This document shows positions 1-64,000 of a DNA stretch of 64,000 nucleotides, one piece after another. The translations under genes and the position numbers were made by a program. The notes under the pieces were generated by a model. The model was not told the DNA's origin and made no database searches. It saw only the letters and a list, made by a program, of their open reading frames with translations. Source of the stretch: Candidatus Bathyarchaeota archaeon. Lineage in GTDB: Archaea > Thermoproteota > Bathyarchaeia > Bathyarchaeales > Bathycorpusculaceae. How positions within the stretch are numbered: position 1 is the first letter of the stretch; each line of letters opens with the position of its first letter. The stretch lies in assembly GCA_963833575.1 (NCBI GenBank), contig CAWHXY010000006.1, positions 128,001 to 192,000 on the forward strand, written 5' to 3'.

Positions 1-1
1 C

Positions 2-300
2 GAGAAAGAAGGCAAAATTCCGTTTCCCAACTGGATTAAGCCTGAGTGGCACAACTGCATAGTAGGCTGTATCAGATGCCAAGCAGCGTGCCCCGAAAAC
101 AAGCCCTATCTGAGCAGGTTTGGGGAAACCGCGAGTTCGACGAGCAAGAAACCAAGGTCCTACTAAAAGGCATTTCCCGCGAACAAATTCGATCGATAAC
201 CATCAAGAAGCTACAGTTGCTCAGTTTAACAGATTATTTCAATGAAATGCCGCGCAACCTCTCGGCTCTTTTAAAAACAAAACCTGACAAGTCTAATTAA
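2..300 (+). CDS. 3' part of a 4Fe-4S (epoxyqueuosine reductase/QueG-like) protein with an apparent 1-nt frameshift near 130
   Basis: Frame 2 from base 2 reads EKEGKIPFPNWIKPEWHNCIVGCIRCQAACPENK (CxxCxxCxxxCP). It continues plausibly in frame 1 as EFDEQETKVLLKG...PRNLSALL to the stop at 300. Truncated by the window edge. Confidence 0.6.
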
Positions 301-304
301 GCGT

Positions 305-898
305 TTAAATTGACCTGTTCTTTTCAAGAATTTTGTAGCTAAGAGTAATGATCCAAACTGCTCCAGCGAGCCCAGAAATGAATTCTGGAATAGCTACGCC
401 CGAAAGATAATGAACAACAAAAAACAGTATCCATGGAATTGCAGCTATTATGCCTATCAGGATAGTGAATACAGCCATTTTTGTCTTACGCTGCATTCCG
501 AATGACGCAGTTATAATAAAAAAAGAGATTGGCAGCAGAACAAAAAAAGCTACTGAAGCGAAATAATGTGTTGGATTAAAGTTTTCGTTAAATACTCCAA
601 TGCCGATAAGTGCGATTGTTGCTGCTGCAAAAACGGCCGCTCCAAGTTTGTCCACCCAGTTTTTTCCTAAATATGCAAATAAGCCAAGGAGTGTAAAGAC
701 TAAAGCTAAGGCACCGCAGGTGTAGAGTCCAAAATTGAAGAGCGGCCCCGTTATGCCAGATACTACCCCAAGATCGCTTAAGGCATTGTTTGTCCAGCTG
801 AACTGAGGATAAGATGCGGTAGCTAAAAGTATGCAGGTGAATGCGATTATTGGGGCTAATATGCCTGTGGCTGCTCCGATTCTTTGTCTCCGAGGCAA
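305..898 (-). CDS. DUF998-like membrane protein
   Basis: Multiple TM helices, N-terminal 'FSWTNNALSDLG' motif and an 'H..AS..FF' motif. Confidence 0.7.
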   Translation of the reverse strand: MPRRQRIGAATGILAPIIAFTCILLATASYPQFSWTNNALSDLGVVSGITGPLFNFGLYTCGALALVFTLLGLFAYLGKNWVDKLGAAVFAAATIALIGIGVFNENFNPTHYFASVAFFVLLPISFFIITASFGMQRKTKMAVFTILIGIIAAIPWILFFVVHYLSGVAIPEFISGLAGAVWIITLSYKILEKNRSI

Positions 899-936
899 AC
901 CCTTGATTCCTCAACAACATAGAGCATAAACTTGCT

Positions 937-1643
937 TTAAGAGTTTACATCCTGTGGAACAAACCGCCGCAGATTCTTAAGCGACTGCAGTTTCTCTTTC
1001 TCGCCGATTTTTGCTTCCTGCACTGACTGTTTTAGGATTTGAATAGATTCATCCATTGCTTTGCGGTCAACAGGATAAGGAACACCATCTTTGCCTCCAT
1101 ATGCAAAACTAAATTTTACAGGGTCCTCCCAACTTGGCTTTTCGCCGTAAACTAACTCGGCGACAAGAGCTAAACCCCTAACTGTCGCGGGTCCAACACC
1201 TTTGATACTCAAAAGCTCCTCGTAATTGTTTGGTTGGAACTCGTAAACTCGGCTTAGCGTATCCCAATTAATGTTACGCGGCATGTTTAGCGTGTTTAAG
1301 GTTTGTTGCCATGGGTCATCGGTCTTGGGTAGCCAATTTTGAAGTGAATATTGGTTTAGCGGTTTTGTGGTTGATTGGATCAGGTTCATGAGTTTGCGTG
1401 TGGGTTCCTTTGCCAAGTCTACGCTGGCTTTTCTGGCAGCTTCGCTATCTTTTGCTACCATGTTCAGGGCTGTTTCCCGTTTTACGTTTCCAACTATTGC
1501 ATTGTGTGGTTCAACAGCAAAGTCCGCTACATTATCCGACAGCCAATGATACCGTCTTGCCGAACGGTCATTTTCACTCATACCCTGCTGAATCACAGCC
1601 CACTGCTCATCCCTAGTTACTAAGAAAGCGTGGTGATAAAGCT
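937..1643 (-). pseudogene. C-terminal fragment of a DUF763 family gene interrupted by element E1
   Basis: LYHHAF...WAVIQQGM...ARRYHW...GVGPATVRGLALVAELVYG...FSFAYGGKDGVPYPVD are DUF763 motifs. The first 29 aa of track ORF 937..1728 come from E1 sequence. Confidence 0.88.
1638..1643 (+). repeat. E1 attL core (AAAGCT)
   Basis: Identical to 5956-5961 and lies exactly at the DUF763 breakpoint. Confidence 0.85.
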
Positions 1644-1882
1644 CAAAGCATGTCAGTAGTGATATCTCCCGCAATATTTCCCCTTTTTTTGATAAGCACG
1701 AGGCAAATAGGAAACTCCGTTTTGCCATAGCATCTCTCCAGGGAAAGGTAGAGAGCTCGATCTGGAAAAGACGCCTTCAAACGGCTCTAATTATCAGGGA
1801 TGAGCTCCTGGAGCATGGTTACAAGTGGCAAGCCGATAGGATCGATAACTGGATCCATAGGCTCCAGGAAAAGGAGGTTTGA
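1640..1882 (+). CDS. E1 ORF1, 3' part (start codon supplied by the other end of the element after circularisation)
   Basis: Open frame ...DKHEANRKLRFAIASLQGKVESSIWKRRLQTALIIRDELLEHGYKWQADRIDNWIHRLQEKEV*, homologous to E2 ORF 18004..18282. It has no start codon and is bounded by a TAA at 1637-1639 in the integrated state. Confidence 0.8.
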   Translation, partial: SSKHVSSDISRNISPFFDKHEANRKLRFAIASLQGKVESSIWKRRLQTALIIRDELLEHGYKWQADRIDNWIHRLQEKEV

Positions 1883-1885
1883 GCT

Positions 1886-2215
1886 CTGGAGCATAGAATT
1901 AGAGTTTTTTGCCCTGCCTGTATCGATTTGATACCCGATTTTTGGCATGGATCTAGTCAGGATTGGTATAAAGCTCTCGAGGCCGTACATGGCCTTCCTT
2001 TCCCTCAGTGGTTACTTACTGCTTTGGAGCACGAATTTGAGCATGGTTACGACAGATCACACCTGACACAGATCAGCGATTCAGTCAAACACAAACGATA
2101 TCCAGCTAAGTTTCCATGGAGGCTTAAGCTGAAGGATCCAGGGGTTCCCGGGCCTGGAAAAGTCTTGCAGGCCGAAGGCCTGACCTCTGAGAGAAGAGAG
2201 GAGGGCTCTTTCTAG
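1886..2215 (+). CDS. E1 ORF2, hypothetical (track start 1928; possible CTG start at 1886 adds a CPAC motif)
   Basis: AGGAGG at 1872-1877 precedes an in-frame CTG. The C-terminus LQAEGLTSERREEGSF is shared with E2 ORF 18282..18473. Confidence 0.5.
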   Translation: MEHRIRVFCPACIDLIPDFWHGSSQDWYKALEAVHGLPFPQWLLTALEHEFEHGYDRSHLTQISDSVKHKRYPAKFPWRLKLKDPGVPGPGKVLQAEGLTSERREEGSF

Positions 2216-3190
2216 TTGGCAGCCAAATACATGCTGGAGCAAGAAGGCAGCTTCACTTTCATGAGGCCTGACTCGATCGAGTGCAGGATCGTAACCTGCA
2301 AACATTATGATGCCTGCAAAAGCGTTGGCGAAAAGTCGGGTATCCTGCCTAAAGCGAAGTCGATTTTAGAGGTTTTGGGCCTCGATTGGCAACTGCCAGG
2401 TCATGGCAAGGCCTATGATGATTGTGGATCCTGGAGGTACAGGGGTTGCTTAGACGTCTATTCTCACGTGCAGAATGAGCTGGATCAGAGCATCAAGGAA
2501 AAGATCTATGTTGAGTGGTATCATCGCAGCTGTGTGAGGGCCGAGTGTCCGATCTGCTATGAGAAGTGGGCTGGGAAGGAGGCTGCTAAGATCGAGCATC
2601 GTCTAAAGTACTTCTGGAAATATGGCAAGGTTATCCATGTGACCGTTTCACCGTCAGAAAAAGACGCTGTTAACATGCCTTTTGAGAAATTGATCGCAAA
2701 AATGTATCGGATAGCTAAACAGAGAGGTTTGAAAGGTGGTTCTTGTATTTGGCATCCCTGGAGAGAGCACGATAATGGATCATGGTATTTCTCGCCCCAT
2801 TTCCACGTTCTAGGCTTTGGATGGGTGCGAAACACTAAAGAGGGCTTTGAAAAGGATGGTTGGTTAGTGAAAAATATCCAGGATGGCAAGAAGGAAAGAT
2901 CAGTTTTCCGCACGGCCATGTATCAACTAAGCCATTGTGGGATCAGCAAAAATCATAGGCCAGTTACCTGGTTTGGAGTTTGCAGTCCAGCTGCTAAGGA
3001 AAAAGTCAACGTGCCTCCAATGGAGAAAGAGAAACACTTGTGTCCAGCTTGCGGAGCTGAGCTAGTACAACTTAGGTATTTTGGCTTGGAGGATCAGCTG
3101 CCAGATCGAGAGGAGAACGCATGTGCCTGGCTAGATCCTGGAGAGAACTGGGCAGAGTTCCAGCCCTCCAGGTATGGAGATGAAGGGTAA
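2216..3190 (+). CDS. rep: Rolling-circle replication initiator (HUH endonuclease Rep) with Zn-binding motifs
   Basis: Motif I-like VIHVTVSP, HUH motif PHFHVLG, motif III-like YQLSH tyrosine, and Cys motifs CVRAECPIC and CPACG. Confidence 0.82.
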   Translation: MAAKYMLEQEGSFTFMRPDSIECRIVTCKHYDACKSVGEKSGILPKAKSILEVLGLDWQLPGHGKAYDDCGSWRYRGCLDVYSHVQNELDQSIKEKIYVEWYHRSCVRAECPICYEKWAGKEAAKIEHRLKYFWKYGKVIHVTVSPSEKDAVNMPFEKLIAKMYRIAKQRGLKGGSCIWHPWREHDNGSWYFSPHFHVLGFGWVRNTKEGFEKDGWLVKNIQDGKKERSVFRTAMYQLSHCGISKNHRPVTWFGVCSPAAKEKVNVPPMEKEKHLCPACGAELVQLRYFGLEDQLPDREENACAWLDPGENWAEFQPSRYGDEG

Positions 3191-3351
3191 TGTTCAGAGT
3201 TCAGATTCGCCGAGGTAGTGGATCCAGGGCCAGGATCCAGATTAAGATCTGTGGTGATTGTGGTTTTTGGGTTGGCCGTTGCCTTTTAGGTGAGGGAAAC
3301 CGTTTTGCTGGATCTGAGTCATGTGGTAGATCTAAACCTAGGGAGCTGTGA
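3190..3351 (+). CDS. Small Cys-rich protein (53 aa, not in ORF track)
   Basis: ATG overlaps the Rep stop (TAATG). MFRVQIRRGSGSRARIQIKICGDCGFWVGRCLLGEGNRFAGSESCGRSKPREL. Conserved in E2 at 19646..19804. Confidence 0.75.
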   Translation: MFRVQIRRGSGSRARIQIKICGDCGFWVGRCLLGEGNRFAGSESCGRSKPREL

Positions 3352-3355
3352 GATA

Positions 3356-3652
3356 GTGGCCAGGGCACATGATTGTATCTTAACAGTTACTATTAGAAAG
3401 AGGCTGTTGAAAGAGATCAGAGATAAGCGGTTGTTGTCGTTGAATTTTCTTGAGAGATTGAGAACTCAGGAAGCGGATCCTGTGGATCTCAGCTGCTTTA
3501 AGTGTAGCCGAAAGGTTAGAGGTGGCTCATGGATCCATGTGATCAGAAGCTCCTATAGAGTGCGAATCTATCATCTCAAGTGTTTTGAGGGATCCTTTGT
3601 TGATGCTCACAGAAGTAACTGTGATCAAGCTTCTGGGAGGGTTGAAAACTAA
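3356..3652 (+). CDS. Zn-finger protein (CxxC...HxxC)
   Basis: GTG start at 3356 matches E2 MARATDCILT. Contains CFKC and YHLKC. Confidence 0.75.
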   Translation: MARAHDCILTVTIRKRLLKEIRDKRLLSLNFLERLRTQEADPVDLSCFKCSRKVRGGSWIHVIRSSYRVRIYHLKCFEGSFVDAHRSNCDQASGRVEN

Positions 3653-3653
3653 A

Positions 3654-3866
3654 ATGCCAAAAGGTGAAGGTACTGCTGGAGGCATCATGGAGATAATTAA
3701 GACTCCGTTGGGCATCATCATTTTGTTTATCATTATGTTGGTGCTAGCTGGCTTGAGTATTGCCTCAGCTATCTCAGGAGCCTTAACCGCTGCAGCTGTT
3801 AGCTCAGCTGGGTTGTTGGTTGTAGTTGTGCTCCTGGTAGTTGTCAAAGTATTAGGGAAATCTTAA
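3654..3866 (+). CDS. 70-aa hydrophobic helical-hairpin protein, candidate major capsid or pilin-like protein
   Basis: MPKGEGTAGGIMEIIKTPLGIIILFIIMLVLAGLSIASAISGALTAAAVSSAGLLVVVVLLVVVKVLGKS. Two hydrophobic segments and a basic C-terminus. Identical protein in E2 despite 10 synonymous substitutions. The capsid role is an inference. Confidence 0.65.
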   Translation: MPKGEGTAGGIMEIIKTPLGIIILFIIMLVLAGLSIASAISGALTAAAVSSAGLLVVVVLLVVVKVLGKS

Positions 3867-3870
3867 GCAG

Positions 3871-3891
3871 AAAGGCTCAGAATTGAGCTTT
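3871..3891 (+). terminator. Hairpin after the candidate capsid gene
   Basis: AAAGGCTCA-GAA-TTGAGCTTT imperfect inverted repeat followed by a pyrimidine-rich tract. Same sequence at 20316-20336. Confidence 0.45.
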
Positions 3892-4154
3892 ATTTCCTCA
3901 TTCTCCCTCATTTTTCCGTTAATTAACATCTTTTAGGCTCCAGGAGAGGGGTTTTTGACTCTCTTAGGGTAGTCAGTTTTGATCAGAAATTGGCCAAGTT
4001 TCTTCAATCTTTTGCGTACGTGAGAAATTTGGGCCCCTTTATTATTATATTATGTATATTAGGTAATCACAAAAAAAATAAATATTAAAAAATGCTTAGT
4101 AGAATTCAATTTGGGGTTGAATGTTGAAATGGAGCTCAGTTTGGTGGTATCTAA

Positions 4155-4436
4155 GTGAGAGAGTACAGTAATGGCTTCTCTGTTAAGCTAACAGATGAGG
4201 AGCAAGCAAGCTATGAGAGAGTTCTCAGTTATTATAAGGCCGTTGATCCTTCTCGATCAAAAGCTTTCAGGTTGTTGCTGAGGGCGCTGGAGTTGGAGAT
4301 CTCCAGGCAATCTCAGAAGGCCTATTGGAGTAACACCGAGTTTGATCCTCCCAGGGCTGAACCAAGCCATGACGTAACAATCAGTTCTGAGGAGGAGTTC
4401 CTGGAGAGAGAAGCAAAGGACACCTGGACTGAGTAG
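4155..4436 (+). CDS. Ribbon-helix-helix-like DNA-binding regulator
   Basis: N-terminal FSVKLTDEEQ strand-helix followed by SRSKAFRLLL, with an acidic tail. Identical protein in E2. Confidence 0.55.
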   Translation: MREYSNGFSVKLTDEEQASYERVLSYYKAVDPSRSKAFRLLLRALELEISRQSQKAYWSNTEFDPPRAEPSHDVTISSEEEFLEREAKDTWTE

Positions 4437-4439
4437 GGC

Positions 4440-4686
4440 AAAAGTAATATCCATAAAGGCGTTATTATTGATCAAGCAGCTGAGGCCAGCTGCATGGCTC
4501 CAGGAGGATTTAAGATCTTGAAACCGTCTTTTTCTTCCTTTTGGAGCCATCCAATTTTAACTATTTTTGTCAATTGTGAAATAGGTCTAAAATCGGACAT
4601 AGTGGGTAAAAAGTAATATCCGTTTGATGGGCTTTTGTGTCCATTTTGTTTATAAGTAAAAAGTAATATCCGTTTCATGGACTTTT
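4440..4686 (+). promoter_or_regulatory. Direct repeats upstream of the integrase (operator or iteron-like) around a TATA-like box
   Basis: AAAAGTAATATCC at 4440-4452. The longer GTAAAAAGTAATATCCGTTT(G/C)ATGG(G/A)CTTTT occurs at 4606 and 4656 (50-bp period) with TTTATAA between them. Confidence 0.6.
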
Positions 4687-4749
4687 CTAAAAACTGTAGA
4701 TGTTAAAAGCCTTGACTTTGAATAGTCCATCAAGGCTTCAAGATCTAAA

Positions 4750-5925
4750 ATGAGTGCTGATTTAGCTCAAATTTCAAGTTCAAGTAACAAAACCAGCTCA
4801 GCTCCTCAGTGTCCTAAGTGTGGTTTTCGTGTAGTTCTTGATGGCCATCGTTACTCCTGGGGCCAGGATATCCAGCTTTTCAAGTGCAAAAATAAGTCTT
4901 GTCGTTATAGGTTCTCAAACGGACATAGTAGTTCAAAAACTAATCCAAAGATAGTTAGATCTAACCAATTAGGCGTCAGATTAGAGGCGAAAAAATTGGT
5001 TTCTGCAACAGAAATAAAGACTGTTGTGGGAGATAAAAATGACAATCTGATCACGTACGCATGGCATGAGAAGAAACGTGGAATAGCTGATACAACCATC
5101 ACACATAGAGTTTTCCGTTTGACTGTTCTTATGAACAGAGGTGCTAACTTAGATGATCCAGAGAGCTTTCTATCGGTTTTGATGACTGAAAATTTTTCAG
5201 AGTCCTCAAAATTCCAGTATTTGCAAGCTTACCTGAGCTACGCCAAAGCGTTCAAAATTCCTTTTGAGAAGCCAAAAATCCACTATGAACCGAAAGTCCA
5301 GTACACGCCAAAGCCCTATGAGGTAGCAATCTTAATTCAAAATCTTGGTAAACAACAGAGAGCTTTAGTTCAAACGATGGCGACTACAGGTGCGAGAATT
5401 GGAGAAATGGCCAGGTTAGAATGGAGTGAAATAGATTCAGTAGGACAGATAGTGTATATCAACCATCCAGAGAAGGGCAGCAGAGCTAGAAAAATCCATG
5501 TGCCTGAGCAAACCATCAAATTCCTAGAAGGATTGCCAAAAACCTATGATCCTTACGTTTTCAACCCAAATAAGCGAACCTTACAAGCTACCTATGCCAG
5601 ATCCAGAGACTCTATCGCTAAAAGGCTTGATATGCCGATCCTCAAAAAAATCCATCATCACTCTTTCCGTCGATATTTTGCAGATCAGACCTACAAAAAA
5701 ACCCAATTTAACATCCGAAAAACACAGCTGCGAATGGGCCATAAACGATTGAGCTCTACAGAGAAATACTTTGACGATTTTGACGATGAAAACGTCACTT
5801 TTGAAACAGCTAGAGCTTACACAGTAGAGGACGCAGAGGAGCTGAGGCAACTGGGCTATGAGCTATATGATACTGGAATAGACGAGAACGGCAAAGCTGT
5901 GAAGTTGTACAGTAGGATGGCTTAG
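4750..5925 (+). CDS. int: Tyrosine integrase with N-terminal Zn ribbon (E1)
   Basis: CPKC..C..C N-terminus. Catalytic TGARIGE (R), KGS (K), HSFRR (HxxR), MGHK (H), EKYF (Y). Confidence 0.93.
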   Translation: MSADLAQISSSSNKTSSAPQCPKCGFRVVLDGHRYSWGQDIQLFKCKNKSCRYRFSNGHSSSKTNPKIVRSNQLGVRLEAKKLVSATEIKTVVGDKNDNLITYAWHEKKRGIADTTITHRVFRLTVLMNRGANLDDPESFLSVLMTENFSESSKFQYLQAYLSYAKAFKIPFEKPKIHYEPKVQYTPKPYEVAILIQNLGKQQRALVQTMATTGARIGEMARLEWSEIDSVGQIVYINHPEKGSRARKIHVPEQTIKFLEGLPKTYDPYVFNPNKRTLQATYARSRDSIAKRLDMPILKKIHHHSFRRYFADQTYKKTQFNIRKTQLRMGHKRLSSTEKYFDDFDDENVTFETARAYTVEDAEELRQLGYELYDTGIDENGKAVKLYSRMA

Positions 5926-5953
5926 ACATGGTAATAGCGAAAAAAACGTACAT

Positions 5954-6388
5954 TCAAAGCTGGTACCCCGCTTGAATAGCGGCGTTATCAACTTTTGCAG
6001 CCATTTTACTATTGTAAGTTAATTCGTTGATCTTTTCTTCAGAAAAACCGAATTTTGTGCCAGCCACTGCTAAGTCGTTTGGCGTTTTCTTTGAGGTTTT
6101 TCCTTTTCCGCCGCAGACCGCTATGCCGTGCTCTTTTGGTGATAGAGCGCTTTTGAGGATGCCTGTGACGACTGTTGTTACTCCTGAGCTGTGCCAATCG
6201 TAAGCTAAAACGCAGCCGAATGCTTGAAACCAATACGGGTCCGATAAACGTTGCATGAATTTGGATGTGCCCTGCTCTTCAATCATGATGTTTGCTATTT
6301 CTTTGGCTAATTTGCGCATTCGCACAGTTAGCCATGAAGGAGCTTTTCCGCCATGAAGAGGCAGGTTTGCAACGCCCGTTCTATACAT
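5954..6388 (-). pseudogene. N-terminal fragment of the DUF763 family gene interrupted by E1
   Basis: MYRTGVANLPLHGGKAPSWL...LSDPYWFQAFGCVLAYDWHSSGVTT...AKVDNAAIQAGYQL, then a TGA formed at the E1 junction. Confidence 0.9.
5956..5961 (+). repeat. E1 attR core (AAAGCT)
   Basis: Identical to 1638-1643 and lies at the end of the DUF763 N-terminal fragment. Confidence 0.85.
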
Positions 6389-6689
6389 TACTTTCACTAT
6401 CAGTATTCGCTCAAAGAATAATGAGGCATCCTGTTTTGAATGTTATTGAAACATTTACGGCAGTTTTCAACTATACAGAATGGAAAATGCAGGCTCACAG
6501 ATTTGAATAATTATCTGTAGGACGTAGATACGACTGCTTTAGCATCTAATTGTTAAATTCCACAGTTCTCTTGTTTGTACAATGCCTCATTTGTTTAAAC
6601 CCAATTGGTTATGTGTACAACTGTAGTTTCAGGTATCATTTAGAAAGGTTATGTCGATGTTTTGCCTATTAGTGTTTGAGCGATGAATA

Positions 6690-6872
6690 TTGACAGTTAA
6701 TATGTACCATAGCAAGGTATTGTGCGGCCATGAAGCGGTCGACGCATTAGACAAATATATCCGAAAACTTGAAAAACGCAAAGTTAAAGGTTTAACCGAA
6801 AAACAAGCTTATGCCCTAATCAAAACAGCAAAAGTACTGCGAACTGAAATTATCCGATCCAAAGACAACTAA
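6690..6872 (+). CDS. Small basic hypothetical protein
   Basis: ORF track only; plausible composition. Confidence 0.4.
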   Translation: MTVNMYHSKVLCGHEAVDALDKYIRKLEKRKVKGLTEKQAYALIKTAKVLRTEIIRSKDN

Positions 6873-7075
6873 AAAACAAGAAACTCAACCTACAACTACT
6901 GGAATACATCTCTTGGCTAATCCTGTTTCGAATTCTATTCAACATAGACTTCTGCGTCCATAAACACTTACGTTTAGAAATTGACTCGGTTAGGATAACT
7001 TCAGTTCTCACAATTCGAAATTTTGTTACCCACATATACAGAAAAACAACTTTGAAGGTCTTGCAACGTATTCGG

Positions 7076-7513
7076 CTATTTATCGATTAGAGGATCTTGG
7101 AATGTTAAGCTCGTGTTTTTCCAAGTTATTTTTTGCAGTTTTAATAGTTCTTTGTCATGAGTATAAATAATCGGTGTTTGGTTTGCTAAAAAAGTTGCAA
7201 CTATTAAGGAATCTCTTCCACCAAGCTTGTGCTGCACACATAAAGTGAGGGCTATGGTGCTTGTTTTTCTCGTCTGATTAAAGAATTCTATGTACGGATG
7301 TTTAAGAAGCATTTTCAATTCTTTAGCGGCTTCTTCTGGAACCCATTTCTGGCTAAAAACCAATACGTGATATGTTTCGTGAAGCGTGGTCGGATTTAAA
7401 GCAACCTTATTTTCAGGAGATAGACTGAGGAACAAATCCCCGAGTTTTTCGTTTTCAGGGTACTCTTCATCCAGAGCGTAACATATAATGTTAGCGTCTA
7501 AACCCACAATCAT
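7076..7513 (-). CDS. vapC: PIN-domain toxin (VapC-like)
   Basis: GLDANII, E residue, RDSLIVA and THDKEL acidic PIN motifs. Overlaps the antitoxin gene by 4 nt. Confidence 0.85.
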   Translation of the reverse strand: MIVGLDANIICYALDEEYPENEKLGDLFLSLSPENKVALNPTTLHETYHVLVFSQKWVPEEAAKELKMLLKHPYIEFFNQTRKTSTIALTLCVQHKLGGRDSLIVATFLANQTPIIYTHDKELLKLQKITWKNTSLTFQDPLIDK

Positions 7514-7767
7514 TCGGTTTTGCTCCAGATAGACTTCATTTTCTCAGGCGACCAACATTCAGGTTTTCCTGTTCTGCGATGTTTGGAAATGATCACTTTT
7601 TTGAATTCAGCTAGAAAATCTTCACGTTTGCCGGCAACGATGAGGTAACCTTCGGGAGTTTTCTTTAATGTGACGTTATCGCCGATTTCTTCTCTTATTT
7701 CTGCAGGAATACAGAATCTGCCTTTTGAGTCTATCTTGACATTGACCTGCTCTTCCATCTTTCCCAC
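7510..7767 (-). CDS. vapB: AbrB/MazE/SpoVT-type antitoxin (VapB-like)
   Basis: KIDSKGRFCIPAEIRE swapped-hairpin motif, directly upstream of the PIN gene. Confidence 0.85.
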   Translation of the reverse strand: MGKMEEQVNVKIDSKGRFCIPAEIREEIGDNVTLKKTPEGYLIVAGKREDFLAEFKKVIISKHRRTGKPECWSPEKMKSIWSKTE

Positions 7768-7910
7768 TACTGTTAAGTGGGACAGACAGACTATTAAAAC
7801 TTGCTAAAAAGGTTGGCTTTTTCAGGTTATTAATGGCATTTCTTAACGTTCTATTCCCTGATTTACCGAACTTTGCTTGAGCAAGATTACCGGGACTAAT
7901 GGTTAGCTAG

Positions 7911-8885
7911 TTAATGAAGTTCTATGATTCCGGCAACTCGGAGCTTTGCACCCTCAAGATACATGAGCACTGCTGTATCATTTGGACGGTAAACTAGTGG
8001 CTTTTCAAAACTTAAAGTTAAAGCTGGCTTTTTCGGATCGCCACCTTCAACAATGGCTTCGATTTTAACAGTTATGAATTGCGTCCAATGGCCAACATGC
8101 ATGACCATACCCGGTTTTATCGGCATCTGCCAATACTTAACTATAGAAGCATGCGTTTCCATTTTGGAAGCAGTCTTGATTGAAGAATCGTTTGTTAAAA
8201 CGGTGCCGCGGTCCAAATCTTCTACATCAACGTTTTTAAGCGCAAGTCCAACTCGATCACCTTCACCTGCAACGTCAAATTCGTCGTCATGCTTTTGGAT
8301 AGACCGAACTTGAGCCGCTTTTCCTCCTGGAAAAACATTCAGTGAAGCATGTTTCTGGATTAACCCATTTGTAACTACGCCCAAGACAACTACCCCAACA
8401 CCTTTAACATTGAAGGCGTGGTCGACTGGAACCGTTCCAAACGCTGCGACCGCTCCCACAGGTATTTCGGCTGGTTTCTGATTTGCGGCTTCTGTCAACA
8501 GTCTTTCTCTCAAAACCGTTGGGTCATCTGACAGGAATTCGTATTTTTCTAGGTTTGTTCCTTTTATGAGAGGTCCAATTTTTTCTTTGGGAATATAATT
8601 TCGCAAAATAAAGTAGCCTTTCTGAATGTTTGCGGATTGAAGCATTACTAAGCATTCACCAAAAGTGGCATCGATTTGGTCCACGACAACCACGGCTTCT
8701 TTCGATAGGGAGACTGTGTAAAAGAGAGGAGCTAACCTTTCAGGGTAGCGTTCGGGTTCAATCAAAGTGACTGTGTCTTCGCCTTTCTTGATATTGTAAA
8801 ATGTGATGTCGGTGGATGTACCTTTCTTGCCAAGACCTGCGCTATACCCTAATACGCCGATTACGGCGACTGTAATATTCCCCAT
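7911..8885 (-). CDS. Archaeal SelB-like / EF-Tu domain II protein
   Basis: LGKKGTSTDIT, VDHAFNVKGVGVVVLG, VRSIQKHD, GDRVGLALK, DLDRG. Confidence 0.8.
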   Translation of the reverse strand: MGNITVAVIGVLGYSAGLGKKGTSTDITFYNIKKGEDTVTLIEPERYPERLAPLFYTVSLSKEAVVVVDQIDATFGECLVMLQSANIQKGYFILRNYIPKEKIGPLIKGTNLEKYEFLSDDPTVLRERLLTEAANQKPAEIPVGAVAAFGTVPVDHAFNVKGVGVVVLGVVTNGLIQKHASLNVFPGGKAAQVRSIQKHDDEFDVAGEGDRVGLALKNVDVEDLDRGTVLTNDSSIKTASKMETHASIVKYWQMPIKPGMVMHVGHWTQFITVKIEAIVEGGDPKKPALTLSFEKPLVYRPNDTAVLMYLEGAKLRVAGIIELH

Positions 8886-9134
8886 ATTATCAACCTGTGA
8901 ATTACCGCATTTTCTAATCTCGCCCTAAAGATAAGCATTATGAAAAAGTCAATCAGTTTCCTGATGCAAACATTGCTGTGCTCAATGGCATGTACGAAAG
9001 GTTCTTAAGGTATTGGGTATTTCTCCTAACGGAAATAGAGTTAAAATTTACAGCAAAACACAAACTTAACCTCAAAAGATGAGTTTGTGTGTAGCTGAAA
9101 AGGTTAAAATAGTCCGATGAAGAGGTGAAATGGT

Positions 9135-9458
9135 ATGGAAAATATTTACGCAGCGATGCTCCTTCACAAGGCAGGAAAAGAAATAAACGAAGAATCAGTA
9201 ACAAAAGTTCTCAGCGCAGCAGGACTCACAGTTGACCCAGTACAAGTAAAAGCACTTGTAGCATCACTCAGCGAAGTAAACATTGATGAAGCAATCAAAG
9301 CAGCACCAACAATGATGGCAGCAGCCCCAGTAGCAGCTCCAGCAGGCGGCGCAGCAGCACCAGCAGCAGCACCACCAGAAGACAAGAAGAAGAAAGCTGA
9401 AGAAGAAAAAGCCAAGGAAGAAGCAGCACTAGAAGGATTAGGCGCCCTATTCGGGTAA
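9135..9458 (+). CDS. rpl12: 50S ribosomal stalk protein P1/L12
   Basis: [17 protein letters not shown], Ala/Pro hinge, GLGALFG C-terminus. Confidence 0.96.
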
Positions 9459-9836
9459 ATCAGCCTCAACTTTTATTTTTATACCATTTTTCCAACAATA
9501 TTTTATTTAGCATTTAATATTATTTGCTCTTGTTATGTTTTTTTGGTCTAATGCCTTGAATAACAACCAGTAATACAGAATTAAGGGACAAATGTTATGA
9601 AATTCTTGTTGATTTCATTTTTTTGAACATGTACTACGGTAAAATCTTATGGGCAGGCATTGCTTGTATGCCAGTATGAAAAAAATCTGGCAGTGAGTCT
9701 ATTTTGTTTTGGTTATCGATTTCTACTTTCATATATCCCTCCAATGTCTCCGCCGTACGTTTCTTCGTTTTCTTTTTAAGTAGATTAGCCATTTTGTAGA
9801 TTTAGTAAACGGGGAATCATGAAAGGAAGGTAACAC

Positions 9837-10403
9837 ATGAAGCAGGCTAAACTGTTTGGGTTAGAAGATGAACCTAAAGTTTCGATTTCGCTTGAATACA
9901 AAAAGGCAGAAGCAATCGCCAAGCAAGTGGAGGCATTAATTAAGCCCTTATGTGACAATGTTAAAATTGTAGGAAGCATCAGACGAAGAAAGCCAGAAGT
10001 TGGCGACTGTGACTTTGTTGTAATAGCGACAGATACTAATTGGGCTAAAATTATTCAAACTCTAAAAAAATCAAAAGTAATTTGTTCGGGACCAAGCCTG
10101 ATAAAACTTAACTATCCAGCTGAAGACTGTCTTTTTCAAGTTGATTTTTACCGGGCAACAACGCAAACTTTTGGCATACAAGAGCTAATACGCACTGGAT
10201 CAGCTGACCATAACATGTGGCTTGCAGGCTACGCCATATCAAAAGGATATAGACTAAAATATAGTTCTGGATTAATCAAAGACAACATGGTAATGGCCGG
10301 AGAAACTGAGGAAAGCGTTTTTTCAGCCCTAAATTTACCCTGCCCTTCACCATCAATGCGAGAAGTGCTAGATCAAAAACCTATTTGGTTAACAAATCAC
10401 TAA
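9837..10403 (+). CDS. Minimal PolX-family (DNA polymerase beta-like) nucleotidyltransferase
   Basis: GSIRRRKPEVGDCDFVV, QVDFY, RTGSADHN, ETEESVFSAL. Palm and thumb only. Confidence 0.8.
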   Translation: MKQAKLFGLEDEPKVSISLEYKKAEAIAKQVEALIKPLCDNVKIVGSIRRRKPEVGDCDFVVIATDTNWAKIIQTLKKSKVICSGPSLIKLNYPAEDCLFQVDFYRATTQTFGIQELIRTGSADHNMWLAGYAISKGYRLKYSSGLIKDNMVMAGETEESVFSALNLPCPSPSMREVLDQKPIWLTNH

Positions 10404-10674
10404 TAATAATACTTACGCCTTTAATGGAAGGTTGCTTTAGAACCTTACGATTGATGCTCGTCTTTCAAAACATTATCTATCATCAAAGTTGCGCGATAAA
10501 TGATTTTTGTCCTGCAGCTAAGACAAAATCTCCAGGAAAATAGGCAAGCATACATCCTATATTTAGAAGTTAGATGAAAAAGGTCTAAAACGAAATTGGG
10601 CAAATTCCTCAGTCGTTTTCTTTTAGAAAGGCTTAAACAGAGCCTTTTTAAACTAGTAAATTCAGAGAATAGAT

Positions 10675-10863
10675 ATGCCAACTATAAAAAACGCTAAGGC
10701 GAAAGCAGAAGAAGATGCTAAAAAGGCTGTTGCAGATGTCAAGAAAGCTGGCGGAAAGGCAGTTGAGGAAACCAAAAAAGCTGCCGGAGTAGCCGAGAAA
10801 GCTGGTAAAAAAGTAGCCAAAGAAACCAAGAAAGCAGCCAAAAAAGTCAAGGAAAAAATGTAA
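10675..10863 (+). CDS. Small Lys/Ala-rich repetitive protein
   Basis: Repeated KKA(A/G) and ETKKAA units, followed by a T-rich terminator-like tract. Confidence 0.6.
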   Translation: MPTIKNAKAKAEEDAKKAVADVKKAGGKAVEETKKAAGVAEKAGKKVAKETKKAAKKVKEKM

Positions 10864-10975
10864 GAAAGCAAATTATTTTTAACATCCTTTTTTCCTTTTT
10901 TTCATAGAAAATTGCTAATAGACGAGTTAATTTTAACGAAAAGCATGATCTTAGCGCTTTAGAAGAAATGAAAAT

Positions 10976-12142
10976 TTATTTTAGTAAATCCTTATTTGGA
11001 ACTACTTCGTTAGCCGGCTGTTTATTAACAGCTGGCAGAATTGCCTTTTTTCGTCTTGCTGACAATAACTGCCAAGCGACGATAGGTGCCCAACCGCTGA
11101 TAATCATAACAGTTCCAGGGAAGCCGCCGATGTTTCGTCCCAATATTGGTTGAAGTCCATTTATGATGTCTCCAAGGAATGCTTCCCAAATGCCAAAAGC
11201 TACTGCAATTGCTACGGCAGCAATCAAAGCGGTTCTTTTGCCAAACTTATTGTATGTTTGAACAGCTAGAACTCCTGCAAAGAAGAAGTCGCCTAACCCT
11301 AGGCCTCTTGCTAAAATACCGCCTGTCGACGAGTAGACAAAGGGGATGTTTGGCAAGTAGACCAGCACTGGAAGCCCGAGGTTCGTAAATGAATGCGCAG
11401 CAGTAAGCATTACTGGTGTTCCTATAACTAAAATGATGTCCATGGTAGTTAGCAGAACTGCGAAGAGCCCCACTGTTTTCCAGCTGAATAGTGAGCTTAG
11501 GTAAAGGATTATCAAGATTGCGAATGTTAATCCGAAAACATCCATAAGATATGGAGACCAAACTGCGGCAGTACCCGAATTGTAAATTACGTTAAAGAAG
11601 ACAAATAAGAGAACAAATATTGCAGGAGGTTGTGCTGCCACATACCAACGCTGCTTAATCGATGGTTTGTATTGTTCGTAAACTGCAACGCTGAAACAAA
11701 AGATGGCGAAAGCGACAAATGCTATAACCCGATATATAGTATAGATATCTCGAAACGGTGTTAGGGCAAGAACAATTGCCACTACTATACCGGCTGTTCC
11801 GAAACCTACTGAGAGCATTTGTGCCCTAATTCTTGTTAGATTGGAAAATACGAACGAAATAGTGAAGAGCAGCATAGTGTATGATGACAAGAAGAACACT
11901 AGAAGAATATCTTCAAAGATAGCCCCAGGATTAAGCACAGCGGCATAAGCTAAAGCCGAAACTATAATCGCCATGAAAACAACAAGAAGAATTATGTCTT
12001 TTGTTTTGAACTCTTTTTGTTCAACTGTGCTCATAAGTTTGCCTTGAACGCGTTTGTTTAGAAACATGGCAACGGTAACTACAAGCAGCAAGGCGATTGG
12101 CATAGCCACGTCAAGTGAGGGCATAGAGAGCAAAGTAATCAA
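10976..12142 (-). CDS. Presenilin/signal-peptide-peptidase-like GxGD intramembrane aspartyl protease
   Basis: Polytopic membrane protein with TMDII, GLGLGDFF and FPGT (PAL-like) motifs. Confidence 0.75.
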   Translation of the reverse strand: MITLLSMPSLDVAMPIALLLVVTVAMFLNKRVQGKLMSTVEQKEFKTKDIILLVVFMAIIVSALAYAAVLNPGAIFEDILLVFFLSSYTMLLFTISFVFSNLTRIRAQMLSVGFGTAGIVVAIVLALTPFRDIYTIYRVIAFVAFAIFCFSVAVYEQYKPSIKQRWYVAAQPPAIFVLLFVFFNVIYNSGTAAVWSPYLMDVFGLTFAILIILYLSSLFSWKTVGLFAVLLTTMDIILVIGTPVMLTAAHSFTNLGLPVLVYLPNIPFVYSSTGGILARGLGLGDFFFAGVLAVQTYNKFGKRTALIAAVAIAVAFGIWEAFLGDIINGLQPILGRNIGGFPGTVMIISGWAPIVAWQLLSARRKKAILPAVNKQPANEVVPNKDLLK

Positions 12143-12261
12143 AGTTGCATTTATTTGTTTAGATAAAAAAACAAAAAAGCCCTAATGCTTCAAACAACAA
12201 TAACATATTGAGTGTACCTTATGCAAAGAAATAAAAAGTCGTTAATAATTGATCTTGGAAA

Positions 12262-12996
12262 TTAGAATATGGTTTCTGTCATTATCCTCTTTAGTATTGT
12301 GGCACCGTCTTTCATTTTGAGTTTTTTTTCACCGAGTCTCTCTCTATACTGGATCGGCACCTCAACTGTTTTGAAGCCTTTCTTTTGTATCAAGCTGTTT
12401 AGTTCCACTTCGATGTCGAAGCCTTCAGACTTTATTGTATAGTTCCTGAGAATTTCTGCTCGGATAACTCTCAAACCTGTAAGAGGGTCAACTAGTGTTA
12501 TCCCGTTAAGAACATTATGGGCAAAAGCTAGAACTTTGTTTCCCAAGTAGAAACGGCTACGCAATGCTTTGTTGTCTAGCTGATCGTTGAATCGGTTTCC
12601 ACAAACCATTCCTACGTCTGGATTCTGATCAAGAATTTTTATCATTTCGGGCACATGTCGAGCTGGATAAGTGAAGTCCGCATCGGTGATTACAACATAG
12701 TCAATATCGCTGTCTGTTAGATTTAGCCCCTTCGCAATAGCATCCCCTTTGCCTACACCATCTTGAAAAGTAATATCCACTCCATAATTCTTTGCTACTT
12801 CCACAGTTCTATCGCTGCTGTGACCGTCTACAACCAGAATATGAGGCGAATCAAGATTATCCTTAAGCTCCTCTAATGTAAGTCCAATGCCTTGCTCCTC
12901 GTTTAAAGCTGCGACAATCACTTGAGTAGAACAAGCGCGGGCAAGAGGTGTTTCATAAATATTTTTCATAATCTGCAAAGTGTAAGTCCCTTTCAT
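12262..12996 (-). CDS. GT2 glycosyltransferase (DPM-synthase-like)
   Basis: VVDGHSSDRT, GKGDA, DADFTYP, FDIEVE, RLGEKKL. Confidence 0.9.
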   Translation of the reverse strand: MKGTYTLQIMKNIYETPLARACSTQVIVAALNEEQGIGLTLEELKDNLDSPHILVVDGHSSDRTVEVAKNYGVDITFQDGVGKGDAIAKGLNLTDSDIDYVVITDADFTYPARHVPEMIKILDQNPDVGMVCGNRFNDQLDNKALRSRFYLGNKVLAFAHNVLNGITLVDPLTGLRVIRAEILRNYTIKSEGFDIEVELNSLIQKKGFKTVEVPIQYRERLGEKKLKMKDGATILKRIMTETIF

Positions 12997-13505
12997 CCAT
13001 TATTTCCTTTCATCCGTAATTTAGCGTTCTCTCTCTTTGAGTTCAAGTTAAAACAAAGTTCTCGTGGTTATTTAATATGTTTATGTGATTGTATGTTATC
13101 AGTAACAAGAAAATGATGGCTTTAGGAGTTATAATCGAATATTGTGTGTTTTTCTGTGTCTATCTGGCAGACTAATGCAAGATACAAACCATCCAAAAAA
13201 CCAAGCGACAACGACAAAAGGCAAGAGTAGTAGTTTGAATATTTTATTTTGTCTATACATAATGTCCTCTCTCTGGTATCATGCTATTGCAAGGTTTTAC
13301 AAAATAAGATTTTTTGAGAACTACACTTAACTACTTTGTTAATTTCTCTTCGCAATGTTCGAATCTGCTGAATTATTTTCAAATTAGTCAAAACAGTTAG
13401 CTGAAAAGACAAGTTTATTGCTGATTAAACTTTTTGAGGGCTTCCTATTATTATTCAATAGGATTTATTTTGCTCATGTTTCTAATATAGGTCGAGGATA
13501 AAGAA

Positions 13506-13757
13506 GTGAGCGAAGCGATTGACAGAAAAGGGTGGCGTGAGAGCGCTAAATCTTGGATATTACGTTTCATAAAATTCAACGTAATTGGCACCGTTGTTTT
13601 CTTGGTGGCAACAGTAATTTACATGGCTGCTTTTCCAGCAATTGGTGCCTGGACATGGCTGTTAGCTAATGCTGCTGGGGGCTTACTGCAGTTTACGTTG
13701 ATTACTTATTTCAACAAGAAGAAAAAAGGCGTGATTTTCCAGCAATGCAAGCAATAG
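13506..13757 (+). CDS. GtrA-like small membrane protein
   Basis: RFIKFNVIG motif and two TM helices. Confidence 0.6.
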   Translation: MSEAIDRKGWRESAKSWILRFIKFNVIGTVVFLVATVIYMAAFPAIGAWTWLLANAAGGLLQFTLITYFNKKKKGVIFQQCKQ

Positions 13758-13783
13758 ATGTTAATGATAATAGACTTTGATAA

Positions 13784-14653
13784 TTAAAAGATATCACTTC
13801 TTTCCCCAAACTGCATGTTCAAAATTGCTAACGTCGCTAGGATCGCTTCTTCAGTTCGAACCGTCGCCGTTCCCTGCTCAGGAATCATATTCACCACAAA
13901 ATCAACAATGGCTTCAAGCTTTGAGCCTTCCTCTTCAGCAATTTCATGCAATCCACGCGACGGAGCACCAAACGCTACCAAAACCCGCCTGCTACCCCGC
14001 CATTTTTCATTTATCTTGCCAGCGACACCCATAAAGTTATCGCCTATCCGTGCAGTAGCAATACGCAAATCAAAATGCCCATCTGCAATCATTTTTGCAA
14101 ATGAACGTTTTTCCACGCGAACCCTATACCCCCAGTAAACTGGAATATCTTCTCGGTTTGCGGTTTGAACCTCAATTTGCTTGCCAATGTTAACTATTTG
14201 CAGAGTTAATCGGTCTCCCACTGCAAACAGTTTTTGCCTCAAAAGTGCAGGTTGCTGAACTCCAATGTCAAGAACTAAACCCTCTTTGTTCTCAGACAAA
14301 ACCACGCCCTCACGGTAATCGCCCACTTGCAGATGCTTAGTTTTTCCACTCAAAGGATGATGCGGTGTACGCAACGGAGGCAAAATTCCTGCAAACTCCA
14401 AATCTGGATCAAGCTTAAACAACCGTTTCCTCAGATACTGTGGAGTCTCCAAATAGCCAAGTAAAAGCGCAACAAAATCTATCTCCCTTTTCTGATCTGC
14501 TTTGCGGATGTCTGGGTAAACTATGATTTCGTCCACTCGGAAAATCGCTGCTGTACGCCCAATTAACCCAATTTTCGCTGTTTTCTCTCTCAAGTGGGGT
14601 GTATCGGATATTGTGGACGCGGGGATAGCGATTGAAATTTTGTTTTTATCCAT
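13784..14653 (-). CDS. SPOUT RNA methyltransferase (DUF171/MTH1-like)
   Basis: YLETPQYLRK, GILPPLRTPHH, YWGY, QGTATVRTEEA. Confidence 0.9.
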   Translation of the reverse strand: MDKNKISIAIPASTISDTPHLREKTAKIGLIGRTAAIFRVDEIIVYPDIRKADQKREIDFVALLLGYLETPQYLRKRLFKLDPDLEFAGILPPLRTPHHPLSGKTKHLQVGDYREGVVLSENKEGLVLDIGVQQPALLRQKLFAVGDRLTLQIVNIGKQIEVQTANREDIPVYWGYRVRVEKRSFAKMIADGHFDLRIATARIGDNFMGVAGKINEKWRGSRRVLVAFGAPSRGLHEIAEEEGSKLEAIVDFVVNMIPEQGTATVRTEEAILATLAILNMQFGERSDIF

Positions 14654-14728
14654 AGTACTTCTGCCTCTGTGCTTGGTTGTCTGCGGTGTGCTTAAAAGGC
14701 TGAGAGGAGATATAAAACTGCGTGTTAT

Positions 14729-15844
14729 TTGGAGGATCTAACTTTGCCAACAACGCTTTTAGATAACGTTGAAAAAATAAATGCGATTGATAAAAGTGGA
14801 ATGCTAAATTTTTGTATTAACGCACCCAAACATTACCGAAAAGCAGCCGCTATAGCCCAGAAAATCTCGGTGAACATCCCTAAACCAGACAACATCATCA
14901 TTTCCGGATTAGGCGGCTCAGCGATAGGCGGCGATTTGCTAAAAGATTGGGCGAGAGACAAATCGTCAGTACCCATTGAAGTAAACCGCGAATATCATCT
15001 ACCAGCATACGTTGGAAAGAAAACTCTTGTGATAGTATCTAGCTATTCAGGCGAAACAGAGGAAGCGCTTAGCGCATTTCTCGAGGCCCTCAAACGCAAA
15101 TGCATGATCTACTGCATCAGCAGCGGCGGCGCCCTCCTGAAGTATGCCATAAAACACAATGTGTCTTATCTGCAGGTCCCAGGAGGCATGCCTCCTCGTG
15201 CAGCGTTACCCTACATGTTCATTCCATTAGTTATTTTCATGCAAAAAACTGGTTTAGTAACTGGAGTTTCTGTTGAACTCGATGAAGCCCTAAAGCTTCT
15301 GGAAAAAATCTGTGCCGACAATTTGCCGCAGAAACCAACGGCCGATAACTTTGCTAAAACGTTGGCGTTGGACATCGGTGAAACGGTTCCTGTGATCTAC
15401 GGTTTTGGCTTCTACCGCGGTGTTGCTCAACGTTTTAAGCAGCAAATCAACGAAAATGCGAAGTACCCAGCGAAATGGGAGGTTTTCCCCGAGCTTAATC
15501 ATAACGAGATTGTCGGTTGGGTAAACAGCGGCGATTCCTGTAAGGGGTTTTCCGTCATTTTCCTTCGCGACATGGATGAGCCAGTGGAGATCAAGAGCAG
15601 AATCGAAACTACAAAACAAATCATGGGTAACTCTGGGTTAAAAATGGTTGACCTTCAATCGCAGGGCACTGGCGCATTGGCAAAGATGCTGTCAACTATA
15701 CTTGTGGGCGACTTCACAAGCAACTACTTAGCTGTGCTGCATGGAGTGGACCCAACGCCGGTAGAAATTATTACCCACCTAAAAGGCACGCTACAACAAA
15801 ATGGGTTTAAAGAGAAAATAATAAGAGAGCTAGAAAAAATCTAG
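14729..15844 (+). CDS. Bifunctional phosphoglucose/phosphomannose isomerase
   Basis: GLGGSAIGG, SYSGETEE, QINENAK, PELNHNEIVG, VDPTPV. Confidence 0.92.
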   Translation: MEDLTLPTTLLDNVEKINAIDKSGMLNFCINAPKHYRKAAAIAQKISVNIPKPDNIIISGLGGSAIGGDLLKDWARDKSSVPIEVNREYHLPAYVGKKTLVIVSSYSGETEEALSAFLEALKRKCMIYCISSGGALLKYAIKHNVSYLQVPGGMPPRAALPYMFIPLVIFMQKTGLVTGVSVELDEALKLLEKICADNLPQKPTADNFAKTLALDIGETVPVIYGFGFYRGVAQRFKQQINENAKYPAKWEVFPELNHNEIVGWVNSGDSCKGFSVIFLRDMDEPVEIKSRIETTKQIMGNSGLKMVDLQSQGTGALAKMLSTILVGDFTSNYLAVLHGVDPTPVEIITHLKGTLQQNGFKEKIIRELEKI

Positions 15845-15969
15845 CTAAGCTACCAATTTTGCCAAGACGTTAGCATTACTTTTTTCTCTTAATTGAGGAA
15901 AGTCCCAGTTCTCTTTATGCACGAGTTCCTCAACAGGCGTCTTTTGTCAATGTTAATTCAAGTTTTAAT

Positions 15970-16641
15970 CTAGCGCTTAATCCATTTCTTTTTCCAAGCC
16001 ACCATTGTAGAAACCAATACAACAACTGCCACAATAATGGCCACAGAAAGGGAGTAGAACAACGTTTGGTTCAACCCAAGAATTTGTGGGTTCCACATGT
16101 TTGTTGCAGTCGCTTTTGCATGGATCGTGTAATTCTCTAAGTAATCGTTACTTTGTGTGTAGACGCCTGTAGATTTATCCCATTCTTTGTTTCTCTCAGT
16201 TGTATTAGTGTATGTGATTACTCTGTCGGCGCCAGCCACTGTCTGGTGGAGTTGCCCCTGAATAGTTACATTGCTGCCTAACCCTGAGTCATAGAAGTAT
16301 TCGCCTGGGCTAAGGTTAGCAGGGATAATAATCCAAGCTTGGACTTGTCCAGCGCTGAAATTGAAGAGTCTAACACCGCTTGAAAATGTTCCGTTTACAT
16401 ACCTAACTGTGACATTTGCATGAAACGCAGTACCTTCAACGTCTAAAATCTCGATTCTAGCCCAGTTCAAATTTTGTTCTGGAAGCGGAGTGCCAGTTGC
16501 GCTGACACTATACTCAACCCAATTCCCCTTCTTGACTCCCACAGAGGTTGATTGACATTGAACTGCACTCAAAGTTATCAGGAAAGAGAAAACTATTATT
16601 GCCGCAACCATTATGCGCGTAAATTGACGCATGAAAAGCAC
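15970..16641 (-). CDS. Secreted protein with C-terminal membrane anchor
   Basis: Signal peptide, 'VGVKKGNWVEY' motif, C-terminal TM segment and basic tail. Confidence 0.7.
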   Translation of the reverse strand: MLFMRQFTRIMVAAIIVFSFLITLSAVQCQSTSVGVKKGNWVEYSVSATGTPLPEQNLNWARIEILDVEGTAFHANVTVRYVNGTFSSGVRLFNFSAGQVQAWIIIPANLSPGEYFYDSGLGSNVTIQGQLHQTVAGADRVITYTNTTERNKEWDKSTGVYTQSNDYLENYTIHAKATATNMWNPQILGLNQTLFYSLSVAIIVAVVVLVSTMVAWKKKWIKR

Positions 16642-16714
16642 TCAAGGAAAGGTCAGTTTTTCTATCTAAAAAGCTTTTGCGAAAAGGCAAATTAAAAAAG
16701 AAAAAATCAAAAAG

Positions 16715-17776
16715 TTAGGCAATGAATTTTGCGAAGTCTTTTTCTGCAACCTCAATCGAAACCATTTGCGGTGGACGTTTAAACGCGTATGCACAAATTG
16801 GGTCAATTGCACCTTCAAGTTTCTTGTTTAATGCCAATTTCATTGCACGGACTACATCAAAGAGCACACTACCAGCGTTTGGCGCATCAACAGTTTGGAA
16901 TTTGAGATCAATCTTCATGGGTGCATTACAGAAGTAGACGCCGCTTATCCAGAAGTAACTGTCACGCTTGTTTTGCAGAAAATCAACATAATCCGTGGAT
17001 CCAGCTACAATTTCAGCTTTATAGGGTATTGAAGCAGCTACTGACTCAGTTTTTATTGTCCGTTTTGCATCACGACTGCGTTCCTGCGTATCAACGGATT
17101 CTGTTCCTCCACCAACATCAAGTTGGTAAGTCTCAACTATCTTCACCCCACTGTCTGAAAGCAGTTTAAGCAGTGTTTTATGCAATGAAGTTGAGCCCAC
17201 TTGATCTATTAGGTCGTCGCCAACAAGTGGGAGTTTTGCGTCAGCAAATCGTTTTGCCCATGAAACATCACTGGCTATGAATGTTGGTGTAGCATTTACG
17301 AAACCGCATCCTGCAGCCAAGGCTTGTTCTGCGTACCACTGCGAGGTTTGCGTAGCTCCACTTGGCAACAGGTTAACCATGATTTCAGCGCCCGAATCCT
17401 TGAGAACCTTGACAACGTACACATCAGTCACATTGCTAACTTTTACGATAGCTTTACTCGAATTTCCCAACCCATCCAGCAGCGGTCCCTTGTTAACCTT
17501 GACGCCTGTTAAAGGCACATCAGCTACTTTAGGAGCATTATTAGGCAAAGCAAAAATGGCTTCCGAAAGATCTTTTCCAACTTTGCGTTCATCCACATCA
17601 AAAGCCGCAACTACCTCAATGTCTTTAGGGCTTAAACCAGCCAAAACGGGGTTGCGAAGCCCAACAAAATCTTCAGATTTCTGGAATTTTGAGTAGTATT
17701 GAATGCCTTGAATAAAGGCTGAAGCGCAGTTTCCAACGCCGATTAATGCAACTTTAACTTTGGGCACATGTAGCAC
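16715..17776 (-). CDS. ino1: myo-inositol-1-phosphate synthase
   Basis: IGVGNCASAFIQG, VAAFDVDERKVGKDLSEAI, GDD, YQLDVGG, DAPNAG. Confidence 0.9.
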   Translation of the reverse strand: MLHVPKVKVALIGVGNCASAFIQGIQYYSKFQKSEDFVGLRNPVLAGLSPKDIEVVAAFDVDERKVGKDLSEAIFALPNNAPKVADVPLTGVKVNKGPLLDGLGNSSKAIVKVSNVTDVYVVKVLKDSGAEIMVNLLPSGATQTSQWYAEQALAAGCGFVNATPTFIASDVSWAKRFADAKLPLVGDDLIDQVGSTSLHKTLLKLLSDSGVKIVETYQLDVGGGTESVDTQERSRDAKRTIKTESVAASIPYKAEIVAGSTDYVDFLQNKRDSYFWISGVYFCNAPMKIDLKFQTVDAPNAGSVLFDVVRAMKLALNKKLEGAIDPICAYAFKRPPQMVSIEVAEKDFAKFIA

Positions 17777-17891
17777 CTTGCTTGGCTTCTCTATTTGCGA
17801 ATCCCCTTTAAAAAGCTACGGTGTTCACACTCTTGAATAAAACACTCAGCGAAACCCTTTCTGATTTTCAACACTTCTTTTTGCAACTTCA

Positions 17892-17907
17892 TAAGAAACG
17901 CTTATTA
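17892..17907 (+). repeat. E2 attL (TAAGAAACGCTTATTA)
   Basis: Identical to 22466-22481, with an internal dyad TAAG-aaacg-CTTA. Confidence 0.9.
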
Positions 17908-18003
17908 TCCAAATTTGGGTGACATCTCCCGCGCCAAACCCTCCCTTTCTTTTTCATTAATGTTCTGCTGTAGTCTTTTTGCTTACCTAAATTTTTCGGA
18001 GGT

Positions 18004-18282
18004 TTGTCCTTGAGCGGTAGCTGTGAACCTCTTTTTTCTGATTTTTACAACAAGGATTGGGCCAATCGAAAACTCCGTTTTGCGATCGCAACTCTTCAGG
18101 GAAAAATTGAGATCTCTATCTGGAAAAGACGCCTTCAAACGGCTCTAATTGCCAAGGATGAGCTCCTGGATCATGGTTACAAGTGGCAAGCCCAGAGGAT
18201 CGATAACTGGATCCATAGGCTCCAGGGCCAGGAAATTGCTAAGGATGAGGCCAGGATTCAGGGCCAGGAGGCCAGGAAATAA
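18004..18282 (+). CDS. E2 ORF1, hypothetical
   Basis: Homologous to the E1 frame at 1640-1882 (ANRKLRFAIA.LQGK...WIHRLQ). Confidence 0.75.
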   Translation: MSLSGSCEPLFSDFYNKDWANRKLRFAIATLQGKIEISIWKRRLQTALIAKDELLDHGYKWQAQRIDNWIHRLQGQEIAKDEARIQGQEARK

Positions 18283-18473
18283 TGAAGGATCCAATCTTTG
18301 GATCTGGCCAGTTAGATATCTGGCCCTGCAGGAGAGGATCTTGGCACCAGGAAAACAATTATTGGTTGATTGAGGCCTGGCCAGCAGCTGCTCAGGATCC
18401 AATAGTTTCCAGGCCCGGGAATTTACAGGCCGAAGGCCTGACCTCTGAGAGAAGAGAGGAGGGCTCTTTCTAA
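18282..18473 (+). CDS. E2 ORF2, hypothetical
   Basis: TAATG coupling to ORF1. Ends in the same LQAEGLTSERREEGSF as E1 ORF2. Confidence 0.55.
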   Translation: MKDPIFGSGQLDIWPCRRGSWHQENNYWLIEAWPAAAQDPIVSRPGNLQAEGLTSERREEGSF

Positions 18474-19424
18474 TTGGCAGCAAAATTTAGGCTGGAGCAA
18501 GAAGGCAGCTTCACTTTCATGAGGCCTGACTCGATCGAGTGTAGGATCGTTACCTGCAAGCATTATGAGGCCTGTAAAAGCGTTGGCGAAAAGTCGGGTA
18601 TCCTGCCTAAAGCGAAGTACGGTTTTGAGGAAATTGATTGGCAGTTACCAGGCCACGGCGAGAAGTATGATGATTGTGGGGATTGGCGGTATCGTGGCTG
18701 TCTTAACGTAGAAGCTCACGGCCAGAATGAGCTCGGTCAGGATGTTGAGGGAAAGATCTGGGTTGAGTGGTATCATCGGAATTGTGGCCGTGCAGAATGT
18801 CCTACTGATTATGAAAGATGGGCTGGGCTTGAAGCATCAAAAATCACGCATCGGTTGAAGTATTTTTGGAAGAGGGGAAAGGTGCTTCATATAACCATTT
18901 CTCCGAGTGAAAAGGACGCTTTAACATTGAGCTTTACCAAATTGAAGGCTAAAATGTACCGTGTTGCAAGGCTGAGGGGGATCAAGGGAGGCTGTGTAAT
19001 TTGGCATCCCTTCAGGGAAAATGATGATGGAACCTGGAGAGTATCTGGCCACTTCCATATCTTAGGGTTTGGGTGGGTTCGAAATGTCAGCCAGGGGTAC
19101 AAAAGTGATGGTTGGTTAGTGAAAAACATCCAGGACGGTCAGAAGGAAAGATCTGTTTTCAGGACGGCCATGTATCAGCTTAGCCACTGTGGTATAAGTA
19201 AAGGAACTCGTCCTGTGGCTTGGTTTGGAGTTTGCAGCTCAAAAATCAAAGTTCCAGAGATTGAGGAAGTTAAGCATCTATGTCCATGTTGCGGAGCTGA
19301 GCTAGTACAGCTTCGTTATTATGGAGATCCTGACGGTCTCCCAGATAAGACTGAAGAGAACGGTTCCTGGTTGGATTCTGGAGATTGGATCGAGAAAGAA
19401 ACAGTGAAATGGAGGAGAGATTAG
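18474..19424 (+). CDS. rep: Rolling-circle replication initiator (HUH endonuclease Rep)
   Basis: VLHITISP, GHFHILG (HUH), YQLSH, CGRAECP, CPCCG. Homolog of 2216..3190. Confidence 0.82.
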   Translation: MAAKFRLEQEGSFTFMRPDSIECRIVTCKHYEACKSVGEKSGILPKAKYGFEEIDWQLPGHGEKYDDCGDWRYRGCLNVEAHGQNELGQDVEGKIWVEWYHRNCGRAECPTDYERWAGLEASKITHRLKYFWKRGKVLHITISPSEKDALTLSFTKLKAKMYRVARLRGIKGGCVIWHPFRENDDGTWRVSGHFHILGFGWVRNVSQGYKSDGWLVKNIQDGQKERSVFRTAMYQLSHCGISKGTRPVAWFGVCSSKIKVPEIEEVKHLCPCCGAELVQLRYYGDPDGLPDKTEENGSWLDSGDWIEKETVKWRRD

Positions 19425-19425
19425 G

Positions 19426-19638
19426 ATGTCTAAACTAGGGAGAAAGATTTGTTGCATCTATAGAAAGGATGCTCGCTGTGTTAGACCATTCCAGGATTTT
19501 CAACGGTGTTTCTTCATTGGAAATCATGTTAGAGCTGGAGAACAATGTGATTTTGACGTTGGAGTATGTTTGTTGGTACCTGAAGCAATTAAAGCTCAAT
19601 ATCTCGCTATTTTAGAAAAAAATGGTTTTCATAGGTGA
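19426..19638 (+). CDS. E2-specific Cys-rich small protein
   Basis: Packed 1 nt after Rep, six Cys residues, absent from E1. Confidence 0.55.
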   Translation: MSKLGRKICCIYRKDARCVRPFQDFQRCFFIGNHVRAGEQCDFDVGVCLLVPEAIKAQYLAILEKNGFHR

Positions 19639-19645
19639 TGATTAG

Positions 19646-19804
19646 ATGTTCGTTAGCATTGAGATTTTAGAGAGTTTCAGGGCCAGGATCCAGGTTAAGA
19701 TCTGTGGTGAATGTCGGTTCTGGGTTGGCCGTTGCCTTTTAGGTGAGGGGAACCGTTTTGCCGGATCTGAGGCTTGTAATAGATCTAGGAGTCGAGATGT
19801 GTAA
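19646..19804 (+). CDS. Small Cys-rich protein (52 aa, not in ORF track)
   Basis: MFVSIEILESFRARIQVKICGECRFWVGRCLLGEGNRFAGSEACNRSRSRDV. Homolog of 3190..3351. Its stop overlaps the next ATG. Confidence 0.75.
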   Translation: MFVSIEILESFRARIQVKICGECRFWVGRCLLGEGNRFAGSEACNRSRSRDV

Positions 19805-20097
19805 TGGCTAGGGCTACAGATTGTATCTTAACAGGTACTAATCAAAAGAGGCTGTTGCGAGAGATTAGACAAAAGCGGTTGCTACCTCTGAATTTTGTTG
19901 AGAGGGTCAGGGATAAGGTTGTGGATCTAGATATCAGCTGTGAGATGTGTGGCCGAAGGATTAGAAAGGGCTCCAGGATCCATGTGATAAGGAGCTCAAT
20001 TAAAGTCAGGATTTATCATCTGTGTTGTTTTGAGGGCTCTTTTATTCATGCTCACAGAAGTAACTGTGATCAAGCTTCTGGGAGGGTTGAAAACTAA
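19804..20097 (+). CDS. Zn-finger protein (CxxC...HxxC)
   Basis: CEMC and YHLCC. Homolog of 3356..3652. Confidence 0.75.
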   Translation: MARATDCILTGTNQKRLLREIRQKRLLPLNFVERVRDKVVDLDISCEMCGRRIRKGSRIHVIRSSIKVRIYHLCCFEGSFIHAHRSNCDQASGRVEN

Positions 20098-20098
20098 A

Positions 20099-20311
20099 AT
20101 GCCAAAAGGTGAAGGTACTGCTGGAGGCATCATGGAGATAATTAAGACTCCGCTGGGCATCATCATTTTGTTTATCATTATGTTGGTGCTAGCTGGACTC
20201 TCGATTGCCTCAGCTATCTCAGGAGCCTTAACCGCTGCAGCTGTCAGTTCAGCTGGGCTGTTGGTTGTAGTTGTGCTCCTGGTAGTTGTCAAAGTATTAG
20301 GGAAATCTTAA
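20099..20311 (+). CDS. 70-aa hydrophobic helical-hairpin protein, candidate major capsid or pilin-like protein
   Basis: Protein identical to 3654..3866. Confidence 0.65.
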   Translation: MPKGEGTAGGIMEIIKTPLGIIILFIIMLVLAGLSIASAISGALTAAAVSSAGLLVVVVLLVVVKVLGKS

Positions 20312-20599
20312 GCAGAAAGGCTCAGAATTGAGCTTTATTTCCTCATTCTCCCTCATTTTTCCGTTAATTAACATCTTTTGAGCTCCAGGAGAGGGGTTTT
20401 TGACTCTCTTAGGGTGGTCAGTTTTGATCGGAAAATGGCCAAGTTTCTTCAATCTTTTGCGTACGTGAGAAATTTGGGCCCCTTTATTATTATATTATGT
20501 ATATTAGGTAATCACAAAAAAAATAAATATTAAAAAATGCTTAGTAGAATTCAATTTGGGGTTGAATGTTGAAATGGAGCTCAGTTTGGTGGTATCTAA

Positions 20600-20881
20600 G
20601 TGAGAGAGTACAGTAATGGCTTCTCTGTTAAGCTAACAGATGAGGAGCAAGCAAGCTATGAGAGAGTTCTCAGTTATTATAAGGCCGTTGATCCTTCTCG
20701 ATCAAAAGCTTTCAGGTTGTTGCTGAGGGCGCTGGAGTTGGAGATCTCCAGGCAATCTCAGAAGGCCTATTGGAGTAACACCGAGTTTGATCCTCCCAGG
20801 GCTGAACCAAGCCATGACGTAACAATCAGTTCTGAGGAGGAGTTCCTGGAGAGAGAAGCAAAGGACACCTGGACTGAGTAG
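20600..20881 (+). CDS. Ribbon-helix-helix-like regulator
   Basis: Protein identical to 4155..4436. Confidence 0.55.
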   Translation: MREYSNGFSVKLTDEEQASYERVLSYYKAVDPSRSKAFRLLLRALELEISRQSQKAYWSNTEFDPPRAEPSHDVTISSEEEFLEREAKDTWTE

Positions 20882-20884
20882 GGC

Positions 20885-21131
20885 AAAAGTAATATCCATA
20901 AAGGCGTTATTATTGATCAAGCAGCTGAGGCTAGCTGCATGGCTCCAGGAGGATTTAAGATCTTGAAACCGTCTTTTTCTTCCTTTTGGAGCCATCCAAT
21001 TTTAACTATTTTTGTCAATTGTGAAATAGGTCTAAAATCGGACATAGTGGGTAAAAAGTAATATCCGTTTGATGGGCTTTTGTGTCCATTTTGTTTATAA
21101 GTAAAAAGTAATATCCGTTTCATGGACTTTT
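20885..21131 (+). promoter_or_regulatory. AAAAGTAATATCC direct repeats upstream of the integrase
   Basis: Same three repeats as 4440-4686. Confidence 0.6.
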
Positions 21132-21195
21132 CTAAAAACTGTAGATGTTAAGAGCCTTGACGTTGAATAAGTCCTTCAAGGTTTCAAGATTTAAA

Positions 21196-22482
21196 ATGAG
21201 TGCTGATTTAGCTCAAATTTCAAGTTCAAGTAACAAAACCAGCTCAGCTCCTCAGTGTCCTGAGTGTAGTTCTCATGAAGTAGTTCTTGATGGCCATCGT
21301 TACTCCTGGGGCCAGGATATTCAGCTTTTCAGATGTAAATCATGTAAGCATAGGTTCTCAAACGGACATAACAGTTCAAAAACTAATCAAAATACTATTA
21401 GATCTAACCAATTAGGCGCTAAATTAGAGGCGAAAAAATTGGTCGTGCTGCCACATAGAAAACATGTCGGCACGGGAGAAGTCACTGCAGAACATGAAGC
21501 ATTGCTTAGAGTTTTTGAAGGTTGGCTACGGAAAGAAGGCTACAACAAAAACTGTTATCCAAACAACGTAAAGACATTGCTATACCTTGGGGCCAATCTT
21601 TTAGATCCAGAGGATGTCAAAGCAAAAATCGCTGATCACAACGTCAAAAACGGAATGAAAATGCAACTTTGCTACAGTTATGAAGCGTTTCTACGGATGA
21701 ACAAAATGACTTGGACGCGACCAAAAAATGGAAAAGGCTACAAACAAGACGAGATTGATCCGTGGATTCCACTTGAGGTAGAGCTGGATCAACTGATTGC
21801 AGCTGCACATAGCAAGCGGATGGCAGTTTTTCTACGGACTCTTAAGGAAACTTTCACTGATCCAAGTGAGGCACTACAGATTGAGAGCCATGACATTGCA
21901 GACAATTCAGTAACGATCAGACATCCTGTTAAGAAACATCGTCCACGAACGCTAGAAGTTTCACCTCAGCTGATTGCAGATCTAAATAGCCTCTCACATG
22001 ATTCAGATCGGATTTTTGATTGCAGATACAGCACTATGATCAGCGGTTTTATTGCGTTGCGTAGGCGTGTCGCTCAAAGAACCCAAAACGACAGAATAAA
22101 CTACATCGAGTTACGGAGCTACAGACATTGGGCTGGAACAATGATTGCAGAAATGTCAAACGGTAATCCAATGTCAGTAATGAAGCTGCTAGGCTTAAGA
22201 CGCATTGAAAATGCTATGAAATACGTTAACATCTGGAAATTGAGCTTCAAAACTGAGACTGAATGGCAATACATGGAAGTTACAACACCTGAAGAACTAA
22301 AGATTGCCTTGCTTGGCGGCTACCAACATGTCATCGACAAGTTTGGAGCTTCATGGTTTAGAAGACCTAAAAGAATTGCCATTGCTATTACACCGATTAG
22401 CCAGCGACCAGATGAACCACAATGTCCCCAGATAGAAACCCCGATTAATAAACGCGAACCTGCATTAAGAAACGCTTATTAA
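21196..22482 (+). CDS. int: Tyrosine-recombinase-family integrase (E2) with non-canonical catalytic residues
   Basis: Shares the MSADLAQ...LEAKKLV N-terminus with the E1 integrase. Core reads KETFTDPSEAL, LRSYRHW, LLGLRRIENAMKY. Its 3' end overlaps attR. Confidence 0.82.
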   Translation: MSADLAQISSSSNKTSSAPQCPECSSHEVVLDGHRYSWGQDIQLFRCKSCKHRFSNGHNSSKTNQNTIRSNQLGAKLEAKKLVVLPHRKHVGTGEVTAEHEALLRVFEGWLRKEGYNKNCYPNNVKTLLYLGANLLDPEDVKAKIADHNVKNGMKMQLCYSYEAFLRMNKMTWTRPKNGKGYKQDEIDPWIPLEVELDQLIAAAHSKRMAVFLRTLKETFTDPSEALQIESHDIADNSVTIRHPVKKHRPRTLEVSPQLIADLNSLSHDSDRIFDCRYSTMISGFIALRRRVAQRTQNDRINYIELRSYRHWAGTMIAEMSNGNPMSVMKLLGLRRIENAMKYVNIWKLSFKTETEWQYMEVTTPEELKIALLGGYQHVIDKFGASWFRRPKRIAIAITPISQRPDEPQCPQIETPINKREPALRNAY

Positions 22483-22743
22483 ATGACGCGGATTAAACCT
22501 TAGAAGCCAGAGGTTTTGGGCGAGTAGATCAGTCTGGCATGATCGCCACGTTGGCATCGTGGAGGTCCCGGGTTCAAATCCCGGCTCGTCCACCAAACAA
22601 TTATTCGTGTTTACGCCTCGAAGGCGACTTATTGCCAATTTAAGGGCATTTTCACAGATTTTTGGCGCATTTAACCCAATTTCATAAGCTAAATTCGCTA
22701 ATTCTGGATTTAATTCAATCGTTGCACTGACTTGTGTTGTCAT
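22465..22743 (-). CDS. CcdA-like/RHH antitoxin-type ORF whose C-terminus runs antisense into the tRNA
   Basis: ATIELNPELANLAYEIGLNAPKICENALKLAISRL resembles CcdA-family proteins. The tail LVDEPGFEPG is the tRNA read antisense. Confidence 0.5.
   Translation of the reverse strand: MTTQVSATIELNPELANLAYEIGLNAPKICENALKLAISRLRGVNTNNCLVDEPGFEPGTSTMPTWRSCQTDLLAQNLWLLRFNPRHLISVS
22466..22483 (+). promoter_or_regulatory. E2 attR coinciding with the probable BRE/TATA promoter of tRNA-Ala
   Basis: Purine-rich AAGAAACG followed by CTTATTAAA, about 35 bp upstream of the mature tRNA start at 22518. Confidence 0.7.
22518..22595 (+). tRNA. tRNA-Ala(GGC), CCA encoded
   Basis: Acceptor stem GGGCGAG/CTCGTCC with G3:U70, anticodon arm CCACG-TTGGCAT-CGTGG, T loop GGTTCAAATCC, 3' ACCA. 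Confidence 0.96.
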
Positions 22744-22939
22744 TTTGTTGATCTCCACGAAATGCACGTGTCTGTTGTCCGGTTAGGACTTTATAGGAAT
22801 TTTGTCCAAGCCTATTTTTTAAGAGGTGACTTTGCAAAGTTTGAAAAGTTGATGACTATGAAATAAGTCGAGAGGACTTTGCAGTTTTATGAAAGACTTA
22901 AGAACCAAGTACGATAATCCAGATAACTGGTGACTTGGC

Positions 22940-24877
22940 TTGCCAGCTCCAAAATACTTGATTCCGCAATTTCTTCATCTCAAGATTAGTAACATGACAA
23001 CTTTTCCACAAGAAAAGAGAATTTCCTTTGATAAGGGAATACACGTAATATTTGGCGGAAACCATTCAGGAAAAACCACAATAGTAAACTCCATAAGATA
23101 TGGCGTTTTCGGCTTATCATCGAGTAGCCTCCCTGAAGGAGTTGAAAAGAGGTATTTTTCATCAAGAATTCAAGAAAATATACGCAATTCTTTAGATATT
23201 AATACTGAGTGTCGTTTGGACAACGTCAAAATAACAACTCATAGAAAGGTTTTCTCCTCAATAAATGCAGAAATTGAAGCAACAATTTCAAAGGAGACAA
23301 AAAACACCTTTTCAATGTCACAAGAAACTGTCGTCCGTGAAAAGGAGTATTATGATAGACTAAGGGGCATTATGGGAAACATCGACGAACAACAACTGGA
23401 TTTTGTTTCAAATCTTATGTTTGCCGATGAAAGCAGACATTATATTCTCTGGAGTAAGAACTTAGAAAACTTTGTAACGTACTTTCTTACATCTCCAGAG
23501 ATTTTTAAAGAATACATGACCCTTGAAACTGAAATAATCAAAACTGACATAGAATTGACAAAGCTTAAACAAGAAAGGACTCAAGGAGTAAACAAACTTC
23601 AAGATAATGAGCGGTTGGAAAAGTCTTTCGAGAGAACATTGAAAGAATTCGAAAAATTGGATATTGATCAAGTAACTGAAGAAATCGAATCTTTGGGCAA
23701 TCAATTAGAAGAGTGCAGAACCAAAGTCGCTGAAGCAAGCAACATTTTGTCAATCAAAATTAAAGACAGATCGGATATTGTTACAAAAATTGCGGAGAAT
23801 AAACATGAAATCGATGAGATAGAAGAAAAATCTGATGATGCGAAAAAAGAACTTCTTAAAGCGTATCTCAATCCGCAAGATAGTGATCAATACCATCTTG
23901 GTAGATATCTTTACCATAAAAAGCAATGCCCTGTATGTTCTGCTGATATGTCTGATGAGATAAACAGTCGTCTGGAAAAGAGAAAATGTCCACTTTGTGG
24001 TCATAGAGACATAGTTGATTACCGAAGTGATGCAAAAACAAGTGATAACCAATTTTCGATTCTCACTGAAAGCAAAGAAAAAATTGTTTCCCTTATGCAT
24101 TCAACCGAAACTAATTTAACTAAAATAGAAGGTCAAATCGAAGAAACAAACATGATTTTAGGTCAAGAACACGCAAGAGAGGTTGCATTGCTCCAAAGGA
24201 GAGCTGAATTTAAATCAATCGAAGAAAGCCTGCTCAGAAGGGAAATAATCCTTGATCAACTAAAGAAAATATCCATGCAAAAAGGAGTTTTCGAAGAAGC
24301 TATTACCGAGATTGATGAAAAAATAGAAAATACAAACGAGAAAATAGAAAAAACAAAACAGAAACAAGACCGTGTAAGAAACGATATGGAATTGGACGCC
24401 AAAACCGCTTTGACAAATGTTCGACAAAGATTTTCCAATTTCTTTGACATAGCCACGAATGGAGAAGAATCGGCAAAACTTACAGAACATTTAATTCCTG
24501 AACTTAACGGTCGTCCAGTGTTTCATTATGACACAGTATCGCAATTTGAACGTACCGTTTTCGATTATGCTTTTAGGATTGCATTGTTGTCTGAATTCGC
24601 AGTAAGAACAAACACTTTCCCTTCACTAATTATTGAAACTCCTGACGAGGTAACTGATGAGTCTTATATACCCCATTTGGCTAAAGCGATTTTCAAGTAT
24701 TGTTCAAATCTTTCTATCGTTGTTACAACGGTTAACACTGATCTAATGAAACATCTACTCAACAATTACAAAGGCGAGGAAAAAAATAGACATTTCACTG
24801 ATTTAGTTTCTAAAGGCACACTTACGCAGAAAAAGTTCTACGAAGTTTCTATCAAGAAATATTTAAGTGAAATTTAA
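22940..24877 (+). CDS. SMC/Rad50-like ABC ATPase with long coiled coil and central CxxC motifs
   Basis: Walker A GGNHSGKTT, coiled coils, CPVC and CPLC, degenerate signature VSQFE, Walker B LIIETPD. Confidence 0.85.
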   Translation: MPAPKYLIPQFLHLKISNMTTFPQEKRISFDKGIHVIFGGNHSGKTTIVNSIRYGVFGLSSSSLPEGVEKRYFSSRIQENIRNSLDINTECRLDNVKITTHRKVFSSINAEIEATISKETKNTFSMSQETVVREKEYYDRLRGIMGNIDEQQLDFVSNLMFADESRHYILWSKNLENFVTYFLTSPEIFKEYMTLETEIIKTDIELTKLKQERTQGVNKLQDNERLEKSFERTLKEFEKLDIDQVTEEIESLGNQLEECRTKVAEASNILSIKIKDRSDIVTKIAENKHEIDEIEEKSDDAKKELLKAYLNPQDSDQYHLGRYLYHKKQCPVCSADMSDEINSRLEKRKCPLCGHRDIVDYRSDAKTSDNQFSILTESKEKIVSLMHSTETNLTKIEGQIEETNMILGQEHAREVALLQRRAEFKSIEESLLRREIILDQLKKISMQKGVFEEAITEIDEKIENTNEKIEKTKQKQDRVRNDMELDAKTALTNVRQRFSNFFDIATNGEESAKLTEHLIPELNGRPVFHYDTVSQFERTVFDYAFRIALLSEFAVRTNTFPSLIIETPDEVTDESYIPHLAKAIFKYCSNLSIVVTTVNTDLMKHLLNNYKGEEKNRHFTDLVSKGTLTQKKFYEVSIKKYLSEI

Positions 24878-25514
24878 TGAAAGATCGAATGAACTCGAGG
24901 AACTTAAAGATCAATTTGCTCTTTGGCTTCTTTTGAGTAAGCTGAAAAGATGCGAATATACAACTCAGCGACTGAAACTCCAAAAGCTTGTTTATTTAAT
25001 TGATATTTTTGGAACAATATTCGAAAAGAAACCAACCAACTACACATTCAATGTATACAAACTTGGACCTTTTTCAAAAGACATTTTGCAGGATATGGAT
25101 CGTCTTGTTTCTGTTGGCATAATAGATGCTAAAGAAATAAAACTTTGGGATCCTAATCACGAACGTTCATTTGAGTACAAGATAAAGAGAGAACCTGAGT
25201 TAAGCAAAATTGCCCCAGCCATTAAACGCGATTTTAGTTTGTTGGAAAGAACTATTGTTTTTACGGTTCAAGCAGTTGGCAATTTTAATAGCGAAGAAAT
25301 AAGAAAACTGGTATATAATGAGCCAAATTATGTTCAAGCTAAAAAACAGGGTTTCATGACAACAATTAATCCTCACTACGAACTCGCTAAACAATTCAGG
25401 GAGTCATCAAGAAAAATTGCTTTTGACCAATTCAAAATGGTCTTGGATGAAGAACAAATTTCTCTGCTTTACTTGGGTTATATGAAGAGTGGAAAATTTC
25501 CACATTTGCAATGA
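24867..25514 (+). CDS. SocA/Panacea (DUF4065)-like protein
   Basis: LKLQKLVYLID...YTFNVYKLGPFS motif. Overlaps the SMC stop codon. Confidence 0.65.
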   Translation: MKFNERSNELEELKDQFALWLLLSKLKRCEYTTQRLKLQKLVYLIDIFGTIFEKKPTNYTFNVYKLGPFSKDILQDMDRLVSVGIIDAKEIKLWDPNHERSFEYKIKREPELSKIAPAIKRDFSLLERTIVFTVQAVGNFNSEEIRKLVYNEPNYVQAKKQGFMTTINPHYELAKQFRESSRKIAFDQFKMVLDEEQISLLYLGYMKSGKFPHLQ

Positions 25515-25520
25515 TAATAA

Positions 25521-26503
25521 ATGAAGAAAGACGCTGTAGACGCTGATTTCAAATGCGCAATGGAAGATTTCATACAGGATTATCTCAATAAATATGGTTG
25601 GCTAATTGATTTATCGAAAAAGTATTTCATTTCTCCCTCCTTGTTTGAAAATATTTTGAAGTTTGTTGAAAGAGTTCCTAAGATGAGAAAAGAGAAGTCG
25701 CCACTTAGTCTAGGCTTGGCGTTCAAAAACAAAGTATTGAATCTTGAAGAACCATTAATGTCTTACAACCCATTTCATATTTCAGAAATGCGCAACTTTT
25801 CCAATCTGAAAAACGCGGTAGCTGGCAATCCACTATGTTACATCTTAGATCCGATCGGCTTGGTAAGTATTGGTCAGGTTCCCAAATCAATGATTTTGAC
25901 ATCTCCTGATCAGACATTAAGGAATTATCTAAAATCTTTAATACACTGACATTTTTTGTTGAAAACTCAATACTTGAGGTATATGACACCGGAAGTTTTG
26001 TTCAAATCAATAGAAACGGACTTTGGATGAAACCATGCATAATGGTGCTAAATGAATTTCAGAGGCAGGGATTCAAACTTGATCTTCTTCAACATGTATT
26101 GCAAATTTGCCTACAAATGTCCTACCTTAACAAGGGCGGCACTTTCGTTTTGACGAAAGATGACCCCCCAAAATTCTGCGTATCAATGATAAAAGGAAGC
26201 GTTTTCAAAAAAACAGAACTTGATCTTTTGCCCCCCACGGAGATAATTGCTTTTGCAGATATTGATGGCGCTGTCATCATAAACCAAAAAGGTGAATTGC
26301 TTAATGTCGGGCAACGACTTTGTCCACCAGACACAACCACAGGGTATTTCGTGGAATCAGGGCGAGGAGCCAGACATAATTTCGCCTCAATGTATTCAAA
26401 AGCAGTAGAGGCTCTTGTTTTTGTAGTTTCCGAAGAAGGCTCAATTTCACTATATTATTCTGGAGATTTACGTGCAAGATGTTTTTCTGAACTTTTTGAA
26501 TAA
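25521..26503 (+). CDS. DisA_N-type diadenylate cyclase with N-terminal extension, split by a 1-nt frameshift near 25918-25921
   Basis: The C-terminal part has DIDGAVII and GARHNFA (DGA/RHR motifs) and VVSEEG. Its frame is open back to 25910 (KELSKIFNTLTFFVENSILEVYDTGSFVQINRNGLWMKP), overlapping ORF 25521..25949. Confidence 0.78.
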
Positions 26504-26516
26504 GGAATTGTTATAC

Positions 26517-26753
26517 TCAGTTTGACTTCTCGTTTTTCAAATCCCTAAAATTGTGGCTTCCTTGAGAATCTCTTGACAATTCATGATATCCATCTTTATC
26601 TCTGAGTACTGTTGCGTCGCCTTTTTTTATATTTATAAATGTCAAGTCATCATCAAAAACTTGTGTTTTTGAAGCTGTCAAGCCAAACAATCCTTTTGCC
26701 CATCCGCTCGCTTTAATCTTCGTATATTTTTCACGCGATTTTGTTTTTACCAC
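26517..26753 (-). CDS. Small hypothetical protein
   Basis: ORF track; GAGGTGG SD-like sequence upstream. Confidence 0.5.
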   Translation of the reverse strand: MVKTKSREKYTKIKASGWAKGLFGLTASKTQVFDDDLTFINIKKGDATVLRDKDGYHELSRDSQGSHNFRDLKNEKSN

Positions 26754-26792
26754 ATTTCCACCTCAAATTAGTATTTTACTTCATTTAATGGG

Positions 26793-27260
26793 CTATTTTG
26801 GTAACGCCTTCTCAATTTCGACTAGTCGGTCTCTCATCCCTTTCGCGAACTCTGTTGAAACATCTGTTTCAATAACTTTTAGTTCTATCAATAATCTTTG
26901 AAACTCAGCCTCGGGAGTGGGAATAGATTCCCAAGGATCAGGGGTATAGCCTGTCATCTCCATCGCGTCAATTGACGAACAAGCCTTCCAATATTTTTTC
27001 ATGAGTATGTCAAGCATGCGATACCCAGATTTTTCGGCAATTTCTTCTGCTTTTTTTCTCCCTTCAACATATTCTTCACCTTTCTGTTTCTGAAGTTTAT
27101 CTAATAGTGGTGACATGTCAGGGTTTTTTCTTAATTCTAAATATTGAATTATGCCGGTTTTTGCAACGTTCGACCAACTTACTTCAGGATAAGCGTCCAT
27201 TTGATTTCCTACATCATCAGGTAACCCGAGCGTTATGTTCCTAGTCATTTCGCTTAACAA
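26793..27260 (-). CDS. Protein with N-terminal RHH/antitoxin-like domain
   Basis: RNITLGLPDDV...YPEVSWSNVAK..I.QYL pattern. Confidence 0.6.
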   Translation of the reverse strand: MLSEMTRNITLGLPDDVGNQMDAYPEVSWSNVAKTGIIQYLELRKNPDMSPLLDKLQKQKGEEYVEGRKKAEEIAEKSGYRMLDILMKKYWKACSSIDAMEMTGYTPDPWESIPTPEAEFQRLLIELKVIETDVSTEFAKGMRDRLVEIEKALPK

Positions 27261-27587
27261 ACTCCTGTGAATATACAGTTATCACAGGAATAAAAGCATT
27301 TCCATGACCACAGTTTTCACAGTATTCACAGCAATTTGTTTATCGAGTCGAATGAATCTTTACTTTCTTTGCGTTCCGCAAAGTATGTTATCAAATTGTA
27401 TGGGCATTTATCCATGAAAAAGGATGATTATTCATAATTTCAGACTTTTTAACACGTTTTTTCATTGAAAATCGAGTAAAATTATTCTGCAAAATCGACA
27501 ATCAAGGGCAATTTTACCCTATTTCAATGTTTACCCGACACTATGTGTTCGATGAACTCTCAGTCTTTTCAATGATGTCAAATCGCT

Positions 27588-27638
27588 GCCACGATACCTA
27601 CGTGGAGGTCTCGGGTTCAAATTGAGGCTTGGCCACCA
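27588..27638 (+). repeat. Degenerate 3'-half copy of tRNA-Ala (relic attR)
   Basis: GCCACGatacctaCGTGGAGGTCtCGGGTTCAAATtgaGGCTtGgCCACCA versus the tRNA at 22545-22595. Confidence 0.8.
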
Positions 27639-27725
27639 TTTTTCTCCACCCAACGCGCATGCTTAAGTCATAAAAAAACTTATCAATTAGCGCAAACAAA
27701 AGGCATCTAAAGAAGGACTCGATAC

Positions 27726-28244
27726 ATGTCAAGTTCTGAAAAACAGTTAGGAATCATTAAAGACATTGTTTTACCACTCGATATTAACACAAGGTATGAC
27801 TTTTATTTTACAGACAAGCGTATTGCAATAGTTTGTATGGGTAAAGCAAACCGTTTCGAATCTGAAACGTTAGAGCGAGTTTCTTTAATGCCTTCAGCGT
27901 TCGGAATGCCTTCACCCGCATCAACTTACGTGGAAAAGACAGAAGACAGACAATCGATTGACGAAGAAATAAAAAACTGGTCCATAGACGATATATTAAA
28001 GCTGAGCAAAAAAAGCTGTTTCTACACCCTTGAAGAAATCGAAGAAGTCAAATTGATTTTAGGACACAAACCCAAATTCGTTATCCTAAGTAAAGAATGT
28101 GAATCCAAGTTTTCTCCAAATGAAGAACAGTTAAAACAACTAATCGAGATATTGCCTACAATAGAAACACTCAGAAAAAAATTCGCGATTGCTGGAAACT
28201 GGAACACACTACAGGAAATATTCAAGGCACCTTTCTGTAAATAA
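27726..28244 (+). CDS. Hypothetical protein
   Basis: ORF track; YDFYFTDKRIAIV is suggestive of a PH-like fold. Confidence 0.6.
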   Translation: MSSSEKQLGIIKDIVLPLDINTRYDFYFTDKRIAIVCMGKANRFESETLERVSLMPSAFGMPSPASTYVEKTEDRQSIDEEIKNWSIDDILKLSKKSCFYTLEEIEEVKLILGHKPKFVILSKECESKFSPNEEQLKQLIEILPTIETLRKKFAIAGNWNTLQEIFKAPFCK

Positions 28245-28416
28245 TCAAGTCATTGGCAATAAAAGAATTTTGCAATCTGTAAAAAATCGTCAATCGTAAA
28301 AGATGGCCTTAACAGGTAAACATCCATTCTTATTTGGAACCGTCATAAAATCTAATTAAGAATCAGAGAAAATTTAAATCGCTGACAGTCTTTGCTTTAA
28401 AAAGGTTGATAAAGAT

Positions 28417-28968
28417 ATGAATTTTTGGAAAGACTTACCAGCAGGAGATAATCCGCCTGAATTTCTGAATATGGTTATTGAAGTCATAAGTGGCTCAAGA
28501 GACAAATACGAATACAACCTGAAATGGGAAGCTTTTGTGCTAGACAGGATTATTCCTTCGTCCGTCGTGTTTCCAGTTGAGTATGGGTTTGTTCCTCAAA
28601 CATGGTTTGACGACGAAGACCCTTTAGACATTATGGTTCTCAGCCACGCGCCACTTACTGTCGGCTGTATTGTAAAAGTCCTTGTCATAGGCGCACTAAT
28701 AATCGAAGACGAAGAAGGACTAGATGCAAAGATTCTTTCCGTATTGGTCAACGATGCGCGATCCGAAGGCTACCGGGACATAACTGACATCCACAAACAC
28801 AGATTAGTAGAGATTCAAGAATTCTTCGAAACTTACAAACGTCTTGAACCACACAAATGGGTAAAGATCAGAGCGTGGAAAAACGCAAAAGAAGCCTGGG
28901 AAATCGTAAAATACTCGATGGAAAAATACCGCGAACTCAACGAAAAGCCACCTGCAAATCACAAATAA
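28417..28968 (+). CDS. ppa: Inorganic pyrophosphatase (family I)
   Basis: KYEY, LDR, YGFVPQT, DEDPLDIMV, FFETYKRLE. Confidence 0.95.
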   Translation: MNFWKDLPAGDNPPEFLNMVIEVISGSRDKYEYNLKWEAFVLDRIIPSSVVFPVEYGFVPQTWFDDEDPLDIMVLSHAPLTVGCIVKVLVIGALIIEDEEGLDAKILSVLVNDARSEGYRDITDIHKHRLVEIQEFFETYKRLEPHKWVKIRAWKNAKEAWEIVKYSMEKYRELNEKPPANHK

Positions 28969-29109
28969 TTGTCAGGTTTATGTCCGCGTGAATAGTGATC
29001 TTGATTCGATTTTAATTAACGAATTTAAGGTATTTTGCTGTTAGAGCTTGGGGTTTAGCGTAAGTCTTAAGTTGTTCAAAGCAGTTTTGCCTTAAGGAAA
29101 AATGACAGC

Positions 29110-29415
29110 ATGGACACTTACGGTTTGGCCAATTTATTTCTAAGTTTCGCCAGCATAATAAATTTTGTAGCCTTACTGTTAATGCTCAGAGCGGTGATTA
29201 AAAACAGAAAAGTACTTCGTGGATACAGCATTCTAGGTTCATTCTTAACCTTCGTTTCTATTGTTGGCTTCGAAATTGCTTATTATTTGCTTGGAAACTT
29301 TATCGGTTTCGCATTTGGATGGGCAACCGTCGCATTCTGGTTCGTAGCATTCCTCTATAGTTTACGTCAGAGATTGAAGGGAACTGAAGAACAAAAAAAA
29401 ATGGTTGAGCCTTAA
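29110..29415 (+). CDS. Small membrane protein
   Basis: Three TM helices. Confidence 0.6.
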   Translation: MDTYGLANLFLSFASIINFVALLLMLRAVIKNRKVLRGYSILGSFLTFVSIVGFEIAYYLLGNFIGFAFGWATVAFWFVAFLYSLRQRLKGTEEQKKMVEP

Positions 29416-31001
29416 CTGGCTGGAAATTGAATTGTGAATTTTGTGCCTTTGCCTTCTTGGCTTTCAAAACTGATGGTGCCGCCATGCGCCTCCATTACAC
29501 GTTTGCACACGGCTAAGCCAAAGCCTTGACCTCTTGGCTTTGTAGTAAATAAGGGGGTGAAGATTTGGGCTTTAATCCTTTCGGGTATCCCGATTCCTGT
29601 GTCCTCCACAGTTACCGATACCTGTCCCTCAGAATTAACTTGCGATTTTAGGGTTAAATTACCGCCATTGGGCATTGCTTGCAATGCATTCGTTACAAGG
29701 TTGATTAGTACTCGCTTCAAAAGTTGAACATCAGCTTTTATTTGAGGAAAATCATCTGCAAACTCTTCTAGCAGGTTAATATTTGGTGGAATAACAATGG
29801 AAGAGAAGACGAAGTCAACGAGTTCTTTTAGTTTAATTGGTTTTTTATCTACTTTTATGGGACGAACAAACGCTTGTAGATCAGAAACAATCTTATCCAT
29901 GTAGATTGCTTGTTCGTCTATTGCCTGCAGACTCTCTTGCAGGTTGGTTTTGACTTCATCTTCGGAAAGTGATTCGACCTCTTTTTTTGCCAAGTACAAT
30001 TCGCCTGTTATTGTTTGAAGCGGATTGCGGAGGTCATGACCCACCATACCTGCGGTTTGACCAATAGCTGCTAATCGCTCCGAGTCTTTAAGCTGCTTAG
30101 TTCTTTCCTCAATAATATTTTGCAACATTCCTGCTTGCTGTTCAAGATTTTTTTGAAGTGCTTTCTGATCAGAGATGTCTCGCACAATGGACCATATTCC
30201 CACCACTTTTCCTTTGCCATTAGTTAGCCGCCAAGTTCGAACGGAAGCAGGAAAAATTGAGTTATCTTTGCGTTTGTATTCTCTTTCAAAAAGGATAGAG
30301 TGCCCCGTCTTTAGCACTTTTTTAACGACTTTTTCTCTTTGTTCGAACCATTTCTCTGGAAGTAATTGCTGAACAGTCATATCTCTGAGTTCTCTTTTTG
30401 AGTAACCGAGCATTTTGGCGTAAGCTCTGTTGCAGTTAATCATGCGTCCGTGGAGATCTCGAGCCATGATTCCATCTTGAGTTGTTTCATATAGTCTGCG
30501 GTATTTTTTTTCTGAAATAACAAGTTCCTGTGCCCATCTTTCTCGATCCTCAAGATCCTTTGCATTTTTCTTTTTTTGCTCAGTTATATCTGTAAATACT
30601 GAAAGAATAAAGTCCTTTTTTGGGGTATAAGCGTAAACTTGATACCACTTTTTCTGAGACTTCCCGTAAGTTTCATAATATTGTGGAACACCAGTTTTGG
30701 CTATTCTACGATAAATATTTGCCCAGTTTATTTCTTTTTTAAATTTTGGAATGACGCGAATAGCTTTTTTTCCGATACGTAGTCTGCTAAATAAGTGCAA
30801 ATCTTTGTAAGCCCTGTTGCTTCCAAGAAGAACCAAATCAGGCTCTGATTTTTGGTTAAGCATCATACGAAACAAAGCAACACCCTGAGGCAGATTCTCA
30901 AGCAAATTTTGGAATTGTTGACCGCTTATCCCCAACTCTTCAAAAGAATCCCTAAGAACATCGCCATTGTCTATTTGAGAGCGTGGTTGAAAAGAATTCA
31001 T
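29412..31001 (-). CDS. PAS-domain sensor histidine kinase
   Basis: GHDLRNPL H-box, NLVTNALQAM, DTGIGI, GQGFGL, PAS/PAC domains. Confidence 0.92.
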   Translation of the reverse strand: MNSFQPRSQIDNGDVLRDSFEELGISGQQFQNLLENLPQGVALFRMMLNQKSEPDLVLLGSNRAYKDLHLFSRLRIGKKAIRVIPKFKKEINWANIYRRIAKTGVPQYYETYGKSQKKWYQVYAYTPKKDFILSVFTDITEQKKKNAKDLEDRERWAQELVISEKKYRRLYETTQDGIMARDLHGRMINCNRAYAKMLGYSKRELRDMTVQQLLPEKWFEQREKVVKKVLKTGHSILFEREYKRKDNSIFPASVRTWRLTNGKGKVVGIWSIVRDISDQKALQKNLEQQAGMLQNIIEERTKQLKDSERLAAIGQTAGMVGHDLRNPLQTITGELYLAKKEVESLSEDEVKTNLQESLQAIDEQAIYMDKIVSDLQAFVRPIKVDKKPIKLKELVDFVFSSIVIPPNINLLEEFADDFPQIKADVQLLKRVLINLVTNALQAMPNGGNLTLKSQVNSEGQVSVTVEDTGIGIPERIKAQIFTPLFTTKPRGQGFGLAVCKRVMEAHGGTISFESQEGKGTKFTIQFPAS

Positions 31002-31182
31002 TAATGGAGGAGCCTGTCTTTTCGACTTTGTCTGAGGAACATCGATAGAATTTACTATCTTGTTACTCCCCCACTATATTGAATTTAGTGAGTTAAGAGC
31101 ATAAAAAACTTTCCAATATCGCATGGGTTAATAAATAATCTAGATTTTATTGGAAGAAGCTGAAAGTTTTAGGTTCCGATTC

Positions 31183-32067
31183 TTAAGATCTCAAGTAAAC
31201 AGAGTAATTGAAGATTTTGCAGTTAGGACCTAACGAGTAGTTTAATCCTGCCCATGAAAAACGGCGTTTTGTATTTTCCCAGCCCCTAAATAGTGCTGCT
31301 CCTCTGTTTTTTTGAATACAAAATGACACTTGCCTCTTACTGCTAAGCATGCGAGCTTGATTAGCAATTACTTCATCCCATCCGCCTATTTTGTTACCAA
31401 CCAGTTTCAAGTTATAAGAATCCACATATGTATCAAAGATGGTTGAGCCTTGCTCATTCAAAACCAAAATCTCTTCACAACCGTCTAATGACAAATCAGA
31501 AAAATCAGCTTTGATGTTTATTGTTGAAGTTTGAATTTCATAATTGACATTTATTGTGCCCCTTGGGTTAACTTTCTGGAAATCTGTTTTTATTTTTGCC
31601 AAGTTTCGCAGTTCCATAATGTTATTAAAAACTGAGGAGAAATTTTTATGACGCAAATATAATTTTTCGAAATTTTTTCGCGCCATTGAGTAAACGCCGT
31701 CATCTAAGTATGTCGAACGCCAAAATTTTTTCCTTGAAATCGCATCCAAAACAAAAGTTTTCTTAATACTAAAAACTGAATGGTTTTTTTGAATTGACAC
31801 ATCCGCCGAGCTGGAAAAGTATGTTTTGTCATTATATTTAATGACGGGAACTCCAAAACCCATCCCTTCTTCTATCACTTCTTTGTTATCGAGCAATAAT
31901 ACAAGACCCTTATGGAGCGGAGCTGTTTCCATGCAGCGAGGGCGAGAGTCCAAGTATAACCTTACTGATAGCCTGTTGGTTAGGCTTATGGTAACAGGTT
32001 TTTGAAGATAACTCGAATGTAACCTCGTAGTGGTTTCAAGAGAATTCACGATTATAACCTTGTACAA
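31183..32067 (-). CDS. Hypothetical protein
   Basis: 294-aa ORF; EGMGFGVPV motif, family not recognised. Confidence 0.6.
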   Translation of the reverse strand: MYKVIIVNSLETTTRLHSSYLQKPVTISLTNRLSVRLYLDSRPRCMETAPLHKGLVLLLDNKEVIEEGMGFGVPVIKYNDKTYFSSSADVSIQKNHSVFSIKKTFVLDAISRKKFWRSTYLDDGVYSMARKNFEKLYLRHKNFSSVFNNIMELRNLAKIKTDFQKVNPRGTINVNYEIQTSTINIKADFSDLSLDGCEEILVLNEQGSTIFDTYVDSYNLKLVGNKIGGWDEVIANQARMLSSKRQVSFCIQKNRGAALFRGWENTKRRFSWAGLNYSLGPNCKIFNYSVYLRS

Positions 32068-32208
32068 ATTTTATATGTTAGAAATTTTTTTCTAACCATT
32101 TTTGCATGAACTCAATATTTAATAGGTATGATTACCTTAAGTGAGTTGTAATAACTATACCGTTACTTGCGAACATTAAACCATAAGTAACAGGCGGAGT
32201 TAAAGCTT

Positions 32209-33393
32209 GTGTTTTTGGATTCTCTTTTCAATTATATATGGCTAATATGGTTATTCGGTATCCCAATATATTACTCGTTGGCTTATGAGATAATAAGATA
32301 CAGAAAAGTGATGGTTAAGAAAACATTTGTTCCTATTAATCCAAAAAGAATGATATTTCAGATAACAACGATAGGCAACATGGAAATTGTGCAGGATTCG
32401 GTTGACAACATTAATCGCATTTGTAAAGAAGTTGGATATGAGAATTACAGAATAGATGTAGTTTCGGAAGTGGATGAAAGTTTTGAAGGCGCTGTTACTG
32501 TAACTGTCCCTCAAAATTATTCAACCTTCAATCATGCCAAATACAAAGCTAGAGCATTACATTATGCAATAGAACGAAGAGAAGAAAAAGGAGAAAACAC
32601 AAGTGACACATGGATATACCACCTTGACGACGAATCAATGATTACCAAGCAAGGGCTTTTGTCAATTCTAGATCATGCAGATAATAATCGAGAGCCAATA
32701 GCAGAAGGACTAATTACTTACCCAAATAAAATTAACGTCGGAAGTAAACTGGTCAAGTATCTGGATGCGGTAAGACCAACATTTTGTTACACTTGCTGTG
32801 CAATGTTAAAATCACAAGGAAAACCTGAATGGCTACATGGCTCAAACCTGCTTTTAAGAGCAGATATAGAAAAAAACATTGGCTGGGATTTTCCCGAAAC
32901 CTGCGCGGAAGACAGCTTGTTTGGTTATGTAGCACACAAAAAATACGGTGGGATCTTTGGTTGGCACGGAGGCGTTCTCGAAGAACAATCACCATTCACA
33001 TTTAGCGACTTTATTAAGCAAAGACAAAGATGGATAAAAGGAACATTTGAAAATTTGAGTAGAATGGGAATATTGGAAAAGATGAAAACAACGTATAGAA
33101 TGGCAAGTTGGTTTCTTGGCTCGGTGAGTTTTTTTACACTAATACCCTCATTATTTATAAAACAGTGGTATCCTTCGTGTCTCGCCCCTTTCTTTGTTTT
33201 AGATACAATCATCCTGTTTGCCGTTTACCAAATAGGATTGGAAATGAACTTTAGTAAAGTGAGCAAGAAGCAAAAGATTTATGATCATATCAAAATTTTT
33301 GTAGTGTCTCCTATACTTTGGTTTCTAGAAGCAATTCCGATGATGTTGTATTTCTTTAAAAAAGCAACAAAGTTTTATGTCATTAAGAAATAG
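32209..33393 (+). CDS. Membrane GT2 glycosyltransferase (egghead-like)
   Basis: KARAL, HLDDES, HGSNLL, AED, QRQRW, C-terminal TM helices. Confidence 0.8.
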   Translation: MFLDSLFNYIWLIWLFGIPIYYSLAYEIIRYRKVMVKKTFVPINPKRMIFQITTIGNMEIVQDSVDNINRICKEVGYENYRIDVVSEVDESFEGAVTVTVPQNYSTFNHAKYKARALHYAIERREEKGENTSDTWIYHLDDESMITKQGLLSILDHADNNREPIAEGLITYPNKINVGSKLVKYLDAVRPTFCYTCCAMLKSQGKPEWLHGSNLLLRADIEKNIGWDFPETCAEDSLFGYVAHKKYGGIFGWHGGVLEEQSPFTFSDFIKQRQRWIKGTFENLSRMGILEKMKTTYRMASWFLGSVSFFTLIPSLFIKQWYPSCLAPFFVLDTIILFAVYQIGLEMNFSKVSKKQKIYDHIKIFVVSPILWFLEAIPMMLYFFKKATKFYVIKK

Positions 33394-33527
33394 GCAGGAA
33401 AGAAAATGATGAGGGTCTGCGTATATCGCGAAAAAATGAAAACAATGGAACCGAGTTTGCAGTAGCAGTTCACAACCTATCGATATTAGTTTATTTTTAA
33501 TACTTAATATTCAATAAAGGCTTAACA

Positions 33528-34529
33528 ATGATTAGAAAAGTAAGCAAAAAAAAGAATATTCAAACTGTTCTAACAATTACATTAATTTCATTGATAATAA
33601 TAACCGCTGTTCTAATGAATTTTTTCTCACAATCAAGTTTTAGATTAAACATCGATGCAATCAGACAAATACCAAAACTATCAGCCCTTCCAATAAGTGT
33701 GATAGGAATCAATGAAACAAATATTTTGAATGAAACTAAACTTGACTATAACTCCTCTTCTGCACAACTTAACAAAAATTCTATTTCTTCAGACACCTCA
33801 AAATTCAACACAAATAATTATGACGGTTATTCTGTTCTTCAGCTAGCTATGATGCAACTCTATTTCTCATCTCCAAACACAAATCAAGGCCCTACAATTT
33901 GGTCAAACACCACTTTTCCAATAAACGTAACAGAATCCATTTCCTTAGAAAACTCCAACTTCACCACATATACTTATGGCGGTTATCCTGTCCTGCAGCC
34001 AAACAAAACCGAGTTCAATTTTTCATTTCCAAATAACACAAATCAAGGGCAATTAGCTGGATCGGATGCCCTTACCTTGAATACTTACGCTGTTCAAAAG
34101 ATAGGCTTTGACGCAACGTTCATAGCACCCAAAACTGGTGCACTTGGATTTGATGAGATGGCAATCTTTGCCACTTCAGACATTATAACCTATAAAGGAG
34201 TGGAATTTGGCATAAGAATGGACTTAAAAGATGGTTTTGTCTACGGATATATCCAAGAGCCAAATGGCAACTATGGAGATATTAGTTTTCAGATGGTGAA
34301 TCTCATGCCTAACGATGGAATAATACATCGTTATACCTTAATTGTGTATAGCTCAGGAGTCTATTTTTTCATTGATGGAATAGACCATGGTCACTTGAAT
34401 TTTCCAAGCAATAATGACTATTCCAATCTTACTTATTCTATTCTTGCAGTTGTTCATAGGTTTACGGATTATTGGGATTCCAACGGTGATATTATGATAG
34501 CAGGAAACTTTTCCCTTAATCAACAGTAA
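33528..34529 (+). CDS. Membrane-anchored extracellular protein with internal duplication and beta-sandwich (LamG/ConA-like) C-terminus
   Basis: N-terminal TM, many NxS/T sites, HRYTLIV...FFIDG pattern, duplicated segment ending PN(N)TNQG. Confidence 0.55.
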   Translation: MIRKVSKKKNIQTVLTITLISLIIITAVLMNFFSQSSFRLNIDAIRQIPKLSALPISVIGINETNILNETKLDYNSSSAQLNKNSISSDTSKFNTNNYDGYSVLQLAMMQLYFSSPNTNQGPTIWSNTTFPINVTESISLENSNFTTYTYGGYPVLQPNKTEFNFSFPNNTNQGQLAGSDALTLNTYAVQKIGFDATFIAPKTGALGFDEMAIFATSDIITYKGVEFGIRMDLKDGFVYGYIQEPNGNYGDISFQMVNLMPNDGIIHRYTLIVYSSGVYFFIDGIDHGHLNFPSNNDYSNLTYSILAVVHRFTDYWDSNGDIMIAGNFSLNQQ

Positions 34530-34565
34530 GAAAGACCCCGACGTTAGATGTACCCTAAAAAAATT

Positions 34566-35918
34566 TTAGGGTAATTGCTCACTGTTTGAATTTTTCTTGA
34601 TAGGTAACATTTCAAAAACCAATTTCCAAGCGAAAACCTGCCATGCAGCCACAACAATAAACCTACCGATGAGTCTCCAAATTCGGATATGCTGATCGAG
34701 TTGCACTAAAGATGATATTATTGAGGGAGAAACAAGGAAAAACAATTGAGGGAACGATGTATTGAAGAAAGGAAAAACAAGAGGAATCATCGATAGAAAC
34801 ATGAAGTTGCGGAAATTCAACTTTTTGAATGATAACGCAATGACCGCGAGAGGTAATATCACATTTATGTTGGGTTCCGAGATCCATGAACGTGTTAGAA
34901 AGAAAACAAGGAGTAAGCCAACCGCTGCTTGCGCCGTCTCAACCAAGGATTTTGGCGGATTACGATAAATAAAGTAGTAGGCAATCAGCAACGCGGGAAT
35001 CCATAGATAACCCAAGAATTGGAGATTTGAAGGAAAGGTTGTCTTATTCCAAAGTAGTTCCACGAAACTAAAGATAGTCATACCCCCCGCCATTTTGAAA
35101 TAGGAGCTCACCTGGAAACCTGACGATGGCACCATCCAATGCAATAAGTAAAAAGGCACAAACCACAATGCTAACAAGACTAGAAAAGCAACAAACAGGT
35201 AAAGGGCGATTTTTTTGGCTTTTCTGGTCTGGTAGCAGACAAGTGGTAGACCAATTAGTGGAATAGAGATAGGTTTTAGGACTAAACTGATCGCTAGCAG
35301 TAATGAAGATTTTCCAACATTGCATTTGCTTAGAAAATAAATTGAAGCTACGCATAGTAGGGCGATTAGTGTGTCAAACTCTCCCCATGCCGTAGTCGTC
35401 AGTAGCGTAAAGGGATTGAATAGCAGAAAAAGCCATGCAGCTTTTGCCTTCTTTTCGGAGGCGCCTACCTGAAGCATTACAGTTTTGGTCACGTAGGCTA
35501 AGGCTATGTTGCTAGCGATTACTGGAATTTTTATGGCAAAGTTGTAGAGGAAAAGGTTTGGTATAATGTTGAATGTTAACCGGTAAATTAAACCCAAAAG
35601 CAAGGGCCATAGCGGAGGGTACCCTATGATGGGATTGATTCCTGTTAGGTCAGGGTTTGAAGAGAAGATCGTGATTAAATGCGGTTGATATGGATTCAAG
35701 CCTGCACTAACTAGATACCCGGTGTCGATGAATGATCTTTCATCGTAGTAATGCCCAAGAAAAATGGCTAAAGGCACCTGAACTGCAATGCTTATGATTA
35801 CTATTAGAATTTCTCGGTTAACGCGGGGTTTGAGCATAAAATTTTCCAAAAGCTTTTGATAACCAGGGATTAAATAGAGTTTAATCAAGCAAGCATATTT
35901 AAAATGCTCGAATGACAA
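34566..35918 (-). CDS. GT-C fold membrane glycosyltransferase (GT87/PIG-M-like)
   Basis: GHYYDE, GYPPLWP, LFNPF...WGEFD, many TM helices. Confidence 0.75.
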   Translation of the reverse strand: MSFEHFKYACLIKLYLIPGYQKLLENFMLKPRVNREILIVIISIAVQVPLAIFLGHYYDERSFIDTGYLVSAGLNPYQPHLITIFSSNPDLTGINPIIGYPPLWPLLLGLIYRLTFNIIPNLFLYNFAIKIPVIASNIALAYVTKTVMLQVGASEKKAKAAWLFLLFNPFTLLTTTAWGEFDTLIALLCVASIYFLSKCNVGKSSLLLAISLVLKPISIPLIGLPLVCYQTRKAKKIALYLFVAFLVLLALWFVPFYLLHWMVPSSGFQVSSYFKMAGGMTIFSFVELLWNKTTFPSNLQFLGYLWIPALLIAYYFIYRNPPKSLVETAQAAVGLLLVFFLTRSWISEPNINVILPLAVIALSFKKLNFRNFMFLSMIPLVFPFFNTSFPQLFFLVSPSIISSLVQLDQHIRIWRLIGRFIVVAAWQVFAWKLVFEMLPIKKNSNSEQLP

Positions 35919-36004
35919 AAATATGGACCTTTCAGTGCATACTTTGGTTTTTAGTTCAGAAATAGTCTTAAAGTTGTCTTTGTGATAGTATTTGCGAAGT
36001 TTGT

Positions 36005-37195
36005 ATGCCTACTAATTTGCCGCCTGAAGCAATGGATAAATGGGAGCTAGTTGAAGCTGCCCATACGCCTAAAGAAAAAATGGATGCCATGATTGAGTTC
36101 CTAAAGTATGTTCCACATCACAAAGGCACCATGAAACTTCGCGGCGAAATGAACAGGAAAATTGCGATGATCCGCGATGACTTGGAGAATAAGAAGCGGA
36201 AGGGCACGGGCAAGAGCAGCGGGGGACCCAAACTTTTCATTGAAAAAGGCGCTTCAGCTCAGGTAGCGTTGATCGGCATGACTAACGTGGGCAAAAGCTG
36301 CCTTATGTGCGCCACTACAAACTCAAAAGTGGCTGTAACCCCTACGCCGTTTAGCACCCATGAACCAGTACCGGGCATCATGAATTATTTGGATGTACAA
36401 TTTCAGATTGTAGAGGCACCCGCCGTAATGGAGGGCGCGGCGGAAGGGAAGGCAGGTGGGAACGTTACGCTTGGGTTAGCGCGGAATGCTGACGGCGTAA
36501 TTTTAATGCTGGATTTGTCCCGCGACCCCGTGGCTCAATTGGAGTTGATCTTGGGGGAGCTTGAAAAGACCCGTGTTTTGGTAAGTAAGCCCTGTGGGGG
36601 GCGTGTGGAAATCGAGCGCCGCCCTGCCGGTAATCGACTTAGAGTTATCATTGTGGGCAGACTCATCGACTGCAGTATGCGAGAAATCGAGGAACTTTTG
36701 AGAAGCTACAAAATCAACGACGCCATCGTACGCATAAACGGCGCCGTAACCCTAAACGACGTAGAAGATGCCATATACGAAAACACCATCTACAAACCAG
36801 CCGTAATCGTCGCTAACAAACTTGACCTGCCAGGCACAACGACGAACCTACGTCGTCTGAGGCAGCATGTCAACGGCAAACTACCCATCGTTCCCATGTC
36901 ATGCGAACGCAAACTTGGCATGCAAGAGCTGGGAAAAGCCATCTTTGAATCCCTCGGAATCATCAGAATCTACACTAAAGAGCCAGGCATGAGAGCACAC
37001 AGTGACCACCCATTCGCCCTCCGAAAAGGCGCCACAGTCAACGAACTTGCAAAAAACATCCACAAAGAACTTTTGATGAATTTCATGTTTGCCATGGTTT
37101 GGGCGAAACGATTGCCTTTCAGCCCAAAAAAAGTCGGGATGAACTTTATTTTAGATGATGGAGACATCGTCGAGATTCATGCCAGAATAGCCTAA
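36005..37195 (+). CDS. DRG/RBG-family GTPase with TGS domain
   Basis: MPTNLPPEA, PHHKGT, GMTNVGKS, NKLD, IRIYTKEPG, DGDIVEIH. Confidence 0.92.
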   Translation: MPTNLPPEAMDKWELVEAAHTPKEKMDAMIEFLKYVPHHKGTMKLRGEMNRKIAMIRDDLENKKRKGTGKSSGGPKLFIEKGASAQVALIGMTNVGKSCLMCATTNSKVAVTPTPFSTHEPVPGIMNYLDVQFQIVEAPAVMEGAAEGKAGGNVTLGLARNADGVILMLDLSRDPVAQLELILGELEKTRVLVSKPCGGRVEIERRPAGNRLRVIIVGRLIDCSMREIEELLRSYKINDAIVRINGAVTLNDVEDAIYENTIYKPAVIVANKLDLPGTTTNLRRLRQHVNGKLPIVPMSCERKLGMQELGKAIFESLGIIRIYTKEPGMRAHSDHPFALRKGATVNELAKNIHKELLMNFMFAMVWAKRLPFSPKKVGMNFILDDGDIVEIHARIA

Positions 37196-37262
37196 AATAA
37201 ATAGCAAACTAAAAATTTAGAAAAATAAAAAAATTTAAAATGAAAAGAAATTGTTGGGCAGT

Positions 37263-37850
37263 TTATCTGCTGGATTGGGCAACGCGTTCAATTTCGTTGC
37301 GTTTAGCTATTGCAACACTTTTTATGTCTTTGTTTGCTGCTAGCACGAGTTCATCGGCGAGGGTTTCTTGAATGCTGCGTGGGTTATTTTTGCTTGAGGC
37401 TCTGGCGCCTTCAGTTATGTGGCGTATGGCTAGGTCTATTCTGCGTTGTGGTGCAACGTCGACGGATAAGTGATAGACAACTCCACCGTAGCTGACTCTT
37501 GTGGTGTCTTCGCATGGAGAAGCATTTTCAACTGCTTTAACGAGTACTTCAATCGGGTTTTTGCCTGTGCGTAAGTTGATTATTTCGAATGTTTCCTTGA
37601 CAATGTTTGTTGCTTTGGCTTTTTTACCTGAGTTTTTGCCTGATCGCATTAGGCCGTTGATTAAGCGTTCGACTATGTTGACTTTGGCTTTTCGGAAGCG
37701 TTGGTGTTCGTGACGTCCCATACTGTGGGGTGCGACCATCGGGGTGAGGTTTAAGTAGCGTTGTAAACCGATGTCTACGACTACTATATCTTTGAAGGTC
37801 CATTTTTGGAAAAGTTTGATTTCTTGAGGTTGGGCTATTGTTTGTGACAT
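37263..37850 (-). CDS. rps7: 30S ribosomal protein S7 (uS7)
   Basis: IVERLIN, NPIEVLVKAVEN, VDVAPQRRID, ERVAQSSR. Confidence 0.97.
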   Translation of the reverse strand: MSQTIAQPQEIKLFQKWTFKDIVVVDIGLQRYLNLTPMVAPHSMGRHEHQRFRKAKVNIVERLINGLMRSGKNSGKKAKATNIVKETFEIINLRTGKNPIEVLVKAVENASPCEDTTRVSYGGVVYHLSVDVAPQRRIDLAIRHITEGARASSKNNPRSIQETLADELVLAANKDIKSVAIAKRNEIERVAQSSR

Positions 37851-37855
37851 ATTAA

Positions 37856-38296
37856 TTACCTTGCTGGTTTCTGTTTCCGTCCGTAAACAAGTTCGTTTAG
37901 GCTTACGCCATTAACCATAACAACTTTCCATCTGACGCCAGGAATGTCTCCCATAGCGCCGCCTCTGGTGCCGCCGATTCCTTCAACAACAACTTCGTCG
38001 TGTTCGTCAACCACGTTTAATGCGCCGTCTCCAGGTAGGAACGCGGTGATGGTTCTTCCGTTTTTGATAAGTTGTGTGCGGACACATTTGCGGATGGCGC
38101 TGTTGGGCTGTTTTGATTCAACGCCTACTTTTTCTAGAACGATACCCCGAGACTGGGGTGCACCCTGCATAGGGTCTACTTTTTCGTCTAGCATAAGCAT
38201 GCGCCTGTTAAAGTAACGATCGTGCCAACGGAAATTCTTCCGTTTCTTTGCTAGTTGCCTTGCGGCAAATTCGCCTCTTGGTGACTTGGAACCCAT
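37856..38296 (-). CDS. rps12: 30S ribosomal protein S12 (uS12)
   Basis: [29 protein letters not shown]. Start placed at MGSKSPRG. Confidence 0.97.
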
Positions 38297-38705
38297 ACTT
38301 AAGATATTCCTTCTTTTGCACATCCATAGTCCAAACACTAATATTTAAACAAAACGAAACAAATCCGCCAAGTGAAGTAATAATTTGCTTTGTGATAAAT
38401 ATTGGAAAACCTACAACGTTCGCATACAAATATAATGGCAATTGTAGAAGAGATCGTTAGAACACACCCAAAGGAAATCATAAGTTTTGCAGTCACTCAA
38501 ATAGCTGTCAAATTTTTAGGGAATAAATTTGAATCTAATTGTAATGAAGTACATTGGGAACAAAAGTTTGATTTGTCGCTTTCCTTTTTGTGTTAGACCA
38601 TGCATTTTTCTTGCAGCGATATGATAAAGCAATTCAGCGGTCTGGTTTTGCAGTAAACCAAAAGTTATTACTACAAGATAAAAAATAGTAGATTGGTGAT
38701 TTAAA

Positions 38706-39131
38706 ATGGATTTTGATGAATATATAAAGTTTGCAAATGAAAACCCAATAGGATTCTTGGCAACAGTAGACGGTGAGCAACCACGAGTCAGAGGATTCCA
38801 ACTGTGGTATGCTGACAAGTCAGGACTATACTACAGCTCCGCCGCCAACAAAGACATCTGTAAACAGTTAAAAGGTAACCCGAAAGTTGAAGTATGTTTC
38901 TTTAACCCTAAAAGCAAAGAAATGCAGCAAATGAGGGTAACAGGCGCAGTTGAATTCATTAATGACATAGAAATGAAAAAGAAACTTCTTGACGCCAGAC
39001 CCTTCCTAAAGCAGGCAGGCCTAACACCAGAAAACCCAGGGCTAATACTCTTTAAAATCGTCAAATGTACAGCTCACTTCTGGACGTTTGCAACGAATAA
39101 TCAACCGAAAAAATTTGTTAGCTTCGTATAG
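38706..39131 (+). CDS. Pyridoxamine 5'-phosphate oxidase-like FMN-binding protein
   Basis: FLATVDGEQPRVR, QLKGNPKVEVCF, QMRVTG. Confidence 0.85.
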   Translation: MDFDEYIKFANENPIGFLATVDGEQPRVRGFQLWYADKSGLYYSSAANKDICKQLKGNPKVEVCFFNPKSKEMQQMRVTGAVEFINDIEMKKKLLDARPFLKQAGLTPENPGLILFKIVKCTAHFWTFATNNQPKKFVSFV

Positions 39132-39371
39132 AAGCTATAACTATTCTTTTTCAATTTTTCGCCTATGATCGTCTTTCCGTAGGCGACGGCGACTCAGCTG
39201 GATAGCCTATCGGAAAAAAGTTACAATCTTGTGTGCTGTTCATTAAAAACTTATTTAGAAAATGACAATCATTGCAACCAATCTTTGAAAAAAAGCACTA
39301 TCAAAAATCTGTCAAAGGAAAAGCTTTTAGATTATGGAAGTGGATATCAAATCAACAAAAAGGCGATTTGA

Positions 39372-39473
39372 ATGGAAAAGAAATGCCCAGTTTGTAAAAA
39401 GAAGTATACTACGTTTGATGCTAAGTCAAAATATTGTAGCGATGCTTGCGCTAAAAAGGCTGGCAAAAGGTAA
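39372..39473 (+). CDS. 33-aa Zn-ribbon mini-protein (not in ORF track)
   Basis: MEKKCPVCKKKYTTFDAKSKYCSDACAKKAGKR (CPxC...YCSxxC). Confidence 0.65.
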   Translation: MEKKCPVCKKKYTTFDAKSKYCSDACAKKAGKR

Positions 39474-39647
39474 GCGCTTAGCTATACGGAAGCCAATCCA
39501 TTTCTGGAAGACATTTCCAAATGCATCGGTTAAGATAAAAGTCATTATCTTTTTTATTTTGGCCATGAGCTTTCGGAAAAAATGAATCTAAACTTTGCCT
39601 ATTCGCGGCATAAATAAATATACTAATCTTGACTGTATTATCATAGA

Positions 39648-40475
39648 ATGCAAGCTTTTAGACGGCACAAAAAAATAGTTGTAGTCGCTGCATTTTTAGC
39701 AGCAATAATAATTGTGTCAGCTTTCATTATTCACAACAATTCTAAACCTTCCTCACCAACCTCTTCACCTTCACCTACGCCAACACCAACGCAAATACCT
39801 ACACAACCCCCAAAAACATCGCCTACACCAACGACTTCACCTATTACTGCAACACCAACCCTTCAAGGCTTCATACCGCCTCCGGTTTTGACCCCACTTC
39901 CTACCGTTAACCCTACTCGTTATCCGGGAGAAATCACTCAATATCAAGGCATAGATTTGTCGCCAATAAACGCTGTCTACCAAAATGCAATTGTTGGAAC
40001 ACAAAACATAGACCAGACAACTTACCGCCTAACAGTCACTGGTTTAGTCAACAAGACGATGGACTACACGTACGATCAAGTTGTTAACAATCATCAAACG
40101 TACCCTAAAGTAGTGACGATTGTCTGCGTCGAAGGTTGGAGCGCTACTCTGCTCTGGGAAGGCATAAGCGTAAACGATCTTCTCAAGGAAGCAGGCATTA
40201 GCCCGCAGGCAACAGTCATTATCTTTCATGCCTCCGACGGATATACAACCGCCCTTCCAATGGATTACATTGTTCAAAACAAAATAATCATAGCATACAG
40301 GGTAAACAACGTAACGTTGACTCCTACGATAGGATGGCCATTCATGCTTGTGTGCCAAAACGAATATGGATATAAGTGGATAAAATGGATAACAGAAATT
40401 GAAGCATCAAATGACACAAACTATCTTGGATTTTGGGAAAGCCGAGGTTACCCTAATAATGCTACAATACGTTGA
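39648..40475 (+). CDS. Membrane-anchored molybdopterin-dependent oxidoreductase (sulfite oxidase/MsrP-like)
   Basis: CVEGWS, DGYTT, GWPF, YGYKWIKWI, GFWESRGY, Pro/Thr linker. Confidence 0.88.
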   Translation: MQAFRRHKKIVVVAAFLAAIIIVSAFIIHNNSKPSSPTSSPSPTPTPTQIPTQPPKTSPTPTTSPITATPTLQGFIPPPVLTPLPTVNPTRYPGEITQYQGIDLSPINAVYQNAIVGTQNIDQTTYRLTVTGLVNKTMDYTYDQVVNNHQTYPKVVTIVCVEGWSATLLWEGISVNDLLKEAGISPQATVIIFHASDGYTTALPMDYIVQNKIIIAYRVNNVTLTPTIGWPFMLVCQNEYGYKWIKWITEIEASNDTNYLGFWESRGYPNNATIR

Positions 40476-40653
40476 GAATCGAATATCAACATGTCCAAAC
40501 TTTAGCTTAAAGAGCCAAATTAAATTAGACCAAGCAGTTATGCGGTAAATTGATAAATATTTTTCTTAAACATGACAGTTTTGAAAATTTTATTTTGATG
40601 TAGCTACGCAAGTTAAAAATAATTGTGGTGGCATAGTATTATTGTGGGAATTT

Positions 40654-40827
40654 ATGATGGATGAATATGTGAAGGGACCTGAACCCGACAGGTGGCATTG
40701 GATGAAAAACTGCAAGCAGTATCCCTGGGTCGCGATTCAAAGACGCACAAAAAGACCCACTTCTGACCTCTGCGACGAGTGCAGTGACTTAGAAACAATT
40801 GAACTACGAAAAATAACAGCGGCATAA
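40654..40827 (+). CDS. Small Cys-containing hypothetical protein
   Basis: DRWHWMKNCKQYP...LCDEC. Confidence 0.5.
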   Translation: MMDEYVKGPEPDRWHWMKNCKQYPWVAIQRRTKRPTSDLCDECSDLETIELRKITAA

Positions 40828-40897
40828 ATGAATGGATCCCTAAAATCTAAATTTAACGATGTAATGTAGCTTATGCTGTATACCAGATCGCCCGCAT

Positions 40898-42664
40898 TTA
40901 GAACAACGGCGGTTCTTGTGTGTTTGAAGACCTTAGGTTCAAGGGCAACTCAACCTTGATTGTTGTCCCGAGATTAACCTGGCTTTCAGCACTGATTTTT
41001 CCCTCATGTGCTTCAACGGCTCGCTTGCTAATAGCTAAGCCTAAACCCATACCCTTTGCTTTAGTTGTATACAAGGGCAACCAAAGCTTACTCAATGTTT
41101 CCTGAGTCATCCCTTCGCCAGTATCCTTAAAACTAAAAACCATCATCTCATCTTTTTGTTCGCATTTAATTGTTAGTATTCCACCTTTTGGCATGGCATC
41201 ATAAGCATTTTTTATTATGTTTGCAAAGGCTCGAGTCATTTTGCTTGAATCAATTTCGAACTTGGGATCTTCGCAGGTTTTATCTATTACTACAACATTT
41301 TCGGGTGCCAAACTGAAAGCTAAAGCATTATTCACTAATGACTTAGGTGTAACAGATTCTAGGTCAAGCCGTATTTCACTTGAGTAATCAATTAAATCGT
41401 TAACTATTTTATTAGAATAATTAATACTGCTGTCCATGCTTTCAAACATGACTTCATCTTTTTTATCCAGAACGTTGGCATATTTGGTTTTCAAATAGTA
41501 AGCTGCAACACCAATAGCGTTTAGGGGGTTCCGTAAATCATGCCCTAAGATTCCAGCTAGCTCACCAATTGAAGCAAGACGCTCTGACTTTATCACCTTT
41601 TGCTCCAACTCCTTCTGCTCTGTAACATCACGGATAACAAATGCCACTCCAACGTCATGACCTTTGTTGTCACAAACCACCGAACAAGACACAATACCCG
41701 TTCTCGGTAGGCCCGATTTTGAACGAAAAGTTATCGAATAATCTCTAAGCTCCCTCTGCTTACGAAGAAGAGCCATAAATTGAGAAGCTGAATAGCCCTT
41801 GCCAATAACACTAGCATCTTGAACAACATCAGTAATTGATTTTCCTAACACCTCGTCTTCCCTGCAGCCGGAAGTCAGCAAAAGAGCACGATTAACTTTA
41901 ACAATTATTCCTTCAAGGTTAACAAGTATGACAGATTCAAGCATTGTGGAAAAAATATTCTCAGCAGCTATCTCAGGTCTAAAACCGAATAATTTGTACT
42001 TCAACATGGCATAAACTACCAAAAAGCTTGTAAAACTGGCAGAGATTGCGCCTAAACCTGGAAAATCAATACCCATAATCGGAAACAAAGAATCTGTTAC
42101 TAAATCCAAGAATACTGGAATTGCAAAAGCAACAGCAACAAACACGGTTTGCTGCTTTCTTGTTTTGTCAATAATTCGATTATAATAACTAGCAAACAAA
42201 AACAGCACTAAAAGCATGGTAACTGCTGCCCAGAGGCCATCAATCCTCGAAATCCAAGAGTAGAGAGGTACAGTGTAGCTGTAACCCCAAGATTTCAAAA
42301 TGGGAGCCAAAGAAATCCAGTAAGTAGTCACATCAATCAACGAAAAAAGAAGCGGTGGAAAGTACAACGCCACATAGATTAGCTTGTTTTTTAACAAATC
42401 ACTCTCTGTGAAAGCAAGTGCAAAATGCAGTGTTAAAGCCATCAAGAACGGCCACAAGAAAATTTCTTTACCCCAAAAAGCTGCAGTTGAAGCGTTGGTT
42501 GATATGGTCAACATAAATTGACCGAAAGCCCAATACGCAGTACCAAACATAATTAACATGAAAAACCGATTTACCGTCGATTTTCTATTTATTAAATAAA
42601 CACTAACACCTAAAGGGATGCATAATGCGCTCGCAAACAAAGAGAGCAAAGCGTAAAGATTCAT
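40898..42664 (-). CDS. 7TM-PAS sensor histidine kinase
   Basis: N-terminal TM domain, PAS, GHDLRNPL, NAYDAM, DTGEGM, GMGLGL. Confidence 0.92.
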   Translation of the reverse strand: MNLYALLSLFASALCIPLGVSVYLINRKSTVNRFFMLIMFGTAYWAFGQFMLTISTNASTAAFWGKEIFLWPFLMALTLHFALAFTESDLLKNKLIYVALYFPPLLFSLIDVTTYWISLAPILKSWGYSYTVPLYSWISRIDGLWAAVTMLLVLFLFASYYNRIIDKTRKQQTVFVAVAFAIPVFLDLVTDSLFPIMGIDFPGLGAISASFTSFLVVYAMLKYKLFGFRPEIAAENIFSTMLESVILVNLEGIIVKVNRALLLTSGCREDEVLGKSITDVVQDASVIGKGYSASQFMALLRKQRELRDYSITFRSKSGLPRTGIVSCSVVCDNKGHDVGVAFVIRDVTEQKELEQKVIKSERLASIGELAGILGHDLRNPLNAIGVAAYYLKTKYANVLDKKDEVMFESMDSSINYSNKIVNDLIDYSSEIRLDLESVTPKSLVNNALAFSLAPENVVVIDKTCEDPKFEIDSSKMTRAFANIIKNAYDAMPKGGILTIKCEQKDEMMVFSFKDTGEGMTQETLSKLWLPLYTTKAKGMGLGLAISKRAVEAHEGKISAESQVNLGTTIKVELPLNLRSSNTQEPPLF

Positions 42665-42904
42665 CTATTTTTTCGCCAATCCAACCTTTCAACGATATAG
42701 CCAGTAAGACATTTCGATACGTTATATAGCCAATACAATCATCATTTTAAAAATAAAATAATATGTGCGAGCAATAAGGAATAACAATTTTCAAATCACA
42801 CTACAAAATAATCACTCTGAAAGAACATCAATCAGCATGCTTTTATTTGTGGGGCAAGAACTATCCCTTAACAAAATCCAACTCACAACGATGAAGGCAG
42901 ACGC

Positions 42905-44440
42905 ATGGTTGAGCTCAGAGCACAAGAACAACAATTACTCACCACCTTAGAATCATTAGGCGGAAAAGCTTCAGTAGACCAGTTAATTGATACTTGCGGA
43001 CTGCCAGATACTGCAGTTATGCGTATGGGGTTGACTCTTCAAGAAAAAAACCTCCTTGCAATACATGCCCAGCACCAAAATATCATCAAACTAACCCCTG
43101 AAGGAGAACAATACGCAAAAAAGGGTCTGCCAGAACGCAGTCTAATCCGCGCTGTAGCAGATCTAGGCGGAGCAGCTGACCTGCAAGCTGCGGCAAAACA
43201 AGCAGGAATCGAAGCTCAATTTATCCAAATCGCGCTTGGCTGGGCGATAAGAAAGAAATGGGCGCTTTACACCTCAAGCAACAACACTCTACGGATCAGC
43301 GAGTTACTATTGCATCAAGCATTTATTGAGGAAGGCTGCGACGAAACACTACTCAAATATCTAGGCGACAAGCATCAGCACCAAGCGGCAACCGAAGATT
43401 TAAGCCTAGAACTGAAAGAAGCGGCTGAGCAACTTAAAAAACGTAAGCTCGTAAACATCGAGCCTAAAACCGCACGTACGCTCCAAATCACTCTGGAGGG
43501 CAAGAAAGCAGCCGCCGAAGCCAAAGTAGCACCACAAGAAATCACCCAACTAACACCCGAACTCATAATCACCGGCAAATGGCACACTTCAAAACTGCAA
43601 AAATACAACATTGAAGCACCAGTAGCAAAAGCTTACCCAGGCAAAAAACATCCATATCTACAGTTTCTCGATGAAGTCCGAGAAAAACTCGTTAACCTTG
43701 GCTTCCAAGAGATGACAGGCACCGCCGTTGAAACCAGCTTCTTCAACTTTGATGCACTCTACGTACCTCAGGATCATCCAGCCCGTGAGGAAAGCGATAT
43801 CTACTATCTAAAGGACCCAAAATACGGAGACATAAGTAGTCACGCTCAAGCCGTAGAGCATGTTGCTGAAACGCATGAAAAAGGGTTGGAGACAGGTTCA
43901 ACCGGCTGGGGATACAAATACTCACTTTTAGCCGCCCAAAGATTGATTCTCCGCGGACATGGCACATGTCTCAGCGCACGAACATTGGAAAACAAAAACT
44001 TCCAAGTTCCAAGCAAACACTTCTCAATCGCACGTGTTTACCGTCCAGAAATAACCGACAAAACCCACCTATCCGAATTCAACCAAGTTGAAGGAATCAT
44101 TATAGACGAAAACTTAACGCTAAAAGACTTGTTAGGCGTGCTTGGTAAATTCGCCATTGAGATTGCTGGAGCAGATAAAGTTCGCTTCAAACCAGATTAT
44201 TTCCCATTTACAGAACCCAGTGTTGAACTCAGCGCTTACAAGGAAGGCTATGGCTGGGTAGAATTCGGCGGCTCAGGAATCTTCCGTCCAGAAGTCACCA
44301 TACCCCTTGGCGTAAAAGTACCCGTTATTGCTTGGGGACTAGGCGTCGACCGCCTCTTCATGATGCGTGCCGGCATAGAAGATATCAGAGATATTTTCAG
44401 CCAAGACCTTGATTGGCTACGCAAAAAACAGGTGACTTAA
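42905..44440 (+). CDS. pheS: Phenylalanine-tRNA ligase alpha subunit
   Basis: NFDALYVPQDHPAR, THLSEFNQVEG, YFPFTEPS, GIFRPEV. Confidence 0.97.
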   Translation: MVELRAQEQQLLTTLESLGGKASVDQLIDTCGLPDTAVMRMGLTLQEKNLLAIHAQHQNIIKLTPEGEQYAKKGLPERSLIRAVADLGGAADLQAAAKQAGIEAQFIQIALGWAIRKKWALYTSSNNTLRISELLLHQAFIEEGCDETLLKYLGDKHQHQAATEDLSLELKEAAEQLKKRKLVNIEPKTARTLQITLEGKKAAAEAKVAPQEITQLTPELIITGKWHTSKLQKYNIEAPVAKAYPGKKHPYLQFLDEVREKLVNLGFQEMTGTAVETSFFNFDALYVPQDHPAREESDIYYLKDPKYGDISSHAQAVEHVAETHEKGLETGSTGWGYKYSLLAAQRLILRGHGTCLSARTLENKNFQVPSKHFSIARVYRPEITDKTHLSEFNQVEGIIIDENLTLKDLLGVLGKFAIEIAGADKVRFKPDYFPFTEPSVELSAYKEGYGWVEFGGSGIFRPEVTIPLGVKVPVIAWGLGVDRLFMMRAGIEDIRDIFSQDLDWLRKKQVT

Positions 44441-46153
44441 ATGCCCACAATAGACATCGAATACCAAGAACTTGAACGTCTACTAAACTTAAAGTTTGAG
44501 GGCGACATGGCAAAACTCGACGACATTTTATCTATCATCAAAGGTGAAGTTAAACTCTACAACGAACGCGATGGCATAGCTAGCATAGAAATGAAAGACA
44601 CTAACCGCCCTGACCTCTGGAGCGTGGAAGGCCTAAGTAGGGCATTACGAGGCTACTTAAATCAAGAAAAAGGGCTAAAACAATATGCTTCAGGCAAGTC
44701 AATTGTCGAAGTGAACGTTAACGCGCAACTATATAATATTCGTCCTTTCATCTGTTGCTCCGTAATAAAAGACATTCATCTGACAGACAACACAATTAAA
44801 GGGATAATGCACCTGCAAGACAAACTGGACAAGACTTTTGGCAGAAACAGACAGAAAACTTCCATCGGAATTTACAATTTTGACCTAATTAAGCCACCAA
44901 TAGAGTACACTGCAGTTAAGCCGAAAGATGTACGTTTCATTCCCTTGGCATTTACAGAAAAGATGGATTTAGATGAGATTTTAGAAAAGCACCCAAAAGG
45001 CATTGAGTATGGCCACATAGTGAAAAAGAACTCCTTATACCCAATGTTGTTTGATTCTGAAGGCAAAGTCTTGTCTTTCCCCCCGATTATCAACTCAAAT
45101 GACTTAGGCAAAATCACTGAAGAATCAAGAAACTTACTGGTTGAAGTAACAGGTACTTTGCACAAAACTGTTCTAAATACTCTTAATCTGGTTACTGCCG
45201 CATTAATTGATCATGGTGGAAACCCCTACTCAGCAACTATACACTACCCGATAGGCTCAGAATACCAACAACAAACTGTTACAACACCAGATTTCAGCAA
45301 TCGATGCATGTCGTTAAGCGTTGAGGACACAAACAAGCTTCTCGGGCTCAAACTTTCAGCACATAAAATTTCTGAGTTGCTGTTAACGGCGGGCTTAGGA
45401 ATTGAAAAAATCAAAGCAGACAGTGTGGATGTGCTTGTTCCATGTTACCGCATAGACGTAACACATCAGGTTGATCTAATCGAGGATGTAGCAATTGCAT
45501 ATGGCTACAACAAAATTGAGCCGCTTTGGCGTGAACTAGCAACTGCGGGACGAGCAAAACCTGACCAACGGCTCATTAACATCGCAAGGGACTTGATGGT
45601 TGGGTTAGGATACCAAGAAATCCTAACATACACCCTCACGAACCCCGAAAGCCTCTTTGAAAAAATGAACAAACAAAAAACCCCCCTAGTTGAACTGGAC
45701 AACCCCAAAGTCGTCACCATGACATGCCTGCGCAACTGGCTACTACCAAGCCTCATGGAGTTCCTCAGCAACAACCAATCCGTAGAGTTTCCACAAAAGA
45801 TCTATGAACTCGGAAAAGTCACCTTGCCAGACGAGACAAAAGAAACCAAAACACGCGACGAAGAATGGCTAAGTGCTGCAACCGTACATGCAAACTCAAA
45901 CTTTACCGAAATAAAATCAGCCCTAGACGCATTCATGAGCAATTTTTGGGTTGATTGGCAAATAGAAGAAACCACTCATCCAAGCTACATTGAAGGCAGA
46001 GTCGGCAAAATAATCGTGGCTGGAATGGAAGTGGGCATTGTCGGCGAAATCAATCCCTTAGTGCTTGAAGCATGGAAACTTGAAAACCCTACTGCTGCAT
46101 TTGAAATTAACCTACAAAGAATTCTCGAAAACAAATTAAACAAAAAAGCATAG
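44441..46153 (+). CDS. pheT: Phenylalanine-tRNA ligase beta subunit
   Basis: NRPDLWSVEG, LSFPPIINS, DLIEDVAIAYGY. Confidence 0.97.
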   Translation: MPTIDIEYQELERLLNLKFEGDMAKLDDILSIIKGEVKLYNERDGIASIEMKDTNRPDLWSVEGLSRALRGYLNQEKGLKQYASGKSIVEVNVNAQLYNIRPFICCSVIKDIHLTDNTIKGIMHLQDKLDKTFGRNRQKTSIGIYNFDLIKPPIEYTAVKPKDVRFIPLAFTEKMDLDEILEKHPKGIEYGHIVKKNSLYPMLFDSEGKVLSFPPIINSNDLGKITEESRNLLVEVTGTLHKTVLNTLNLVTAALIDHGGNPYSATIHYPIGSEYQQQTVTTPDFSNRCMSLSVEDTNKLLGLKLSAHKISELLLTAGLGIEKIKADSVDVLVPCYRIDVTHQVDLIEDVAIAYGYNKIEPLWRELATAGRAKPDQRLINIARDLMVGLGYQEILTYTLTNPESLFEKMNKQKTPLVELDNPKVVTMTCLRNWLLPSLMEFLSNNQSVEFPQKIYELGKVTLPDETKETKTRDEEWLSAATVHANSNFTEIKSALDAFMSNFWVDWQIEETTHPSYIEGRVGKIIVAGMEVGIVGEINPLVLEAWKLENPTAAFEINLQRILENKLNKKA

Positions 46154-46180
46154 CCGCCTTTTAGCCGTACTCAATTGCAA

Positions 46181-46978
46181 CTAAAACCATGAAAGAGTCC
46201 CATTTTTTCTTGCCGTTTTAAGACACCACGCGTAAATGACATATCCTACGGGCACGATGATGGCACACATCAAAGCTAAGACCAAGAGGTTAGGCAGAAT
46301 CGAGGCAATAGTTGCGCCGGTAAACATGAACCTGATACATGTGAAGAAGTAATAGGGCGGAGTGATGTAGGCGATTATTTGCAATGCATATGGCAGGACT
46401 TGCACTGGGAAGAACACGTTGCCAAATAGACTTATCAATATGGTCATGAGCGCTGTGACGGGGTCGCCTTGTTTGGTTAAAATGAGTATGCCTGAGCCTA
46501 TCATGCTGATTCCGATGAAAGTGCCAATGCCTAAGGCTAACACAATCAGTGCACCAACCACATTAATGCTTAACACTACCCCGAAAACATACACACCGAT
46601 AAGAAGGTAAACCGCAACTACACCCGTGCTCCAGATAAAGCCCCAAATTGAACTACCGAGAATAAAGGTTGTCAAACGAGTCGGCGAAACCAAGACTTCT
46701 TCAAGCGCCCAAGGATTAATTGTTTTCTGAACCAGCGTCAAAGCCTGCCCAAGATAACTGTTAAAGGCTAACCCGATAAGCAGATAAGTCGTGTAGGACG
46801 TGTGGTTTATGTTAGTTACAGTTTGATTAACTGAGCTTTGCCCAAGATAAGCAAAAGTTAACGCTCCAAAAATAGCGGTGAAAACCAGAATAACTATGTT
46901 TGTTTTGTAGGTTGAGAAGCTTACTATGTCTCGCTTCATGAAGTACCAGATTTTCTCAAGCTCAGCTAACAGACCCAC
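46181..46978 (-). CDS. ABC-2 type permease
   Basis: Six TM helices, LEEVLVSP, FFPVQVLP. Confidence 0.88.
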   Translation of the reverse strand: MGLLAELEKIWYFMKRDIVSFSTYKTNIVILVFTAIFGALTFAYLGQSSVNQTVTNINHTSYTTYLLIGLAFNSYLGQALTLVQKTINPWALEEVLVSPTRLTTFILGSSIWGFIWSTGVVAVYLLIGVYVFGVVLSINVVGALIVLALGIGTFIGISMIGSGILILTKQGDPVTALMTILISLFGNVFFPVQVLPYALQIIAYITPPYYFFTCIRFMFTGATIASILPNLLVLALMCAIIVPVGYVIYAWCLKTARKNGTLSWF

Positions 46979-46982
46979 GCAA

Positions 46983-47999
46983 TCATTCTCTCCGTGTTAA
47001 CTCAATAAATGCGTCTTCCAAGCTGGGTTCTTCGCGCTTGAAGTTGACAAATTTGATTTTTTGTTCAAAAAGGAAGTCAAAGATTGTTTGCAGTTGGTCA
47101 ACGTTTTGCAGTTGGACACATAAGCCTTTCTGGTTGGGCATTAGGTCTGGATCGGTTTTTTCGTTTATGCTGATTACGCCTTGGATTGAACGCATTTTGT
47201 CCACTTGAGCTGGCGTTATTTCTTCAAGTATTAGATAGATTAGTTCTTCTTTTTTGATTTTATCTCGCAAAGCGGCAGGGGTGTCGCAAGCAATGATTTT
47301 TCCTTGTTTAAGAATTCCAATTTTAGTGCAAATTTGCGCTGCTTCTTCAATGTAATGAGTTGTATATAGAACTGTTTTGCCTTTCTCCTGAACGGCAGTC
47401 TTTACAAAGTCCCGAATGTTACGTGAGGAAATTGCGTCTAAACCAGTTGTAGGTTCGTCAAGCATAATTATAGGCGGGTCTGCAAGCAACGTTCGGGCAA
47501 GAGCAAGTTTTCTTTTCATTCCACCAGAATACTTCTGATAGAGCTGTAAAGCGTTGTTTTCTAAACCCACCAGCCGCATTACTTCCATGATACGTTTTTG
47601 CCTTTTCTGCCTGGGCACATTGTAAATTGCAGCGAAAAATTCTAGATTTCTGTAACCGTTGAGACGCCAGAAAAAACCTCTTTCTCCAACGCTGAAAAGT
47701 GTGCCAAGAGAGCGTTTTACCTGCATTTGCTGCTTAACTACGTCGTAACCGTTGATTAATGCAGTTCCCTTATCAGGCGGAAGAAGAGTGCATAGCATTT
47801 TGACGAGGGTTGTTTTTCCCGCGCCGTTTGGCCCTAAAAGACCAAAAAGCTCGCCTCTCTTAATTTCAAAGTTAAGATTATCAATGGCATTTACGGAAAC
47901 TGTTTTGCGACTAAAAAATCCAGAGTCCGAGTTCTGAGATTTTGATTTGAATGTTTTCGTTAAGTTGATTGTTTGGATGGCGTTTTCAGTTTGCAACAT
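46983..47999 (-). CDS. ABC transporter ATP-binding protein
   Basis: GPNGAGKTT, YSGGMKRK, LDEPTTGLD. Confidence 0.93.
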   Translation of the reverse strand: MLQTENAIQTINLTKTFKSKSQNSDSGFFSRKTVSVNAIDNLNFEIKRGELFGLLGPNGAGKTTLVKMLCTLLPPDKGTALINGYDVVKQQMQVKRSLGTLFSVGERGFFWRLNGYRNLEFFAAIYNVPRQKRQKRIMEVMRLVGLENNALQLYQKYSGGMKRKLALARTLLADPPIIMLDEPTTGLDAISSRNIRDFVKTAVQEKGKTVLYTTHYIEEAAQICTKIGILKQGKIIACDTPAALRDKIKKEELIYLILEEITPAQVDKMRSIQGVISINEKTDPDLMPNQKGLCVQLQNVDQLQTIFDFLFEQKIKFVNFKREEPSLEDAFIELTRRE

Positions 48000-48090
48000 T
48001 AGTCCTCTTAATCCAAATTAGGCAAAAGCACTCAGTTATCATTTCAGGTAAGGTTAGCTATCAATTAAGCGTTTCTAAATAATGCACCAC

Positions 48091-49011
48091 TTAAAATCGA
48101 TGAATAAACGAGGTAAGTTGTTGGGCATTCTCGAATTTTTCCGTTAGTGGTACTTGCAAGTATGCGGCATACTTGTTGTAGTAGGGTGCGCCTTTTCTTG
48201 AGAATAAAGTTAAGACTTTTCCTTCATGATTAATTTTAAAACCTACATCGCTTGCTTCGTGCCCCCGAATCAAAATTTTGACTTGCAACCGTCTAAGAAC
48301 TTCCTCAGTCACTTTTTTGCCAAAAAGCTTTCCTATACTCCTTGGAGAAAAAGAGACGCCTGGCAACGCTTCAGCTGGATCGCTCCAAAGCAAATCTTCT
48401 AGCAAAGCTTCGTTTTGATTTTCTTGTGCTTCTGCGATGTCTTGAACACTACTTATTTCTGGAGATAAGCCGCCATGAACCATCAGATAGCAATTAGGCA
48501 CATACAACGCATTATATAGGCAAGTGTGAAATTCACGTATTTTCGCGTAAGTTGTTTGCCAATCTTCGCCAAACCTGCGTTGGAATTGATAAGGCAAATC
48601 ATGCGGTTCGCCCAGCAAATCTTGTGGTGCTTCATGGTTTCCCCTCAGCAGAACAACTTGTTTAGGATAAGTAAGCTTTAGCTTTAGAATAAAATAGTAG
48701 ATTTCTGTTGATTTTTCGCCTCTGTCGCCATAATCACCCAAAAAAATCATTGTTGCATCTTTAGCTTTCTCCATTTTCTTGAGAAAACAGCTTGTCTGAA
48801 GGATAGATGTGAGGCTTTCTAGATCTCCATGCAAGTCGCCAATTACTAATGCTTCGCCAATTGGTTCAAGCTTAACTAAATGATTTATTATTGTCAAATT
48901 GCCAATTTGGCCATCTTCTTTTTGCAACAAACAGGTGGCTTTTTCTATTATTTCGATGAAATCGCTTCTTTGGATGCTTAAGGCTTCTTCAACAAGTGAA
49001 GGCAAATCCAA
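48091..49011 (-). CDS. PPP-family Ser/Thr protein phosphatase
   Basis: GDLHGD, GDYGDRG, LRGNHE, HGG, LWSDP, RGHE. Confidence 0.92.
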   Translation of the reverse strand: MDLPSLVEEALSIQRSDFIEIIEKATCLLQKEDGQIGNLTIINHLVKLEPIGEALVIGDLHGDLESLTSILQTSCFLKKMEKAKDATMIFLGDYGDRGEKSTEIYYFILKLKLTYPKQVVLLRGNHEAPQDLLGEPHDLPYQFQRRFGEDWQTTYAKIREFHTCLYNALYVPNCYLMVHGGLSPEISSVQDIAEAQENQNEALLEDLLWSDPAEALPGVSFSPRSIGKLFGKKVTEEVLRRLQVKILIRGHEASDVGFKINHEGKVLTLFSRKGAPYYNKYAAYLQVPLTEKFENAQQLTSFIHRF

Positions 49012-49028
49012 AACTCAAACACCCAAGA

Positions 49029-50279
49029 CTATGGGATTTGAACTTTTATGTTGATTGAGTTGAGGATGTTTCTTTCAATTGTTCGCTTCATGTTGCTGAT
49101 TTTGTCCACAGTTTCAATGTATGCATTTTCTTTGACTGCTTCATGTGTTTCGATGCTTGTTTTTCTAGCTTTTAGCAACTCAACTTGGCTTTCAAACACT
49201 GAAATGTTGTGTTTTATTTCATCCATCTTTGAAGATTCCAATAACTGCTGTTTTATGTTTGCCATTTCCGTGCATCTTAATTGAAGTTTTGCAAGTGAAT
49301 TTTGCTTGAGTATTTCATTTATTGATTGTTGGGCTTTGCGTGCTTTATCTTGTTTGAGCTTTAGTTTGTCCTCTTCGATTAAGAGTTCAAGTTTTTGCAA
49401 AATTTCTTCAAGTACTGGAAAACCGTTTTTCTCGCTTGTAAGCGCCTCAAAAGGGTTCTCCAAGTACTGACTTACTTTTTGGAGTTCATCGGGAGTTACT
49501 CCTGCTCCGCCTCCTGAAGTGGCTAAGGCTTGCATTTTTATGAAGGGTTTTTGCAGGTGCCTGAGCGAATGTTTCAATTCAGCGGTTAGAGTGTCTATTT
49601 CTGCGTTTACCATATTGAGTTTGTCAATCGGTCCTTTAGTTTTTAGCTCATCAATTTTTTGTTCTAATTCAGCGATTTCTTTGTCGACTGGCAAACGCTC
49701 ATTTCTTAATTGTTCTTTTTCGTCTCCAATTGTTGCTATCTGTTTTTGAACGTTTTGAAGTTCATTTAGAAGCTGGAGAGATTCTTCCAAAGTTTTAGTT
49801 TTAACGTATTCTTTTGTGATGAAATCGTTGAGTGTTTGATGTGCAGCTTTAGCTCTTTCGTATATGGTCAGGAATTTTCTTCTGTCCATAATAAAGAATG
49901 GTGAAATTCTTGGAAACCAGTTTTTTATGTCTATTTCAGTTACTAAAAAGATTTTTTGGATTTCTTGAGCGTACCTGCTTAGGGTGTCGTAAGAAATTTC
50001 TTCTGGTGGGTTAAGTTTTTTGAGACGATCGAGGAACAGATGAGCAAGCTTGTTTAGGGCTCTGGCTCGATTGTAAACTTTCATGTTTCTTCTTTCGATT
50101 TCTTTTGTGCTGTTGTCCAACAGCATTTTGCTTACGTCGCCTATGCTTTGGATCGCCATGTTCATTTCATCTCTTAGTCTTTTAGCTTGAGCATGAACTG
50201 GCGAAAGGATTGAGCTGGTTTGGTCTTCAAGCCAACGTTTAACTTCGTTAGTTGATGAGAACTGGATTGCTTCAGTCAA
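49029..50279 (-). CDS. Coiled-coil hypothetical protein
   Basis: 416-aa Glu/Lys/Gln-rich heptad pattern. Confidence 0.7.
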   Translation of the reverse strand: MTEAIQFSSTNEVKRWLEDQTSSILSPVHAQAKRLRDEMNMAIQSIGDVSKMLLDNSTKEIERRNMKVYNRARALNKLAHLFLDRLKKLNPPEEISYDTLSRYAQEIQKIFLVTEIDIKNWFPRISPFFIMDRRKFLTIYERAKAAHQTLNDFITKEYVKTKTLEESLQLLNELQNVQKQIATIGDEKEQLRNERLPVDKEIAELEQKIDELKTKGPIDKLNMVNAEIDTLTAELKHSLRHLQKPFIKMQALATSGGGAGVTPDELQKVSQYLENPFEALTSEKNGFPVLEEILQKLELLIEEDKLKLKQDKARKAQQSINEILKQNSLAKLQLRCTEMANIKQQLLESSKMDEIKHNISVFESQVELLKARKTSIETHEAVKENAYIETVDKISNMKRTIERNILNSINIKVQIP

Positions 50280-50419
50280 TGCGCTTCACTATACCCTATA
50301 TTTTATCTGGGTTATTTATCAATTTTAGCCTATATTTAACCCAATTTTGATTACCTTTTTTTGAGTAGCTACTCTTAAATAGCTAACGATGGCATTGAAC
50401 AAACGGACGTGCAAACCAA

Positions 50420-51031
50420 TTGAACACAAAAACACTAGCGCTAATCATAATCTTTGTAGCATTAACCACTGCACTAAACATTGCGGGACCAAAAATTCCA
50501 TTTCCGTTTGCACCATTCTTATATTACCAAATTTGGGAAATCCCCATTGTTGCAGCTTTCTTGACTATTGGGCCAAAAACCGGGTTAGCCGTCGCGGGGC
50601 TAAACACCTTGCTTCTCCTTATAGTATTCCCAGGAAATCTTCCAACTGGACCCTTCTATAATTTAATCGCCGAACTTGCAATGCTGATAGGAATCTACGC
50701 AGCCTACAAATTAGCCACCTATAGATGCCCGACTGAAAAAATAGGCTCCTTCCTGAAACAACATAAATTAGGGTTAAGCATCTCCGCAACTGCGCTCGGA
50801 GTCACCACGCGTGTCATAATAACAACAGTTGCGAATTATTCCTTGATAGCTCAACCCTCACCAATCGGCTTTGGCTCGTTCTTCTCATTTGGAGGACTAG
50901 GGGGTCAAGCAGGCGTAATTGCGTTTCTGCCTTTCAGTGTACTATTTAATGCTACGATAGCACTCTACACTATTCCTATTGGAGTCATCGTAGCAATAGC
51001 TATCAATTCAAACTTTAAACAGCTAACATAA
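50420..51031 (+). CDS. ECF transporter S-component-like membrane protein
   Basis: KIPFPFAPFLYYQIWEIP, six TM helices. Confidence 0.7.
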   Translation: MNTKTLALIIIFVALTTALNIAGPKIPFPFAPFLYYQIWEIPIVAAFLTIGPKTGLAVAGLNTLLLLIVFPGNLPTGPFYNLIAELAMLIGIYAAYKLATYRCPTEKIGSFLKQHKLGLSISATALGVTTRVIITTVANYSLIAQPSPIGFGSFFSFGGLGGQAGVIAFLPFSVLFNATIALYTIPIGVIVAIAINSNFKQLT

Positions 51032-51063
51032 AAAAAAGAAAAATAAAGCTAATTAAGTAAAAT

Positions 51064-52023
51064 TTAGAATCCTAAGGATCCAGCTAATACCTTAGGGTTA
51101 ATTTGTCCTGCGGTGAATGAGTTGCCGGTTTTAGCATTGTTTATGATTAGGGCTGCTGGAGCAAATAAGCCGTGGTCGATTTTGTAGAAGTCGCGGTCTG
51201 CTTCACGGAAAATCTGGAGGAAAGGTTTCCCATAGTCCTTTGAGGCTTTAGAAGGAGCTTGCTCTACAATCTTCTGCAGGCTTGCTTCGTCATCGTATTC
51301 GACAGTGCAGTATACAGTTCCGCCATATAGAATTGCATCGTTGGTGCGTGCCATTGCTACTTCAAAATCTTTGCCCATAGGCGGAATTGGAGCGTAACCT
51401 AATGCATATCGAATCACATTGGGGCTTAGCCCTAGTGTTCGTAGTTTGTGAATGCCAACTTCTACAACTCTGCCAGCAACTTGAGTTAAACCTGCGATGC
51501 TTGCGGTTGGAGCAACGGCGACAATCAGATTCTCGGCTTTGATGTTACTTGCAGTCGTTACTTTCTCAATAAGAGCGTCAGAAGGCAAAACATTGCTTTC
51601 TAAAGTAAGAACTGCCTTGTCACTTGCGTCTTTGTAGCCGATTTCTTCGAAAACATCTTTAGGCTTCAACGCCAGAGCACGAACGGGACCAGAGCCGATG
51701 GCTATTGAATCGCCATCTTTGATACGCCAGCCAGCAAACTGCGAACCCAAAGCGGCAATCGCAGGGTGATCTGTGCTAACGGTTATTGACGGGAAAGCTA
51801 CTTCTCCGTATGTTTTGAATCCTAGTTGGGCTTTTCCCGCTCCGCCCATGCATAATTCAGTGAGTTTTTTACCTGCTTGAAAACCGCCTGGAGCTTTTAC
51901 ACCTAAATCAATGATTATAGCTCCCGCAGTTGATTTTGAGATAGCTACGCCGTAAAATTCTTGGTTATCGATGAATTTTTGGGCTATTTTCCAAGCCATT
52001 TGGTTTACGCTTAAAGTCCCCAT
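51064..52023 (-). CDS. mch: Methenyltetrahydromethanopterin cyclohydrolase
   Basis: LGSQFAGW, GSGPVRALA, RTNDAILYGG, DFYKIDHGLFAPA. Confidence 0.95.
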   Translation of the reverse strand: MGTLSVNQMAWKIAQKFIDNQEFYGVAISKSTAGAIIIDLGVKAPGGFQAGKKLTELCMGGAGKAQLGFKTYGEVAFPSITVSTDHPAIAALGSQFAGWRIKDGDSIAIGSGPVRALALKPKDVFEEIGYKDASDKAVLTLESNVLPSDALIEKVTTASNIKAENLIVAVAPTASIAGLTQVAGRVVEVGIHKLRTLGLSPNVIRYALGYAPIPPMGKDFEVAMARTNDAILYGGTVYCTVEYDDEASLQKIVEQAPSKASKDYGKPFLQIFREADRDFYKIDHGLFAPAALIINNAKTGNSFTAGQINPKVLAGSLGF

Positions 52024-52063
52024 GATTTGTCACTTCAAGTATGCGTATTCTTGATGGGCTTTT

Positions 52064-52600
52064 TCATATTAACTTAGCGCTGCTTGACTGCTTTAACTTG
52101 TGATAAGCACTCACTATTTTACTTTTAAGAAAACCAAGAACGGTAGGGGTAAAGATAGAAAGCGTAGCCAAAAGGAAGTTAAGTGGATAGACTGTGGGGT
52201 ACTCGAAAAGATTGCCGCCCCATGACCCGGCAATATTTAGCAGGCCACCTGACAACTGAAAAAGCGTCCAAATAGCAGTTTGCAGCCAAGCACCCTTAAG
52301 ACGAGCAACGTACTTTTCCCGTCCCTCGAGAGTCTTACCCTTGATACTGATAAAAAAGATTTCACCCGCAACTGCGCCTGCACCCCCAGGAAAAAAAGCA
52401 TTCACAAGAATTTTCTCAACTAAGTTACCGGGAATATAGTAGCCAATCCAGGGAGTTTGAAGCAAGCTTAGCACGGGTAGGATAACGTTGCCAGTTGCTA
52501 GCCGAATCGCAGCAGGGATAGCATAAATAATAGCGCAGGAGATCTCCCAAACCCAAAACCTCCTGTTTCTGAACAAATTTGATAAGGCTTTCGAATACAT
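52064..52600 (-). CDS. Membrane hypothetical protein
   Basis: Hydrophobic ORF within the citG-mch run. Confidence 0.6.
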   Translation of the reverse strand: MYSKALSNLFRNRRFWVWEISCAIIYAIPAAIRLATGNVILPVLSLLQTPWIGYYIPGNLVEKILVNAFFPGGAGAVAGEIFFISIKGKTLEGREKYVARLKGAWLQTAIWTLFQLSGGLLNIAGSWGGNLFEYPTVYPLNFLLATLSIFTPTVLGFLKSKIVSAYHKLKQSSSAKLI

Positions 52601-52660
52601 AGACTTTTAGACTAACCTGAAATGTTTTAATTCTTTCCCAAACATGAGGCGTTAGCTTAT

Positions 52661-53608
52661 TTACGGTCTGTATCCGCAAAGAGTGCAGAGAGCCAGCGCT
52701 GAAGCTGTTAAGTCCGCAGTAGTTCCTGGATTGCACTTATTTTGGGTCGACCGCAGCTTCAAATCAAACTGCTTGAAGCTTTTTCTACCCTTTTCGGTTT
52801 CTAACCCGCCCAGCTCCAAAACAGCCTTAGCGTCGGATGACACTTTCCCTGCTTTTTCTTTGCCGACTTTCCGAGCTATGAAGGTGTCTGGGTGTTCTGA
52901 CAGGATTTTTAGGAAGGTGTGGACGACCGCCGTGTTTAACGGTTTACTTTTTAGTTGCTCAATCAAATATGGATACGCTAAGTCGAAAGTTATCGGATAA
53001 TTATTTGCCCATTCTGAACATATGTCGTCGTATGCTGCGGCTAATTTGAAAACATCAAATAACGTAATATTTTCTTTTATCAAGCGGTCTTTGGAGTGCG
53101 GGTCATTAACATCAAGATCAGGCGCTTCGTTGAGACCACTTGGGTTGGCGATGCCCACTGCTTCATACAGATGCACTGAATCCCACGCTGTGGTTGATTT
53201 AACTACCAGATCAATATTCTTACGCAAAAGAGAAAAATCCAAAGAATAATCGGGATCATTCGATGTCATGCCAGCGGCAACAGCAATAGGTACAAAAAGC
53301 ATTATGGTACCCAAAATCGTGTTTCCACCCCTTTGCCAAGCGTTAACATCACGAGAGCATGTTTTTATGAGCTGCCCCAACCCCACTTCGCTGACAGCAA
53401 GTTTATTTTCTGCAACTGAAACCCCGCGGTAAGCCGCCTTCTGAAAGGTTGGTCCTGAAGCAACAGCAGAAGCCAAGAAATGCTGGCAAATTGTTCCTTC
53501 AAAGCTCGAGGTCAAGTTAACATTGCCCGGTTTTTCCGCGCTAACCTCAAGCAGAATCGCCAACTCTAAACATTTAGAAATATGTTGAGCTTTCTCTTGG
53601 TTACTCAT
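52661..53608 (-). CDS. citG: Triphosphoribosyl-dephospho-CoA synthase (CitG family)
   Basis: LEVSAEKPGNV, NTILG, PDTFIARK, NPGTTADL. Confidence 0.9.
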   Translation of the reverse strand: MSNQEKAQHISKCLELAILLEVSAEKPGNVNLTSSFEGTICQHFLASAVASGPTFQKAAYRGVSVAENKLAVSEVGLGQLIKTCSRDVNAWQRGGNTILGTIMLFVPIAVAAGMTSNDPDYSLDFSLLRKNIDLVVKSTTAWDSVHLYEAVGIANPSGLNEAPDLDVNDPHSKDRLIKENITLFDVFKLAAAYDDICSEWANNYPITFDLAYPYLIEQLKSKPLNTAVVHTFLKILSEHPDTFIARKVGKEKAGKVSSDAKAVLELGGLETEKGRKSFKQFDLKLRSTQNKCNPGTTADLTASALALCTLCGYRP

Positions 53609-53697
53609 TAGTACACCGACCTTAAGTGGAGCAAAAAAGGTTTATTAAAGTTATTAAAAACCTACAAGCAGACATACAACCAAACGGTGAAGATTTG

Positions 53698-54717
53698 ATG
53701 AGAGCACGTGAAGGCGATTTAATCAAGACAAAAAGCAACGTTGTTTTTGACGTAAAAGGATTAGTGCATCCAGCGGACAAGATTATTGCGTTTCCACGCT
53801 TCATACCCTCGTCAACCGGCACCAGGCAAGGCAAAGACGCAACATATGGCAAAGTCTACAGCCTCGGTGACAGATTCAAGTACCTGCAAGGAAACCACCC
53901 TGACCTAATAGTATTTGACCCTGTATTTGGAGAAACAATGTGTGAAGTCCCAGTTGCACAAGTGGCTGAGCACTACAAGCCTGAAGAAAAGCTTTGGGTG
54001 CTACGTACCTCAAAGGACCTGACAGTGTTAGAGGATAAAGCTTTGCTATTAGCTCAAACGCTGAAAGCAGAAGCAAACATTCCATGGAGCAACATTGGCA
54101 TTTCAGGCTCGATAATGGCTGAGTTAACAACAGAAAAATCCGACATAGACCCATTAGTCTACGGAATAGAGAACTGCCGAAAAGCCTACGCTGCCCTGCA
54201 AAAGCTGCTAATAAAAGAGGATTCAGGCTTCAACCCATACACACAAACGGAATTGCGGGAGCTATTCGACTTCCGTTCGAAAGACACCCAGATGAGCTTC
54301 GAAGACTTCGTTTTAGTCGAAAGCCGCAAGGCATTTCAAGGCAAGTTCATGGGTACCGACTATTTCATCCGTTTCGTGAAAGACTGGAAGGAAATAAGCG
54401 AGCAGTATGGCGACGTGTGCTTCAAAAACAATGGCTACGCCAAAGTAACAGCCAAAATAGCTGACAGCACAGACTCACTTTTAACGCCGTGCACTTACAA
54501 GTTGAAAGAAGTCTATGTTGTTGAAGGACCCAAGTTGCAGCCAATACAGGAGATTGTTTCGTTCCGCGGAAGGTTCTGTGAACAAGCGGCAAACGGCGAA
54601 GATATTGAGGCACAAGGCAAAGTTGAATTGGTAACCAACAAAAAAAGCAGCGACGAATACTACCGTTTGATACTGGGTAATAAGCCGTCGGATTACATGG
54701 TTCTTTCACACATTTAG
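53698..54717 (+). CDS. Predicted nucleotidyltransferase (COG1665-like), paralog 1
   Basis: VKGLVHP, GISGS...SDIDPLVYG, C-terminal SFRGRFCEQA. Confidence 0.75.
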   Translation: MRAREGDLIKTKSNVVFDVKGLVHPADKIIAFPRFIPSSTGTRQGKDATYGKVYSLGDRFKYLQGNHPDLIVFDPVFGETMCEVPVAQVAEHYKPEEKLWVLRTSKDLTVLEDKALLLAQTLKAEANIPWSNIGISGSIMAELTTEKSDIDPLVYGIENCRKAYAALQKLLIKEDSGFNPYTQTELRELFDFRSKDTQMSFEDFVLVESRKAFQGKFMGTDYFIRFVKDWKEISEQYGDVCFKNNGYAKVTAKIADSTDSLLTPCTYKLKEVYVVEGPKLQPIQEIVSFRGRFCEQAANGEDIEAQGKVELVTNKKSSDEYYRLILGNKPSDYMVLSHI

Positions 54718-55784
54718 TGTAGCACTTTCAAGACTTGCTCATAATATCGGGGGCAATAAGTCAGCGTAACCTGATAGAAGATTTCAGTTGACGAGGTCAC
54801 TTCTTCCAAGTTGCCCTCAACAATAACTTCCTCATCCTTTTGCGCCTGTTGACGGAATTCTTCCATAAAAGAGAACACACGCCTTGCCTCAAGGCCTTCC
54901 TTTGGCCCACTCATGACCTCCAGAGGCTCGATACCGTAAATTGACGGAATAAACGACGACTCATCGTCGGCTATTATTCGAGCTTTAAGTTTAACCCAGC
55001 CCCTCCGCGTTATGCAAGTCCGCGGGTTATACTCAGATTGAATTTCGTTCCAAGCCTTCACGGGCTCAAACTCCGCTTTTATCGTCCTGCCGCTGGCTTT
55101 ATCATCATATAAACCGTAGATTTGTTTTCGGCGTTGATGCCAAATGAAGTCTGGGACGGTAAAGTTTACGAATCGCCAATCTTTTCCTGCCATCGCTTGA
55201 TTTGACTGGAACTCGTTATGCAAACCTGACTGCTTATCTGCGTATAAGGCTTGAAGTGTTTCTCGCATTTTTGCGTTTTCGGGTTTACCGTAAACTATGA
55301 AGTCGATGTCTGAAAACTTTGGATGATAAAAGCCATGGAGCATAGAGCCGAAGACGCCAAAGTTCTCTGTATTTAAGCCTGAATTGCTAAGCGAAATCAT
55401 TAGAACACGCTCCATTGCCGCTAGCAACTCGTCTGTTGGTCCAGCCTTAAGCAAGAGCGTTAGTCGCTCTTCAGGTTTTCTTGCTTCAGCGACAGCGTTA
55501 TCTTTAACGCCGACGAGATTTAGCCCAAGCATTTCATGAAAAATAAGGTATTGAGGATATTTTTTTGCGACTAACTTCATGCCTTCGTCGTTATAGAATT
55601 TGTAATAGAGTTCTTTTTTGCCTGTTCTTGGCGCTCGCGGGTCATTTGATTTGAAAATGTTGCTTGATGCATATTCAGCGTCGCATATGTATGCGCTTGA
55701 TGGATGGGAGTAGCCGAAGACACGGAAGATTAAACCTTCGCTTGTTTCTACGGCATCGCGATCGCGTAGCTTCAAGTTGGCCAA
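54714..55784 (-). CDS. Predicted nucleotidyltransferase (COG1665-like), paralog 2
   Basis: VFGYSHP, GVFGS...[19 protein letters not shown]. Confidence 0.75.
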
Positions 55785-56803
55785 ACGTATTCTTCCTCAG
55801 ACGTTGCTGTTCCAACGACAACTTGATAGAATACTTCATTTGAACTCGTTGACTCGACCCTTTCGAGTTTGCCTGCGACTTTGATTTCGCTTCCTGCCCT
55901 TGCAATGTTTCGGTAGCAACCGATATTTGATACAACCTGAACGGGAATCTTGTCCAAATCAAGTTCTGATTGGTCATCTTGGGGTTTGTAACCTGATATT
56001 TTGTAAATTGCTGGGCGATACATGGTTTCCGTGTCTTCGCAAACTGTGGCAAAGAACCGGACGGCGTCAAGCGGTACGTAATTGTAAGCTCCATATTTTT
56101 CTTTGACTTGCTCGGGCCTCTTAGTTGCGTTATACATGAAGATTTTGCCCATATATTTTCCTTGAAATTTTCTGGCTGCTTCCAAGCGGTTACCAATTAT
56201 GTAGCTTAGTTTGGCAGTGTTAACCAGCCTTGCTATGGCTTCTTCTACTAAGCGGAAATTTTCTGTGCCGTAAATAACAAAATCTATATCCGATTCTGGC
56301 GCATGCATGTTTAAGGCAATGGAACCATGAACTCCAAAGTCTTCTAAGGGAACATTTGATTCTTTGGAAATTAAACAAATAAGATCCAGTGCCATTTGCT
56401 GAAGTTTGTCGCGTTTTGGCAAGTTTTGCAGCCATACCAAGCGGTCTTTAGGTACAAACACCTGCTCTATTCGGTCAAGAGGTGCAGTGATAAGTTCCTT
56501 ATTTCGGTAGGAGTCATAATAGAGGTAATCTGGAAAATTTGTGCGGAAGGCTTCAATAAAGGTCTGGTAATTTTTTGCTGTATAGAGCTTTTCTGCCCTG
56601 AAAAGCTGGTTCTCTCCAAACTTCCACGTTCGCTCCAACATTTCAACGTTAAAGAGCTCTTTGAATTTCGCTGGGATATATTTTAGGAAAGCGAATACTC
56701 GATCGTCTGGATGCTCATACCCAAAAGTATTGAGTATGAAACTATCTTTAGTAACAAAGGTGTCTCCATCCATTGGAACCCAAATATCTTCCGCCGTACA
56801 CAT
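55772..56803 (-). CDS. Predicted nucleotidyltransferase (COG1665-like), paralog 3
   Basis: TFGYEHP, GVHGS...[19 protein letters not shown]. Confidence 0.75.
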
Positions 56804-57046
56804 GCACCGCGTTTTAAAATAAATTGAAGATTAAAAAAGCTATTGCACCAAGGGATTCTGAAAATGATCAGTAATATTTTTGGACCAAATTTCTTGCTTC
56901 AGCATACTCTTGTTTGGAGCTGTCTGATTTTTCTTTGGTTAATTCGCTTTTCTGCTAAGAAAACATATATGACAAAACAGGGTTTCTGTTAACTAAACTG
57001 GTGAAGCAAGACGGCTATACCTAACACTGAAGAAAACAACAATGAA

Positions 57047-58153
57047 ATGGTTGTTACGCCATGGGAAGTAAAAGGCAAAGTAGACTACGATCGCCTGATC
57101 CGAGAATTCGGCACCCAACCATTGACACCTCAACTGCTTGAACGAGTAGAAAAACACACAGACAAACTACACTTACAACTGGAAAGAAAAATATTCTTCA
57201 GCCATCGAGACTTAGACACCGTCTTAGATCTTTGTGAAAAAGGTGTAAAATTCGTTCTTTACACAGGAAGAGGACCTTCAGGACCAGTTCACATTGGACA
57301 CTTGGTGCCCTGGATATTCACACTTCACATTCAACAAAAATTCAACACTAGGCTTTACTTCCAAATTACAGACGACGAAAAATACCTAATAAGCGATGAC
57401 GCTGACCTCAAAAAAACAAGCAAATATGCCTATGAAAACGCCTTAGACCTAATTGCTTTAGGTTTTAAACCAGAAAATACCTTCATCATTTACGATACCA
57501 AAGACATCGATCTACTTTATGACATCACACTCGAAGTAGCCAAGCGAATAACTTATAGCACCGCACGTAGCAGCTTTGGCTTTCAAGACAGCACCAACAT
57601 AGGTTGGGTTTTCTGGCCAGCCATTCAAGCCGCACCATGCTTTATTCACAAAAAACTCACTGGCGAAAACGTCCCAGCACTTATCCCAGCCGCCATCGAC
57701 CAAGACCCATACTGGCGAGTAACTCGAGACGTGGCACAAAAACTCGGCTACTACAAACCCGCCCAAATCCATTGCCGCTTCTTGCCAGGCTTGGGCGCAG
57801 GAGGAAAAATGAGCGCCTCTATGCCCGAAACCAGCATATTTACTATTGACCCGCCAGATGTGGTGAAAAAGAAAATTTGGAACGCTTTCACAGGTGGAAA
57901 AGGCACTGCTGCCGAGCAACGGAAAACAGGAGCTGACCCAACGATCTGCAGTATTTTCCAATATTACTTCTTCCTCTTCGAAGAAGAAAGCAGCAAACTT
58001 GCTGAACGCGAACGCAAGTGTCGAGGCGGCGAAATGCTTTGCGGTGAGTGCAAGAAAGACATTGCGGAAAAACTTAACAAGTTTCTAGAACAACACAGAG
58101 AACGCAGAGAAAAAGCGAAAGACGTTATCGAACAATATCATATAAAACGATAG
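57047..58153 (+). CDS. trpS: Tryptophan-tRNA ligase
   Basis: VTPWEV, YTGRGPS, HIGH, IDQDPY, KMSAS. Confidence 0.97.
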   Translation: MVVTPWEVKGKVDYDRLIREFGTQPLTPQLLERVEKHTDKLHLQLERKIFFSHRDLDTVLDLCEKGVKFVLYTGRGPSGPVHIGHLVPWIFTLHIQQKFNTRLYFQITDDEKYLISDDADLKKTSKYAYENALDLIALGFKPENTFIIYDTKDIDLLYDITLEVAKRITYSTARSSFGFQDSTNIGWVFWPAIQAAPCFIHKKLTGENVPALIPAAIDQDPYWRVTRDVAQKLGYYKPAQIHCRFLPGLGAGGKMSASMPETSIFTIDPPDVVKKKIWNAFTGGKGTAAEQRKTGADPTICSIFQYYFFLFEEESSKLAERERKCRGGEMLCGECKKDIAEKLNKFLEQHRERREKAKDVIEQYHIKR

Positions 58154-58248
58154 ACAGTATAAGAAATTTTTTTAAACTAATATGCTTAAAAATCGGTCAA
58201 AGAAAGAGAAATAAGCCAAAGTGACACCACAAATATGGATTAGAATAG

Positions 58249-58809
58249 GTGATTTATGTGTCAGCAAAAACCCAAATCAACATAACTACAGCTACAAGGC
58301 TACTTCATCCGATGCACACTGTCCTTATTTCGTGTGTTGGAAAAGCAGGTAAACCCAACATTACAACCTGTGCTTGGGTTATGCCAACCTCAATGAATCC
58401 GCCGCTTGTAGCAATCAGCCTTGCGCCCACTCGTCACTCCCGTCTGCTAATTGAAGAGTCAGGGGAATTCATAGTTAACATTCCAACAATGGAAATACTT
58501 CAGGCAGTTTATGCGTGCGGCTCGTTAACGGGGCGAAGCTTTGACAAATTCAAAAAAACAAATTTAACACCCATGCCGGCCAAAAAAGTTAAAGCGCCAG
58601 CAATCCGCGAATGCATAGCTCATTTAGAATGCGCCGTAGAAAGTAAATGCGCTACAGGCGACCACACCATTTTTGTGGGTAAGATCCTTGAAGCCTACGC
58701 TGACATGGGCGTTTTCACGGAAAGTTATGATTTAAAAAAGGCCCGAATGTTATATCATGTAGGCGGCAACAATTTTGCATTGCTAGATCCCAAACTCTAC
58801 AAATCCTGA
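58249..58809 (+). CDS. Flavin reductase-like protein
   Basis: GEFIVNIP, GSLTGRSFDKF, GDHTIFVG. Confidence 0.88.
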   Translation: MIYVSAKTQINITTATRLLHPMHTVLISCVGKAGKPNITTCAWVMPTSMNPPLVAISLAPTRHSRLLIEESGEFIVNIPTMEILQAVYACGSLTGRSFDKFKKTNLTPMPAKKVKAPAIRECIAHLECAVESKCATGDHTIFVGKILEAYADMGVFTESYDLKKARMLYHVGGNNFALLDPKLYKS

Positions 58810-58911
58810 GTACCTGATTAATGCTTGATATGTAATGGGATTAAAGCTGCTTTCCAAAGTTGATATCGGAATAGCTGTTGAACGGATCGGTTGGGGACGA
58901 AAATTAACAGG

Positions 58912-59448
58912 TTAATTAACCGGTAAGGTTATAGTTTGTGTGTTGCTCCAAGCACTTCTTCCAGTCTCATTAAAAACGCTGAATTCTGGAAGCCTCCAGC
59001 ATGGGGGGTTTTGTGATGTTAATTTTGTGTAAAATCCATCAATTCCCAACACTTGAATATCAACTTGTCCACTGGTAGTGATGTTACCTATCCAAATGCT
59101 CCAGCCGCCGGGGTCTGGATTAACCTTGCCAAGACCAAATTTTACAATTGTATTATCCGTAGTCGAAGGGGCTAGGTTTGGAGTCAGGAGGCCAGTTGTC
59201 CACCCCTGTGAGTGGTCTTTTATGCGAATGTTATAATATAGTTTAACCACGCTTTCATTTACAACTGCGTAGACTGAGGGGTTTGGATTCTTGATCACGA
59301 CGTCGACAAACTTTATTTCCACATGAAAAGTTCCAGTCGCATTCACTACGTCATGGGACCGATCCTCTATCTTCAAAGTGAACTCTGGAACAGAAGGGCT
59401 AATTTGTGTTTGCGCAGTTCTAATCAGGAAGAAACTCGATGTCAACAT
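58912..59448 (-). CDS. Secreted 'PSVPEFTL' family protein
   Basis: PSVPEFTL, YYNIRIK.H, GQVDIQV, WSNTQTITL. Paralog of 59602..60429. Confidence 0.7.
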   Translation of the reverse strand: MLTSSFFLIRTAQTQISPSVPEFTLKIEDRSHDVVNATGTFHVEIKFVDVVIKNPNPSVYAVVNESVVKLYYNIRIKDHSQGWTTGLLTPNLAPSTTDNTIVKFGLGKVNPDPGGWSIWIGNITTSGQVDIQVLGIDGFYTKLTSQNPPCWRLPEFSVFNETGRSAWSNTQTITLPVN

Positions 59449-59601
59449 GACGAAAATAAGTAACAGGCTAACTTTGGTTCGCGTGCCAACTATTCAATTA
59501 ATGTTTAGATAAAAGCTTCTTGGTCAAGAAAGTTTGACTTAGAGTCAGTCAAGAAATCTTTACTGGAAGCTTTTTACCCCGATTGGGGTCGAGAATAAGG
59601 T

Positions 59602-60429
59602 ATGAAGCATAGCAAGACTTGTGCAATACTGATAATTCTCATATTATCCTTCTCAATGATATTGTTAGTTTTTAATCCAGGCGTTTTGGCGGATTCTAAC
59701 CCGTCTGTGCCACAATTCACCTTGCAGTATGTCGACCATTCGTATGATATTCCTCCGACTTACGGAACAGACCCTTACACTGGGAACACTATTATGAAAA
59801 CTTACGGTAGCCACGTTGATAACCGAACGATTGATGTTACGATTATGAATCAGCCGTTCACACCGTACAAGGACTCAAGTAACAATACTATCCAATTATA
59901 TTATAATGTTCGTTCTAAGGGGCACTTTGAAGAGTGGAATGGGGATTCTGACTTTGGCAGTCACAGCGTGCGCGGTCTTCAGGCTTCCAGTTCAACTTAT
60001 ACGGTGATATCATTTGACATTCAATACTGGGGTGTAAGTGCAGGTGGTCAAATCGATTTTCAAGTAGAAGCGATTACAGGTTATGCCTACTATGATGCTT
60101 CAGCTTGTGGTACGAACTATCAGACAACAGTCGGGAACAGCGGATGGAGCAGTACACAAACAATAACAATCGGCAACCCAGCCAATGTATCCTCTACGAC
60201 ACCGCCTATATCAACGCCAAACCTTCCAACTTTCAATCCGTACAATCCAACCGTAACACCTTCGCCTTCACAAAACTCAACTTCAACCCCGATCCTGCCA
60301 GGTGCACAAACGGGTGGATTGTTTGGTTTTGACTGGGTGCAGACGGCTTTAATAGCTATGGCTATCGTGATTGTCGTTTTGGTGGTTGCCTTAGTTGCTG
60401 TTACGTGGCGTAAATCAGCCACCGAATAG
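59602..60429 (+). CDS. Secreted 'PSVPQFTL' family protein with C-terminal anchor
   Basis: Signal peptide, YYNVRSKGH, GQIDFQV, WSSTQTITI, Pro/Thr linker, TM. Confidence 0.75.
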   Translation: MKHSKTCAILIILILSFSMILLVFNPGVLADSNPSVPQFTLQYVDHSYDIPPTYGTDPYTGNTIMKTYGSHVDNRTIDVTIMNQPFTPYKDSSNNTIQLYYNVRSKGHFEEWNGDSDFGSHSVRGLQASSSTYTVISFDIQYWGVSAGGQIDFQVEAITGYAYYDASACGTNYQTTVGNSGWSSTQTITIGNPANVSSTTPPISTPNLPTFNPYNPTVTPSPSQNSTSTPILPGAQTGGLFGFDWVQTALIAMAIVIVVLVVALVAVTWRKSATE

Positions 60430-60597
60430 ATTGCTGCTCAAAATAAAGTGGTTGACCCCTGCGTTCTTTCAACCCACCAAAGGATAGAAACGCTGAAAGA
60501 AGCCATAAATTGCTTTTGCAGTAAATTTACGGAAAGCTGTGGTTATGCATTTAAGCAAGTAGGGTGTAATCCAAATTTGTATAGTCAGTGATTTGCT

Positions 60598-61500
60598 ATG
60601 TCGTACGACAAAGAAGAACTAGAGAAATTCCGTTTATCTGGAAAAATTCTTCGGGAAACAAGAGAGGAAATGAGAACTCAAGTCAAAGAAAACATGCCAA
60701 TTATCAATGTTTGTGAAAAAGTTGAAAGATTAATCCGCTCTAAAGGAGGCAAACCAGCTTTCCCATGCAACGTGAGCATCAACGAAGTAGCTGCACACTA
60801 CACCTCACCACCAGGAGATGTATCAAAGATACCTGAAGGGTGCACTGTTAAAGTTGACTTAGGTGTCCATGTCGACGGCTACGTGACCGATACCGCATTC
60901 ACAGTAAGTTTTAATTCTGAGGGCAGAAGCATGACAAATACTGCTGAACTGGCTCTAAAGACAGCTCTTGAGAATATCCACGGCGACATGGCGCTTGGTA
61001 AGATCGGTAGCTTAATCGAGACAACAATAAAGAACCGCGGGTTCAAACCTATTTCAAATCTGTGTGGGCATTCGGTTGGAAGATATTTAATTCATGCGGG
61101 ATTATCCATCCCAAACGTCTCACAAGTGTCAATTTCTAAAGTGAAAACTGGTGAAGTTTATGCAATAGAGCCGTTTGTTACTTTACCTGAAGCGGTCGGT
61201 CGAGTTGATGATAGCCCCCAAATAACCATTTACCGCTTACTTAAAACAAAATCTGTAAAAAGCGAATCTGCCAAGAAACTACTCAAGTACATAGAGGCTA
61301 ATTTCAGAACTCTGCCATTCGCTGAACGATGGCTAATCGGCGTGGTACCTAACGAACAACACAAAATAGCTTTTAAAGAGCTGCTTGCATCAAAAGCCGT
61401 TATGGGTTATCCAGTGTTTGTTGAAGTAAGCAAAAAACCCGTTGCTCAAGCTGAGCATACGGTGCTCCTAAAGGATGATGGTTGTGAAGTCTTAACTTAG
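60598..61500 (+). CDS. map: Methionine aminopeptidase type II
   Basis: AFPCNVSINEVAAHY, DLGVHVDG..DTA, GH, AIEPF, QAEHT. Confidence 0.96.
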   Translation: MSYDKEELEKFRLSGKILRETREEMRTQVKENMPIINVCEKVERLIRSKGGKPAFPCNVSINEVAAHYTSPPGDVSKIPEGCTVKVDLGVHVDGYVTDTAFTVSFNSEGRSMTNTAELALKTALENIHGDMALGKIGSLIETTIKNRGFKPISNLCGHSVGRYLIHAGLSIPNVSQVSISKVKTGEVYAIEPFVTLPEAVGRVDDSPQITIYRLLKTKSVKSESAKKLLKYIEANFRTLPFAERWLIGVVPNEQHKIAFKELLASKAVMGYPVFVEVSKKPVAQAEHTVLLKDDGCEVLT

Positions 61501-61931
61501 ACATTATAGGTTTTTTCTTTATCTTTTACTTCTTTGTATATTGCAGTAACCATCTGTCTTGTGTTAGGACATTTTTGGCATGGAACATCAAGTTCTTTGT
61601 AGACGTAATCGCCGCGTTGGAATTCGCGTTGGGTTTTTGAGCCGCACTTGCATTCGATTGTGGTCATTACTTTAGGGGTTTCAATTTTCATTTGTGCTAC
61701 TTGCCTCCTTGATTGGAATAATGTGAACACTGACATTACCAAAGCGACCGCGCCAACGATTCCAAAGAATCCTGCGGTGAGCTGGTTGGTTGAGTTGCCA
61801 GGATTGTCAGCTACCGTGACTCCTGCTATTATTATGGCTACTATTCCAAGAGCTGCTACAATTAAAACAATGAGAGTGAGGTAAGTTGAGATCCGTTTGG
61901 TTGCTGAAGTTTGATTTTGGTTTTGTGTCAT
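61497..61931 (-). CDS. Membrane protein with C-terminal Zn ribbon
   Basis: Two TM helices, CKCG...REFQRGDYV...CQKC. Confidence 0.7.
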   Translation of the reverse strand: MTQNQNQTSATKRISTYLTLIVLIVAALGIVAIIIAGVTVADNPGNSTNQLTAGFFGIVGAVALVMSVFTLFQSRRQVAQMKIETPKVMTTIECKCGSKTQREFQRGDYVYKELDVPCQKCPNTRQMVTAIYKEVKDKEKTYNV

Positions 61932-61944
61932 TGCTTTATCCTCC

Positions 61945-63123
61945 TTATTGTCCTACTCCGATGGAGTTGCCGACTCCAACGATGATGATCTTGTCTCCTT
62001 CTTTGGTTCGCTCTAAGACGACGTTTTTGAGACGTTCAATTACTGGGTCAACTGCATCGTTGATTTCTTTTCGCATTGGTGAAACTGCGTCGCCGATATC
62101 TTCTTTGATGATTACAGCGTTAATTGGAATCTTGTACTTTGTCAGTTTGTCTTCAATCTTAAACTGGTCAACACCTGGTCCACCGATTGCTGCGCCAATA
62201 CCTTCTGCTACTTCGCCGACCTTTTCGCCTTCTAATTTTAAGCCTGCGTCAATCATGATAACCATGCCGATTTTGCCTTCGTTTTCTTCAATGACTGCTT
62301 CAACTGCATCTCCTGGTTTGCCAACATTGCCGCCTGGGCCTTCAGCTTTTATGATTAAAGCTGTGCGTCCTTCAAATGGCACTGTCGCCATAACGCAGTC
62401 TTTGGGTAGTTTTCGGATTTCATAGCCGTGCATTAGTTTTGCAGCGACTAATGGTCCCGCGCCATCTCCGATTGGTTGGCCATATGCAAACGCTTTAAGG
62501 GCGCTTGAGTAGGCTTCTGCTTCTTTCATAACCATTGGCAGAATCATTTGAATCTGCATTATTACGTAGAGACTCAGGGTCTTCTTGCCTTGAATGTAGT
62601 AGTGACGTATGACTTTGTAGATGAAGTTTAACGCCATGGCAGCTTCCAATGTGTTTTCTAAATTGTTCACTTGGACATCATCGCACTGTGGCGCCATCAA
62701 TTTGACTTCGTCTTTCAATCGAGCGTCTCTTACATCGAGGATGTGATCGAGTTTGTAGACTATGCCGGCTGGATCCATGCTTTGTGGCCCAATAGTGAAG
62801 TATTCTAAGTAGCGGTCAACACGAGTAGAAGGATCAACTGCGGGTTTGCCAATTTCTTTTATGGCATCTATAGCGTTTTTGCGTCCTTCTTCTTTGATGT
62901 ACTTTAATTTATGAAGCGAGTTTTCTACTTCTCGAATCATAACGTACATTTGGATTCTCTGACCATAGAAAATCAAAACTATGAAGAACACGTAAGTAAG
63001 CAGGCTTAATACCTGAGTAATTGCATCGCCCCCAGTTCCTAAAAGCTGTGCTTTCGATACGAACGGAGCGGTCACTAAAGACAATATCTGGGTAAATGCG
63101 TTGCTTCCTGGAATAATATTCAA
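61945..63123 (-). CDS. DUF1512 family protein
   Basis: PIGDGAGPLVA, KAEGPGG.VG.PG, IDAGLKLEGE, GVGNSIGVGQ. Confidence 0.85.
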   Translation of the reverse strand: MNIIPGSNAFTQILSLVTAPFVSKAQLLGTGGDAITQVLSLLTYVFFIVLIFYGQRIQMYVMIREVENSLHKLKYIKEEGRKNAIDAIKEIGKPAVDPSTRVDRYLEYFTIGPQSMDPAGIVYKLDHILDVRDARLKDEVKLMAPQCDDVQVNNLENTLEAAMALNFIYKVIRHYYIQGKKTLSLYVIMQIQMILPMVMKEAEAYSSALKAFAYGQPIGDGAGPLVAAKLMHGYEIRKLPKDCVMATVPFEGRTALIIKAEGPGGNVGKPGDAVEAVIEENEGKIGMVIMIDAGLKLEGEKVGEVAEGIGAAIGGPGVDQFKIEDKLTKYKIPINAVIIKEDIGDAVSPMRKEINDAVDPVIERLKNVVLERTKEGDKIIIVGVGNSIGVGQ

Positions 63124-63212
63124 TTTCTACACCACTTCTCAAAAAACTATTAAATGTCAGTTATAAAGCTATGCCATATCTACCCAAGTTTTAAGCTGAA
63201 ATAAATAAAAGA

Positions 63213-63336
63213 GGGCTGCCAGCTTTCCCAGGTTCACGTGGCCTAAGACCACACTACAGCTGGAAACGGAACACGGTTTAACTTCTGAGTTCGGTATGGG
63301 ATCAGGTGGAACCCGTGCCCTATGACCGGCAAACCC
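63213..63336 (-). rRNA. rrf: 5S rRNA
   Basis: Minus strand GGGTTTGCCGGTCATAG...CCTGATCCCATACCGAACTCAGAAGTTAAAC...GCTGGCAGCCC with complementary ends. Confidence 0.93.
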
Positions 63337-63439
63337 AGCAATACTGATTAACGTTCCTAAATAAACCCTTCGTTTTTTTATAAAAAAACTGTTGAAGAAA
63401 TCAAGAATGTTGATGATAAGCAACTTCAAGGACACTTTT

Positions 63440-64000
63440 TTAATTTGTTTTAGCGTCTAAATACATCTGCGCGCAACAATATGAGGAAAAAGAAACTTCA
63501 AAACCTGCACTTTGAGCATATTTAACTGCTTCTTCACTGGGAAAAGCTATGGCTTCAACCCCAGCTTTTAACGCCAAAACATCTGTTTCCCCACGGTTTG
63601 CGCCTTTGGGACGCATGCAACCCAAAACCAAAGGAGTTTCAGGAAACATATTACGAGCTATCATGGCGACTTTGGCTATGTCTATTGGTTTGGGTGGCCG
63701 TGTTTTCGCCATGGTTGTTCCATGGATAGGCATGAACGCGATTATTACTATTGCTGAGGGCTTAATTGTCTTCATCATGTTAAGCGCTTTTAGTTCGCCG
63801 TCTAGTCTGCCCTCATTTAATCCTACAATAACATGGGGCACAAAATTCAGGCCTGCAGCATCAATGGCTTTTAATGATTTTGAGTAATCTTCTGGGGTTA
63901 CAGTAAGGTTGTAAATCTTCTTTATTGTTTCACCTGAACCTATGACGTCAATCAAGACTGCATCAACTCCAGCATCCTTAAGCGAAACAGCAGTTTCCAA
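63440..64000 (-). CDS. Radical SAM protein (biotin-synthase-like), C-terminal part
   Basis: VPHVIVGL, FMPIHGT.M, LGCMRP, CCA. Truncated at the window end. Confidence 0.7.
   Translation of the reverse strand: METAVSLKDAGVDAVLIDVIGSGETIKKIYNLTVTPEDYSKSLKAIDAAGLNFVPHVIVGLNEGRLDGELKALNMMKTIKPSAIVIIAFMPIHGTTMAKTRPPKPIDIAKVAMIARNMFPETPLVLGCMRPKGANRGETDVLALKAGVEAIAFPSEEAVKYAQSAGFEVSFSSYCCAQMYLDAKTN

Follow-up and report, generated by a model that had tools for sequence, protein, structure and literature searches.

The plasmid-virus hybrids pSSVx and pSSVi are satellites of Sulfolobus fuselloviruses, small replicons that spread in the particles of a helper virus, and pSSVi integrates by means of its own integrase. 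Neither of them is known to encode the major coat protein. Their replication proteins differ from the Rep of the two elements described here, E1 and E2, for which packaging in particles is a proposal.

The Rep of E1 and E2 has profile homology (probability 97.6–98.5%) to the SNJ1 RepA family, comprising the Reps of SNJ1, pZMX101, and pSCM201. According to PMC12642351, a Rep of this type serves the dsDNA virus SNJ1, whose RepA is reported to drive rolling-circle replication. The motif order is the same in both groups: a CPxC-type Cys cluster, hIHvvxSP, HPaR, PHaH (HUH), and a single Tyr motif. The Reps of SNJ1, pZMX101, and pSCM201 have 399–481 aa; those of E1 and E2 have 316–324 aa and a C-terminal CxxC zinc ribbon, and they come from non-halophilic archaea and from integrating elements of 4–5 kb. 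Krupovic et al. 2019 (PMC6563490) traced thaumarchaeal integrated elements by their integrases and called an RCR endonuclease SNJ1-homologous. One 'cryptic integrated element', NitAQ6f-E2, resembles E1 and E2 by description in having such an endonuclease; the available part of that paper makes no mention of a membrane protein like hyd, the 70-aa protein of E1 and E2. Huangdivirus, as described in PMC10541130, is a spindle-shaped provirus of Bathyarchaeia, the class proposed as host of E1 and E2. By description, its small coat proteins, which have a pair of hydrophobic helices, recall hyd, and its AAA+ ATPase and glycosyltransferase have counterparts in a larger hyd-bearing element discussed below. 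However, E1 and E2 are much smaller, with Rep-based replication, and hyd did not turn up in a sample of 400 genomes of the class, which may lack the Huangdivirus host.

Site-specific insertion of E1 and E2

The window, which is the whole stretch of 64,000 nucleotides analyzed, contains E1 and E2 (Table 1), and both are almost certainly integrated site-specific Rep elements. E1 is an exact insertion that interrupts a DUF763 gene, and the equivalents of window positions 1643 and 5962 adjoin in all five same-genus loci examined. The sequence-only reading had placed exact direct repeats around each element. E2 has such a repeat of 16 nt, but the E1 repeat, at 6 nt, would be weak evidence by itself, and the limits are proven by the empty sites. 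In G421, from the same genus, a different element of 4633 bp, with an integrase 70% identical to that of E1, occupies exactly the same DUF763 site. The E2 site is empty in the relative G283, where one copy of the 16-nt core is followed by the tRNA-Ala flank. In G403, the flanks have the expected spacing of about 89 nt, but the core is absent, and the site differs in the remaining three of the five relatives. The site-specific insertion, the HUH-type Rep with zinc-binding Cys residues, and the tyrosine-recombinase-type integrase all bear out the earlier description of E1 and E2 as integrated mobile elements.

Table 1. Coordinates of E1, E2, and their flanking features in the window.
Feature	Position	Strand	Remarks
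Host DUF763 gene, C-terminal part	937..1728	-	Split by E1; PF05559, E 5.8e-66, profile positions 134-319
E1 left direct repeat (att core)	1638..1643	+	AAAGCT, 6 nt
E1 insertion	1644..5961	+	4318 bp; flanks contiguous in 5/5 same-genus loci
E1 orf92-like frame	1679..1906	+	Open; 73% identical to E2 orf92; no start codon when integrated
E1 ORF2, 95 aa	1928..2215	+	No family; C-terminus common to E2 orf63
E1 Rep, 324 aa	2216..3190	+	SNJ1 RepA-like HUH endonuclease with Cys clusters
E1 Cys-rich 53-aa protein (Cys53)	3190..3351	+	Homologues in L013, L025
E1 Cys-rich protein, CxxC...HxxC	3290..3652	+	True start probably ~3359, cf. E2 97-aa form
E1 hyd, 70-aa two-helix hydrophobic protein	3654..3866	+	
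AT-rich spacer	3867..4154	+	E1/E2 95-100% identical; also conserved in L025
E1 93-aa protein	4155..4436	+	Putative RHH regulator; same sequence in E1 and E2
E1 iterons, three copies	4440..4671	+	AAAAGTAATATCC, 13 nt, around stable DNA hairpin (4494-4551); candidate origin or operator
E1 tyrosine integrase, 391 aa	4750..5925	+	N-terminal zinc ribbon; PF00589, E 9.5e-17; phrog_1, E 8e-27
Host DUF763 gene, N-terminal part	5954..6397	-	PF05559, E 1.5e-60, profile positions 1-139
E1 right direct repeat	5956..5961	+	AAAGCT, 6 nt
E2 left direct repeat	17892..17907	+	TAAGAAACGCTTATTA, 16 nt, exact
E2 insertion	17908..22481	+	4574 bp; empty site with single core in G283
E2 orf92	18004..18282	+	Homologue upstream of Rep in L003, L014, L016, L047, G421
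E2 orf63	18282..18473	+	C-terminus in common with E1 ORF2
E2 Rep, 316 aa	18474..19424	+	
E2-specific 70-aa ORF	19426..19638	+	Not in E1
E2 Cys-rich 52-aa protein (Cys52)	19646..19804	+	
E2 Cys-rich 97-aa protein (Cys97)	19804..20097	+	
E2 hyd, 70 aa	20099..20311	+	
E2 93-aa protein	20600..20881	+	Same sequence as E1 copy
E2 iterons, three copies	20885..21116	+	Around hairpin
E2 integrase, 445 aa	21145..22482	+	Catalytic half divergent; stop codon inside att core; phrog_216, E 2.2e-7; NF040815, E 0.004
E2 right direct repeat	22466..22481	+	TAAGAAACGCTTATTA, 16 nt, exact
tRNA-Ala(GGC)	22518..22595	+	37 nt 3' of E2 att core

The two elements are collinear, as had been noticed at first sight. A repeat search pairs their successive segments, which lie about 16.24–16.45 kb apart, and the MAFFT profile shows 99–100% identity across 3617–4815 (hyd, spacer, 93-aa gene, repeats, and integrase N-terminus), 62–78% in Rep, and less than 45% in the catalytic half of the integrase. 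The gene order is also as first given, with all of the listed genes on the + strand. Of the TAATG overlaps thought to be frequent, one is read in the sequence, at Rep/Cys53 in E1 (3188–3192); in E2, the Cys52 and Cys97 frames share base 19804 by their coordinates. The family models do not confirm the proposed RHH regulator, as the 93-aa protein has no Pfam or NCBIfam match. The E1 CxxC...HxxC protein weakly matches a 67-aa gene upstream of hyd in the circular contig L046. Neither a packaging ATPase nor a spike-like gene was found in the gene lists and family searches for E1 and E2, in agreement with the sequence-only reading. A third, E2-like element, L025, lies on a separate metagenome contig.

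The hyd protein and its contexts

The novel part of E1 and E2 is hyd, a 70-aa two-helix membrane protein. In metagenomes, 35 of the 44 hyd loci carry gene families of a larger virus-like element, which is undescribed. Its genes encode an RHH protein, GT2, GtrA, and an AAA+ ATPase that matches phrog_5484 'DnaA-like' (E 4.7e-10) and, weakly, SSV1 B251 (probability 61%); no recognized capsid hallmark was found among them. There, hyd is the first gene in a module for membrane and secreted proteins, adjoined by a protein of about 1000 aa with a signal peptide (identity 37%), and it exceeds all other genes in conservation, with a median identity of 71% versus 30–56%. A search with the ~1000-aa protein did not find the large element in this genome, which is 94% complete.

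The circular relatives anticipated by the sequence-only reading do exist, as seen from terminal overlaps. Contig L046 (2733 nt, 127-nt overlap) closes to a circle of 2606 bp that carries Rep, a Cys-rich gene, and hyd; its Rep ORF is complete only when read through the contig ends. L052, a circle of 1930 bp, carries hyd and a PF23343 Rep, and L009, a circle of 2176 bp, carries Rep. Thus, hyd occurs on 1.9- and 2.6-kb circular contigs together with two different Rep families. The search for the cassette gave relatives in metagenomes and MAGs and none in IMG/VR, where hyd had no match. None of 400 other genomes sampled from the class and none of 400 others sampled from the phylum yielded hyd, and tblastn gave no match among 50,697 phage and archaeal-virus records.

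What is the function of hyd? The suggested kinship with fusellovirus VP1 did not hold up, since hhalign finds no homology to SSV1 VP1 or VP3 and fold searches give generic helical hairpins only; no sequence or fold link was found to any known coat protein. Nevertheless, the occurrence of hyd both in the larger virus-like element and on tiny Rep circles provides independent circumstantial support for a role in a virion or vesicle, and hence for a satellite. It is quite possible, if short of probable, that hyd is a membrane or coat component of such particles.

Alternatively, E1 and E2 may be plain integrative plasmids of the 'cryptic integrated element' kind, with hyd as nonstructural cargo. 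It could block superinfection by the large element, as a decoy of the most conserved membrane protein of the latter, or act as a small membrane toxin and so stabilize the plasmid. The same backbone occurs without hyd in L003, L013, and G421, and hyd is present in 0 of 22 Rep loci of species-representative genomes, so hyd is not essential to the replicon; in related backbones, the same slot holds unrelated cargo. The lack of homology to any coat protein agrees with such plasmids, as does the search of this genome, which found no helper element, and an addiction module would likewise account for tiny circles that bear Rep and a single small hydrophobic protein. However, purifying selection acts on hyd, whose conservation is unusually high (82–87% protein identity to the large-element copies versus 72–75% DNA identity), and it is tandemly duplicated in L048. 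This conservation and duplication, together with its leading position in the module, suit a structural gene better than a toxin, and we consider plain plasmids rather unlikely.

Replication and integration

We found 340 homologues of Rep. Among 43 aligned sequences, H195-F196-H197, Y236, and Cys106/111/276/279 are invariant, and Cys114 is nearly so. The best matches in the fold search are HUH domains (Z 4.0–4.5). BLAST alone misses SNJ1, but hhalign gives probabilities of 97.6% with SNJ1 RepA, 98.4% with pZMX101 Rep, and 98.5% with pSCM201 Rep. By this profile comparison, the E1 and E2 Rep is a member of the described SNJ1 RepA/pZMX101/pSCM201 family. Because elements with this Rep type and an integrase have been described in Thaumarchaeota, the backbone is a new representative of a known kind, and the 'possible new family' is not upheld. 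Nor does the Rep type imply ssDNA elements, as SNJ1 shows. The nearest Rep relatives are in MAGs labelled Bathyarchaeota or Bathyarchaeia, in accord with the probable Bathyarchaeia host.

E1 and E2 would replicate as circles from this HUH endonuclease, probably by the rolling-circle mode. A homologous Rep, that of pSCM201, has theta replication reported, which speaks against this mode: the title of Sun et al. 2006, as it stands in reference lists, is on 'unidirectional theta replication of pSCM201'. If Rep initiates theta replication, the HUH and Tyr motifs would serve another step. This concerns only the replication mode and fits any of the proposed lifestyles. We regard it as improbable, considering that the homologous SNJ1 RepA is a reported rolling-circle initiator and that the HUH and Tyr residues are invariant in 43 of 43 sequences. 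The candidate origin is the hairpin and iteron region that separates the 93-aa gene from int; the 13-nt iteron has eight matches versus 0.22 expected, and the hairpin has a stability z of -4.48.

Insertion would be performed by the element's own tyrosine-recombinase-type integrase. The integrases of E1 and E2 have the N-terminal zinc ribbon in common, and their different catalytic halves fit their different targets, the interior of DUF763 (E1) and a site upstream of tRNA-Ala (E2). Of the usual catalytic residues, the E2 integrase is missing the first Arg and the two His in the alignment, which counts against the reading favored here. In the circular form, int is followed directly by the orf92-like gene, ORF2, and Rep, with the att junction within this string. 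Integration probably acts as a switch by cutting the string at att. In E1, it would part the orf92-like frame from its ATG, located at 5928–5930 across the junction; in E2, it would trim Int from the 480 aa of the circle to 445 aa. According to PMC13107129, the replication operon of SNJ2 (Pleolipoviridae) is restored only after excision and circularization. From their attP arrangement, E1 and E2 may follow the same logic, although the SNJ2 Rep is of a different family (Rep-Arvir, related to Rep_trans) and the E1 and E2 switch is a prediction from sequence.

Proposed lifestyle

We suggest that two small integrative replicons, related to each other, are present here in integrated form as E1 and E2, that hyd has a particle role in them, and that they depend on a helper, a reading that, as a whole, we find evenly balanced. 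The middle of the backbone is a slot for exchangeable cargo, which in E1 and E2 is hyd, common to the large virus-like element. Helper dependence itself is put forward tentatively, and a satellite or mini-virus is plausible but unproven.

Could Rep, hyd, and the Cys-rich proteins suffice for an infectious, membrane-coated particle without a helper? Apart from Rep and hyd, the 1.9- and 2.6-kb circles retain just one to three small genes, and the pairing of hyd with two Rep families points the same way. However, E1 and E2 have no receptor-binding, fusion, or egress function, hyd in the large elements is always accompanied by large secreted and membrane proteins, and the contigs are not in IMG/VR, so autonomous minimal viruses seem very improbable. 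An assembly artefact or chance repeat has a negligible likelihood, for despite the low depth in the run holding the region, the two copies are not identical (62–78% in Rep), their host surroundings differ, relatives have clean empty sites, and the DUF763 site of another genome holds a different element.

Returning to helper-dependent replicons, E1 and E2 may be hitchhikers with their own copy of a particle protein, for which a larger virus would supply the spike and assembly functions.

Results

E1 interrupts a DUF763 gene on the (-) strand, and the N-terminal and C-terminal parts of the gene lie on either side of the insertion. The gene was found at 29 places in 28 of the 41 same-genus genomes searched (including G000, the genome that holds the window), and its frame is open for 357-432 aa at 26 of these places, being short in G000 and in two relatives, G421 and G409. 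In all five relatives examined, the base matching window 5962 adjoins the base matching window 1643, and these uninterrupted flanks therefore set the limits of E1 and its length of 4318 bp. Exact direct repeats had been proposed to bound both elements. They are present in both cases, as a repeat of only 6 nt (AAAGCT) at E1 and as a perfect 16-nt repeat at both ends of E2. At the same DUF763 point, G421 carries a different Rep-plus-integrase element of 4633 bp. Its integrase is 70% identical to that of E1, while its 412-aa Rep is only 28% identical; it has an orf92-like gene and a zinc-ribbon protein, and it lacks hyd, the 70-aa two-helix hydrophobic protein of E1 and E2. Since this element sits at the same position and has a related integrase, the E1-type integrase repeatedly targets that DUF763 point.

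The gene for tRNA-Ala(GGC) begins 37 nt downstream of E2. One relative, G283, has the core once, with the tRNA flank after it, and a second, G403, has the flanks at the expected spacing, with the core itself not found; three other relatives differ at this site. E1 and E2 thus show repeat-flanked insertion at a defined site, with empty sites elsewhere, as is expected of a tyrosine recombinase. The host DNA between E1 and E2 encodes a PIN-domain protein and a short DNA polymerase beta-like (PolX palm/thumb) ORF. Just past E2 and the tRNA gene there is a 645-aa AAA_23 protein, and in two Bathyarchaeota MAGs the start of a gene for a ~640-680-aa SMC/Rad50-like protein directly adjoins related Rep elements. 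These proteins are candidate orthologues only, or their genes mark only a candidate shared insertion hot spot.

Coordinates of E1, E2 and associated features (window positions unless a locus is named)
Feature	Location	Strand	Remark
E1	1644-5961		in DUF763 gene
E2	17908-22481		beside tRNA-Ala
DUF763, N-terminal part	5954-6397	-	Pfam DUF763 profile positions 1-139
DUF763, C-terminal part	937-1728	-	Pfam DUF763 profile positions 134-319
Near-identical block, E1	3617-4815
Near-identical block, E2	20062-21261
Hairpin/iteron region, E1	4440-4671
ATG of E1 orf92-like frame in circle	5928-5930
PIN-domain protein	7076-7513	-	between E1 and E2
PolX-like ORF	9837-10403	+	between E1 and E2
AAA_23 protein	22940-24877
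Iteron outside elements	12766-12778	+
Iteron outside elements	13555-13567	-
Stretch upstream of E2 Rep	18291-18388
Similar stretches	L048:2633-2730, 7616-7668, 8560-8612
Tandem hyd copies	L048:8001-8207, 8945-9151		large element
Element at DUF763 point of G421	L083:1606-6238
SMC/Rad50-like gene	L003:4735-6654, L013:4626-6665		two Bathyarchaeota MAGs

The segment-by-segment pairing of repeats across the window bears out the collinearity of E1 and E2 described in the sequence-only reading, and its gene order holds as well, with all genes on the (+) strand. The order is orf92-like gene, ORF2, Rep (324 aa in E1 and 316 aa in E2), a 52/53-aa Cys-rich protein, a ~97-aa CxxC...HxxC protein, hyd, an AT-rich spacer, a 93-aa gene, iterons on either side of a hairpin, and integrase; E2 alone has an extra 70-aa ORF after Rep. 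Pairwise alignment shows that the identity of the two elements is a mosaic. A 1.2-kb block, spanning hyd, the AT-rich spacer, the 93-aa gene, the repeats and the start of int, is 99-100% identical, and the remainder ranges from <45 to 78%, with 62-78% in the Rep region and <45% in the catalytic half of the integrase. The near-identity of this block suggests that the two resident elements have recently recombined or undergone gene conversion. The E1 integrase matches PF00589 (Phage_integrase) with 61.7 bits against a cutoff of 27.1 and has ARIGE, HSFRR, GHK and KY at the catalytic columns. The E2 integrase has no Pfam match and matches only phrog_216 (E 2.2e-7) and NF040815 (E 0.004); at the same columns it has TDPSE, RSYRH, GLR and KY, in an alignment that is possibly out of register for this protein. 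Neither element has a spike-sized gene or an NTPase gene, as had been remarked before, and their gene content thus lacks the complete Pleolipoviridae core of membrane protein, spike protein and NTPase.

Rep is unnamed by Pfam, PHROGs and NCBIfam, and we found no match to it in IMG/VR or in phage records and no sequence match in the PDB. The protein collection holds 340 homologues, many on contigs of 1-5 kb, and none of the 120 listed has a Pfam domain or an informative name. H195, F196, H197 and Y236 are invariant in all 43 aligned sequences, as are five Cys residues, with Cys114 nearly so. In the AF2 model, which is confident (pLDDT 87.2), the HFH motif is on a central strand (190-202) and Y236 is on a helix (230-238). 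The best rows of the fold search are HUH domains (2x3g, Z 4.5; 9pqq, 4.4; 8amu, 4.4; 3wrn, 4.1; 7lcc, 4.0), comprising SIRV1 ORF119, vientovirus Rep, RepB of pMV158, MVM NS1 and Helitron, and these are tied with RRM domains at Z ~4; Foldseek on the same model gave E-values of at least 0.09. The profile comparison is decisive. Rep aligns with SNJ1 RepA over 172 columns with an hhalign probability of 97.6% (E 4.4e-12), and with the large ORFs of pZMX101 (98.4%) and pSCM201 (98.5%) and a Halobacterium litoreum plasmid protein (98.1%). This homology, together with the invariant HFH and the downstream Tyr, supports the assignment of Rep as an HUH protein. We regard a rolling-circle mode for E1 and E2 as likely rather than certain, because the title of the pSCM201 paper reportedly assigns theta replication to a homologue of Rep. 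For SNJ1 RepA, an HUH protein, initiation of rolling-circle replication is described (PMC12642351).

The 22 Rep loci from species-representative genomes are spread widely among archaea. Eight are labelled Nitrosopumilaceae or other Thaumarchaeota and six Bathyarchaeota/Bathyarchaeia, with two each for Methanoperedens and Thermoplasmata, one each for Methanolliviera and Woesearchaeota, and two with bacterial labels. Among Thaumarchaeota, an integrated element whose RCR endonuclease is a homologue of the SNJ1 one has been described by Krupovic et al. 2019 (PMC6563490). Given this element and the homology with SNJ1 RepA, the backbone of E1 and E2 is of a known kind, and the suggestion of a possible new family is not supported for it. 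We found no paper that describes elements like E1 and E2, in a search of papers exclusive of the supplements of PMC6563490 and PMC10541130, which are possible lists of relatives. The Charybdis elements (bioRxiv 10.1101/2025.08.03.668216) and Rep-Arvir (PMC13107129) are different things, as these sources present them.

None of the 22 Rep loci carries hyd. The elements at L003 and L013, in the two Bathyarchaeota MAGs, have orf92-like or Cys53-like genes, Rep and an E1-type integrase (39-42% identity), with other membrane or unknown genes in the middle. Relatives and circular forms, which the sequence-only reading had proposed to look for, were found, since three contigs close by terminal overlap. 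L009, a 2317-nt contig with a 141-nt overlap, gives a 2176-bp circle with Rep, an orf92-like gene and an 87-aa protein. L046 forms a circle of 2606 bp that encodes Rep, a Cys-rich protein, hyd and a 103-aa protein, and L052 forms one of 1930 bp that encodes hyd together with a Rep of the PF23343 (REP_ORF2-G2P) family (E 1.7e-10; 41.5 bits, cutoff 27.8). Thus, from L046 and L052, circular relatives exist and two unrelated Rep families accompany hyd. The excision of E1 and E2 themselves was checked in low-depth Logan contigs from the one DNA study with the region, no RNA dataset being listed; these contigs contain no att joints, the sole joint being cross-homology between E1 and E2, and they are uninformative on mobility. 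A simple k-mer scan of G000 gave no CRISPR arrays.

When integrated, E1 has no start codon for its orf92-like frame, which shares 73% identity with E2 orf92. Read across the circular junction, this frame reaches an ATG 3 bases past the int stop, giving 90 aa. In the E2 circle, the int frame continues through att to 480 aa, compared with 445, and its end coincides with the start of orf92. The circle therefore joins int, the orf92-like gene, ORF2 and Rep in one string, which is cut by integration. The breaking of this string would likely act as a switch between integration and replication. A comparable switch is reported for the pleolipovirus SNJ2 (PMC13107129), although the SNJ2 Rep is from a different family. 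Upstream of int there is a DNA hairpin (z -4.48, with 0 of 200 shuffles as stable) and each element has three iterons, for which there are 8 matches in the window where 0.22 are expected. This region is conserved in L025, a metagenome locus of the same type, and is a candidate origin and/or operator. Two copies of the 13-nt iteron, AAAAGTAATATCC, lie outside both elements, one with a mismatch, within or near GT2 glycosyltransferase and RNA methyltransferase host genes.

The hyd protein has 99 homologues, mostly of 66-71 aa and 57-93% identical to the aligned core, which are domainless and unnamed. It occurs twice in G000, in E1 and E2 only, and searches of 400 further sampled class genomes (39 of the genus included) and 400 further sampled phylum genomes gave none; hyd is therefore not a host gene. 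The sole organism label among the cluster members, on a 'Zixibacteria' MAG contig, is taken as a binning label only. The AF2 model is a helical hairpin with helices at 18-40 and 43-68 (pLDDT 77.8), a feature that is not specific, and the size and two-helix form are those of VP1/VP3-type coat proteins (~70-80 aa, short turn), a likeness that is also nonspecific. The comparison with SSV1 VP1 that had been suggested was unfavorable: a profile of 46 hyd sequences gave no hhalign match to the VP1 precursor or VP3, these pairs being absent from the 25 best of the run, where probabilities drop below 1%. This coat comparison covered SSV1 proteins only. There was no match to hyd in Pfam, PHROGs, NCBIfam, phage records (tblastn) or an IMG/VR scan, the best ESM Atlas score (0.81) is uninformative, and the rows shown for Foldseek against BFVD and PDB and for VIA wide contain generic helical hairpins only and no viral coat protein.

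We fetched 44 metagenome loci with hyd, clustered their ORFs and sorted the loci by the clusters that they carry. Thirty-five belong to a larger syntenic element, three are of the E1/E2 type (L025, L046 and L047), one has the different Rep (L052), and five are unclear. L025 carries Cys52, hyd, spacer, hairpin/iterons and an E2-type integrase at 65% identity, and L046 and L047 each carry Rep plus hyd. The protein identity of hyd between E1/E2 and the large element is 82-87%; the copies in L047 and L052 are roughly alike and also resemble some large-element copies, by rough ungapped identities over differing lengths.

The gene order of the large element is conserved across loci. One arm carries genes for an RHH protein (PF01402) and for an AAA+ ATPase that matches phrog_5484 'DnaA-like replication initiation protein' (E 4.7e-10), along with a weak integrase-like gene and three unknown genes. 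At the head of the divergent arm are hyd, a membrane protein of 255-352 aa and a protein of 800-1261 aa, the last of which has a signal-like segment at its N-terminus and 3-5 membrane segments toward its C-terminus; there follow a 337-442-aa protein with signal and anchor segments, two more ~65-aa two-helix proteins, and GtrA-like and GT2 glycosyltransferase genes. Conservation is highest in hyd (median identity 71%), and the large secreted protein belongs with the most variable ones (37%). By its gene content, the arm with hyd resembles a structural module such as a membrane-containing archaeal virus would have. The nearest described analogue, likened by description, would be Huangdivirus, a Bathyarchaeia spindle-shaped provirus described as having two-helix coat proteins, an AAA+ ATPase and a glycosyltransferase (PMC10541130). 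No viral hallmark was matched when 14 family profiles were compared by hhalign with 16 SSV1 proteins, which gave only AAA-B251 (61%) and fam3-B277 (10.5%). Furthermore, tblastn against phage records gave no match for the ATPase or the 250-aa protein, the ATPase profile has no PDB match, and there are no tRNA genes in 12 large-element loci, which are partial metagenome records. One 48.8-kb metagenome contig has two diverged copies of the large element (L033 and L063) ~23 kb apart, which suggests tandem integration with a unit size near 23 kb. Another large-element locus, L048, has hyd in tandem duplicate. L048 also has three stretches, of 53-98 nt, that are 73-83% identical to DNA upstream of E2 Rep, and two of these precede the hyd copies by a few hundred bases and are on the other strand; this may be a shared regulatory DNA element.

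Discussion

The sequence-only reading took hyd as a candidate coat protein and E1 and E2 as minimal viruses or satellites. The gene context agrees with this idea, and it is from that context that a coat or satellite role is inferred. However, the idea is weakened because the backbone thrives without hyd and no resemblance of hyd to a known coat protein was found. As with a satellite that shares genes with a larger virus, hyd is common to E1/E2 and the large element, although the viral nature of the latter is itself deduced. A search of G000 (94% complete) for a helper in the same host, with one query, gave no match to the ~1000-aa large-element protein. A possible but rather doubtful explanation is that hyd is the main particle protein of undescribed ~23 kb membrane-coated archaeal viruses, spindle-shaped or pleomorphic, and was captured more than once by 1.9-4.6 kb rolling-circle replicons with two unrelated Rep families.

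The backbone of E1 and E2 alone is ordinary, and it adds Bathyarchaeia-type hosts and the DUF763 and tRNA-Ala targets to the known small integrating Rep elements. The attP arrangement would provide a simple, testable switch between integration and replication. We consider the interest of E1 and E2 to be moderate to good, because the decisive tests (particle fractions, junction reads and Rep nicking) are simple. For the large element, which the collections of viruses and phages searched do not contain, E1 and E2 are the only host link found. If hyd was captured as proposed, they would be the only link to a cellular host genome found for the whole group, and the replicons would be the smallest archaeal viruses or satellites known to carry a capsid gene. 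Should hyd be a particle protein, we would have here archaeal replicons cut down to Rep and a coat gene, paralleling the Rep-plus-capsid viruses of bacteria and eukaryotes, and they would indicate a route from plasmids to viruses or satellites.

Follow-up and report, generated by a model that had tools for sequence, protein, structure and literature searches.

A Bathyarchaeia integrated element with its attachment site inside its own ORF1 and inside a host DUF763 gene

In the SSV-type 'suicidal' integrases of archaea (SSV1, pTN3, pT26-2), attP lies in a coding gene of the element, and this gene is whole only on the circle because integration at attP splits it (PMC8371274, PMC7253208). In the integration-dependent immunity of mycobacteriophage BPs and its relatives, attP lies within a regulatory gene whose product differs between the integrated and free forms, and the integration state acts as the regulatory signal (PMC4557955). 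There it is the 3' end that changes: the protein loses a degradation tag and is active in the prophage. Among the cryptic integrated elements of Thaumarchaeota, PMC6563490 reports att sites down to 8 bp, 14 of 68 elements in protein genes, insertions of this kind in 3'-distal regions, and one element carrying a rolling-circle Rep.

The element described here, E1, was found in a Bathyarchaeia genome within a window of 64,000 nucleotides, which is the whole stretch of DNA analysed. As in the SSV-type systems, attP falls within a gene of the element itself, and this gene is whole on the circle alone; unlike them, the E1 integrase is whole, the split gene (ORF1) is the next downstream gene of the plasmid backbone, and what E1-type ORF1 loses is just the start plus 11-15 codons of its leader, which is disordered. 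PF16795, the domain of suicidal integrases according to the review PMC8371274, was not listed by the Pfam scan of the E1 integrase, in which PF00589 matched. The hosts also differ, being mesophilic Bathyarchaeia for E1 and hyperthermophiles for the SSV type. E1 would resemble BPs if ORF1 were a regulator: attP lies within ORF1, which directly follows int on the circle, and the integrated and free forms would differ in product. The polarity is opposite, the loss being that of the 5' end (start and 11-15 codons) and not of a C-terminal tag, in another gene family and an archaeal host. Since the start codon goes with this 5' end, ORF1 should be silent when integrated. Tn916, whose transfer genes are expressed only after circularisation and whose integrated gene block is promoterless, is similar; in Tn916, however, transcription alone crosses the joint, whereas in E1 an open reading frame crosses it, in translational contact with int, and the gene block concerned is a replication module instead of a conjugation module. 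Active lysogeny is represented by the comK prophage of Listeria and by the Bacillus elements skin and SPbeta, which interrupt genes in mid-ORF and restore them by precise excision. Excision and regulation have been demonstrated in these bacterial systems, whereas E1 is known from its sequence potential only, and its restoration of DUF763 is in silico. With the archaeal integrated elements, including those of Thaumarchaeota, E1 shares small size, possession of an integrase and a short att site.

E1 and the interrupted DUF763 gene

1644..5961, + strand: E1, integrated and plasmid-like, 4318 bp, every gene on the + strand, bounded by orthologue comparison
1638..1643, no strand: attL core AAAGCT, 6-bp copy; the element G124, in the corresponding DUF763 site, is flanked by an identical core
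5956..5961, no strand: attR core AAAGCT, 6-bp copy, 30 nt past the int stop
937..1643, - strand: C-terminal half of host DUF763 (PF05559), stop at 937-939, ending at the attL core
5954..6397, - strand: N-terminal half of host DUF763 (PF05559), ending ...GYQL and then a stop at the junction

The positions and frames given for E1 in the original prediction proved accurate. The host belongs to Bathyarchaeia, and the interrupted gene is DUF763, hit in a conserved coding stretch in mid-gene. In the Pfam search the N-terminal half (5957-6397, - strand) covered PF05559 profile positions 1-139 (E 1.5e-60) and the C-terminal half (940-1641, - strand) positions 139-319 (E 1.7e-64); the profile coordinates abut at 139 and together give a full-length match. 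When the halves are joined at AAAGCT, which had been predicted to restore a host protein of 377 aa, a single open frame of 380 aa results, or 377 aa from the first ATG. The proposed comparison with close relatives agrees with this: all 11 intact same-genus orthologues match the virtual empty site without gaps, residue for residue around ...AIQAGYQLYHHAF..., which supports the view that excision at AAAGCT would restore DUF763 exactly. Unlike the 3'-distal insertions of Thaumarchaeota, that of E1 falls at codon 147 of the 380 of DUF763; its overlap is 6 bp, and it brings in no substitute end for the gene. The boundaries of E1 are established by the orthologue comparison and not by the 6-bp repeat, which by itself is not above chance (exact 7-8-bp repeats are also present between the flanks). 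The overlapping alternative core TCAAAGC (1643-1649 / 5954-5960) was rejected because joining there gives a frameshift and a stop. In the 2.75-Mb assembly E1 is present in its integrated form only, with no attP junction, attB junction or free copy; no second DUF763 copy was found in the genome, and E1 and a sister element, E2, are the only elements of this kind in the assembly.

A diverged element, G124, occupies the same DUF763 codons with the same AAAGCT core in another species (identity to E1: Int 69%, ORF1 45%, Rep 28%). The DUF763 genes of G000 and G124 are not mutual nearest relatives, which argues that the two insertions are independent. As predicted, the DUF763 halves carry no further stops, and they are free of stops and frameshifts in both species. 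These intact halves, together with the exact in silico restoration, the intact int and a site hit twice, speak for host-level switching of the active-lysogeny kind, with regulated excision restoring DUF763 when it is needed and re-integration silencing it. The dN/dS of the halves against intact orthologues (0.05-0.09) is like that between intact orthologues (0.06-0.10), but dS is saturated (above 1) and does not resolve the terminal branches, so the age of the insertion cannot be read from dN/dS, and insertions that were recent and one-way would look no different. Moreover, of 120 genomes of the genus (G000 counted), just 4 were found to carry ORF1-bearing elements, and only two of these elements sit in DUF763; the assembly holds no excised or empty-site molecules; and the site used by related integrases is intergenic, lying 55 nt ahead of an SMC_N ATPase gene (position determined by hand), which fits a parasite choosing a conserved sequence better than a switch that serves the host. 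We regard the host-level switch as unlikely. The intact halves, the intact int and the two insertions are equally compatible with a reversible switch and with a recent one-way site-specific parasite.

ORF1 and the reading frame across attP

1640..1882, + strand: 3' part of ORF1, codons 12-90 and stop, startless when integrated
5928..5961, + strand: 5' part of ORF1, consisting of the ATG, the next 10 codons and 1 nt, up to the end of the core
1659..1672, + strand: near-palindromic motif GTGATATCTCCCGC, 16 nt inside the E1 left end, candidate integrase arm site
4750..5925, + strand: tyrosine integrase, 391 aa, whole inside the element, with the core 30 nt past its stop
17892..22481, + strand: E2, flanked by a 16-bp direct repeat, 36 nt before tRNA-Ala(GGC)
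18010..18282, + strand: ORF1 of E2, starting at a TTG of its own that follows GGAGGT, some 100 nt into E2, unsplit by integration

In the integrated element the frame 1640-1882 contains no in-frame ATG, GTG or TTG and is preceded by in-frame TGA and TAA. At the other end, the ATG at 5928 stands 2 nt past the int stop (5923-5925), with 34 nt from it to the end of the core. Counted by hand, the homologous stretch of G124 shows 5 nucleotide differences, three of which fall on third codon positions. On the E1 circle this frame runs on into ORF1 and gives 90 aa, so that the predicted reading from this ATG across the joint into the startless frame was recovered by in silico reconstruction.

The same layout was found in four more elements, G124, G075, G093 and L026. 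ORF1 spans attP in all five E1-type elements, its canonical start abutting or overlapping the int stop or lying at most 6 nt away, and the crossover falls 11-15 codons after the start; integrated copies have no canonical start ahead of the conserved ORF1 core. The int gene is intact in all five, which fits a classical non-suicidal integrase. PF00589 matches the E1 integrase over residues 199-344, scoring 61.7 bits where the curated cut-off is 27.1; phrog_1 integrase matches as well (E 8e-27), and R216, K242, H304, R307, H331 and Y340, which we take to be the catalytic R-K-H-R-H/W-Y residues, are invariant across four relatives. When two contiguous metagenome proteins, P0065 and P0027, are aligned with the reconstructed products, the match begins at residues 1-5 and runs through the joint, and the natural proteins P0009 and P0007 also cross the junction position. 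At the level of these reconstructed and natural sequences, the splitting of ORF1 by the element's own attP is confirmed and proves general beyond E1.

The arrangement of E2 is different. Its integrase is another one, of 445 aa with 34-35% identity (tblastn), and its 16-bp repeat takes in the final codons of int together with part of the stop. Its ORF1 homologue is intact, as had been predicted, but the predicted length of 92 aa, from TTG 18004, is less likely than 90 aa, from TTG 18010, which follows GGAGGT and is the start used in the public protein P0004. Stops are present between the left end of E2 and its ORF1 start. ORF1 homologues that start downstream of the junction, which the original prediction had named as counter-evidence, do exist among the integrase-less plasmids and the E2-type elements; E1-type elements do not follow this pattern.

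The ORF1-Rep plasmid family

1928..2215, + strand: orf95, with a C-terminal tail homologous to the tail ending many ORF1 homologues (...REREEASF) and a 0-nt gap to Rep
2216..3190, + strand: Rep, probable HUH rolling-circle initiator, TTG start
3290..3652, + strand: small Cys-rich ORF of 120 aa, with a conserved E2 copy (70% identity)
3585..3866, + strand: small hydrophobic (membrane-like) ORF, its first 51 aa 94% identical to the E2 copy (tblastn)
4155..4436, + strand: orf93, 100% identical in E1 and E2
4441..4671, + strand: three copies of AAAGTAATATCC in the spacer upstream of int, repeated identically in E2

All E1 genes besides ORF1 are intact. The AAAGTAATATCC repeats are possibly an operator or iterons, and profile searches gave no family match for the Cys-rich ORF. 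The E1 Rep is probably an HUH rolling-circle initiator, as suggested by the HUH motif H195-F196-H197 and the downstream Y236, a candidate catalytic tyrosine, both invariant in 18 homologues, and by ESM Atlas features pointing to Rep_1 clusters (scores 0.95-0.96). Pfam gave no match for it, the G075 Rep matched PF23343 below the cut-off (E 0.006), and Foldseek returned nothing at E<=0.001; the weak VIA-align fold matches (Z 4.0-4.5), mixed with RRM folds, include SIRV1 ORF119, Vientovirus Rep, Helitron transposase and RepB of pMV158.

ORF1 homologues number 38 in the public protein collection, and 198 clusters were found. A canonical start precedes the ORF1 core at 37 of 39 assessable metagenome loci, the two exceptions being copies of the G075-type integrated element. 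These 37 include all 18 circular contigs of the family, which are 1.9-3.9 kb long (overlap included), have no integrase match and carry ORF1 with its own start. Rep accompanies ORF1 at 37 of 40 loci and Int at one, and the ORF1 stop lies -11 to +4 nt from the first Rep start in 20 of the 35 members, G075, G093 and G124 among them, a position that suggests a role for ORF1 in replication. Direct coupling is less evident in E1, because 333 nt with orf95 intervene between ORF1 and Rep; orf95 in turn abuts Rep. E1 is likely to be an integrative derivative of small rolling-circle-type Bathyarchaeia plasmids, one whose integration state would control the ORF1-Rep module.

The same data bear on the idea that ORF1 is an accessory of the integrase, an integration or directionality factor whose splitting would control recombination direction, as with int splitting in SSV. 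ORF1 is indeed joined translationally to int on the circle, and attP and the candidate arm motif both fall within its leader, but 18 circular contigs that lack an integrase match carry ORF1 complete with a start, its constant partner is Rep and not Int, and its stop often abuts the Rep start. This role for ORF1 is quite unlikely.

Whether the leader is coding at all is a separate matter, and the open frame across attP might be a by-product of conserved integrase-binding DNA, with ORF1 either decaying or using a non-canonical start inside the element and its expression unchanged by integration. The palindromic leader motif is a DNA-level feature: the family pattern GWGAHATCTCCCGC has two matches in the window, at the left ends of E1 and E2, against 0 expected, and among the loci it occurs solely at left ends of integrase-type elements and never on free circular plasmids. 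The leader residues G-D/E-I-S-R partly mirror this motif, which in E2 stands outside the ORF1 frame, so the conservation of these residues is not coding evidence. In-frame ATC, ATT and ATA codons are present in the ORF1 fragment. The AF2 model of ORF1 is a three-helix bundle (pLDDT 83.8) with a disordered leader, which may therefore lack protein function; structure comparison recognised no fold relatives beyond generic helical bundles. For E1 alone an open leader arises in 0.13 of shuffles, which is mildly unlikely, and the probability is 0.056-0.132 per element across the five, which are relatives and not independent draws. Against a by-product, the leaders of all five elements stay open over 33-42 codons with no stop in frame and 1-7 stops in each other frame, despite five different lengths, all differing by whole codons, and about half of the bases changed. 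In addition, the ORF1 start always touches the int stop, the E2-type, with its own start, carries stops in the equivalent stretch, contiguous full-length proteins occur in public assemblies and the other E1 genes are intact. By these comparative data the open leader is far beyond chance, and the coding evidence for it consists of openness, in-frame indels and start position only. An incidental open frame of this kind is improbable.

Integration state and the replication module

The backbone of the family would consist of ORF1 and, immediately after it, the probable HUH Rep, ORF1 having a three-helix core of about 55 aa behind an N-terminal leader that is disordered and varies; E1-type elements would have added a classical tyrosine integrase with attP inside the 5' leader of ORF1. 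On the reconstructed circle int, ORF1, orf95 (in E1) and Rep form a co-directional chain with stop/start contacts, which would be expressed together. In the integrated form this chain is cut: int is whole at the right end, and ORF1 stands at the left, startless, behind in-frame stops and with no upstream sense gene, where an internal promoter may lie. Integration would thus decapitate ORF1 and uncouple the replication module from int. Because only the excised circle would give rise to ORF1 and the coupled Rep module, rolling-circle replication would be off in the chromosome and licensed again by excision.

The E1/G124 type of integrase would target the middle of DUF763 through the 6-bp overlap and inactivate the gene without loss of sequence, and precise excision would therefore restore it. 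That DUF763 instead works as two separately made polypeptides, the insertion being neutral for the host, is highly improbable: the N-terminal half does end cleanly at the junction stop in both species and the E1 C-terminal frame extends to an ATG 29 codons upstream (ORF 937-1728), but the G124 equivalent is a TTG only, 14 codons upstream of the host part, with little shared with E1, and the split falls inside one Pfam domain with no sign of a promoter.

Tentatively, then, E1 and its relatives may represent an undescribed Bathyarchaeia rolling-circle plasmid family with an integration-state licence, in which E1 and G124 would form a reversible two-gene switch with DUF763. If this is true, integration state would be a hard-wired licence for replication, with the int-ORF1-Rep translational chain dismantled by integration and assembled across attP by excision itself.

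The insertion in the host gene DUF763

The first 6.4 kb of the window contain a minus-strand host gene, DUF763 (PF05559), which is split by a 4318-bp block with all of its genes on the plus strand. This block is E1, an integrated plasmid-like element whose gene order is a startless ORF1 fragment, orf95, a probable Rep gene, three small ORFs and a tyrosine integrase gene (int).

Features of E1 and its insertion site (window positions)
940-1641, minus strand: left piece of DUF763, PF05559 profile positions 139-319, E below 1e-59
5957-6397, minus strand: right piece of DUF763, PF05559 profile positions 1-139, E below 1e-59
1638-1643 and 5956-5961: hexamer AAAGCT (attL/attR core), one at each E1 border
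1640-1882, plus strand: ORF1 fragment, startless
Plus strand: probable Rep, 324 aa, labelled by several weak agreeing lines
Plus strand: tyrosine integrase, 391 aa, PF00589, 61.7 bits

In silico deletion of 1644-5961 left a single open frame, 380 codons long (377 when counted from the first ATG). The overlapping 7-mer TCAAAGC was considered as an alternative core, and joining there produced a frameshift in DUF763. The 6-bp repeat alone is not significant, as chance repeats of 7-8 bp are also present between the flanks. The C-terminal half of DUF763 was matched in 33 of 41 related genomes, the genome of the window (G000) being counted, and in all 11 aligned same-genus loci the protein reads ...AIQAGYQLYHHAF... 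gap-free and identical to the virtual empty site. It is this identity with intact relatives, not the repeat, that proves the boundaries of E1 and the exactness of the cut. The original prediction that excision restores DUF763 and builds a 90-aa ORF1 across attP was confirmed in its coordinates and reading frames.

The cut falls at codon 147 of 380, and the N-terminal half terminates at a stop directly at the joint, both in G000 and in G124, a genome of another species with an element at the same site. The DUF763 halves are free of stops and frameshifts, and their dN/dS against intact orthologues was 0.05-0.09, compared with 0.06-0.10 between intact genes; the age of the insertion is unreadable from these values because dS is above 1. 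The DUF763 genes of G000 and G124 are each nearer to an intact orthologue (locus L005) than to one another, which speaks for two separate insertion events. No second copy or paralogue of DUF763 was found in the G000 genome, and its assembly held the integrated form only, with no free copy, tandem copy, attP or attB junction. The frame of the C-terminal half extends into E1 to an ATG 29 codons upstream (937-1728, minus strand), giving an ORF of 263 aa antisense to ORF1; this extension is probably due to chance, because the G124 element has just a TTG there. A literature search on DUF763 returned nothing relevant.

The ORF1 frame across attP

While E1 is integrated, the frame of ORF1 contains neither ATG nor GTG nor TTG, and in-frame TGA TAA stops lie ahead of it. 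On the E1 circle, translation from the ATG at 5928, 2 nt past the int stop, would cover 34 nt up to and including the core and pass on in frame into ORF1, for a product of 90 aa. The relatives were examined because an open leader in E1 alone could be luck, 13% of shuffles being open as well. ORF1 homologues were found in three of 119 other genomes of the genus, and one additional element (L026) came from a scan with the integrase alignment. A class-wide search added four more genomes from another family, with weak ORF1 matches in fragmentary contexts. Two integrase relatives, L027 and L029, have no ORF1 homologue and were left out of the leader comparison. The G124 element shares both the DUF763 site and the core of E1, with identities of 69% for the integrase, 45% for ORF1 and 28% for Rep, and the integrases of the G075, G093 and L026 elements are about 40% identical to that of E1. 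These latter three elements (L020, L021 and JBEKTQ010000016, respectively) are inserted at a second target with an AAAACA-type core, which lies some 55 nt (hand count) ahead of where an SMC_N/AAA_15 ATPase gene starts. The sequence at this core is A+T-rich and may be the promoter of that gene.

In each of the five circles reconstructed, the int stop is in contact with a canonical start, from which the frame runs across the joint into ORF1.

Contact between the int stop and the ORF1 start in the reconstructed circles
E1: 2-nt gap
G075 and L026: ATGA overlap
G093: TAATG overlap
G124: GTGA overlap, or ATG 6 nt past the stop

The five leaders have 33, 39, 37, 41 and 42 codons and contain no in-frame stop, compared with 1-7 stops in each of the other frames, and the shuffle probability of an open leader was 0.056-0.132 per element. 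Five differing lengths that vary by whole codons are a signature of coding sequence. The alignments of two naturally contiguous metagenome proteins, P0065 and P0027, with the reconstructed products begin at the first residues of these proteins and run through the position of the junction, which P0009 and P0007 cross as well. The encoding contigs measure 1.8 kb for P0065, 3.9 kb for P0027, 6.6 kb for P0009 and 18 kb for P0007. At the level of the sequence, attP lies within the ORF1 leader, int stays whole, and ORF1 is startless when integrated. The structural part of the original prediction, in which only the circular form gives ORF1 a start codon coupled to the int stop, was thereby supported and could be generalised to all five circles.

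The most conserved leader residues (G-D/E-I-S-R) derive from the near-palindrome GWGAHATCTCCCGC, a DNA motif located 10-20 nt in from the left end. It is also present in the sister element E2, where stops prevent its being read in the ORF1 frame, and its occurrences are confined to integrase-type elements, at their left ends, with none in the free circular plasmids. We take this motif for a candidate integrase arm site, which would fit the N-terminal zinc-ribbon part common to the E1 and E2 integrases. Conservation of the leader residues is no evidence of coding, because these residues come from the DNA motif; the case for a putatively coding leader is made by the position of the start, by the absence of in-frame stops and by lengths that vary in whole codons. 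On the reverse strand of L021 (about L021:3002-3252), the G093 element is followed just past attR by a relic of about 45 nt from the left end of another element, with the palindromic motif. In this stretch of real DNA, int, leader start, core and motif follow one another without interruption, and the ATG frame runs open through the motif; the relic has the appearance of a remnant of tandem integration.

A plasmid family with an ORF1-Rep backbone

R216, K242, H304, R307, H331 and Y340 are invariant between the E1 integrase and its relatives. The 324-aa protein is a probable Rep, an HUH rolling-circle initiator, on which several weak lines of evidence agree. All of 18 homologues share an H-F-H triplet and Y236, the ESM Atlas features led to clusters that carry Rep_1, and the fold matches were HUH nucleases such as SIRV1 ORF119, RepB of pMV158 and the Helitron transposase (Z 4.0-4.5). 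No profile match was obtained, nor any match among PDB sequences or phages, and the comparison with plasmids gave a single weak match to a hypothetical protein of Halobacterium (26% identity). Searches of viral contigs returned only two distant integrase relatives (22-26% identity) and no ORF1. Three copies of AAAGTAATATCC are found in the spacer before int, at 4441, 4610 and 4660 in E1 and at 20886, 21055 and 21105 in E2, and these may be an operator or iterons.

ORF1 has 38 homologues among 5.8 billion proteins, and searching 1.84 billion representatives with a profile gave 198 clusters. It has a conserved core of about 55 aa (WANRKLRFAI...RIDNWIHRLQ) after a variable N-terminus; AlphaFold predicts a three-helix bundle for the core (pLDDT 83.8) and disorder for the leader. 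ORF1 had no match in Pfam, NCBIfam or PHROGs, nor in the PDB by Foldseek. VIA-align returned generic or designed three-helix bundles only (Z<=8.6, under the level that the tool regards as meaningful for helical proteins), and the top ESM Atlas score was 0.79.

The metagenome scan gave 40 ORF1 loci, with Rep-like genes in 37 and an integrase in one. Eighteen contigs, each 1.9-3.9 kb long and carrying ORF1 and Rep without integrase, are small circles, since their ends overlap by 100-127 nt. A canonical start of its own precedes the ORF1 core in 37 of the 39 loci that could be assessed, all 18 circles included, and the two loci without such a start are copies of the integrated G075-type element. 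The ORF1 stop lies within -11 to +4 nt of the first Rep start in 20 of 35 cases, including G075, G093 and G124; in E1 it is the inserted orf95 that abuts Rep. From these loci, the circles and the coupling, it follows that ORF1-Rep is the backbone of a plasmid family of which the E1-type elements are integrative derivatives. The smallest circles (L042/L043, 1879 nt including a 127-nt overlap, about 1.75 kb) seemingly carry ORF1 and Rep alone, which suggests that these two genes are a minimal replicon. A conserved tail, ...LTSEREREEASF, ends the ORF ahead of Rep; it is part of ORF1 in most relatives, on the separate orf95 (1928-2215) in E1 and on an unlisted short frame in E2.

E2 (17892-22481) sits 16 kb from E1 in direct orientation, and its integrase differs from that of E1 (34-35% identity by tblastn). 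It is flanked by a 16-bp direct repeat (17892-17907 and 22466-22481), which overlaps the last integrase codons and part of the int stop codon. A tRNA-Ala(GGC) gene is located at 22518-22595, and E2 lies 36 nt upstream of its 5' end, not within its 3' end. Both elements have a mosaic make-up. Over some 1.8 kb in their centre (3225-5010 in E1, 19678-21455 in E2) they are 92% identical, with a 100% identical orf93 protein and identical repeats upstream of int, whereas outside this segment they show 74-89% identity or are unrelated. The pattern points to a recent exchange by recombination between these co-resident elements.

Comparison with known systems and proposed working

Portions of PMC8371274 describe two arrangements of archaeal tyrosine recombinases, the suicidal integrases with attP inside int and the classical ones with attP outside genes, and also note attB sites in protein genes. 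Those portions make no mention of attP inside another element gene, and the integrase-family supplement of that paper might list similar cases. E1 would differ from both arrangements as a third type, in which the integrase stays alive and a neighbouring backbone gene is beheaded. Excerpts of further papers report that integration of mycobacteriophage BPs shortens its repressor because attP lies within the repressor gene (PMC4557955), that the transfer genes of Tn916 are expressed only once circularisation sets them behind xis-int (PMC5812530), and that integrated thaumarchaeal elements have att sites down to 8 bp, 14 of 68 being in 3'-distal parts of protein genes (PMC6563490). E1 joins known ideas in a new way: the integrase remains alive, a backbone gene is decapitated and the target in the host lies mid-gene. 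On genes rebuilt across attP, the literature, as far as its accessible parts go, yielded bacterial and phage papers only, and supplements such as the att sites of PMC6563490 might list similar cases. The Bathyarchaeia literature found, PMC10848311 included, describes viruses and neither plasmids nor such an arrangement, although a description may exist elsewhere.

On the circle, int, ORF1, orf95 (in E1) and Rep would be expressed as a chain. Integration would strip ORF1 of its start and of any transcription arriving from int, so the replication module would be off in the chromosome and on again following excision. Excision, were it to occur, might also act as the two-way switch of the original prediction. 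An active rolling-circle replicon stuck in the chromosome is reportedly harmful, as seen in work on ICEBs1. Given the gene orientations, transcription from the DUF763 promoter of the host would enter the 3' end of int in antisense while E1 is integrated.

These results define a plasmid family of the abundant and uncultured Bathyarchaeia. Its ORF1-Rep module is represented by 198 protein clusters and 18 circular contigs, and its integrative derivatives number at least five. Mid-gene insertion recurs in DUF763, a conserved gene of uncharacterised role with an HhH motif, and the very short cores recognised by the integrases are of possible interest for genetic tools in these archaea. Such a layout points to a simple means by which a rolling-circle replicon could safely reside in a chromosome.

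Follow-up and report, generated by a model that had tools for sequence, protein, structure and literature searches.

The window, by which we mean the whole stretch of 64,000 nucleotides that was analysed, is part of a 353-kb contig in a genome of 2.75 Mb assembled in 8 contigs. It carries two integrase genes, intA and intB, whose closest relatives are found in Bathyarchaeia or Bathyarchaeota, and each of them belongs to an integrated element. These elements, A and B, are 16 kb apart in direct orientation on one chromosome, and are sister copies of a small integrative element. Self-BLAST of the window aligned positions 3225-5010 with 19678-21455 at 91.9% identity and returned nothing to the right of that point, with weaker self-matches farther left (2133-3084 at 74%; 1702-1868 at 89%). 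In a global alignment the backbone outside int is homologous throughout, at several depths (62-100% nucleotide identity), and a genome-wide search at the nucleotide level did not find a third copy of this repeat. Element A and its target consist of the following features:

937..1641, minus strand: C-terminal part of the host DUF763 gene (PF05559 profile positions 134-319), its frame continuing from the N-terminal part across the core
1638..5961, plus strand: integrated element A, 4.3 kb, which splits the DUF763 gene; empty sites within the same genus fix the junction
1638-1643 and 5956-5961: att core of A, 6-bp AAAGCT, as read at the junction in 8 uninterrupted DUF763 genes of the same genus
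1659..1690, plus strand: conserved block GTGATATCTCCCGC-N7-CCCC-T7, 16 nt inside attL
2216..3190, plus strand: Rep-like backbone gene, 324 aa, with an SPHFHVLG motif, 71% identical to its B counterpart
3991..4815, plus strand: near-identical tract shared with B, 6 mismatches in 825 nt, ending at int codon 22
4440..4671, plus strand: three copies of AAAAGTAATATCC upstream of intA (at 4440, 4609 and 4659); B has three further copies in equivalent positions
4750..5001, plus strand: N-module of intA, a Zn ribbon and a linker ending in LEAKKLV (sequence, model, substitution counts)
4981..5010, plus strand: putative recombination junction, where the conserved AK[NK]L motif is encoded
5002..5925, plus strand: C-module of intA, with core-binding, catalytic and C-terminal beta domains and the canonical R..HxxR..H..Y (PF00589, model, alignment)
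5954..6397, minus strand: N-terminal part of the host DUF763 gene (PF05559 profile positions 1-139; junction sequence)

For element B and its target these are:

17892..22481, plus strand: integrated element B, 4.6 kb, delimited by a perfect direct repeat and by the empty site L109
17892-17907 and 22466-22481: att repeat of B, TAAGAAACGCTTATTA, a perfect 16-bp direct repeat
17919..17955, plus strand: conserved block GTGACATCTCCCGC-N6-CCCTCCCTTTCTTTTT, 11 nt inside attL
18474..19424, plus strand: Rep-like backbone gene, 316 aa
21196..21444, plus strand: N-module of intB (MSADL...LEAKKLV)
21445..22482, plus strand: C-module of intB, with a tyrosine recombinase fold, its last 5 codons inside the att core
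22518..22595, plus strand: tRNA-Ala(GGC), found with ARAGORN; the att core of B lies in conserved sequence directly upstream

Uninterrupted DUF763 genes are present in most of the same-genus genomes searched. The crossover core of A lies 30 nt past the stop codon of intA and, read in the orientation of the DUF763 gene as AGCTTT, falls within the codons YQL|YHH; the stop codon that now ends the N-terminal part of this gene is supplied by the element. In element B, the right-hand copy of TAAGAAACGCTTATTA contains the last intB codons, with the tRNA-Ala(GGC) gene 36 nt downstream. This tRNA-Ala region was found in 39 of 41 genomes of the same genus, in most of which similarity to the window begins exactly at the repeat. 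At the same-genus locus L109, both window flanks of B are joined by one single core, and L109 is therefore the empty site of B. In all 11 loci that were read, the B core and the next few bases are invariant while the sequence farther upstream is unrelated, which fits a putative promoter element of the tRNA-Ala gene. A preliminary description of the window had already proposed a 6-bp AAAGCT core within a protein gene for A and a 16-bp core at a tRNA promoter for B; the eight uninterrupted genes on the one hand, and the perfect repeat and empty site on the other, bear this out, and with it the proposal that A and B differ in both core and target.

The intA gene (4750-5925) encodes 391 amino acids. 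For intB, the start corresponding to MSADL is at 21196 and the end at 22482, with the frame being open from an ATG at 21145; our computations on intB began at 21193, one codon ahead of the MSADL start. There are exactly two occurrences of the 20-mer TTAGAGGCGAAAAAATTGGT, one ending at 5000 and the other at 21443. IntA and IntB share 83% amino acid identity over 82 aligned N-terminal residues (the first 84 codons) and 23% over 298 C-terminal residues, and the identity of A and B per 100 nt of the global alignment is 78-100% before 5010 and then drops to about 39%, which is noise. The maximum chi-square breakpoint coincides with IntA residue 84, the V of LEAKKLV, and none of 2000 shuffles reached its value. 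Counting substitutions according to Nei-Gojobori, codons 1-22 of the two genes are identical, codons 23-84 have a dS of 0.34 and a dN of 0.15, and past residue 84 synonymous sites are saturated (pS 0.78) with a dN of 1.10. The divergence of intA and intB is step-like at residue 84, and the gradual divergence that the preliminary description had named as evidence against itself is not what is found; its claim that the two genes are close up to LEAKKLV, and that nucleotide similarity is lost thereafter, holds.

The C-terminal parts are nevertheless homologous. BLASTP aligns those of IntA and IntB at E = 5e-11, and profiles of the clades to which they belong, here called clade A and clade B, match over 356 columns at E = 5e-45; the C-modules are therefore two deep clades of one family and not unrelated domains. 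As such, what had been described as different catalytic domains have diverged within a single family and are built alike. Past the att core, A and B become similar again after 11-16 nt, which means that the non-homologous segment is made up of the end of the linker, the core-binding, catalytic and beta domains, and the att core.

AlphaFold models built on 18 and 27 sequences reached a mean pLDDT of 76 for IntA and 73 for IntB. Both consist of a Zn ribbon, a low-confidence linker (residues 59-96 of IntA; residues 75-105 of the 445-aa frame of IntB), a helical core-binding domain, a catalytic domain and a small C-terminal beta domain. In the models of both enzymes, the break sits in a predicted disordered linker between the Zn ribbon and the core-binding domain. 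The N-terminal domain is a four-Cys Zn ribbon, with weak Pfam hints towards the InsA, TRASH and YjdM ribbons.

IntA is recognized by PF00589 at E = 9.5e-17 over residues 199-344, and its ARIGE, HSFRR and GHK motifs and the Tyr of EKY align with the family; we take these residues to have the catalytic roles that are familiar from the pentad. With this signature and the residues R..K..HxxR..H/W..Y, IntA qualifies as a tyrosine recombinase. IntB qualifies through its fold and its nucleophilic Tyr, in a column that is invariant: its model matches XerA, lambda Int, Cre and Tn1549 Int at a Foldseek probability of 1.00, while PF00589 gave no match at a threshold of 0.01. The canonical Arg I, His II and His III of the pentad are absent from IntB in the alignment. 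Instead, IntB and clade B have a D at Arg I (within TxxDPxE, invariant in 27 clade-B sequences), HxxR reads RxxR (RSYR) and His III is replaced by Leu, with the Tyr being kept. An Arg at an alternative position has been reported for the IntCTnDOT subgroup (PMC8138268, in part). Given the perfect repeats around B and its empty site, enzymes with the clade-B active site are able to integrate precisely, and clade B apparently represents active integrases without the first catalytic Arg.

Are these C-modules then of a different descent than the N-modules in front of them? Searched with the N-terminal part, 77 of the family's 201 genomes yield matches, and most of these fall in open frames 380-500 aa long. 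In a set of 61 full-length proteins from databases, N identity averages 54% where the C parts are 80-90% identical; where C identity is 20-30% (708 pairs), the average is 38% and the highest value, 62%, belongs to IntA/IntB. An independent set of 47 genes from genome loci gave 186 pairs with a mean N identity of 41% and a maximum of 77%, again IntA/IntB. The N-module usually evolves faster than the C-module across the family of Zn-ribbon integrases. The clade-A relatives of IntA share 70-76% of their C-part residues with it, but only 24-58% of those in the N part; for the database protein P0029 and IntB, the corresponding values are 88% and 51-58%.

The trees repeat this pattern. The C-part tree, which was made with a quick method and has 12 open forks, places IntA in a clade of 16 rows (SH-aLRT 99) and, at the opposite end, pairs IntB with P0029 as sisters (99). 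In the N-part tree, from an alignment of 72 columns, IntA and IntB are sisters with a support of 100/100. The N alignment rejects the 16-row C clade (p-AU 3.8e-6), as well as the whole C topology, both with IntA and IntB (dlnL 401, p-AU 4e-45) and without them (dlnL 319, p 2.7e-7), though such whole-topology AU tests can over-reject because the rival C tree has poorly supported forks. Holding IntB and P0029 together is not rejected by the AU test on the 72-column N alignment (p = 0.0997). The synonymous-site contrast and the foreign relatives of the C-modules stand independent of these tests. Three further pairs of N-part sisters, P0031 with P0045, P0042 with P0055 and P0053 with P0054, have other partners in the C part, each with starred support. 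The separate N and C phylogenies that the preliminary description had suggested are in conflict, and congruence, which it had held to be incompatible with its reading, is not seen.

With IntA residues 1-90 as the query, a search of 5.8 billion proteins restricted to this region returned IntA and IntB alone. Scans of genome contigs with each C-module as a single protein gave no matches and alignment queries yielded the loci discussed here, while the clade-A alignment met only distant integrases of 23-27% identity in viral contigs. Judged by their relatives, each of the two C-modules is of foreign ancestry.

Clade-A loci from other genomes (n = 4, 61-69% identity) make it possible to compare targets. 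Three of these (L038, L039 and L040) have an N-terminal DUF763 fragment about 40 nt from the int stop codon, on the opposite strand and with the same junction, and L039 additionally carries the C-terminal fragment; in the fourth, L041, no downstream DUF763 fragment was found. For clade B, the same tRNA-Ala site is occupied in another genome (G209) by an integrase whose C part is 70% and whose N part is 40% identical to that of IntB. From B position 21430 onwards the two are 73% similar in nucleotides, and both proteins have ALRNAY as their last residues. The backbone in G209 is different, with the A/B backbone proteins remaining without a match in tblastn. More distant clade-B relatives (L045-L050, 53-61% identical) lack a tRNA adjacent to int, so that the link between module and target holds among close C-modules only. 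Within that range, target choice at the loci compared tracks the C-module and not the N-terminus.

When 1076 gene pairs from genome loci were scanned, one further case emerged: L017 and L021, each from a different genome, both within another genus of the same family. Their N parts are 89% identical (73 aa) and their C parts 36%, and at the nucleotide level 87% identity extends from about 130 nt upstream of the gene through the VAGEKE codons, followed by noise. Counted from the first base of the EAKNL codons, this break is 57 nt farther downstream. L017 has the DPGE variant of the active site and L021 the canonical R. The former and six relatives (82-92% C identity) are inserted upstream of the rpS6e gene, which is about 40 nt away in their shared downstream flank, and the latter is located upstream of the TBP gene. 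By the same kind of comparison, the pattern recurs as an independent second swap.

The sequence around both breaks is unusual in its conservation. In 47 of 48 aligned genes, the N-module ends with the motif [ED][AST]K[NK]L, which is often followed by xxATE[IT]KTVAGE; the exception, L048_+4336, was left out of later counts. The 12-codon window LGVRLEAKKLVS contains the best-conserved nucleotides of the whole gene, at 66% against a typical 40-50% for 683 pairs (those with a C identity below 40%, leaving out both swap pairs), and this nucleotide identity exceeds the amino acid identity of the window itself, 50%. A short conserved patch at a flexible domain boundary may be where crossovers between diverged genes can start and still yield working hybrids. 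The two breaks that were mapped to the nucleotide cluster in one linker of roughly 20 codons. They are 57 nt apart, however, and the near-identical tract at 3991-4815, which reads as a recent gene conversion younger than the exchange of C-modules, ends at codon 22, so that A and B have also recombined outside the linker. The fixed point of recombination in the preliminary description is thus too strong a term. An ancestral att site at the junction, as in SSV-type integrases, was also considered and set aside: the junction has no second copy in the genome and ARAGORN finds no tRNA there.

On the other side of the core, away from int, a block with the consensus [AT]TCTCCCGC-N4-7-CCC..T6-8 lies 11-21 nt beyond it. 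All five integrated elements whose attL is known (A, B, L039, L056 and L058) have this ATCTCCCGC-N4-7-CCC..T6-8 block, and their C-modules and cores differ. In L028 it is found about 60 nt past the int stop codon, in what looks like an attP that is not integrated and contains the 5' portion of a tRNA. The block may serve the shared N-module as an arm-type site, act as a terminator, or do both, and in addition it would supply homology for a second crossover. We had also considered that this ATCTCCCGC block, together with a reverse complement inside int (coding for AGD), forms an inverted repeat around the cassette, which was set aside: the 11 exact internal copies belong to one related N-module group, and the other hits in 145 loci are close to chance (about 8 estimated). 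Searching 28 related int genes for flanking direct repeats gave a convincing pair in L056 only; a second pair, in L058, was recognized by eye. The repeat AAAAGTAATATCC upstream of int, for its part, has 8 matches in the window where 0.22 are expected.

Taken together, we consider it probable (about 0.8) that the integrase is a hybrid, in which one lineage swapped its C-module and attP core by homologous recombination and thereby retargeted a shared backbone. The N-module, i.e. Zn ribbon and linker, would travel with the backbone of the element, whereas the C-module of core-binding, catalytic and beta domains, with the attP core directly behind it, would set the chromosomal target. One lineage would have taken both C-module and core from a distantly related integrase. 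One crossover would have occurred in the nucleotide patch coding for AK[NK]L, the best-conserved stretch between diverged int genes, and the other in or near the conserved block just past the att core. Such hybrids would survive because the junction is a flexible linker between domains, and the outcome would be one backbone with two targets, the DUF763 gene and the tRNA-Ala promoter. The step in divergence, the foreign descent of each C-module, its link to the target and the second occurrence of the pattern are direct findings, while how the crossovers took place, which way the exchange went, what the N-module does and whether co-residence brings an advantage are inferred. As such, the core of the preliminary description, a catalytic domain that together with attP forms an exchangeable cassette, is carried by the link to the target, the conflict between trees and the second swap, while its wording on the catalytic domains, on a fixed point and on co-residence is not. 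Regarding the latter, siblings that reside together are seen once, L017 and L021 being from two different genomes, and that retargeting allows them to do so would be an inference.

It could be argued that no cassette was imported at all, and that A and B are anciently diverged elements whose backbone and int N-terminus were homogenised by gene conversion. Conversion between them does occur, as the tract at 3991-4815 testifies, the copies lie 16 kb apart in direct orientation, and the direction of exchange cannot be read from the data. Yet the whole backbone is homologous at several depths rather than in one tract, and the divergence of codons 23-84 is close to that of the Rep gene, pointing to an old backbone and not to a fresh conversion. 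We therefore regard homogenisation as unlikely; moreover, it leads to the same formal outcome, a hybrid gene joined at the linker, and differs in viewpoint more than it is a true rival. Much less credible is an origin without any recombination, where the C part diverged fast towards a new target after a duplication while the N-terminus was constrained. Retargeting by mutation is known from lambdoid integrases (PMC8371274, in part), but here synonymous sites are saturated after residue 84 only, the C-modules have relatives of 70-88% identity with the same targets in other genomes, the make-up of the active site differs clade-wide, and in this family it is the N part that normally evolves faster.

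Equally improbable, to our mind, is that the hybrid is a product of assembly, with the contig misjoined across the repeat that A and B have in common. The approximately 0.8 kb that are nearly identical in both copies could mislead an assembler, but the break at 5001-5010 is about 190 nt outside this tract, where some 20% of the bases differ. Furthermore, the attL and attR cores match in both elements, the contig of 353 kb belongs to a genome in 8 contigs, and the same architecture and targets are found in other genomes.

The hybrid integrase, with a C-module and core acquired by one lineage, may in turn be one case of a natural plug-and-play system among the Zn-ribbon integrases of Bathyarchaeia. 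More tentatively, and with some doubt on our part, the N-module, maybe by binding ATCTCCCGC, might repeatedly re-assort with targeting modules (core-binding, catalytic, attP) at AK[NK]L...VAGE, a hotspot because its nucleotides are kept, across canonical and Arg-I-less active sites, and redirect elements among tRNA, ribosomal-protein and TBP promoters.

How does this compare to known systems? The closest precedent is that of the suicidal SSV-type integrases, where the IntpT26-2 family of Thermococcales has hybrid Int(N)/Int(C) genes with separate histories (PMC7253208, in part), attributed to homologous recombination between relatives that were co-integrated in one chromosome (PMC8371274 and PMC7253208, both in part). 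There, too, the N and C parts of an archaeal tyrosine integrase differ in history, and a route to new targets has been proposed. In SSV-type integrases, however, attP is situated inside int, which is therefore split on integration, and the hybrid junction coincides with the att site, whereas intA and intB are intact when integrated, and neither has an attP within the int frame that splits the gene. The att core is instead located at the 3' end of int (in B, where the core covers only the last 5 codons and is duplicated) or 30 nt beyond it (in A), the junction is an inter-domain linker about 1 kb away from att, and the family has an N-terminal Zn ribbon.

Heterobivalent integrases such as lambda Int and Tn916 Int have an N-terminal arm-binding domain (PMC8138268, in part). 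Like these, IntA and IntB have an extra N-terminal domain that resembles a DNA-binding one, a flexible linker, and core-binding and catalytic domains, and the block by the core could be the counterpart of an arm site. Their N-domain, though, is a four-Cys Zn ribbon, whereas that of heterobivalent integrases is a three-stranded arm-binding fold; arm-binding domains are reported to form one clan of common origin (same source). Exchange of int-attP modules among phages, ICEs and plasmids is classic modular evolution (PMC8371274 and PMC8138268, in part), in which integration function and attachment site likewise move together and change the insertion site. Elsewhere it is the whole gene that is exchanged, while in A and B the boundary lies inside the gene, giving a chimeric enzyme. 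The best solved match to both C-modules is archaeal XerA (PDB 5hxy, 4a8e), at E = 2.3e-10 for the clade-A profile and E = 4.5e-9 for the IntB model in Foldseek, with a sequence identity of 13-16%; XerA is a chromosome-dimer resolvase without a Zn ribbon. A literature search, with most subscription journals outside it, found no published description of the Zn-ribbon integrase family or its module exchange.

Sequence data alone here reveal a natural point at which a tyrosine integrase can be cut and rejoined while keeping integration at a precise site. With target choice wholly downstream of this cut, it provides a concrete design rule for chimeric recombinases. It also extends the idea of Int(N)/Int(C) hybrids to a family with intact genes, in an uncultured archaeal class whose mobile elements have barely been described. 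Further topics that arise are the apparently active integrase clade without Arg I, the possible arm-type site, and the habit of inserting at promoters of tRNA and housekeeping genes and not at tRNA 3' ends.

The backbone that carries these integrases is probably that of a rolling-circle replicon with an acquired integration region. The 324-aa protein had no match in Pfam or PHROGs, and the latter gave none for nine backbone ORFs. SPHFH[VIF] is invariant in three Rep-like sequences, and the feature neighbours of this protein in the Atlas include Rep_1 clusters at 0.95-0.96, from which it is probably a rolling-circle Rep and a candidate member of the HUH class. Scanning with the Rep alignment found nothing in viral contigs and 19 short contigs of 1-2.8 kb in metagenomes, none of which reaches an int gene. 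Metagenome contigs of about 2 kb carry the Rep-like gene and a 92-aa gene alone, and several of these read as circular permutations.

At eight related loci (L009, L025, L026, L027, L031, L035, L067 and L120), as well as in the window (22482-22518), a tRNA gene starts 23-89 nt 3' of the int stop codon on the same strand, which puts the insertion in the promoter region upstream of the tRNA rather than at the tRNA 3' end. At four other loci (L003, L012, L020 and L022) the tRNA is found on the opposite strand. At L121 (G236:C8, approximately 8040-8076), the sequence upstream of the tRNA-Ala core includes about 20 nt that are similar to the 3' end of intB. No integrase was detected at this locus by tblastn, and the intB-like stretch may be the scar of a lost element, or due to chance.

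The last base of the intB stop codon is provided by the host flank. A reading by eye of window positions 22466-22482 together with 17908-18018 indicates that excision would leave the circular form of intB without this stop, and that its frame would continue for some 37 further codons across attP, through the ATCTCCCGC block, the conserved block next to the att core on the side away from int. Due to this loss of the stop and the ensuing read-through, the integrase would carry different C-terminal tails in the integrated and the free form.

The exact reverse complement of the ATCTCCCGC block is present within the int linker, about 240 nt into the gene, where it codes for AGD (loci L054, L055, L056, L062, L063, L066, L068, L071, L074 and L076). 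In intB it is present with two mismatches at 21472-21485. Given this internal copy, an inverted repeat would bracket the swapped segment. The internal copies belong to related N-modules (Zn ribbon and linker), such that coding constraint may be the whole explanation. A second repeat, the 13-nt AAAAGTAATATCC, occurs in three copies upstream of intA and three upstream of intB. It is also seen in host DNA between A and B, as one exact copy and one with a single mismatch:

12766-12778, plus strand, in or near a glycosyltransferase gene
13555-13567, minus strand, upstream of an RNA methyltransferase gene

Metagenome contigs of 1.7-2.8 kb (L127-L145, in particular L133, L135, L136, L138, L141 and L144) carry a gene like the Rep-like backbone gene of A and B, with 53-73% amino acid identity, together with the 92-aa gene and nothing else. 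On several of these, the C-terminal end of Rep is located at one contig end and the N-terminal end at the other, as expected of small circles or tandem copies. This layout suggests the existence of free replicons of approximately 2 kb without an integrase.

The source genome (G000) harbors further integrases of the Zn-ribbon family, beyond those of A and B:

G000:C1:227-1309 (L003/L006), at the beginning of contig 1, 30-33% identical, followed downstream by a tRNA-Cys on the opposite strand
G000:C4:1049716, contig 4, a 378-aa frame
G000:C4:978370-978702, a broken fragment

Within the window, the genes immediately to the right of element A and of the tRNA-Ala, respectively, are:

7076-7513, minus strand, PIN-domain gene with a small ORF upstream (region 6690-7513)
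22940-24877, AAA_23 ATPase of 645 aa with coiled-coil-like sequence

The PIN-domain gene and its small upstream ORF look like a toxin-antitoxin pair.

Follow-up and report, generated by a model that had tools for sequence, protein, structure and literature searches.

A small plasmid-like element of a Bathyarchaeia genome probably entered at the BRE/TATA motif of a tRNA-Ala gene

Introduction

Accounts of site-specific integration in archaea name tRNA coding sequence as the target, alongside some intergenic sites that are left unexplained. The locus analyzed here raises the question of what an intergenic integration site can be. In a 2.75-Mb Bathyarchaeia genome, the window (the whole 64,000-nt stretch of contig CAWHXY010000006.1 under analysis, to whose numbering all positions refer) harbors an integrated, plasmid-like element of 4.59 kb, termed E2 (17892–22481), which ends upstream of tRNA-Ala(GGC) and leaves the tRNA gene intact. 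Which sequence served as the attachment site, and what became of the tRNA promoter and of the integrase gene that borders it?

Results

Borders of E2 and empty sites

An exact direct repeat of 16 bp, TAAGAAACGCTTATTA, borders E2 on both sides, its two copies having the same orientation (attL and attR, Table 1). When up to two mismatches are allowed, 0.15 core matches are expected in the window, and two or more were obtained in 2 of 100 shuffles; in the whole genome, only these two copies occur with up to one mismatch, the reversed control pattern giving none. The repeat is not due to chance. Read directly, the core is near-palindromic, with six of eight mirrored pairs being complementary around a central CG, and it contains the TAAG...CTTA dyad to which an earlier, sequence-only reading of this locus had drawn attention. 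That reading had further placed the end of the core 36 bp upstream of tRNA-Ala, in agreement with the core end at 22481 and the ARAGORN-predicted tRNA, and had seen no duplicated tRNA sequence; our repeat search likewise found no tRNA sequence repeated near attL. Relatives also bear out the predicted structure of the empty site: in 3 of 19 congeneric loci (L007, L008, and L012), the left-flank and right-flank alignments share precisely 16 bp. Thirteen of these 19 loci are homologous to the right flank from 22465–22467 onward, and in 14 the left-flank gene occurs in the same locus as tRNA-Ala(GGC). This gene, encoding myo-inositol-1-phosphate synthase, adjoins tRNA-Ala in relatives with empty sites.

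Table 1. Features of E2 and its flanks (positions within the 64,000-nt window)
Feature	Position	Strand	Basis or remark
myo-Inositol-1-phosphate synthase, left-flank host gene	16715..17776	-	Pfam PF01658, E 2.5e-18; transcribed away from E2
attL core copy	17892..17907	+	exact repeat; full promoter-like motif directed into E2; PWM 7.1
Integrase tail remnant, 35 codons + stop	17906..18013	+	open frame, in frame with core; tail motif shared
First element ORF, 92 aa, no assigned function	18004..18282	+	89% DNA identity to E1
Putative rolling-circle replication initiator (Rep), 316 aa	18474..19424	+	H-x-H motif, invariant Tyr
Five small co-directional ORFs	19426..20881	+	ORF list; 92% identical to E1
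Three direct repeats, ~27–31 nt, just upstream of int	20871..21131	+	repeat search, families D6 and D9
Tyrosine integrase (int), short (integrated) form, 445 aa	21145..22482	+	phrog_216, E 2.2e-7
attR core copy = BRE/TATA-like motif of tRNA-Ala(GGC)	22466..22481	+	repeat, conservation, motif search
Host spacer, core to tRNA	22482..22517	+	conserved block 22502–22510; predicted transcription start there
tRNA-Ala(GGC), intact	22518..22595	+	ARAGORN

The core as a promoter motif

Of 19 loci, 17 have the core conserved ahead of tRNA-Ala(GGC), with complete divergence of the sequence on its left side; in two distant loci, another BRE/TATA-like sequence lies equally far from the tRNA. As a 17-mer with at most one mismatch, it is present in 65 of 101 genus genomes. 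A de novo Gibbs motif search over the regions upstream of the genome's 37 tRNAs, confined to −70 to −18, returned a BRE/TATA-like motif, most instances of which start between −54 and −44. The tRNA-Ala(GGC) instance comprises core bases 2–16, at −51, with a score of 7.1; scores as high as this occur at 0.09 per kb per strand. The BRE/TATA motif emerged from this range only, as a search over −100 to −1 yielded an A-rich pattern that is not position-specific. The sequence-only claim that the core reads as BRE plus TATA is thus strengthened by a motif derived from tRNA upstream regions that picks the same 15 bases. Motif, position, and conservation together suggest that the core acts as the tRNA-Ala(GGC) promoter. 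The usual archaeal TATA-to-start distance is about 25 bases, and the transcription start is predicted within 22502–22510, a spacer block conserved across 17 of 19 relatives. As a candidate for the tRNA promoter, an AT-rich stretch at 22492–22499 was dismissed, since it is not conserved and would put the transcription start inside the tRNA.

Both core copies score equally (7.1) and are the top two matrix matches inside E2. As had been proposed, attR regenerates the tRNA promoter motif at the sequence level, with the full motif present before tRNA-Ala(GGC), and attL holds a second full promoter-like copy, directed into the element, where it may likewise be active. The two bases that follow the attL core are TC versus AA in the host, altering the end of the TATA box.

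The attachment site within the integrase gene

At attR, the int ORF crosses the core, which covers the final five codons plus the TA of the stop codon; this terminating TAA is created by the TATA box. On the attL side, the int frame remains open for 35 codons and runs into a tail that is common to three long-form integrases (P0077, P0078, and P0079). This would place attP of E2 inside its own int ORF, predicted to span 480 codons in the circle, with integration swapping the tail for a stop codon. Assembly of the one DNA read set yielded contigs of just 184–329 bases at low depth and no joints, too little to bear on excision of E2. The position of the core inside the int ORF and the replacement of the tail had both escaped the sequence-only reading. 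Pairwise similarity of the tail is weak (12/33 identities, E 0.001 as a single comparison). Relative to L164, 5 of 27 codons are identical, 11 have only synonymous differences, and 11 have non-synonymous ones; the differences are distributed over the codon positions as 13/6/16, a pattern that looks like coding sequence. L164 is a free element that carries one of these long-form integrases; the record in which it lies, 33,968 bp in length, has direct terminal repeats and contains the core once, within an int ORF of 501 aa and 43 codons before the stop. A search for its host site with the 15-base core (up to one mismatch, 101 genus genomes) gave 20 matches versus about 15 for the reversed control, and no gene begins in the 200 bases downstream of the single exact match in these genomes. 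The L165 provirus record contains one core-like copy only, at its right end. The catalytic part of the integrated int gene of E2 is intact, as 445 residues including Y360 are kept and just the tail is detached; any role for this tail is one that we infer.

The integrase protein

By significant similarity to known members, the E2 integrase belongs to the tyrosine recombinase superfamily. Its family profile matches XerA (4a8e, E 5.3e-8; 5hxy, E 8.6e-8) and also HP1 integrase, and among 19 aligned members, 13 match PF00589 (best E 1.2e-20). No match to PF00589 at E 0.01 was obtained with the window protein, which as a single sequence searched against solved structures matched only zinc ribbons. 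Its N-terminal domain, a zinc ribbon, matches NF050000 (IS1/IS1595 zinc-binding domain) with E 1e-5, below the curated cut-off. In the alignment of 19 integrases, Y360, R327, and K263 never vary and W329 almost never does, these residues aligning with the XerA box II residues; the protein hence has the catalytic Tyr, the second Arg with the following His/Trp, and the beta-hairpin Lys. The second arginine box reads R-x-x-R (R-S-Y-R) in the window protein and K-x-x-R in clade relatives. The first catalytic Arg (box I, G-x-R-x-x-E) is absent; K-E-T-F-x-D-P-x-E is found instead, with Asp-Pro (Asp239) at the Arg-I position. As this canonical residue is missing, activity of the E2 integrase is assumed from the clean junctions; the short form may be active. 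The direct repeats just upstream of int are also present in E1 and may be arm-type or regulatory sites.

Other genes of E2

All E2 genes are co-directional, and in the circle int would lie directly upstream of attP. H193, H195, and Y234 of the putative Rep are invariant among 45 sequences, and the protein displays the H-hydrophobic-H and Tyr motifs. No Pfam, PHROG, or NCBIfam family was found for Rep, none of 76 homologues falls into a named family, and relatives were detected neither in IMG/VR (pattern scan) nor in the phage collection. With its structure model (pLDDT 85.4), Foldseek gave no match at E 0.001 or better. VIA-align comparison with HUH endonucleases gave Z scores of 3.4–4.6, all below 5 and mixed with RRM-like folds; at this level, the best match was Helitron transposase (4.6, within chain positions 497–789), along with RepB (4.4 and 4.3), SIRV1 ORF119 (4.3), and Vientovirus Rep (4.1). 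The Rep gene also occurs on circular contigs of 2.4–2.7 kb. A homologue of the 92-aa ORF lies directly upstream of Rep in L163, and the ORF is conserved in E1 and small circular contigs. The five small ORFs gave no Pfam, PHROG, or NCBIfam matches. Our search of the Bathyarchaeia literature returned virus papers and no plasmid description.

Targets of related integrases

We surveyed 91 related integrase copies, 30 with Asp-Pro at the position of the first catalytic Arg (the window protein and 29 others) and 56 with Arg. Not a single one of the 26 classed copies of the Asp-Pro clade lies at a tRNA 3' end; 23 have a downstream tRNA or ORF, which is co-oriented in all 23 cases, and three have neither. 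Among the Arg copies, which are more distant from the E2 integrase, 32 of 56 are found at tRNA 3' ends. The Asp-Pro clade has at least ten distinct targets, including sites upstream of three tRNAs, EF-1alpha, and S6e, and in four distinct targets the int ORF ends inside a host-homologous promoter motif. The kinase-gene target scores low (2.8) on the tRNA-derived matrix. Upstream, promoter-proximal targeting, noted for E2 in the sequence-only reading, thus turned out to be a property of the whole Asp-Pro clade, whose apparent targets are gene promoters and not tRNA ends. Among 16 loci searched for attL repeats (exact matches of at least 12 bases, or with mismatches), only L096 gave one, a 12–13-bp repeat 15.5 kb away; in 13 other loci, no attL was found within 4–18 kb. 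Both junctions were defined for two elements. Of 12 loci, two contain the upstream flank of the empty sites of G000: L096, at its left junction, and L098, for which an integrase is present in both genomes.

Discussion

The observations taken as a whole are best explained by entry of E2 through site-specific recombination at the BRE/TATA motif of tRNA-Ala(GGC), a scenario that we consider probable. [quoted passage not shown] Exchange within the shared motif would then leave each downstream unit with a complete copy, the tRNA keeping its promoter at attR and the first genes of the element keeping theirs at attL. As a side effect, the integrase would lose its conserved tail of ~35 residues and end at the TAA contributed by the host TATA box. 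Extending this to the clade is more tentative, yet a possibility worth stating: replacement of Arg-I by Asp-Pro may go along with a working promoter as attP in the int 3' end and with promoter-for-promoter exchange upstream of housekeeping genes (tRNAs, EF-1alpha, S6e), such that the host gene and the first operon of the element each keep a promoter. Removal of the hydrophobic tail might then provide two enzyme forms, episomal and integrated, and hence a switch for directionality or regulation that is built into the element and needs no separate excisionase.

The integrase might simply recognize a unique, conserved 16-bp sequence, whose identity as a promoter would be incidental and without a transcriptional role for the element. 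Integrases generally favor conserved single-copy sequences, and the promoter motif is the sole conserved stretch of the intergenic region upstream of tRNA-Ala(GGC). As intergenic conservation normally stops at the promoter, the point at which homology starts cannot by itself prove that the promoter is the recognition target of the integrase. An incidental promoter is nevertheless hard to reconcile with a clade that spreads over at least ten targets, avoids tRNA 3' ends, and has the downstream gene co-oriented in 23 of 23 copies, or with int ORFs that end in a host-homologous promoter motif in four distinct targets. Coding constraint does not explain the fixed orientation either, because the TATA-like 7-mer provides a stop codon in one of three frames in each orientation. 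We therefore regard incidental recognition as unlikely. Duplication of a host target site by a transposase-like activity, in place of an element-borne att core, is scarcely credible. The resemblance of the zinc ribbon to IS1/IS1595, seen in the sub-cut-off NF050000 match, is what speaks for it, but outside the zinc ribbon the protein is a tyrosine recombinase, the free 34-kb relative has one core copy inside its int ORF, and the int frame runs through the attL core into the conserved tail, an arrangement that a host duplication would not give.

In a further reading, E2 integrated beside the promoter and the attL copy is silent, the Rep genes being expressed only after excision by transcription from int through attP, as in SNJ2. 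In that virus, excision is described as restoring a replication operon that spans attP and is transcribed from a start within int (PMC13107129). The co-directional genes of E2 and the location of int upstream of attP in the circle would fit such a scheme, as would the TC that changes the end of the TATA box after the attL core. Conversely, attL retains the full 15-base motif with an equal score, and the co-orientation rule is most easily explained if both copies fire; silence of attL is accordingly rather doubtful in our view.

If E2 did enter at the promoter motif, it would exemplify a new target class, namely an intergenic site clearly identifiable as a gene's BRE/TATA motif. Promoter targeting by the whole clade, should it apply, may explain part of the 'intergenic' integrations in mesophilic archaea. 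As tyrosine recombinases without the first arginine, Asp-Pro clade members are a natural test case for catalysis, and compact integrase-att modules and small replicons could become tools for Bathyarchaeia.

Comparison with known integration systems

In the classical targeting of tRNA 3' ends, reportedly set out by Williams in 2002, the element carries a copy of the disrupted host sequence, so that host function is rebuilt. E2 resembles this scheme, except that it would rebuild a promoter and not a tRNA end. The SNJ2-type integrases of haloarchaeal pleolipoviruses are similar in that a short, constant interval separates the core from the 3' end of int (PMC5861418) and in that circularization creates an ORF across attP, together with a state-dependent operon (PMC13107129), as far as the accessible parts of these articles describe them. 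The SNJ2 core, however, is a tRNA-Met 3' end and the SNJ2 Rep is of the Rep_trans-like Rep-Arvir family, whereas the E2 core is a putative promoter and its Rep has H-x-H and Tyr motifs. In the pNOB8-type (type II), the att site is located outside the gene and the consensus is R...YxxR...Y (PMC8371274, portions available); the E2 core overlaps the last five int codons and the stop, and the clade box has Arg or Lys instead of Tyr in first place, reading R-S-Y-R in the window protein.

For integrated elements of Thaumarchaeota, a median att length of 17 bp was reported, with 15 of 68 elements being intergenic (Krupovic et al. 2019, PMC6563490, in its available portions), and several of the intergenic cores listed in supplementary file 3 are AT-rich. 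The word 'promoter' does not occur in the main text, where the sites were not analyzed as promoters, and the available portions of that article draw no link between intergenic sites and an integrase clade, orientation, or the int ORF.

The SSV-type pTN3-like integrases of Thermococcales target the 5' half of a tRNA gene, again as given in the accessible part of the source (PMC8371274). They share with E2 an element located upstream of the tRNA body and a dependence of tRNA expression on the element border. In pTN3, tRNA coding sequence makes up the core, int is split, and the rebuilt tRNA relies on the integrase promoter for its expression; in E2, by contrast, the core is devoid of tRNA bases, the promoter motif before the tRNA remains the tRNA's own, and int has an undivided catalytic part. 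More generally, the accessible accounts of SSV-type ('suicidal', type I) systems place attP in the integrase ORF, such that integration changes the gene product (PMC8371274; PMC7253208), a feature that E2 would share to judge from its attL frame. SSV-type integration cuts the gene in two, targets tRNA sequence, and has been described in hyperthermophiles (PMC8371274), whereas E2 resides in a Bathyarchaeia lineage of sediment and soil metagenomes, apparently takes a promoter as its target, and sheds only the ~35-residue tail downstream of the catalytic Tyr. E2 may hence represent a milder SSV-type arrangement, with attP in int and the catalytic part intact.

The att core and the empty site

The sequence-only reading had placed the 16-bp att core of E2, the 4.59-kb plasmid-like integrated element, 36 bases upstream of tRNA-Ala, with a TAAG/CTTA dyad inside the core and no tRNA sequence duplicated. 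The att repeat was confirmed: the end of the right copy stands at this distance from the tRNA start, the left end of E2 carries no repeat of any part of the tRNA, and the dyad is evident by direct reading. The two copies of the core, TAAGAAACGCTTATTA, are identical (0 mismatches) and are the only ones in the 2.75-Mb assembly with at most 1 mismatch allowed; a reversed control pattern gave 0. Direct reading also shows the core to be nearly palindromic about a central CG (complementarity in 6 of 8 mirrored pairs).

Coordinates of features (window positions)
Feature	Position	Strand	Source
att core, left copy (attL)	17892-17907	+	
att core, right copy (attR)	22466-22481	+	
tRNA-Ala(GGC)	22518-22595		
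int, 445-aa ORF	21145-22482	+	ORF list
Conserved block upstream of the tRNA	22502-22510		
T/A-rich block, left flank	17805-17822	-	
Three direct repeats	20871-21131 (E1: 4426-4686)		
E1	~1650-5925		
E1/E2 stretch of 92% identity	19678-21455 (E1: 3225-5010)		
ORFs flanking E1	937-1728; 5954-6397	-	
Low-G+C region	22940-25950		

Positions 22440-22760 were compared with 40 relatives and the window's own genome, and the best 19 non-self loci were kept. Homology starts at the left edge of the core (query base 26-28) in 13 of them; in one, from genome G010, a related integrase at this place carries the homology further left. Myo-inositol-1-phosphate synthase, the product of the left-flank gene, is encoded in 14 of the 19 loci, and at three (L007, L008 and L012) the left- and right-flank alignments overlap by exactly 16 bases, so that the empty site has the structure predicted for it. 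At a further locus (L100, genome G002), ~2 kb of other genes, without an integrase, lie between the synthase gene and tRNA-Ala; this extra DNA also stops at the left edge of the core. The conserved T/A-rich block of the left flank, ~30-40 bases upstream of the synthase start, is probably the promoter of that gene; it lies ~70-85 bases left of the E2 insertion point and is unaffected by the insertion.

The core as a promoter motif

Of the 19 loci, 17 have the core motif at an unchanged distance from tRNA-Ala(GGC), with unalignable sequence to its left, and the two most distant loci have a different BRE/TATA-like sequence at equal distance. Of 101 sampled genus genomes, 65 contain the corresponding 17-mer with at most 1 mismatch, in nearly every case as a single copy. 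A Gibbs motif search of bases -70 to -18 upstream of all 37 tRNA genes of this genome returned an A-rich block followed by a T/A-rich block (top score tied in 2 of 12 seeds, remaining seeds within ~13 units). Most instances begin between -54 and -44; that of tRNA-Ala(GGC), at -51 with a score of 7.1, comprises core bases 2-16. Promoter-matrix matches with such scores have a frequency of 0.09 per kb per strand; inside E2 the two cores rank first. Another conserved block lies at the predicted transcription start, at the core-to-start distance generally known for archaeal promoters. The Gibbs instance and the conservation among relatives uphold the earlier description of the core as BRE plus TATA; as far as sequence can show, it is the promoter motif of tRNA-Ala(GGC). 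Elsewhere in this genome (contig C2, near 1631), the motif upstream of tRNA-Gln TTG is close to the E2 core, with roughly one base missing and the last two bases different, and could be a candidate secondary site.

The integrase reading frame runs through the core

The sequence-only reading did not mention that the open reading frame of the E2 integrase gene (int) runs through the core. The final five int codons lie within it, and the stop codon TAA is made of its last two bases and the first host base, which puts the stop in the TATA box. At attL, a further 35 codons separate the core from the next stop in the int frame; they encode a tail made up of a G-D-[IV]-S-R-A motif, a Ser/Pro-rich stretch and a hydrophobic stretch. 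This tail also ends three long-form integrases, namely P0078 and P0079 (2 of the 27 database relatives returned) and the 501-aa gene of L164, a locus within a 33,968-bp IMG/VR record classed as having direct terminal repeats. Most remaining relatives returned stop a few residues past a conserved I-N-K-R block, ending in N-A-F, N-A-Y, V-N-L or N-I; in the relatives whose DNA was examined, these short endings are encoded by promoter-like sequence. Over 27 codons of the tail, E2 and L164 have 5 identical codons, 11 with synonymous differences only and 11 with non-synonymous ones, and the distribution of differences over codon positions 1/2/3 (13/6/16) is that of a coding signature. The L164 record holds one core copy, inside the int ORF, and its DNA 3' of the core is similar to the left end of E2. 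We conclude that attP is located inside the int ORF and that integration swaps the tail for a stop codon, which for E2 itself we infer.

The integrase and the targets of its relatives

The E2 integrase, which has a zinc ribbon at its N terminus, is a divergent tyrosine recombinase (PHROG 216 'integrase', E 2.2e-7; weak match to the archaeal XerA model). A profile of 19 relatives, 13 of which match Pfam Phage_integrase, gave matches to solved structures of XerA (E 5e-8 to 9e-8) and to HP1 integrase (3e-7). Within residues 234-242, Asp-Pro replaces the first catalytic arginine, also in 29 of 91 surveyed relatives; the E2 junctions resemble clean site-specific recombination despite this replacement. 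Three direct repeats (27-31 bases), conserved in E2 and its sibling element E1, immediately precede int and may be iterons, an operator or integrase sites of the arm type.

Relatives of int occur in 82 of 101 genus genomes, with at most 15 matches per genome. The 91 copies surveyed comprise the 30 best loci, 60 further places and E1; the 60 were taken from 120, in list order, among the matches listed, where the match reached ~residue 400 and downstream DNA was present, leaving out contig-end copies, one heavily broken copy and 138 further matches. The group counts describe this sample and carry no statistical test, because related copies are non-independent.

Position of surveyed integrase genes relative to neighboring genes, by residue at the first catalytic Arg position (E1, counted under Other, has Arg there by direct alignment)
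Group	n	Convergent tRNA 3' end, <=100 bases	Co-oriented tRNA start, <=100 bases	Co-oriented ORF start, <=200 bases	Neither	Unclassed
Asp-Pro	30	0	5	18	3	4 (truncated)
Arg	56	32	2	5	17	0
Other	5	1	2	1	1	0

In the Asp-Pro group, 23 of the 26 classed copies stand at a co-oriented tRNA or ORF start and 0 at a tRNA 3' end. Sequence and comparative evidence support the earlier proposal that E2 integrates into the promoter of a tRNA gene, a reading that extends to a clade. Targets of this group include tRNA-Ala(GGC), tRNA-Ile(GAT) and tRNA-Arg(TCT), as well as genes for EF-1alpha, ribosomal protein S6e, a P-loop kinase, a radical-SAM enzyme, an HhH-GPD glycosylase and a JAB-domain protein. For seven targets, occupied sites were set against their unoccupied counterparts in the window's own genome. 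Homology starts at most 3 bases from the best promoter-matrix match in 6 of 7, and this match scores at least 5.0 in 6 of 7 versus 2.8% of random windows, 3 of the 7 targets being in the training set of the matrix; the kinase site scores only 2.8. At tRNA-Ile, EF-1alpha, the kinase gene and tRNA-Ala, the last 10-20 int bases are homologous to the unoccupied host site. In copies whose homologous part starts only downstream of the int stop, the junction position is provisional, since intergenic conservation tends to stop at promoters anyway. The only other element with both junctions (L096) has a 12-13-base promoter-like repeat, its copies 15.5 kb apart.

Content of E2 and neighboring elements

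All ORFs between the repeats lie on the + strand and encode, in addition to the integrase, proteins of 92 and 316 aa and five small products. The 316-aa protein, in which H193, H195, Y234 and several Cys are invariant, has 76 relatives, all unnamed; its confident predicted model (pLDDT 85.4) gave only weak fold matches led by HUH endonucleases (Z 4.1-4.6; Helitron, RepB of pMV158, SIRV1 ORF119, Vientovirus Rep) and mixed with RRM-like folds. Its gene recurs at 81-82% identity on three metagenome contigs (L161, L162 and L163; 2500, 2813 and 2836 bases), none of which has a match to the integrase; L163, the one with ORFs listed, also has a homologue of the 92-aa ORF. The ends of all three overlap exactly, by 100-123 bases, so these contigs are circles of ~2.4-2.7 kb; they are candidate free plasmids of Bathyarchaeia. 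E2 is best read as a small plasmid, probably of the rolling-circle type, carrying an integrase-att module. Close int relatives (61-63% identity) lie on ~30-kb records classed as viral, and the module evidently moves between element types. The end of a 31.6-kb IMG/VR record classed as provirus (L165) coincides exactly with the stop codon of an integrase gene of 61% identity; the last bases of this gene are similar to the promoter core of tRNA-Ala, pointing to a virus-sized element at the same or a similar site.

E1 is 92% identical to E2 over 1.8 kb, including the first ~310 bases of int, and 74% identical over the putative Rep gene. Over its remaining length the E1 integrase is 38% identical to that of E2; it has the canonical Arg and terminates at a different site, and the left end of E1 still holds a remnant of the tail-coding motif. 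The flanking ORFs may be halves of one gene; the E1 borders share a stretch of only 7 bases, and the frames of these ORFs are mismatched. Directly 3' of the tRNA, where right-side homology ends in most relatives, G+C falls to ~0.34 over a region encoding a full-length LmuB-like (Lamassu) SMC ATPase (PADLOC, E 1.8e-23) and then a Panacea/SocA-domain protein; it has the look of a second variable island, in the classical position at a tRNA end.

Discussion

We propose that recombination would take place inside a promoter motif common to element and host. Each downstream unit would retain the motif together with its own downstream bases, so that the tRNA would still be served at attR and the first genes of the element at attL. 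The fixed co-orientation across many targets would be the expected pattern if the attL and attR copies both fire, as transcription in the opposite orientation would run antisense into int. A possible rival reading, modelled on SNJ2, is that the replication genes would be expressed from the circle only; it draws on the SNJ2 replication operon, which is rebuilt across attP on excision (PMC13107129).

In full-text searches, many subscription papers lying outside the corpus, we found neither an archaeal integrase described as targeting a BRE/TATA motif nor any account of Bathyarchaeia plasmids. According to a review of archaeal tyrosine recombinases, most sites lie within tRNA genes, and a few intergenic or intragenic sites are described as known and never tested (PMC8371274). 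A thaumarchaeal survey places 15 of 68 elements in intergenic regions, with a median att length of 17 bp, and the word 'promoter' is absent from its main text (PMC6563490). [quoted passage not shown]
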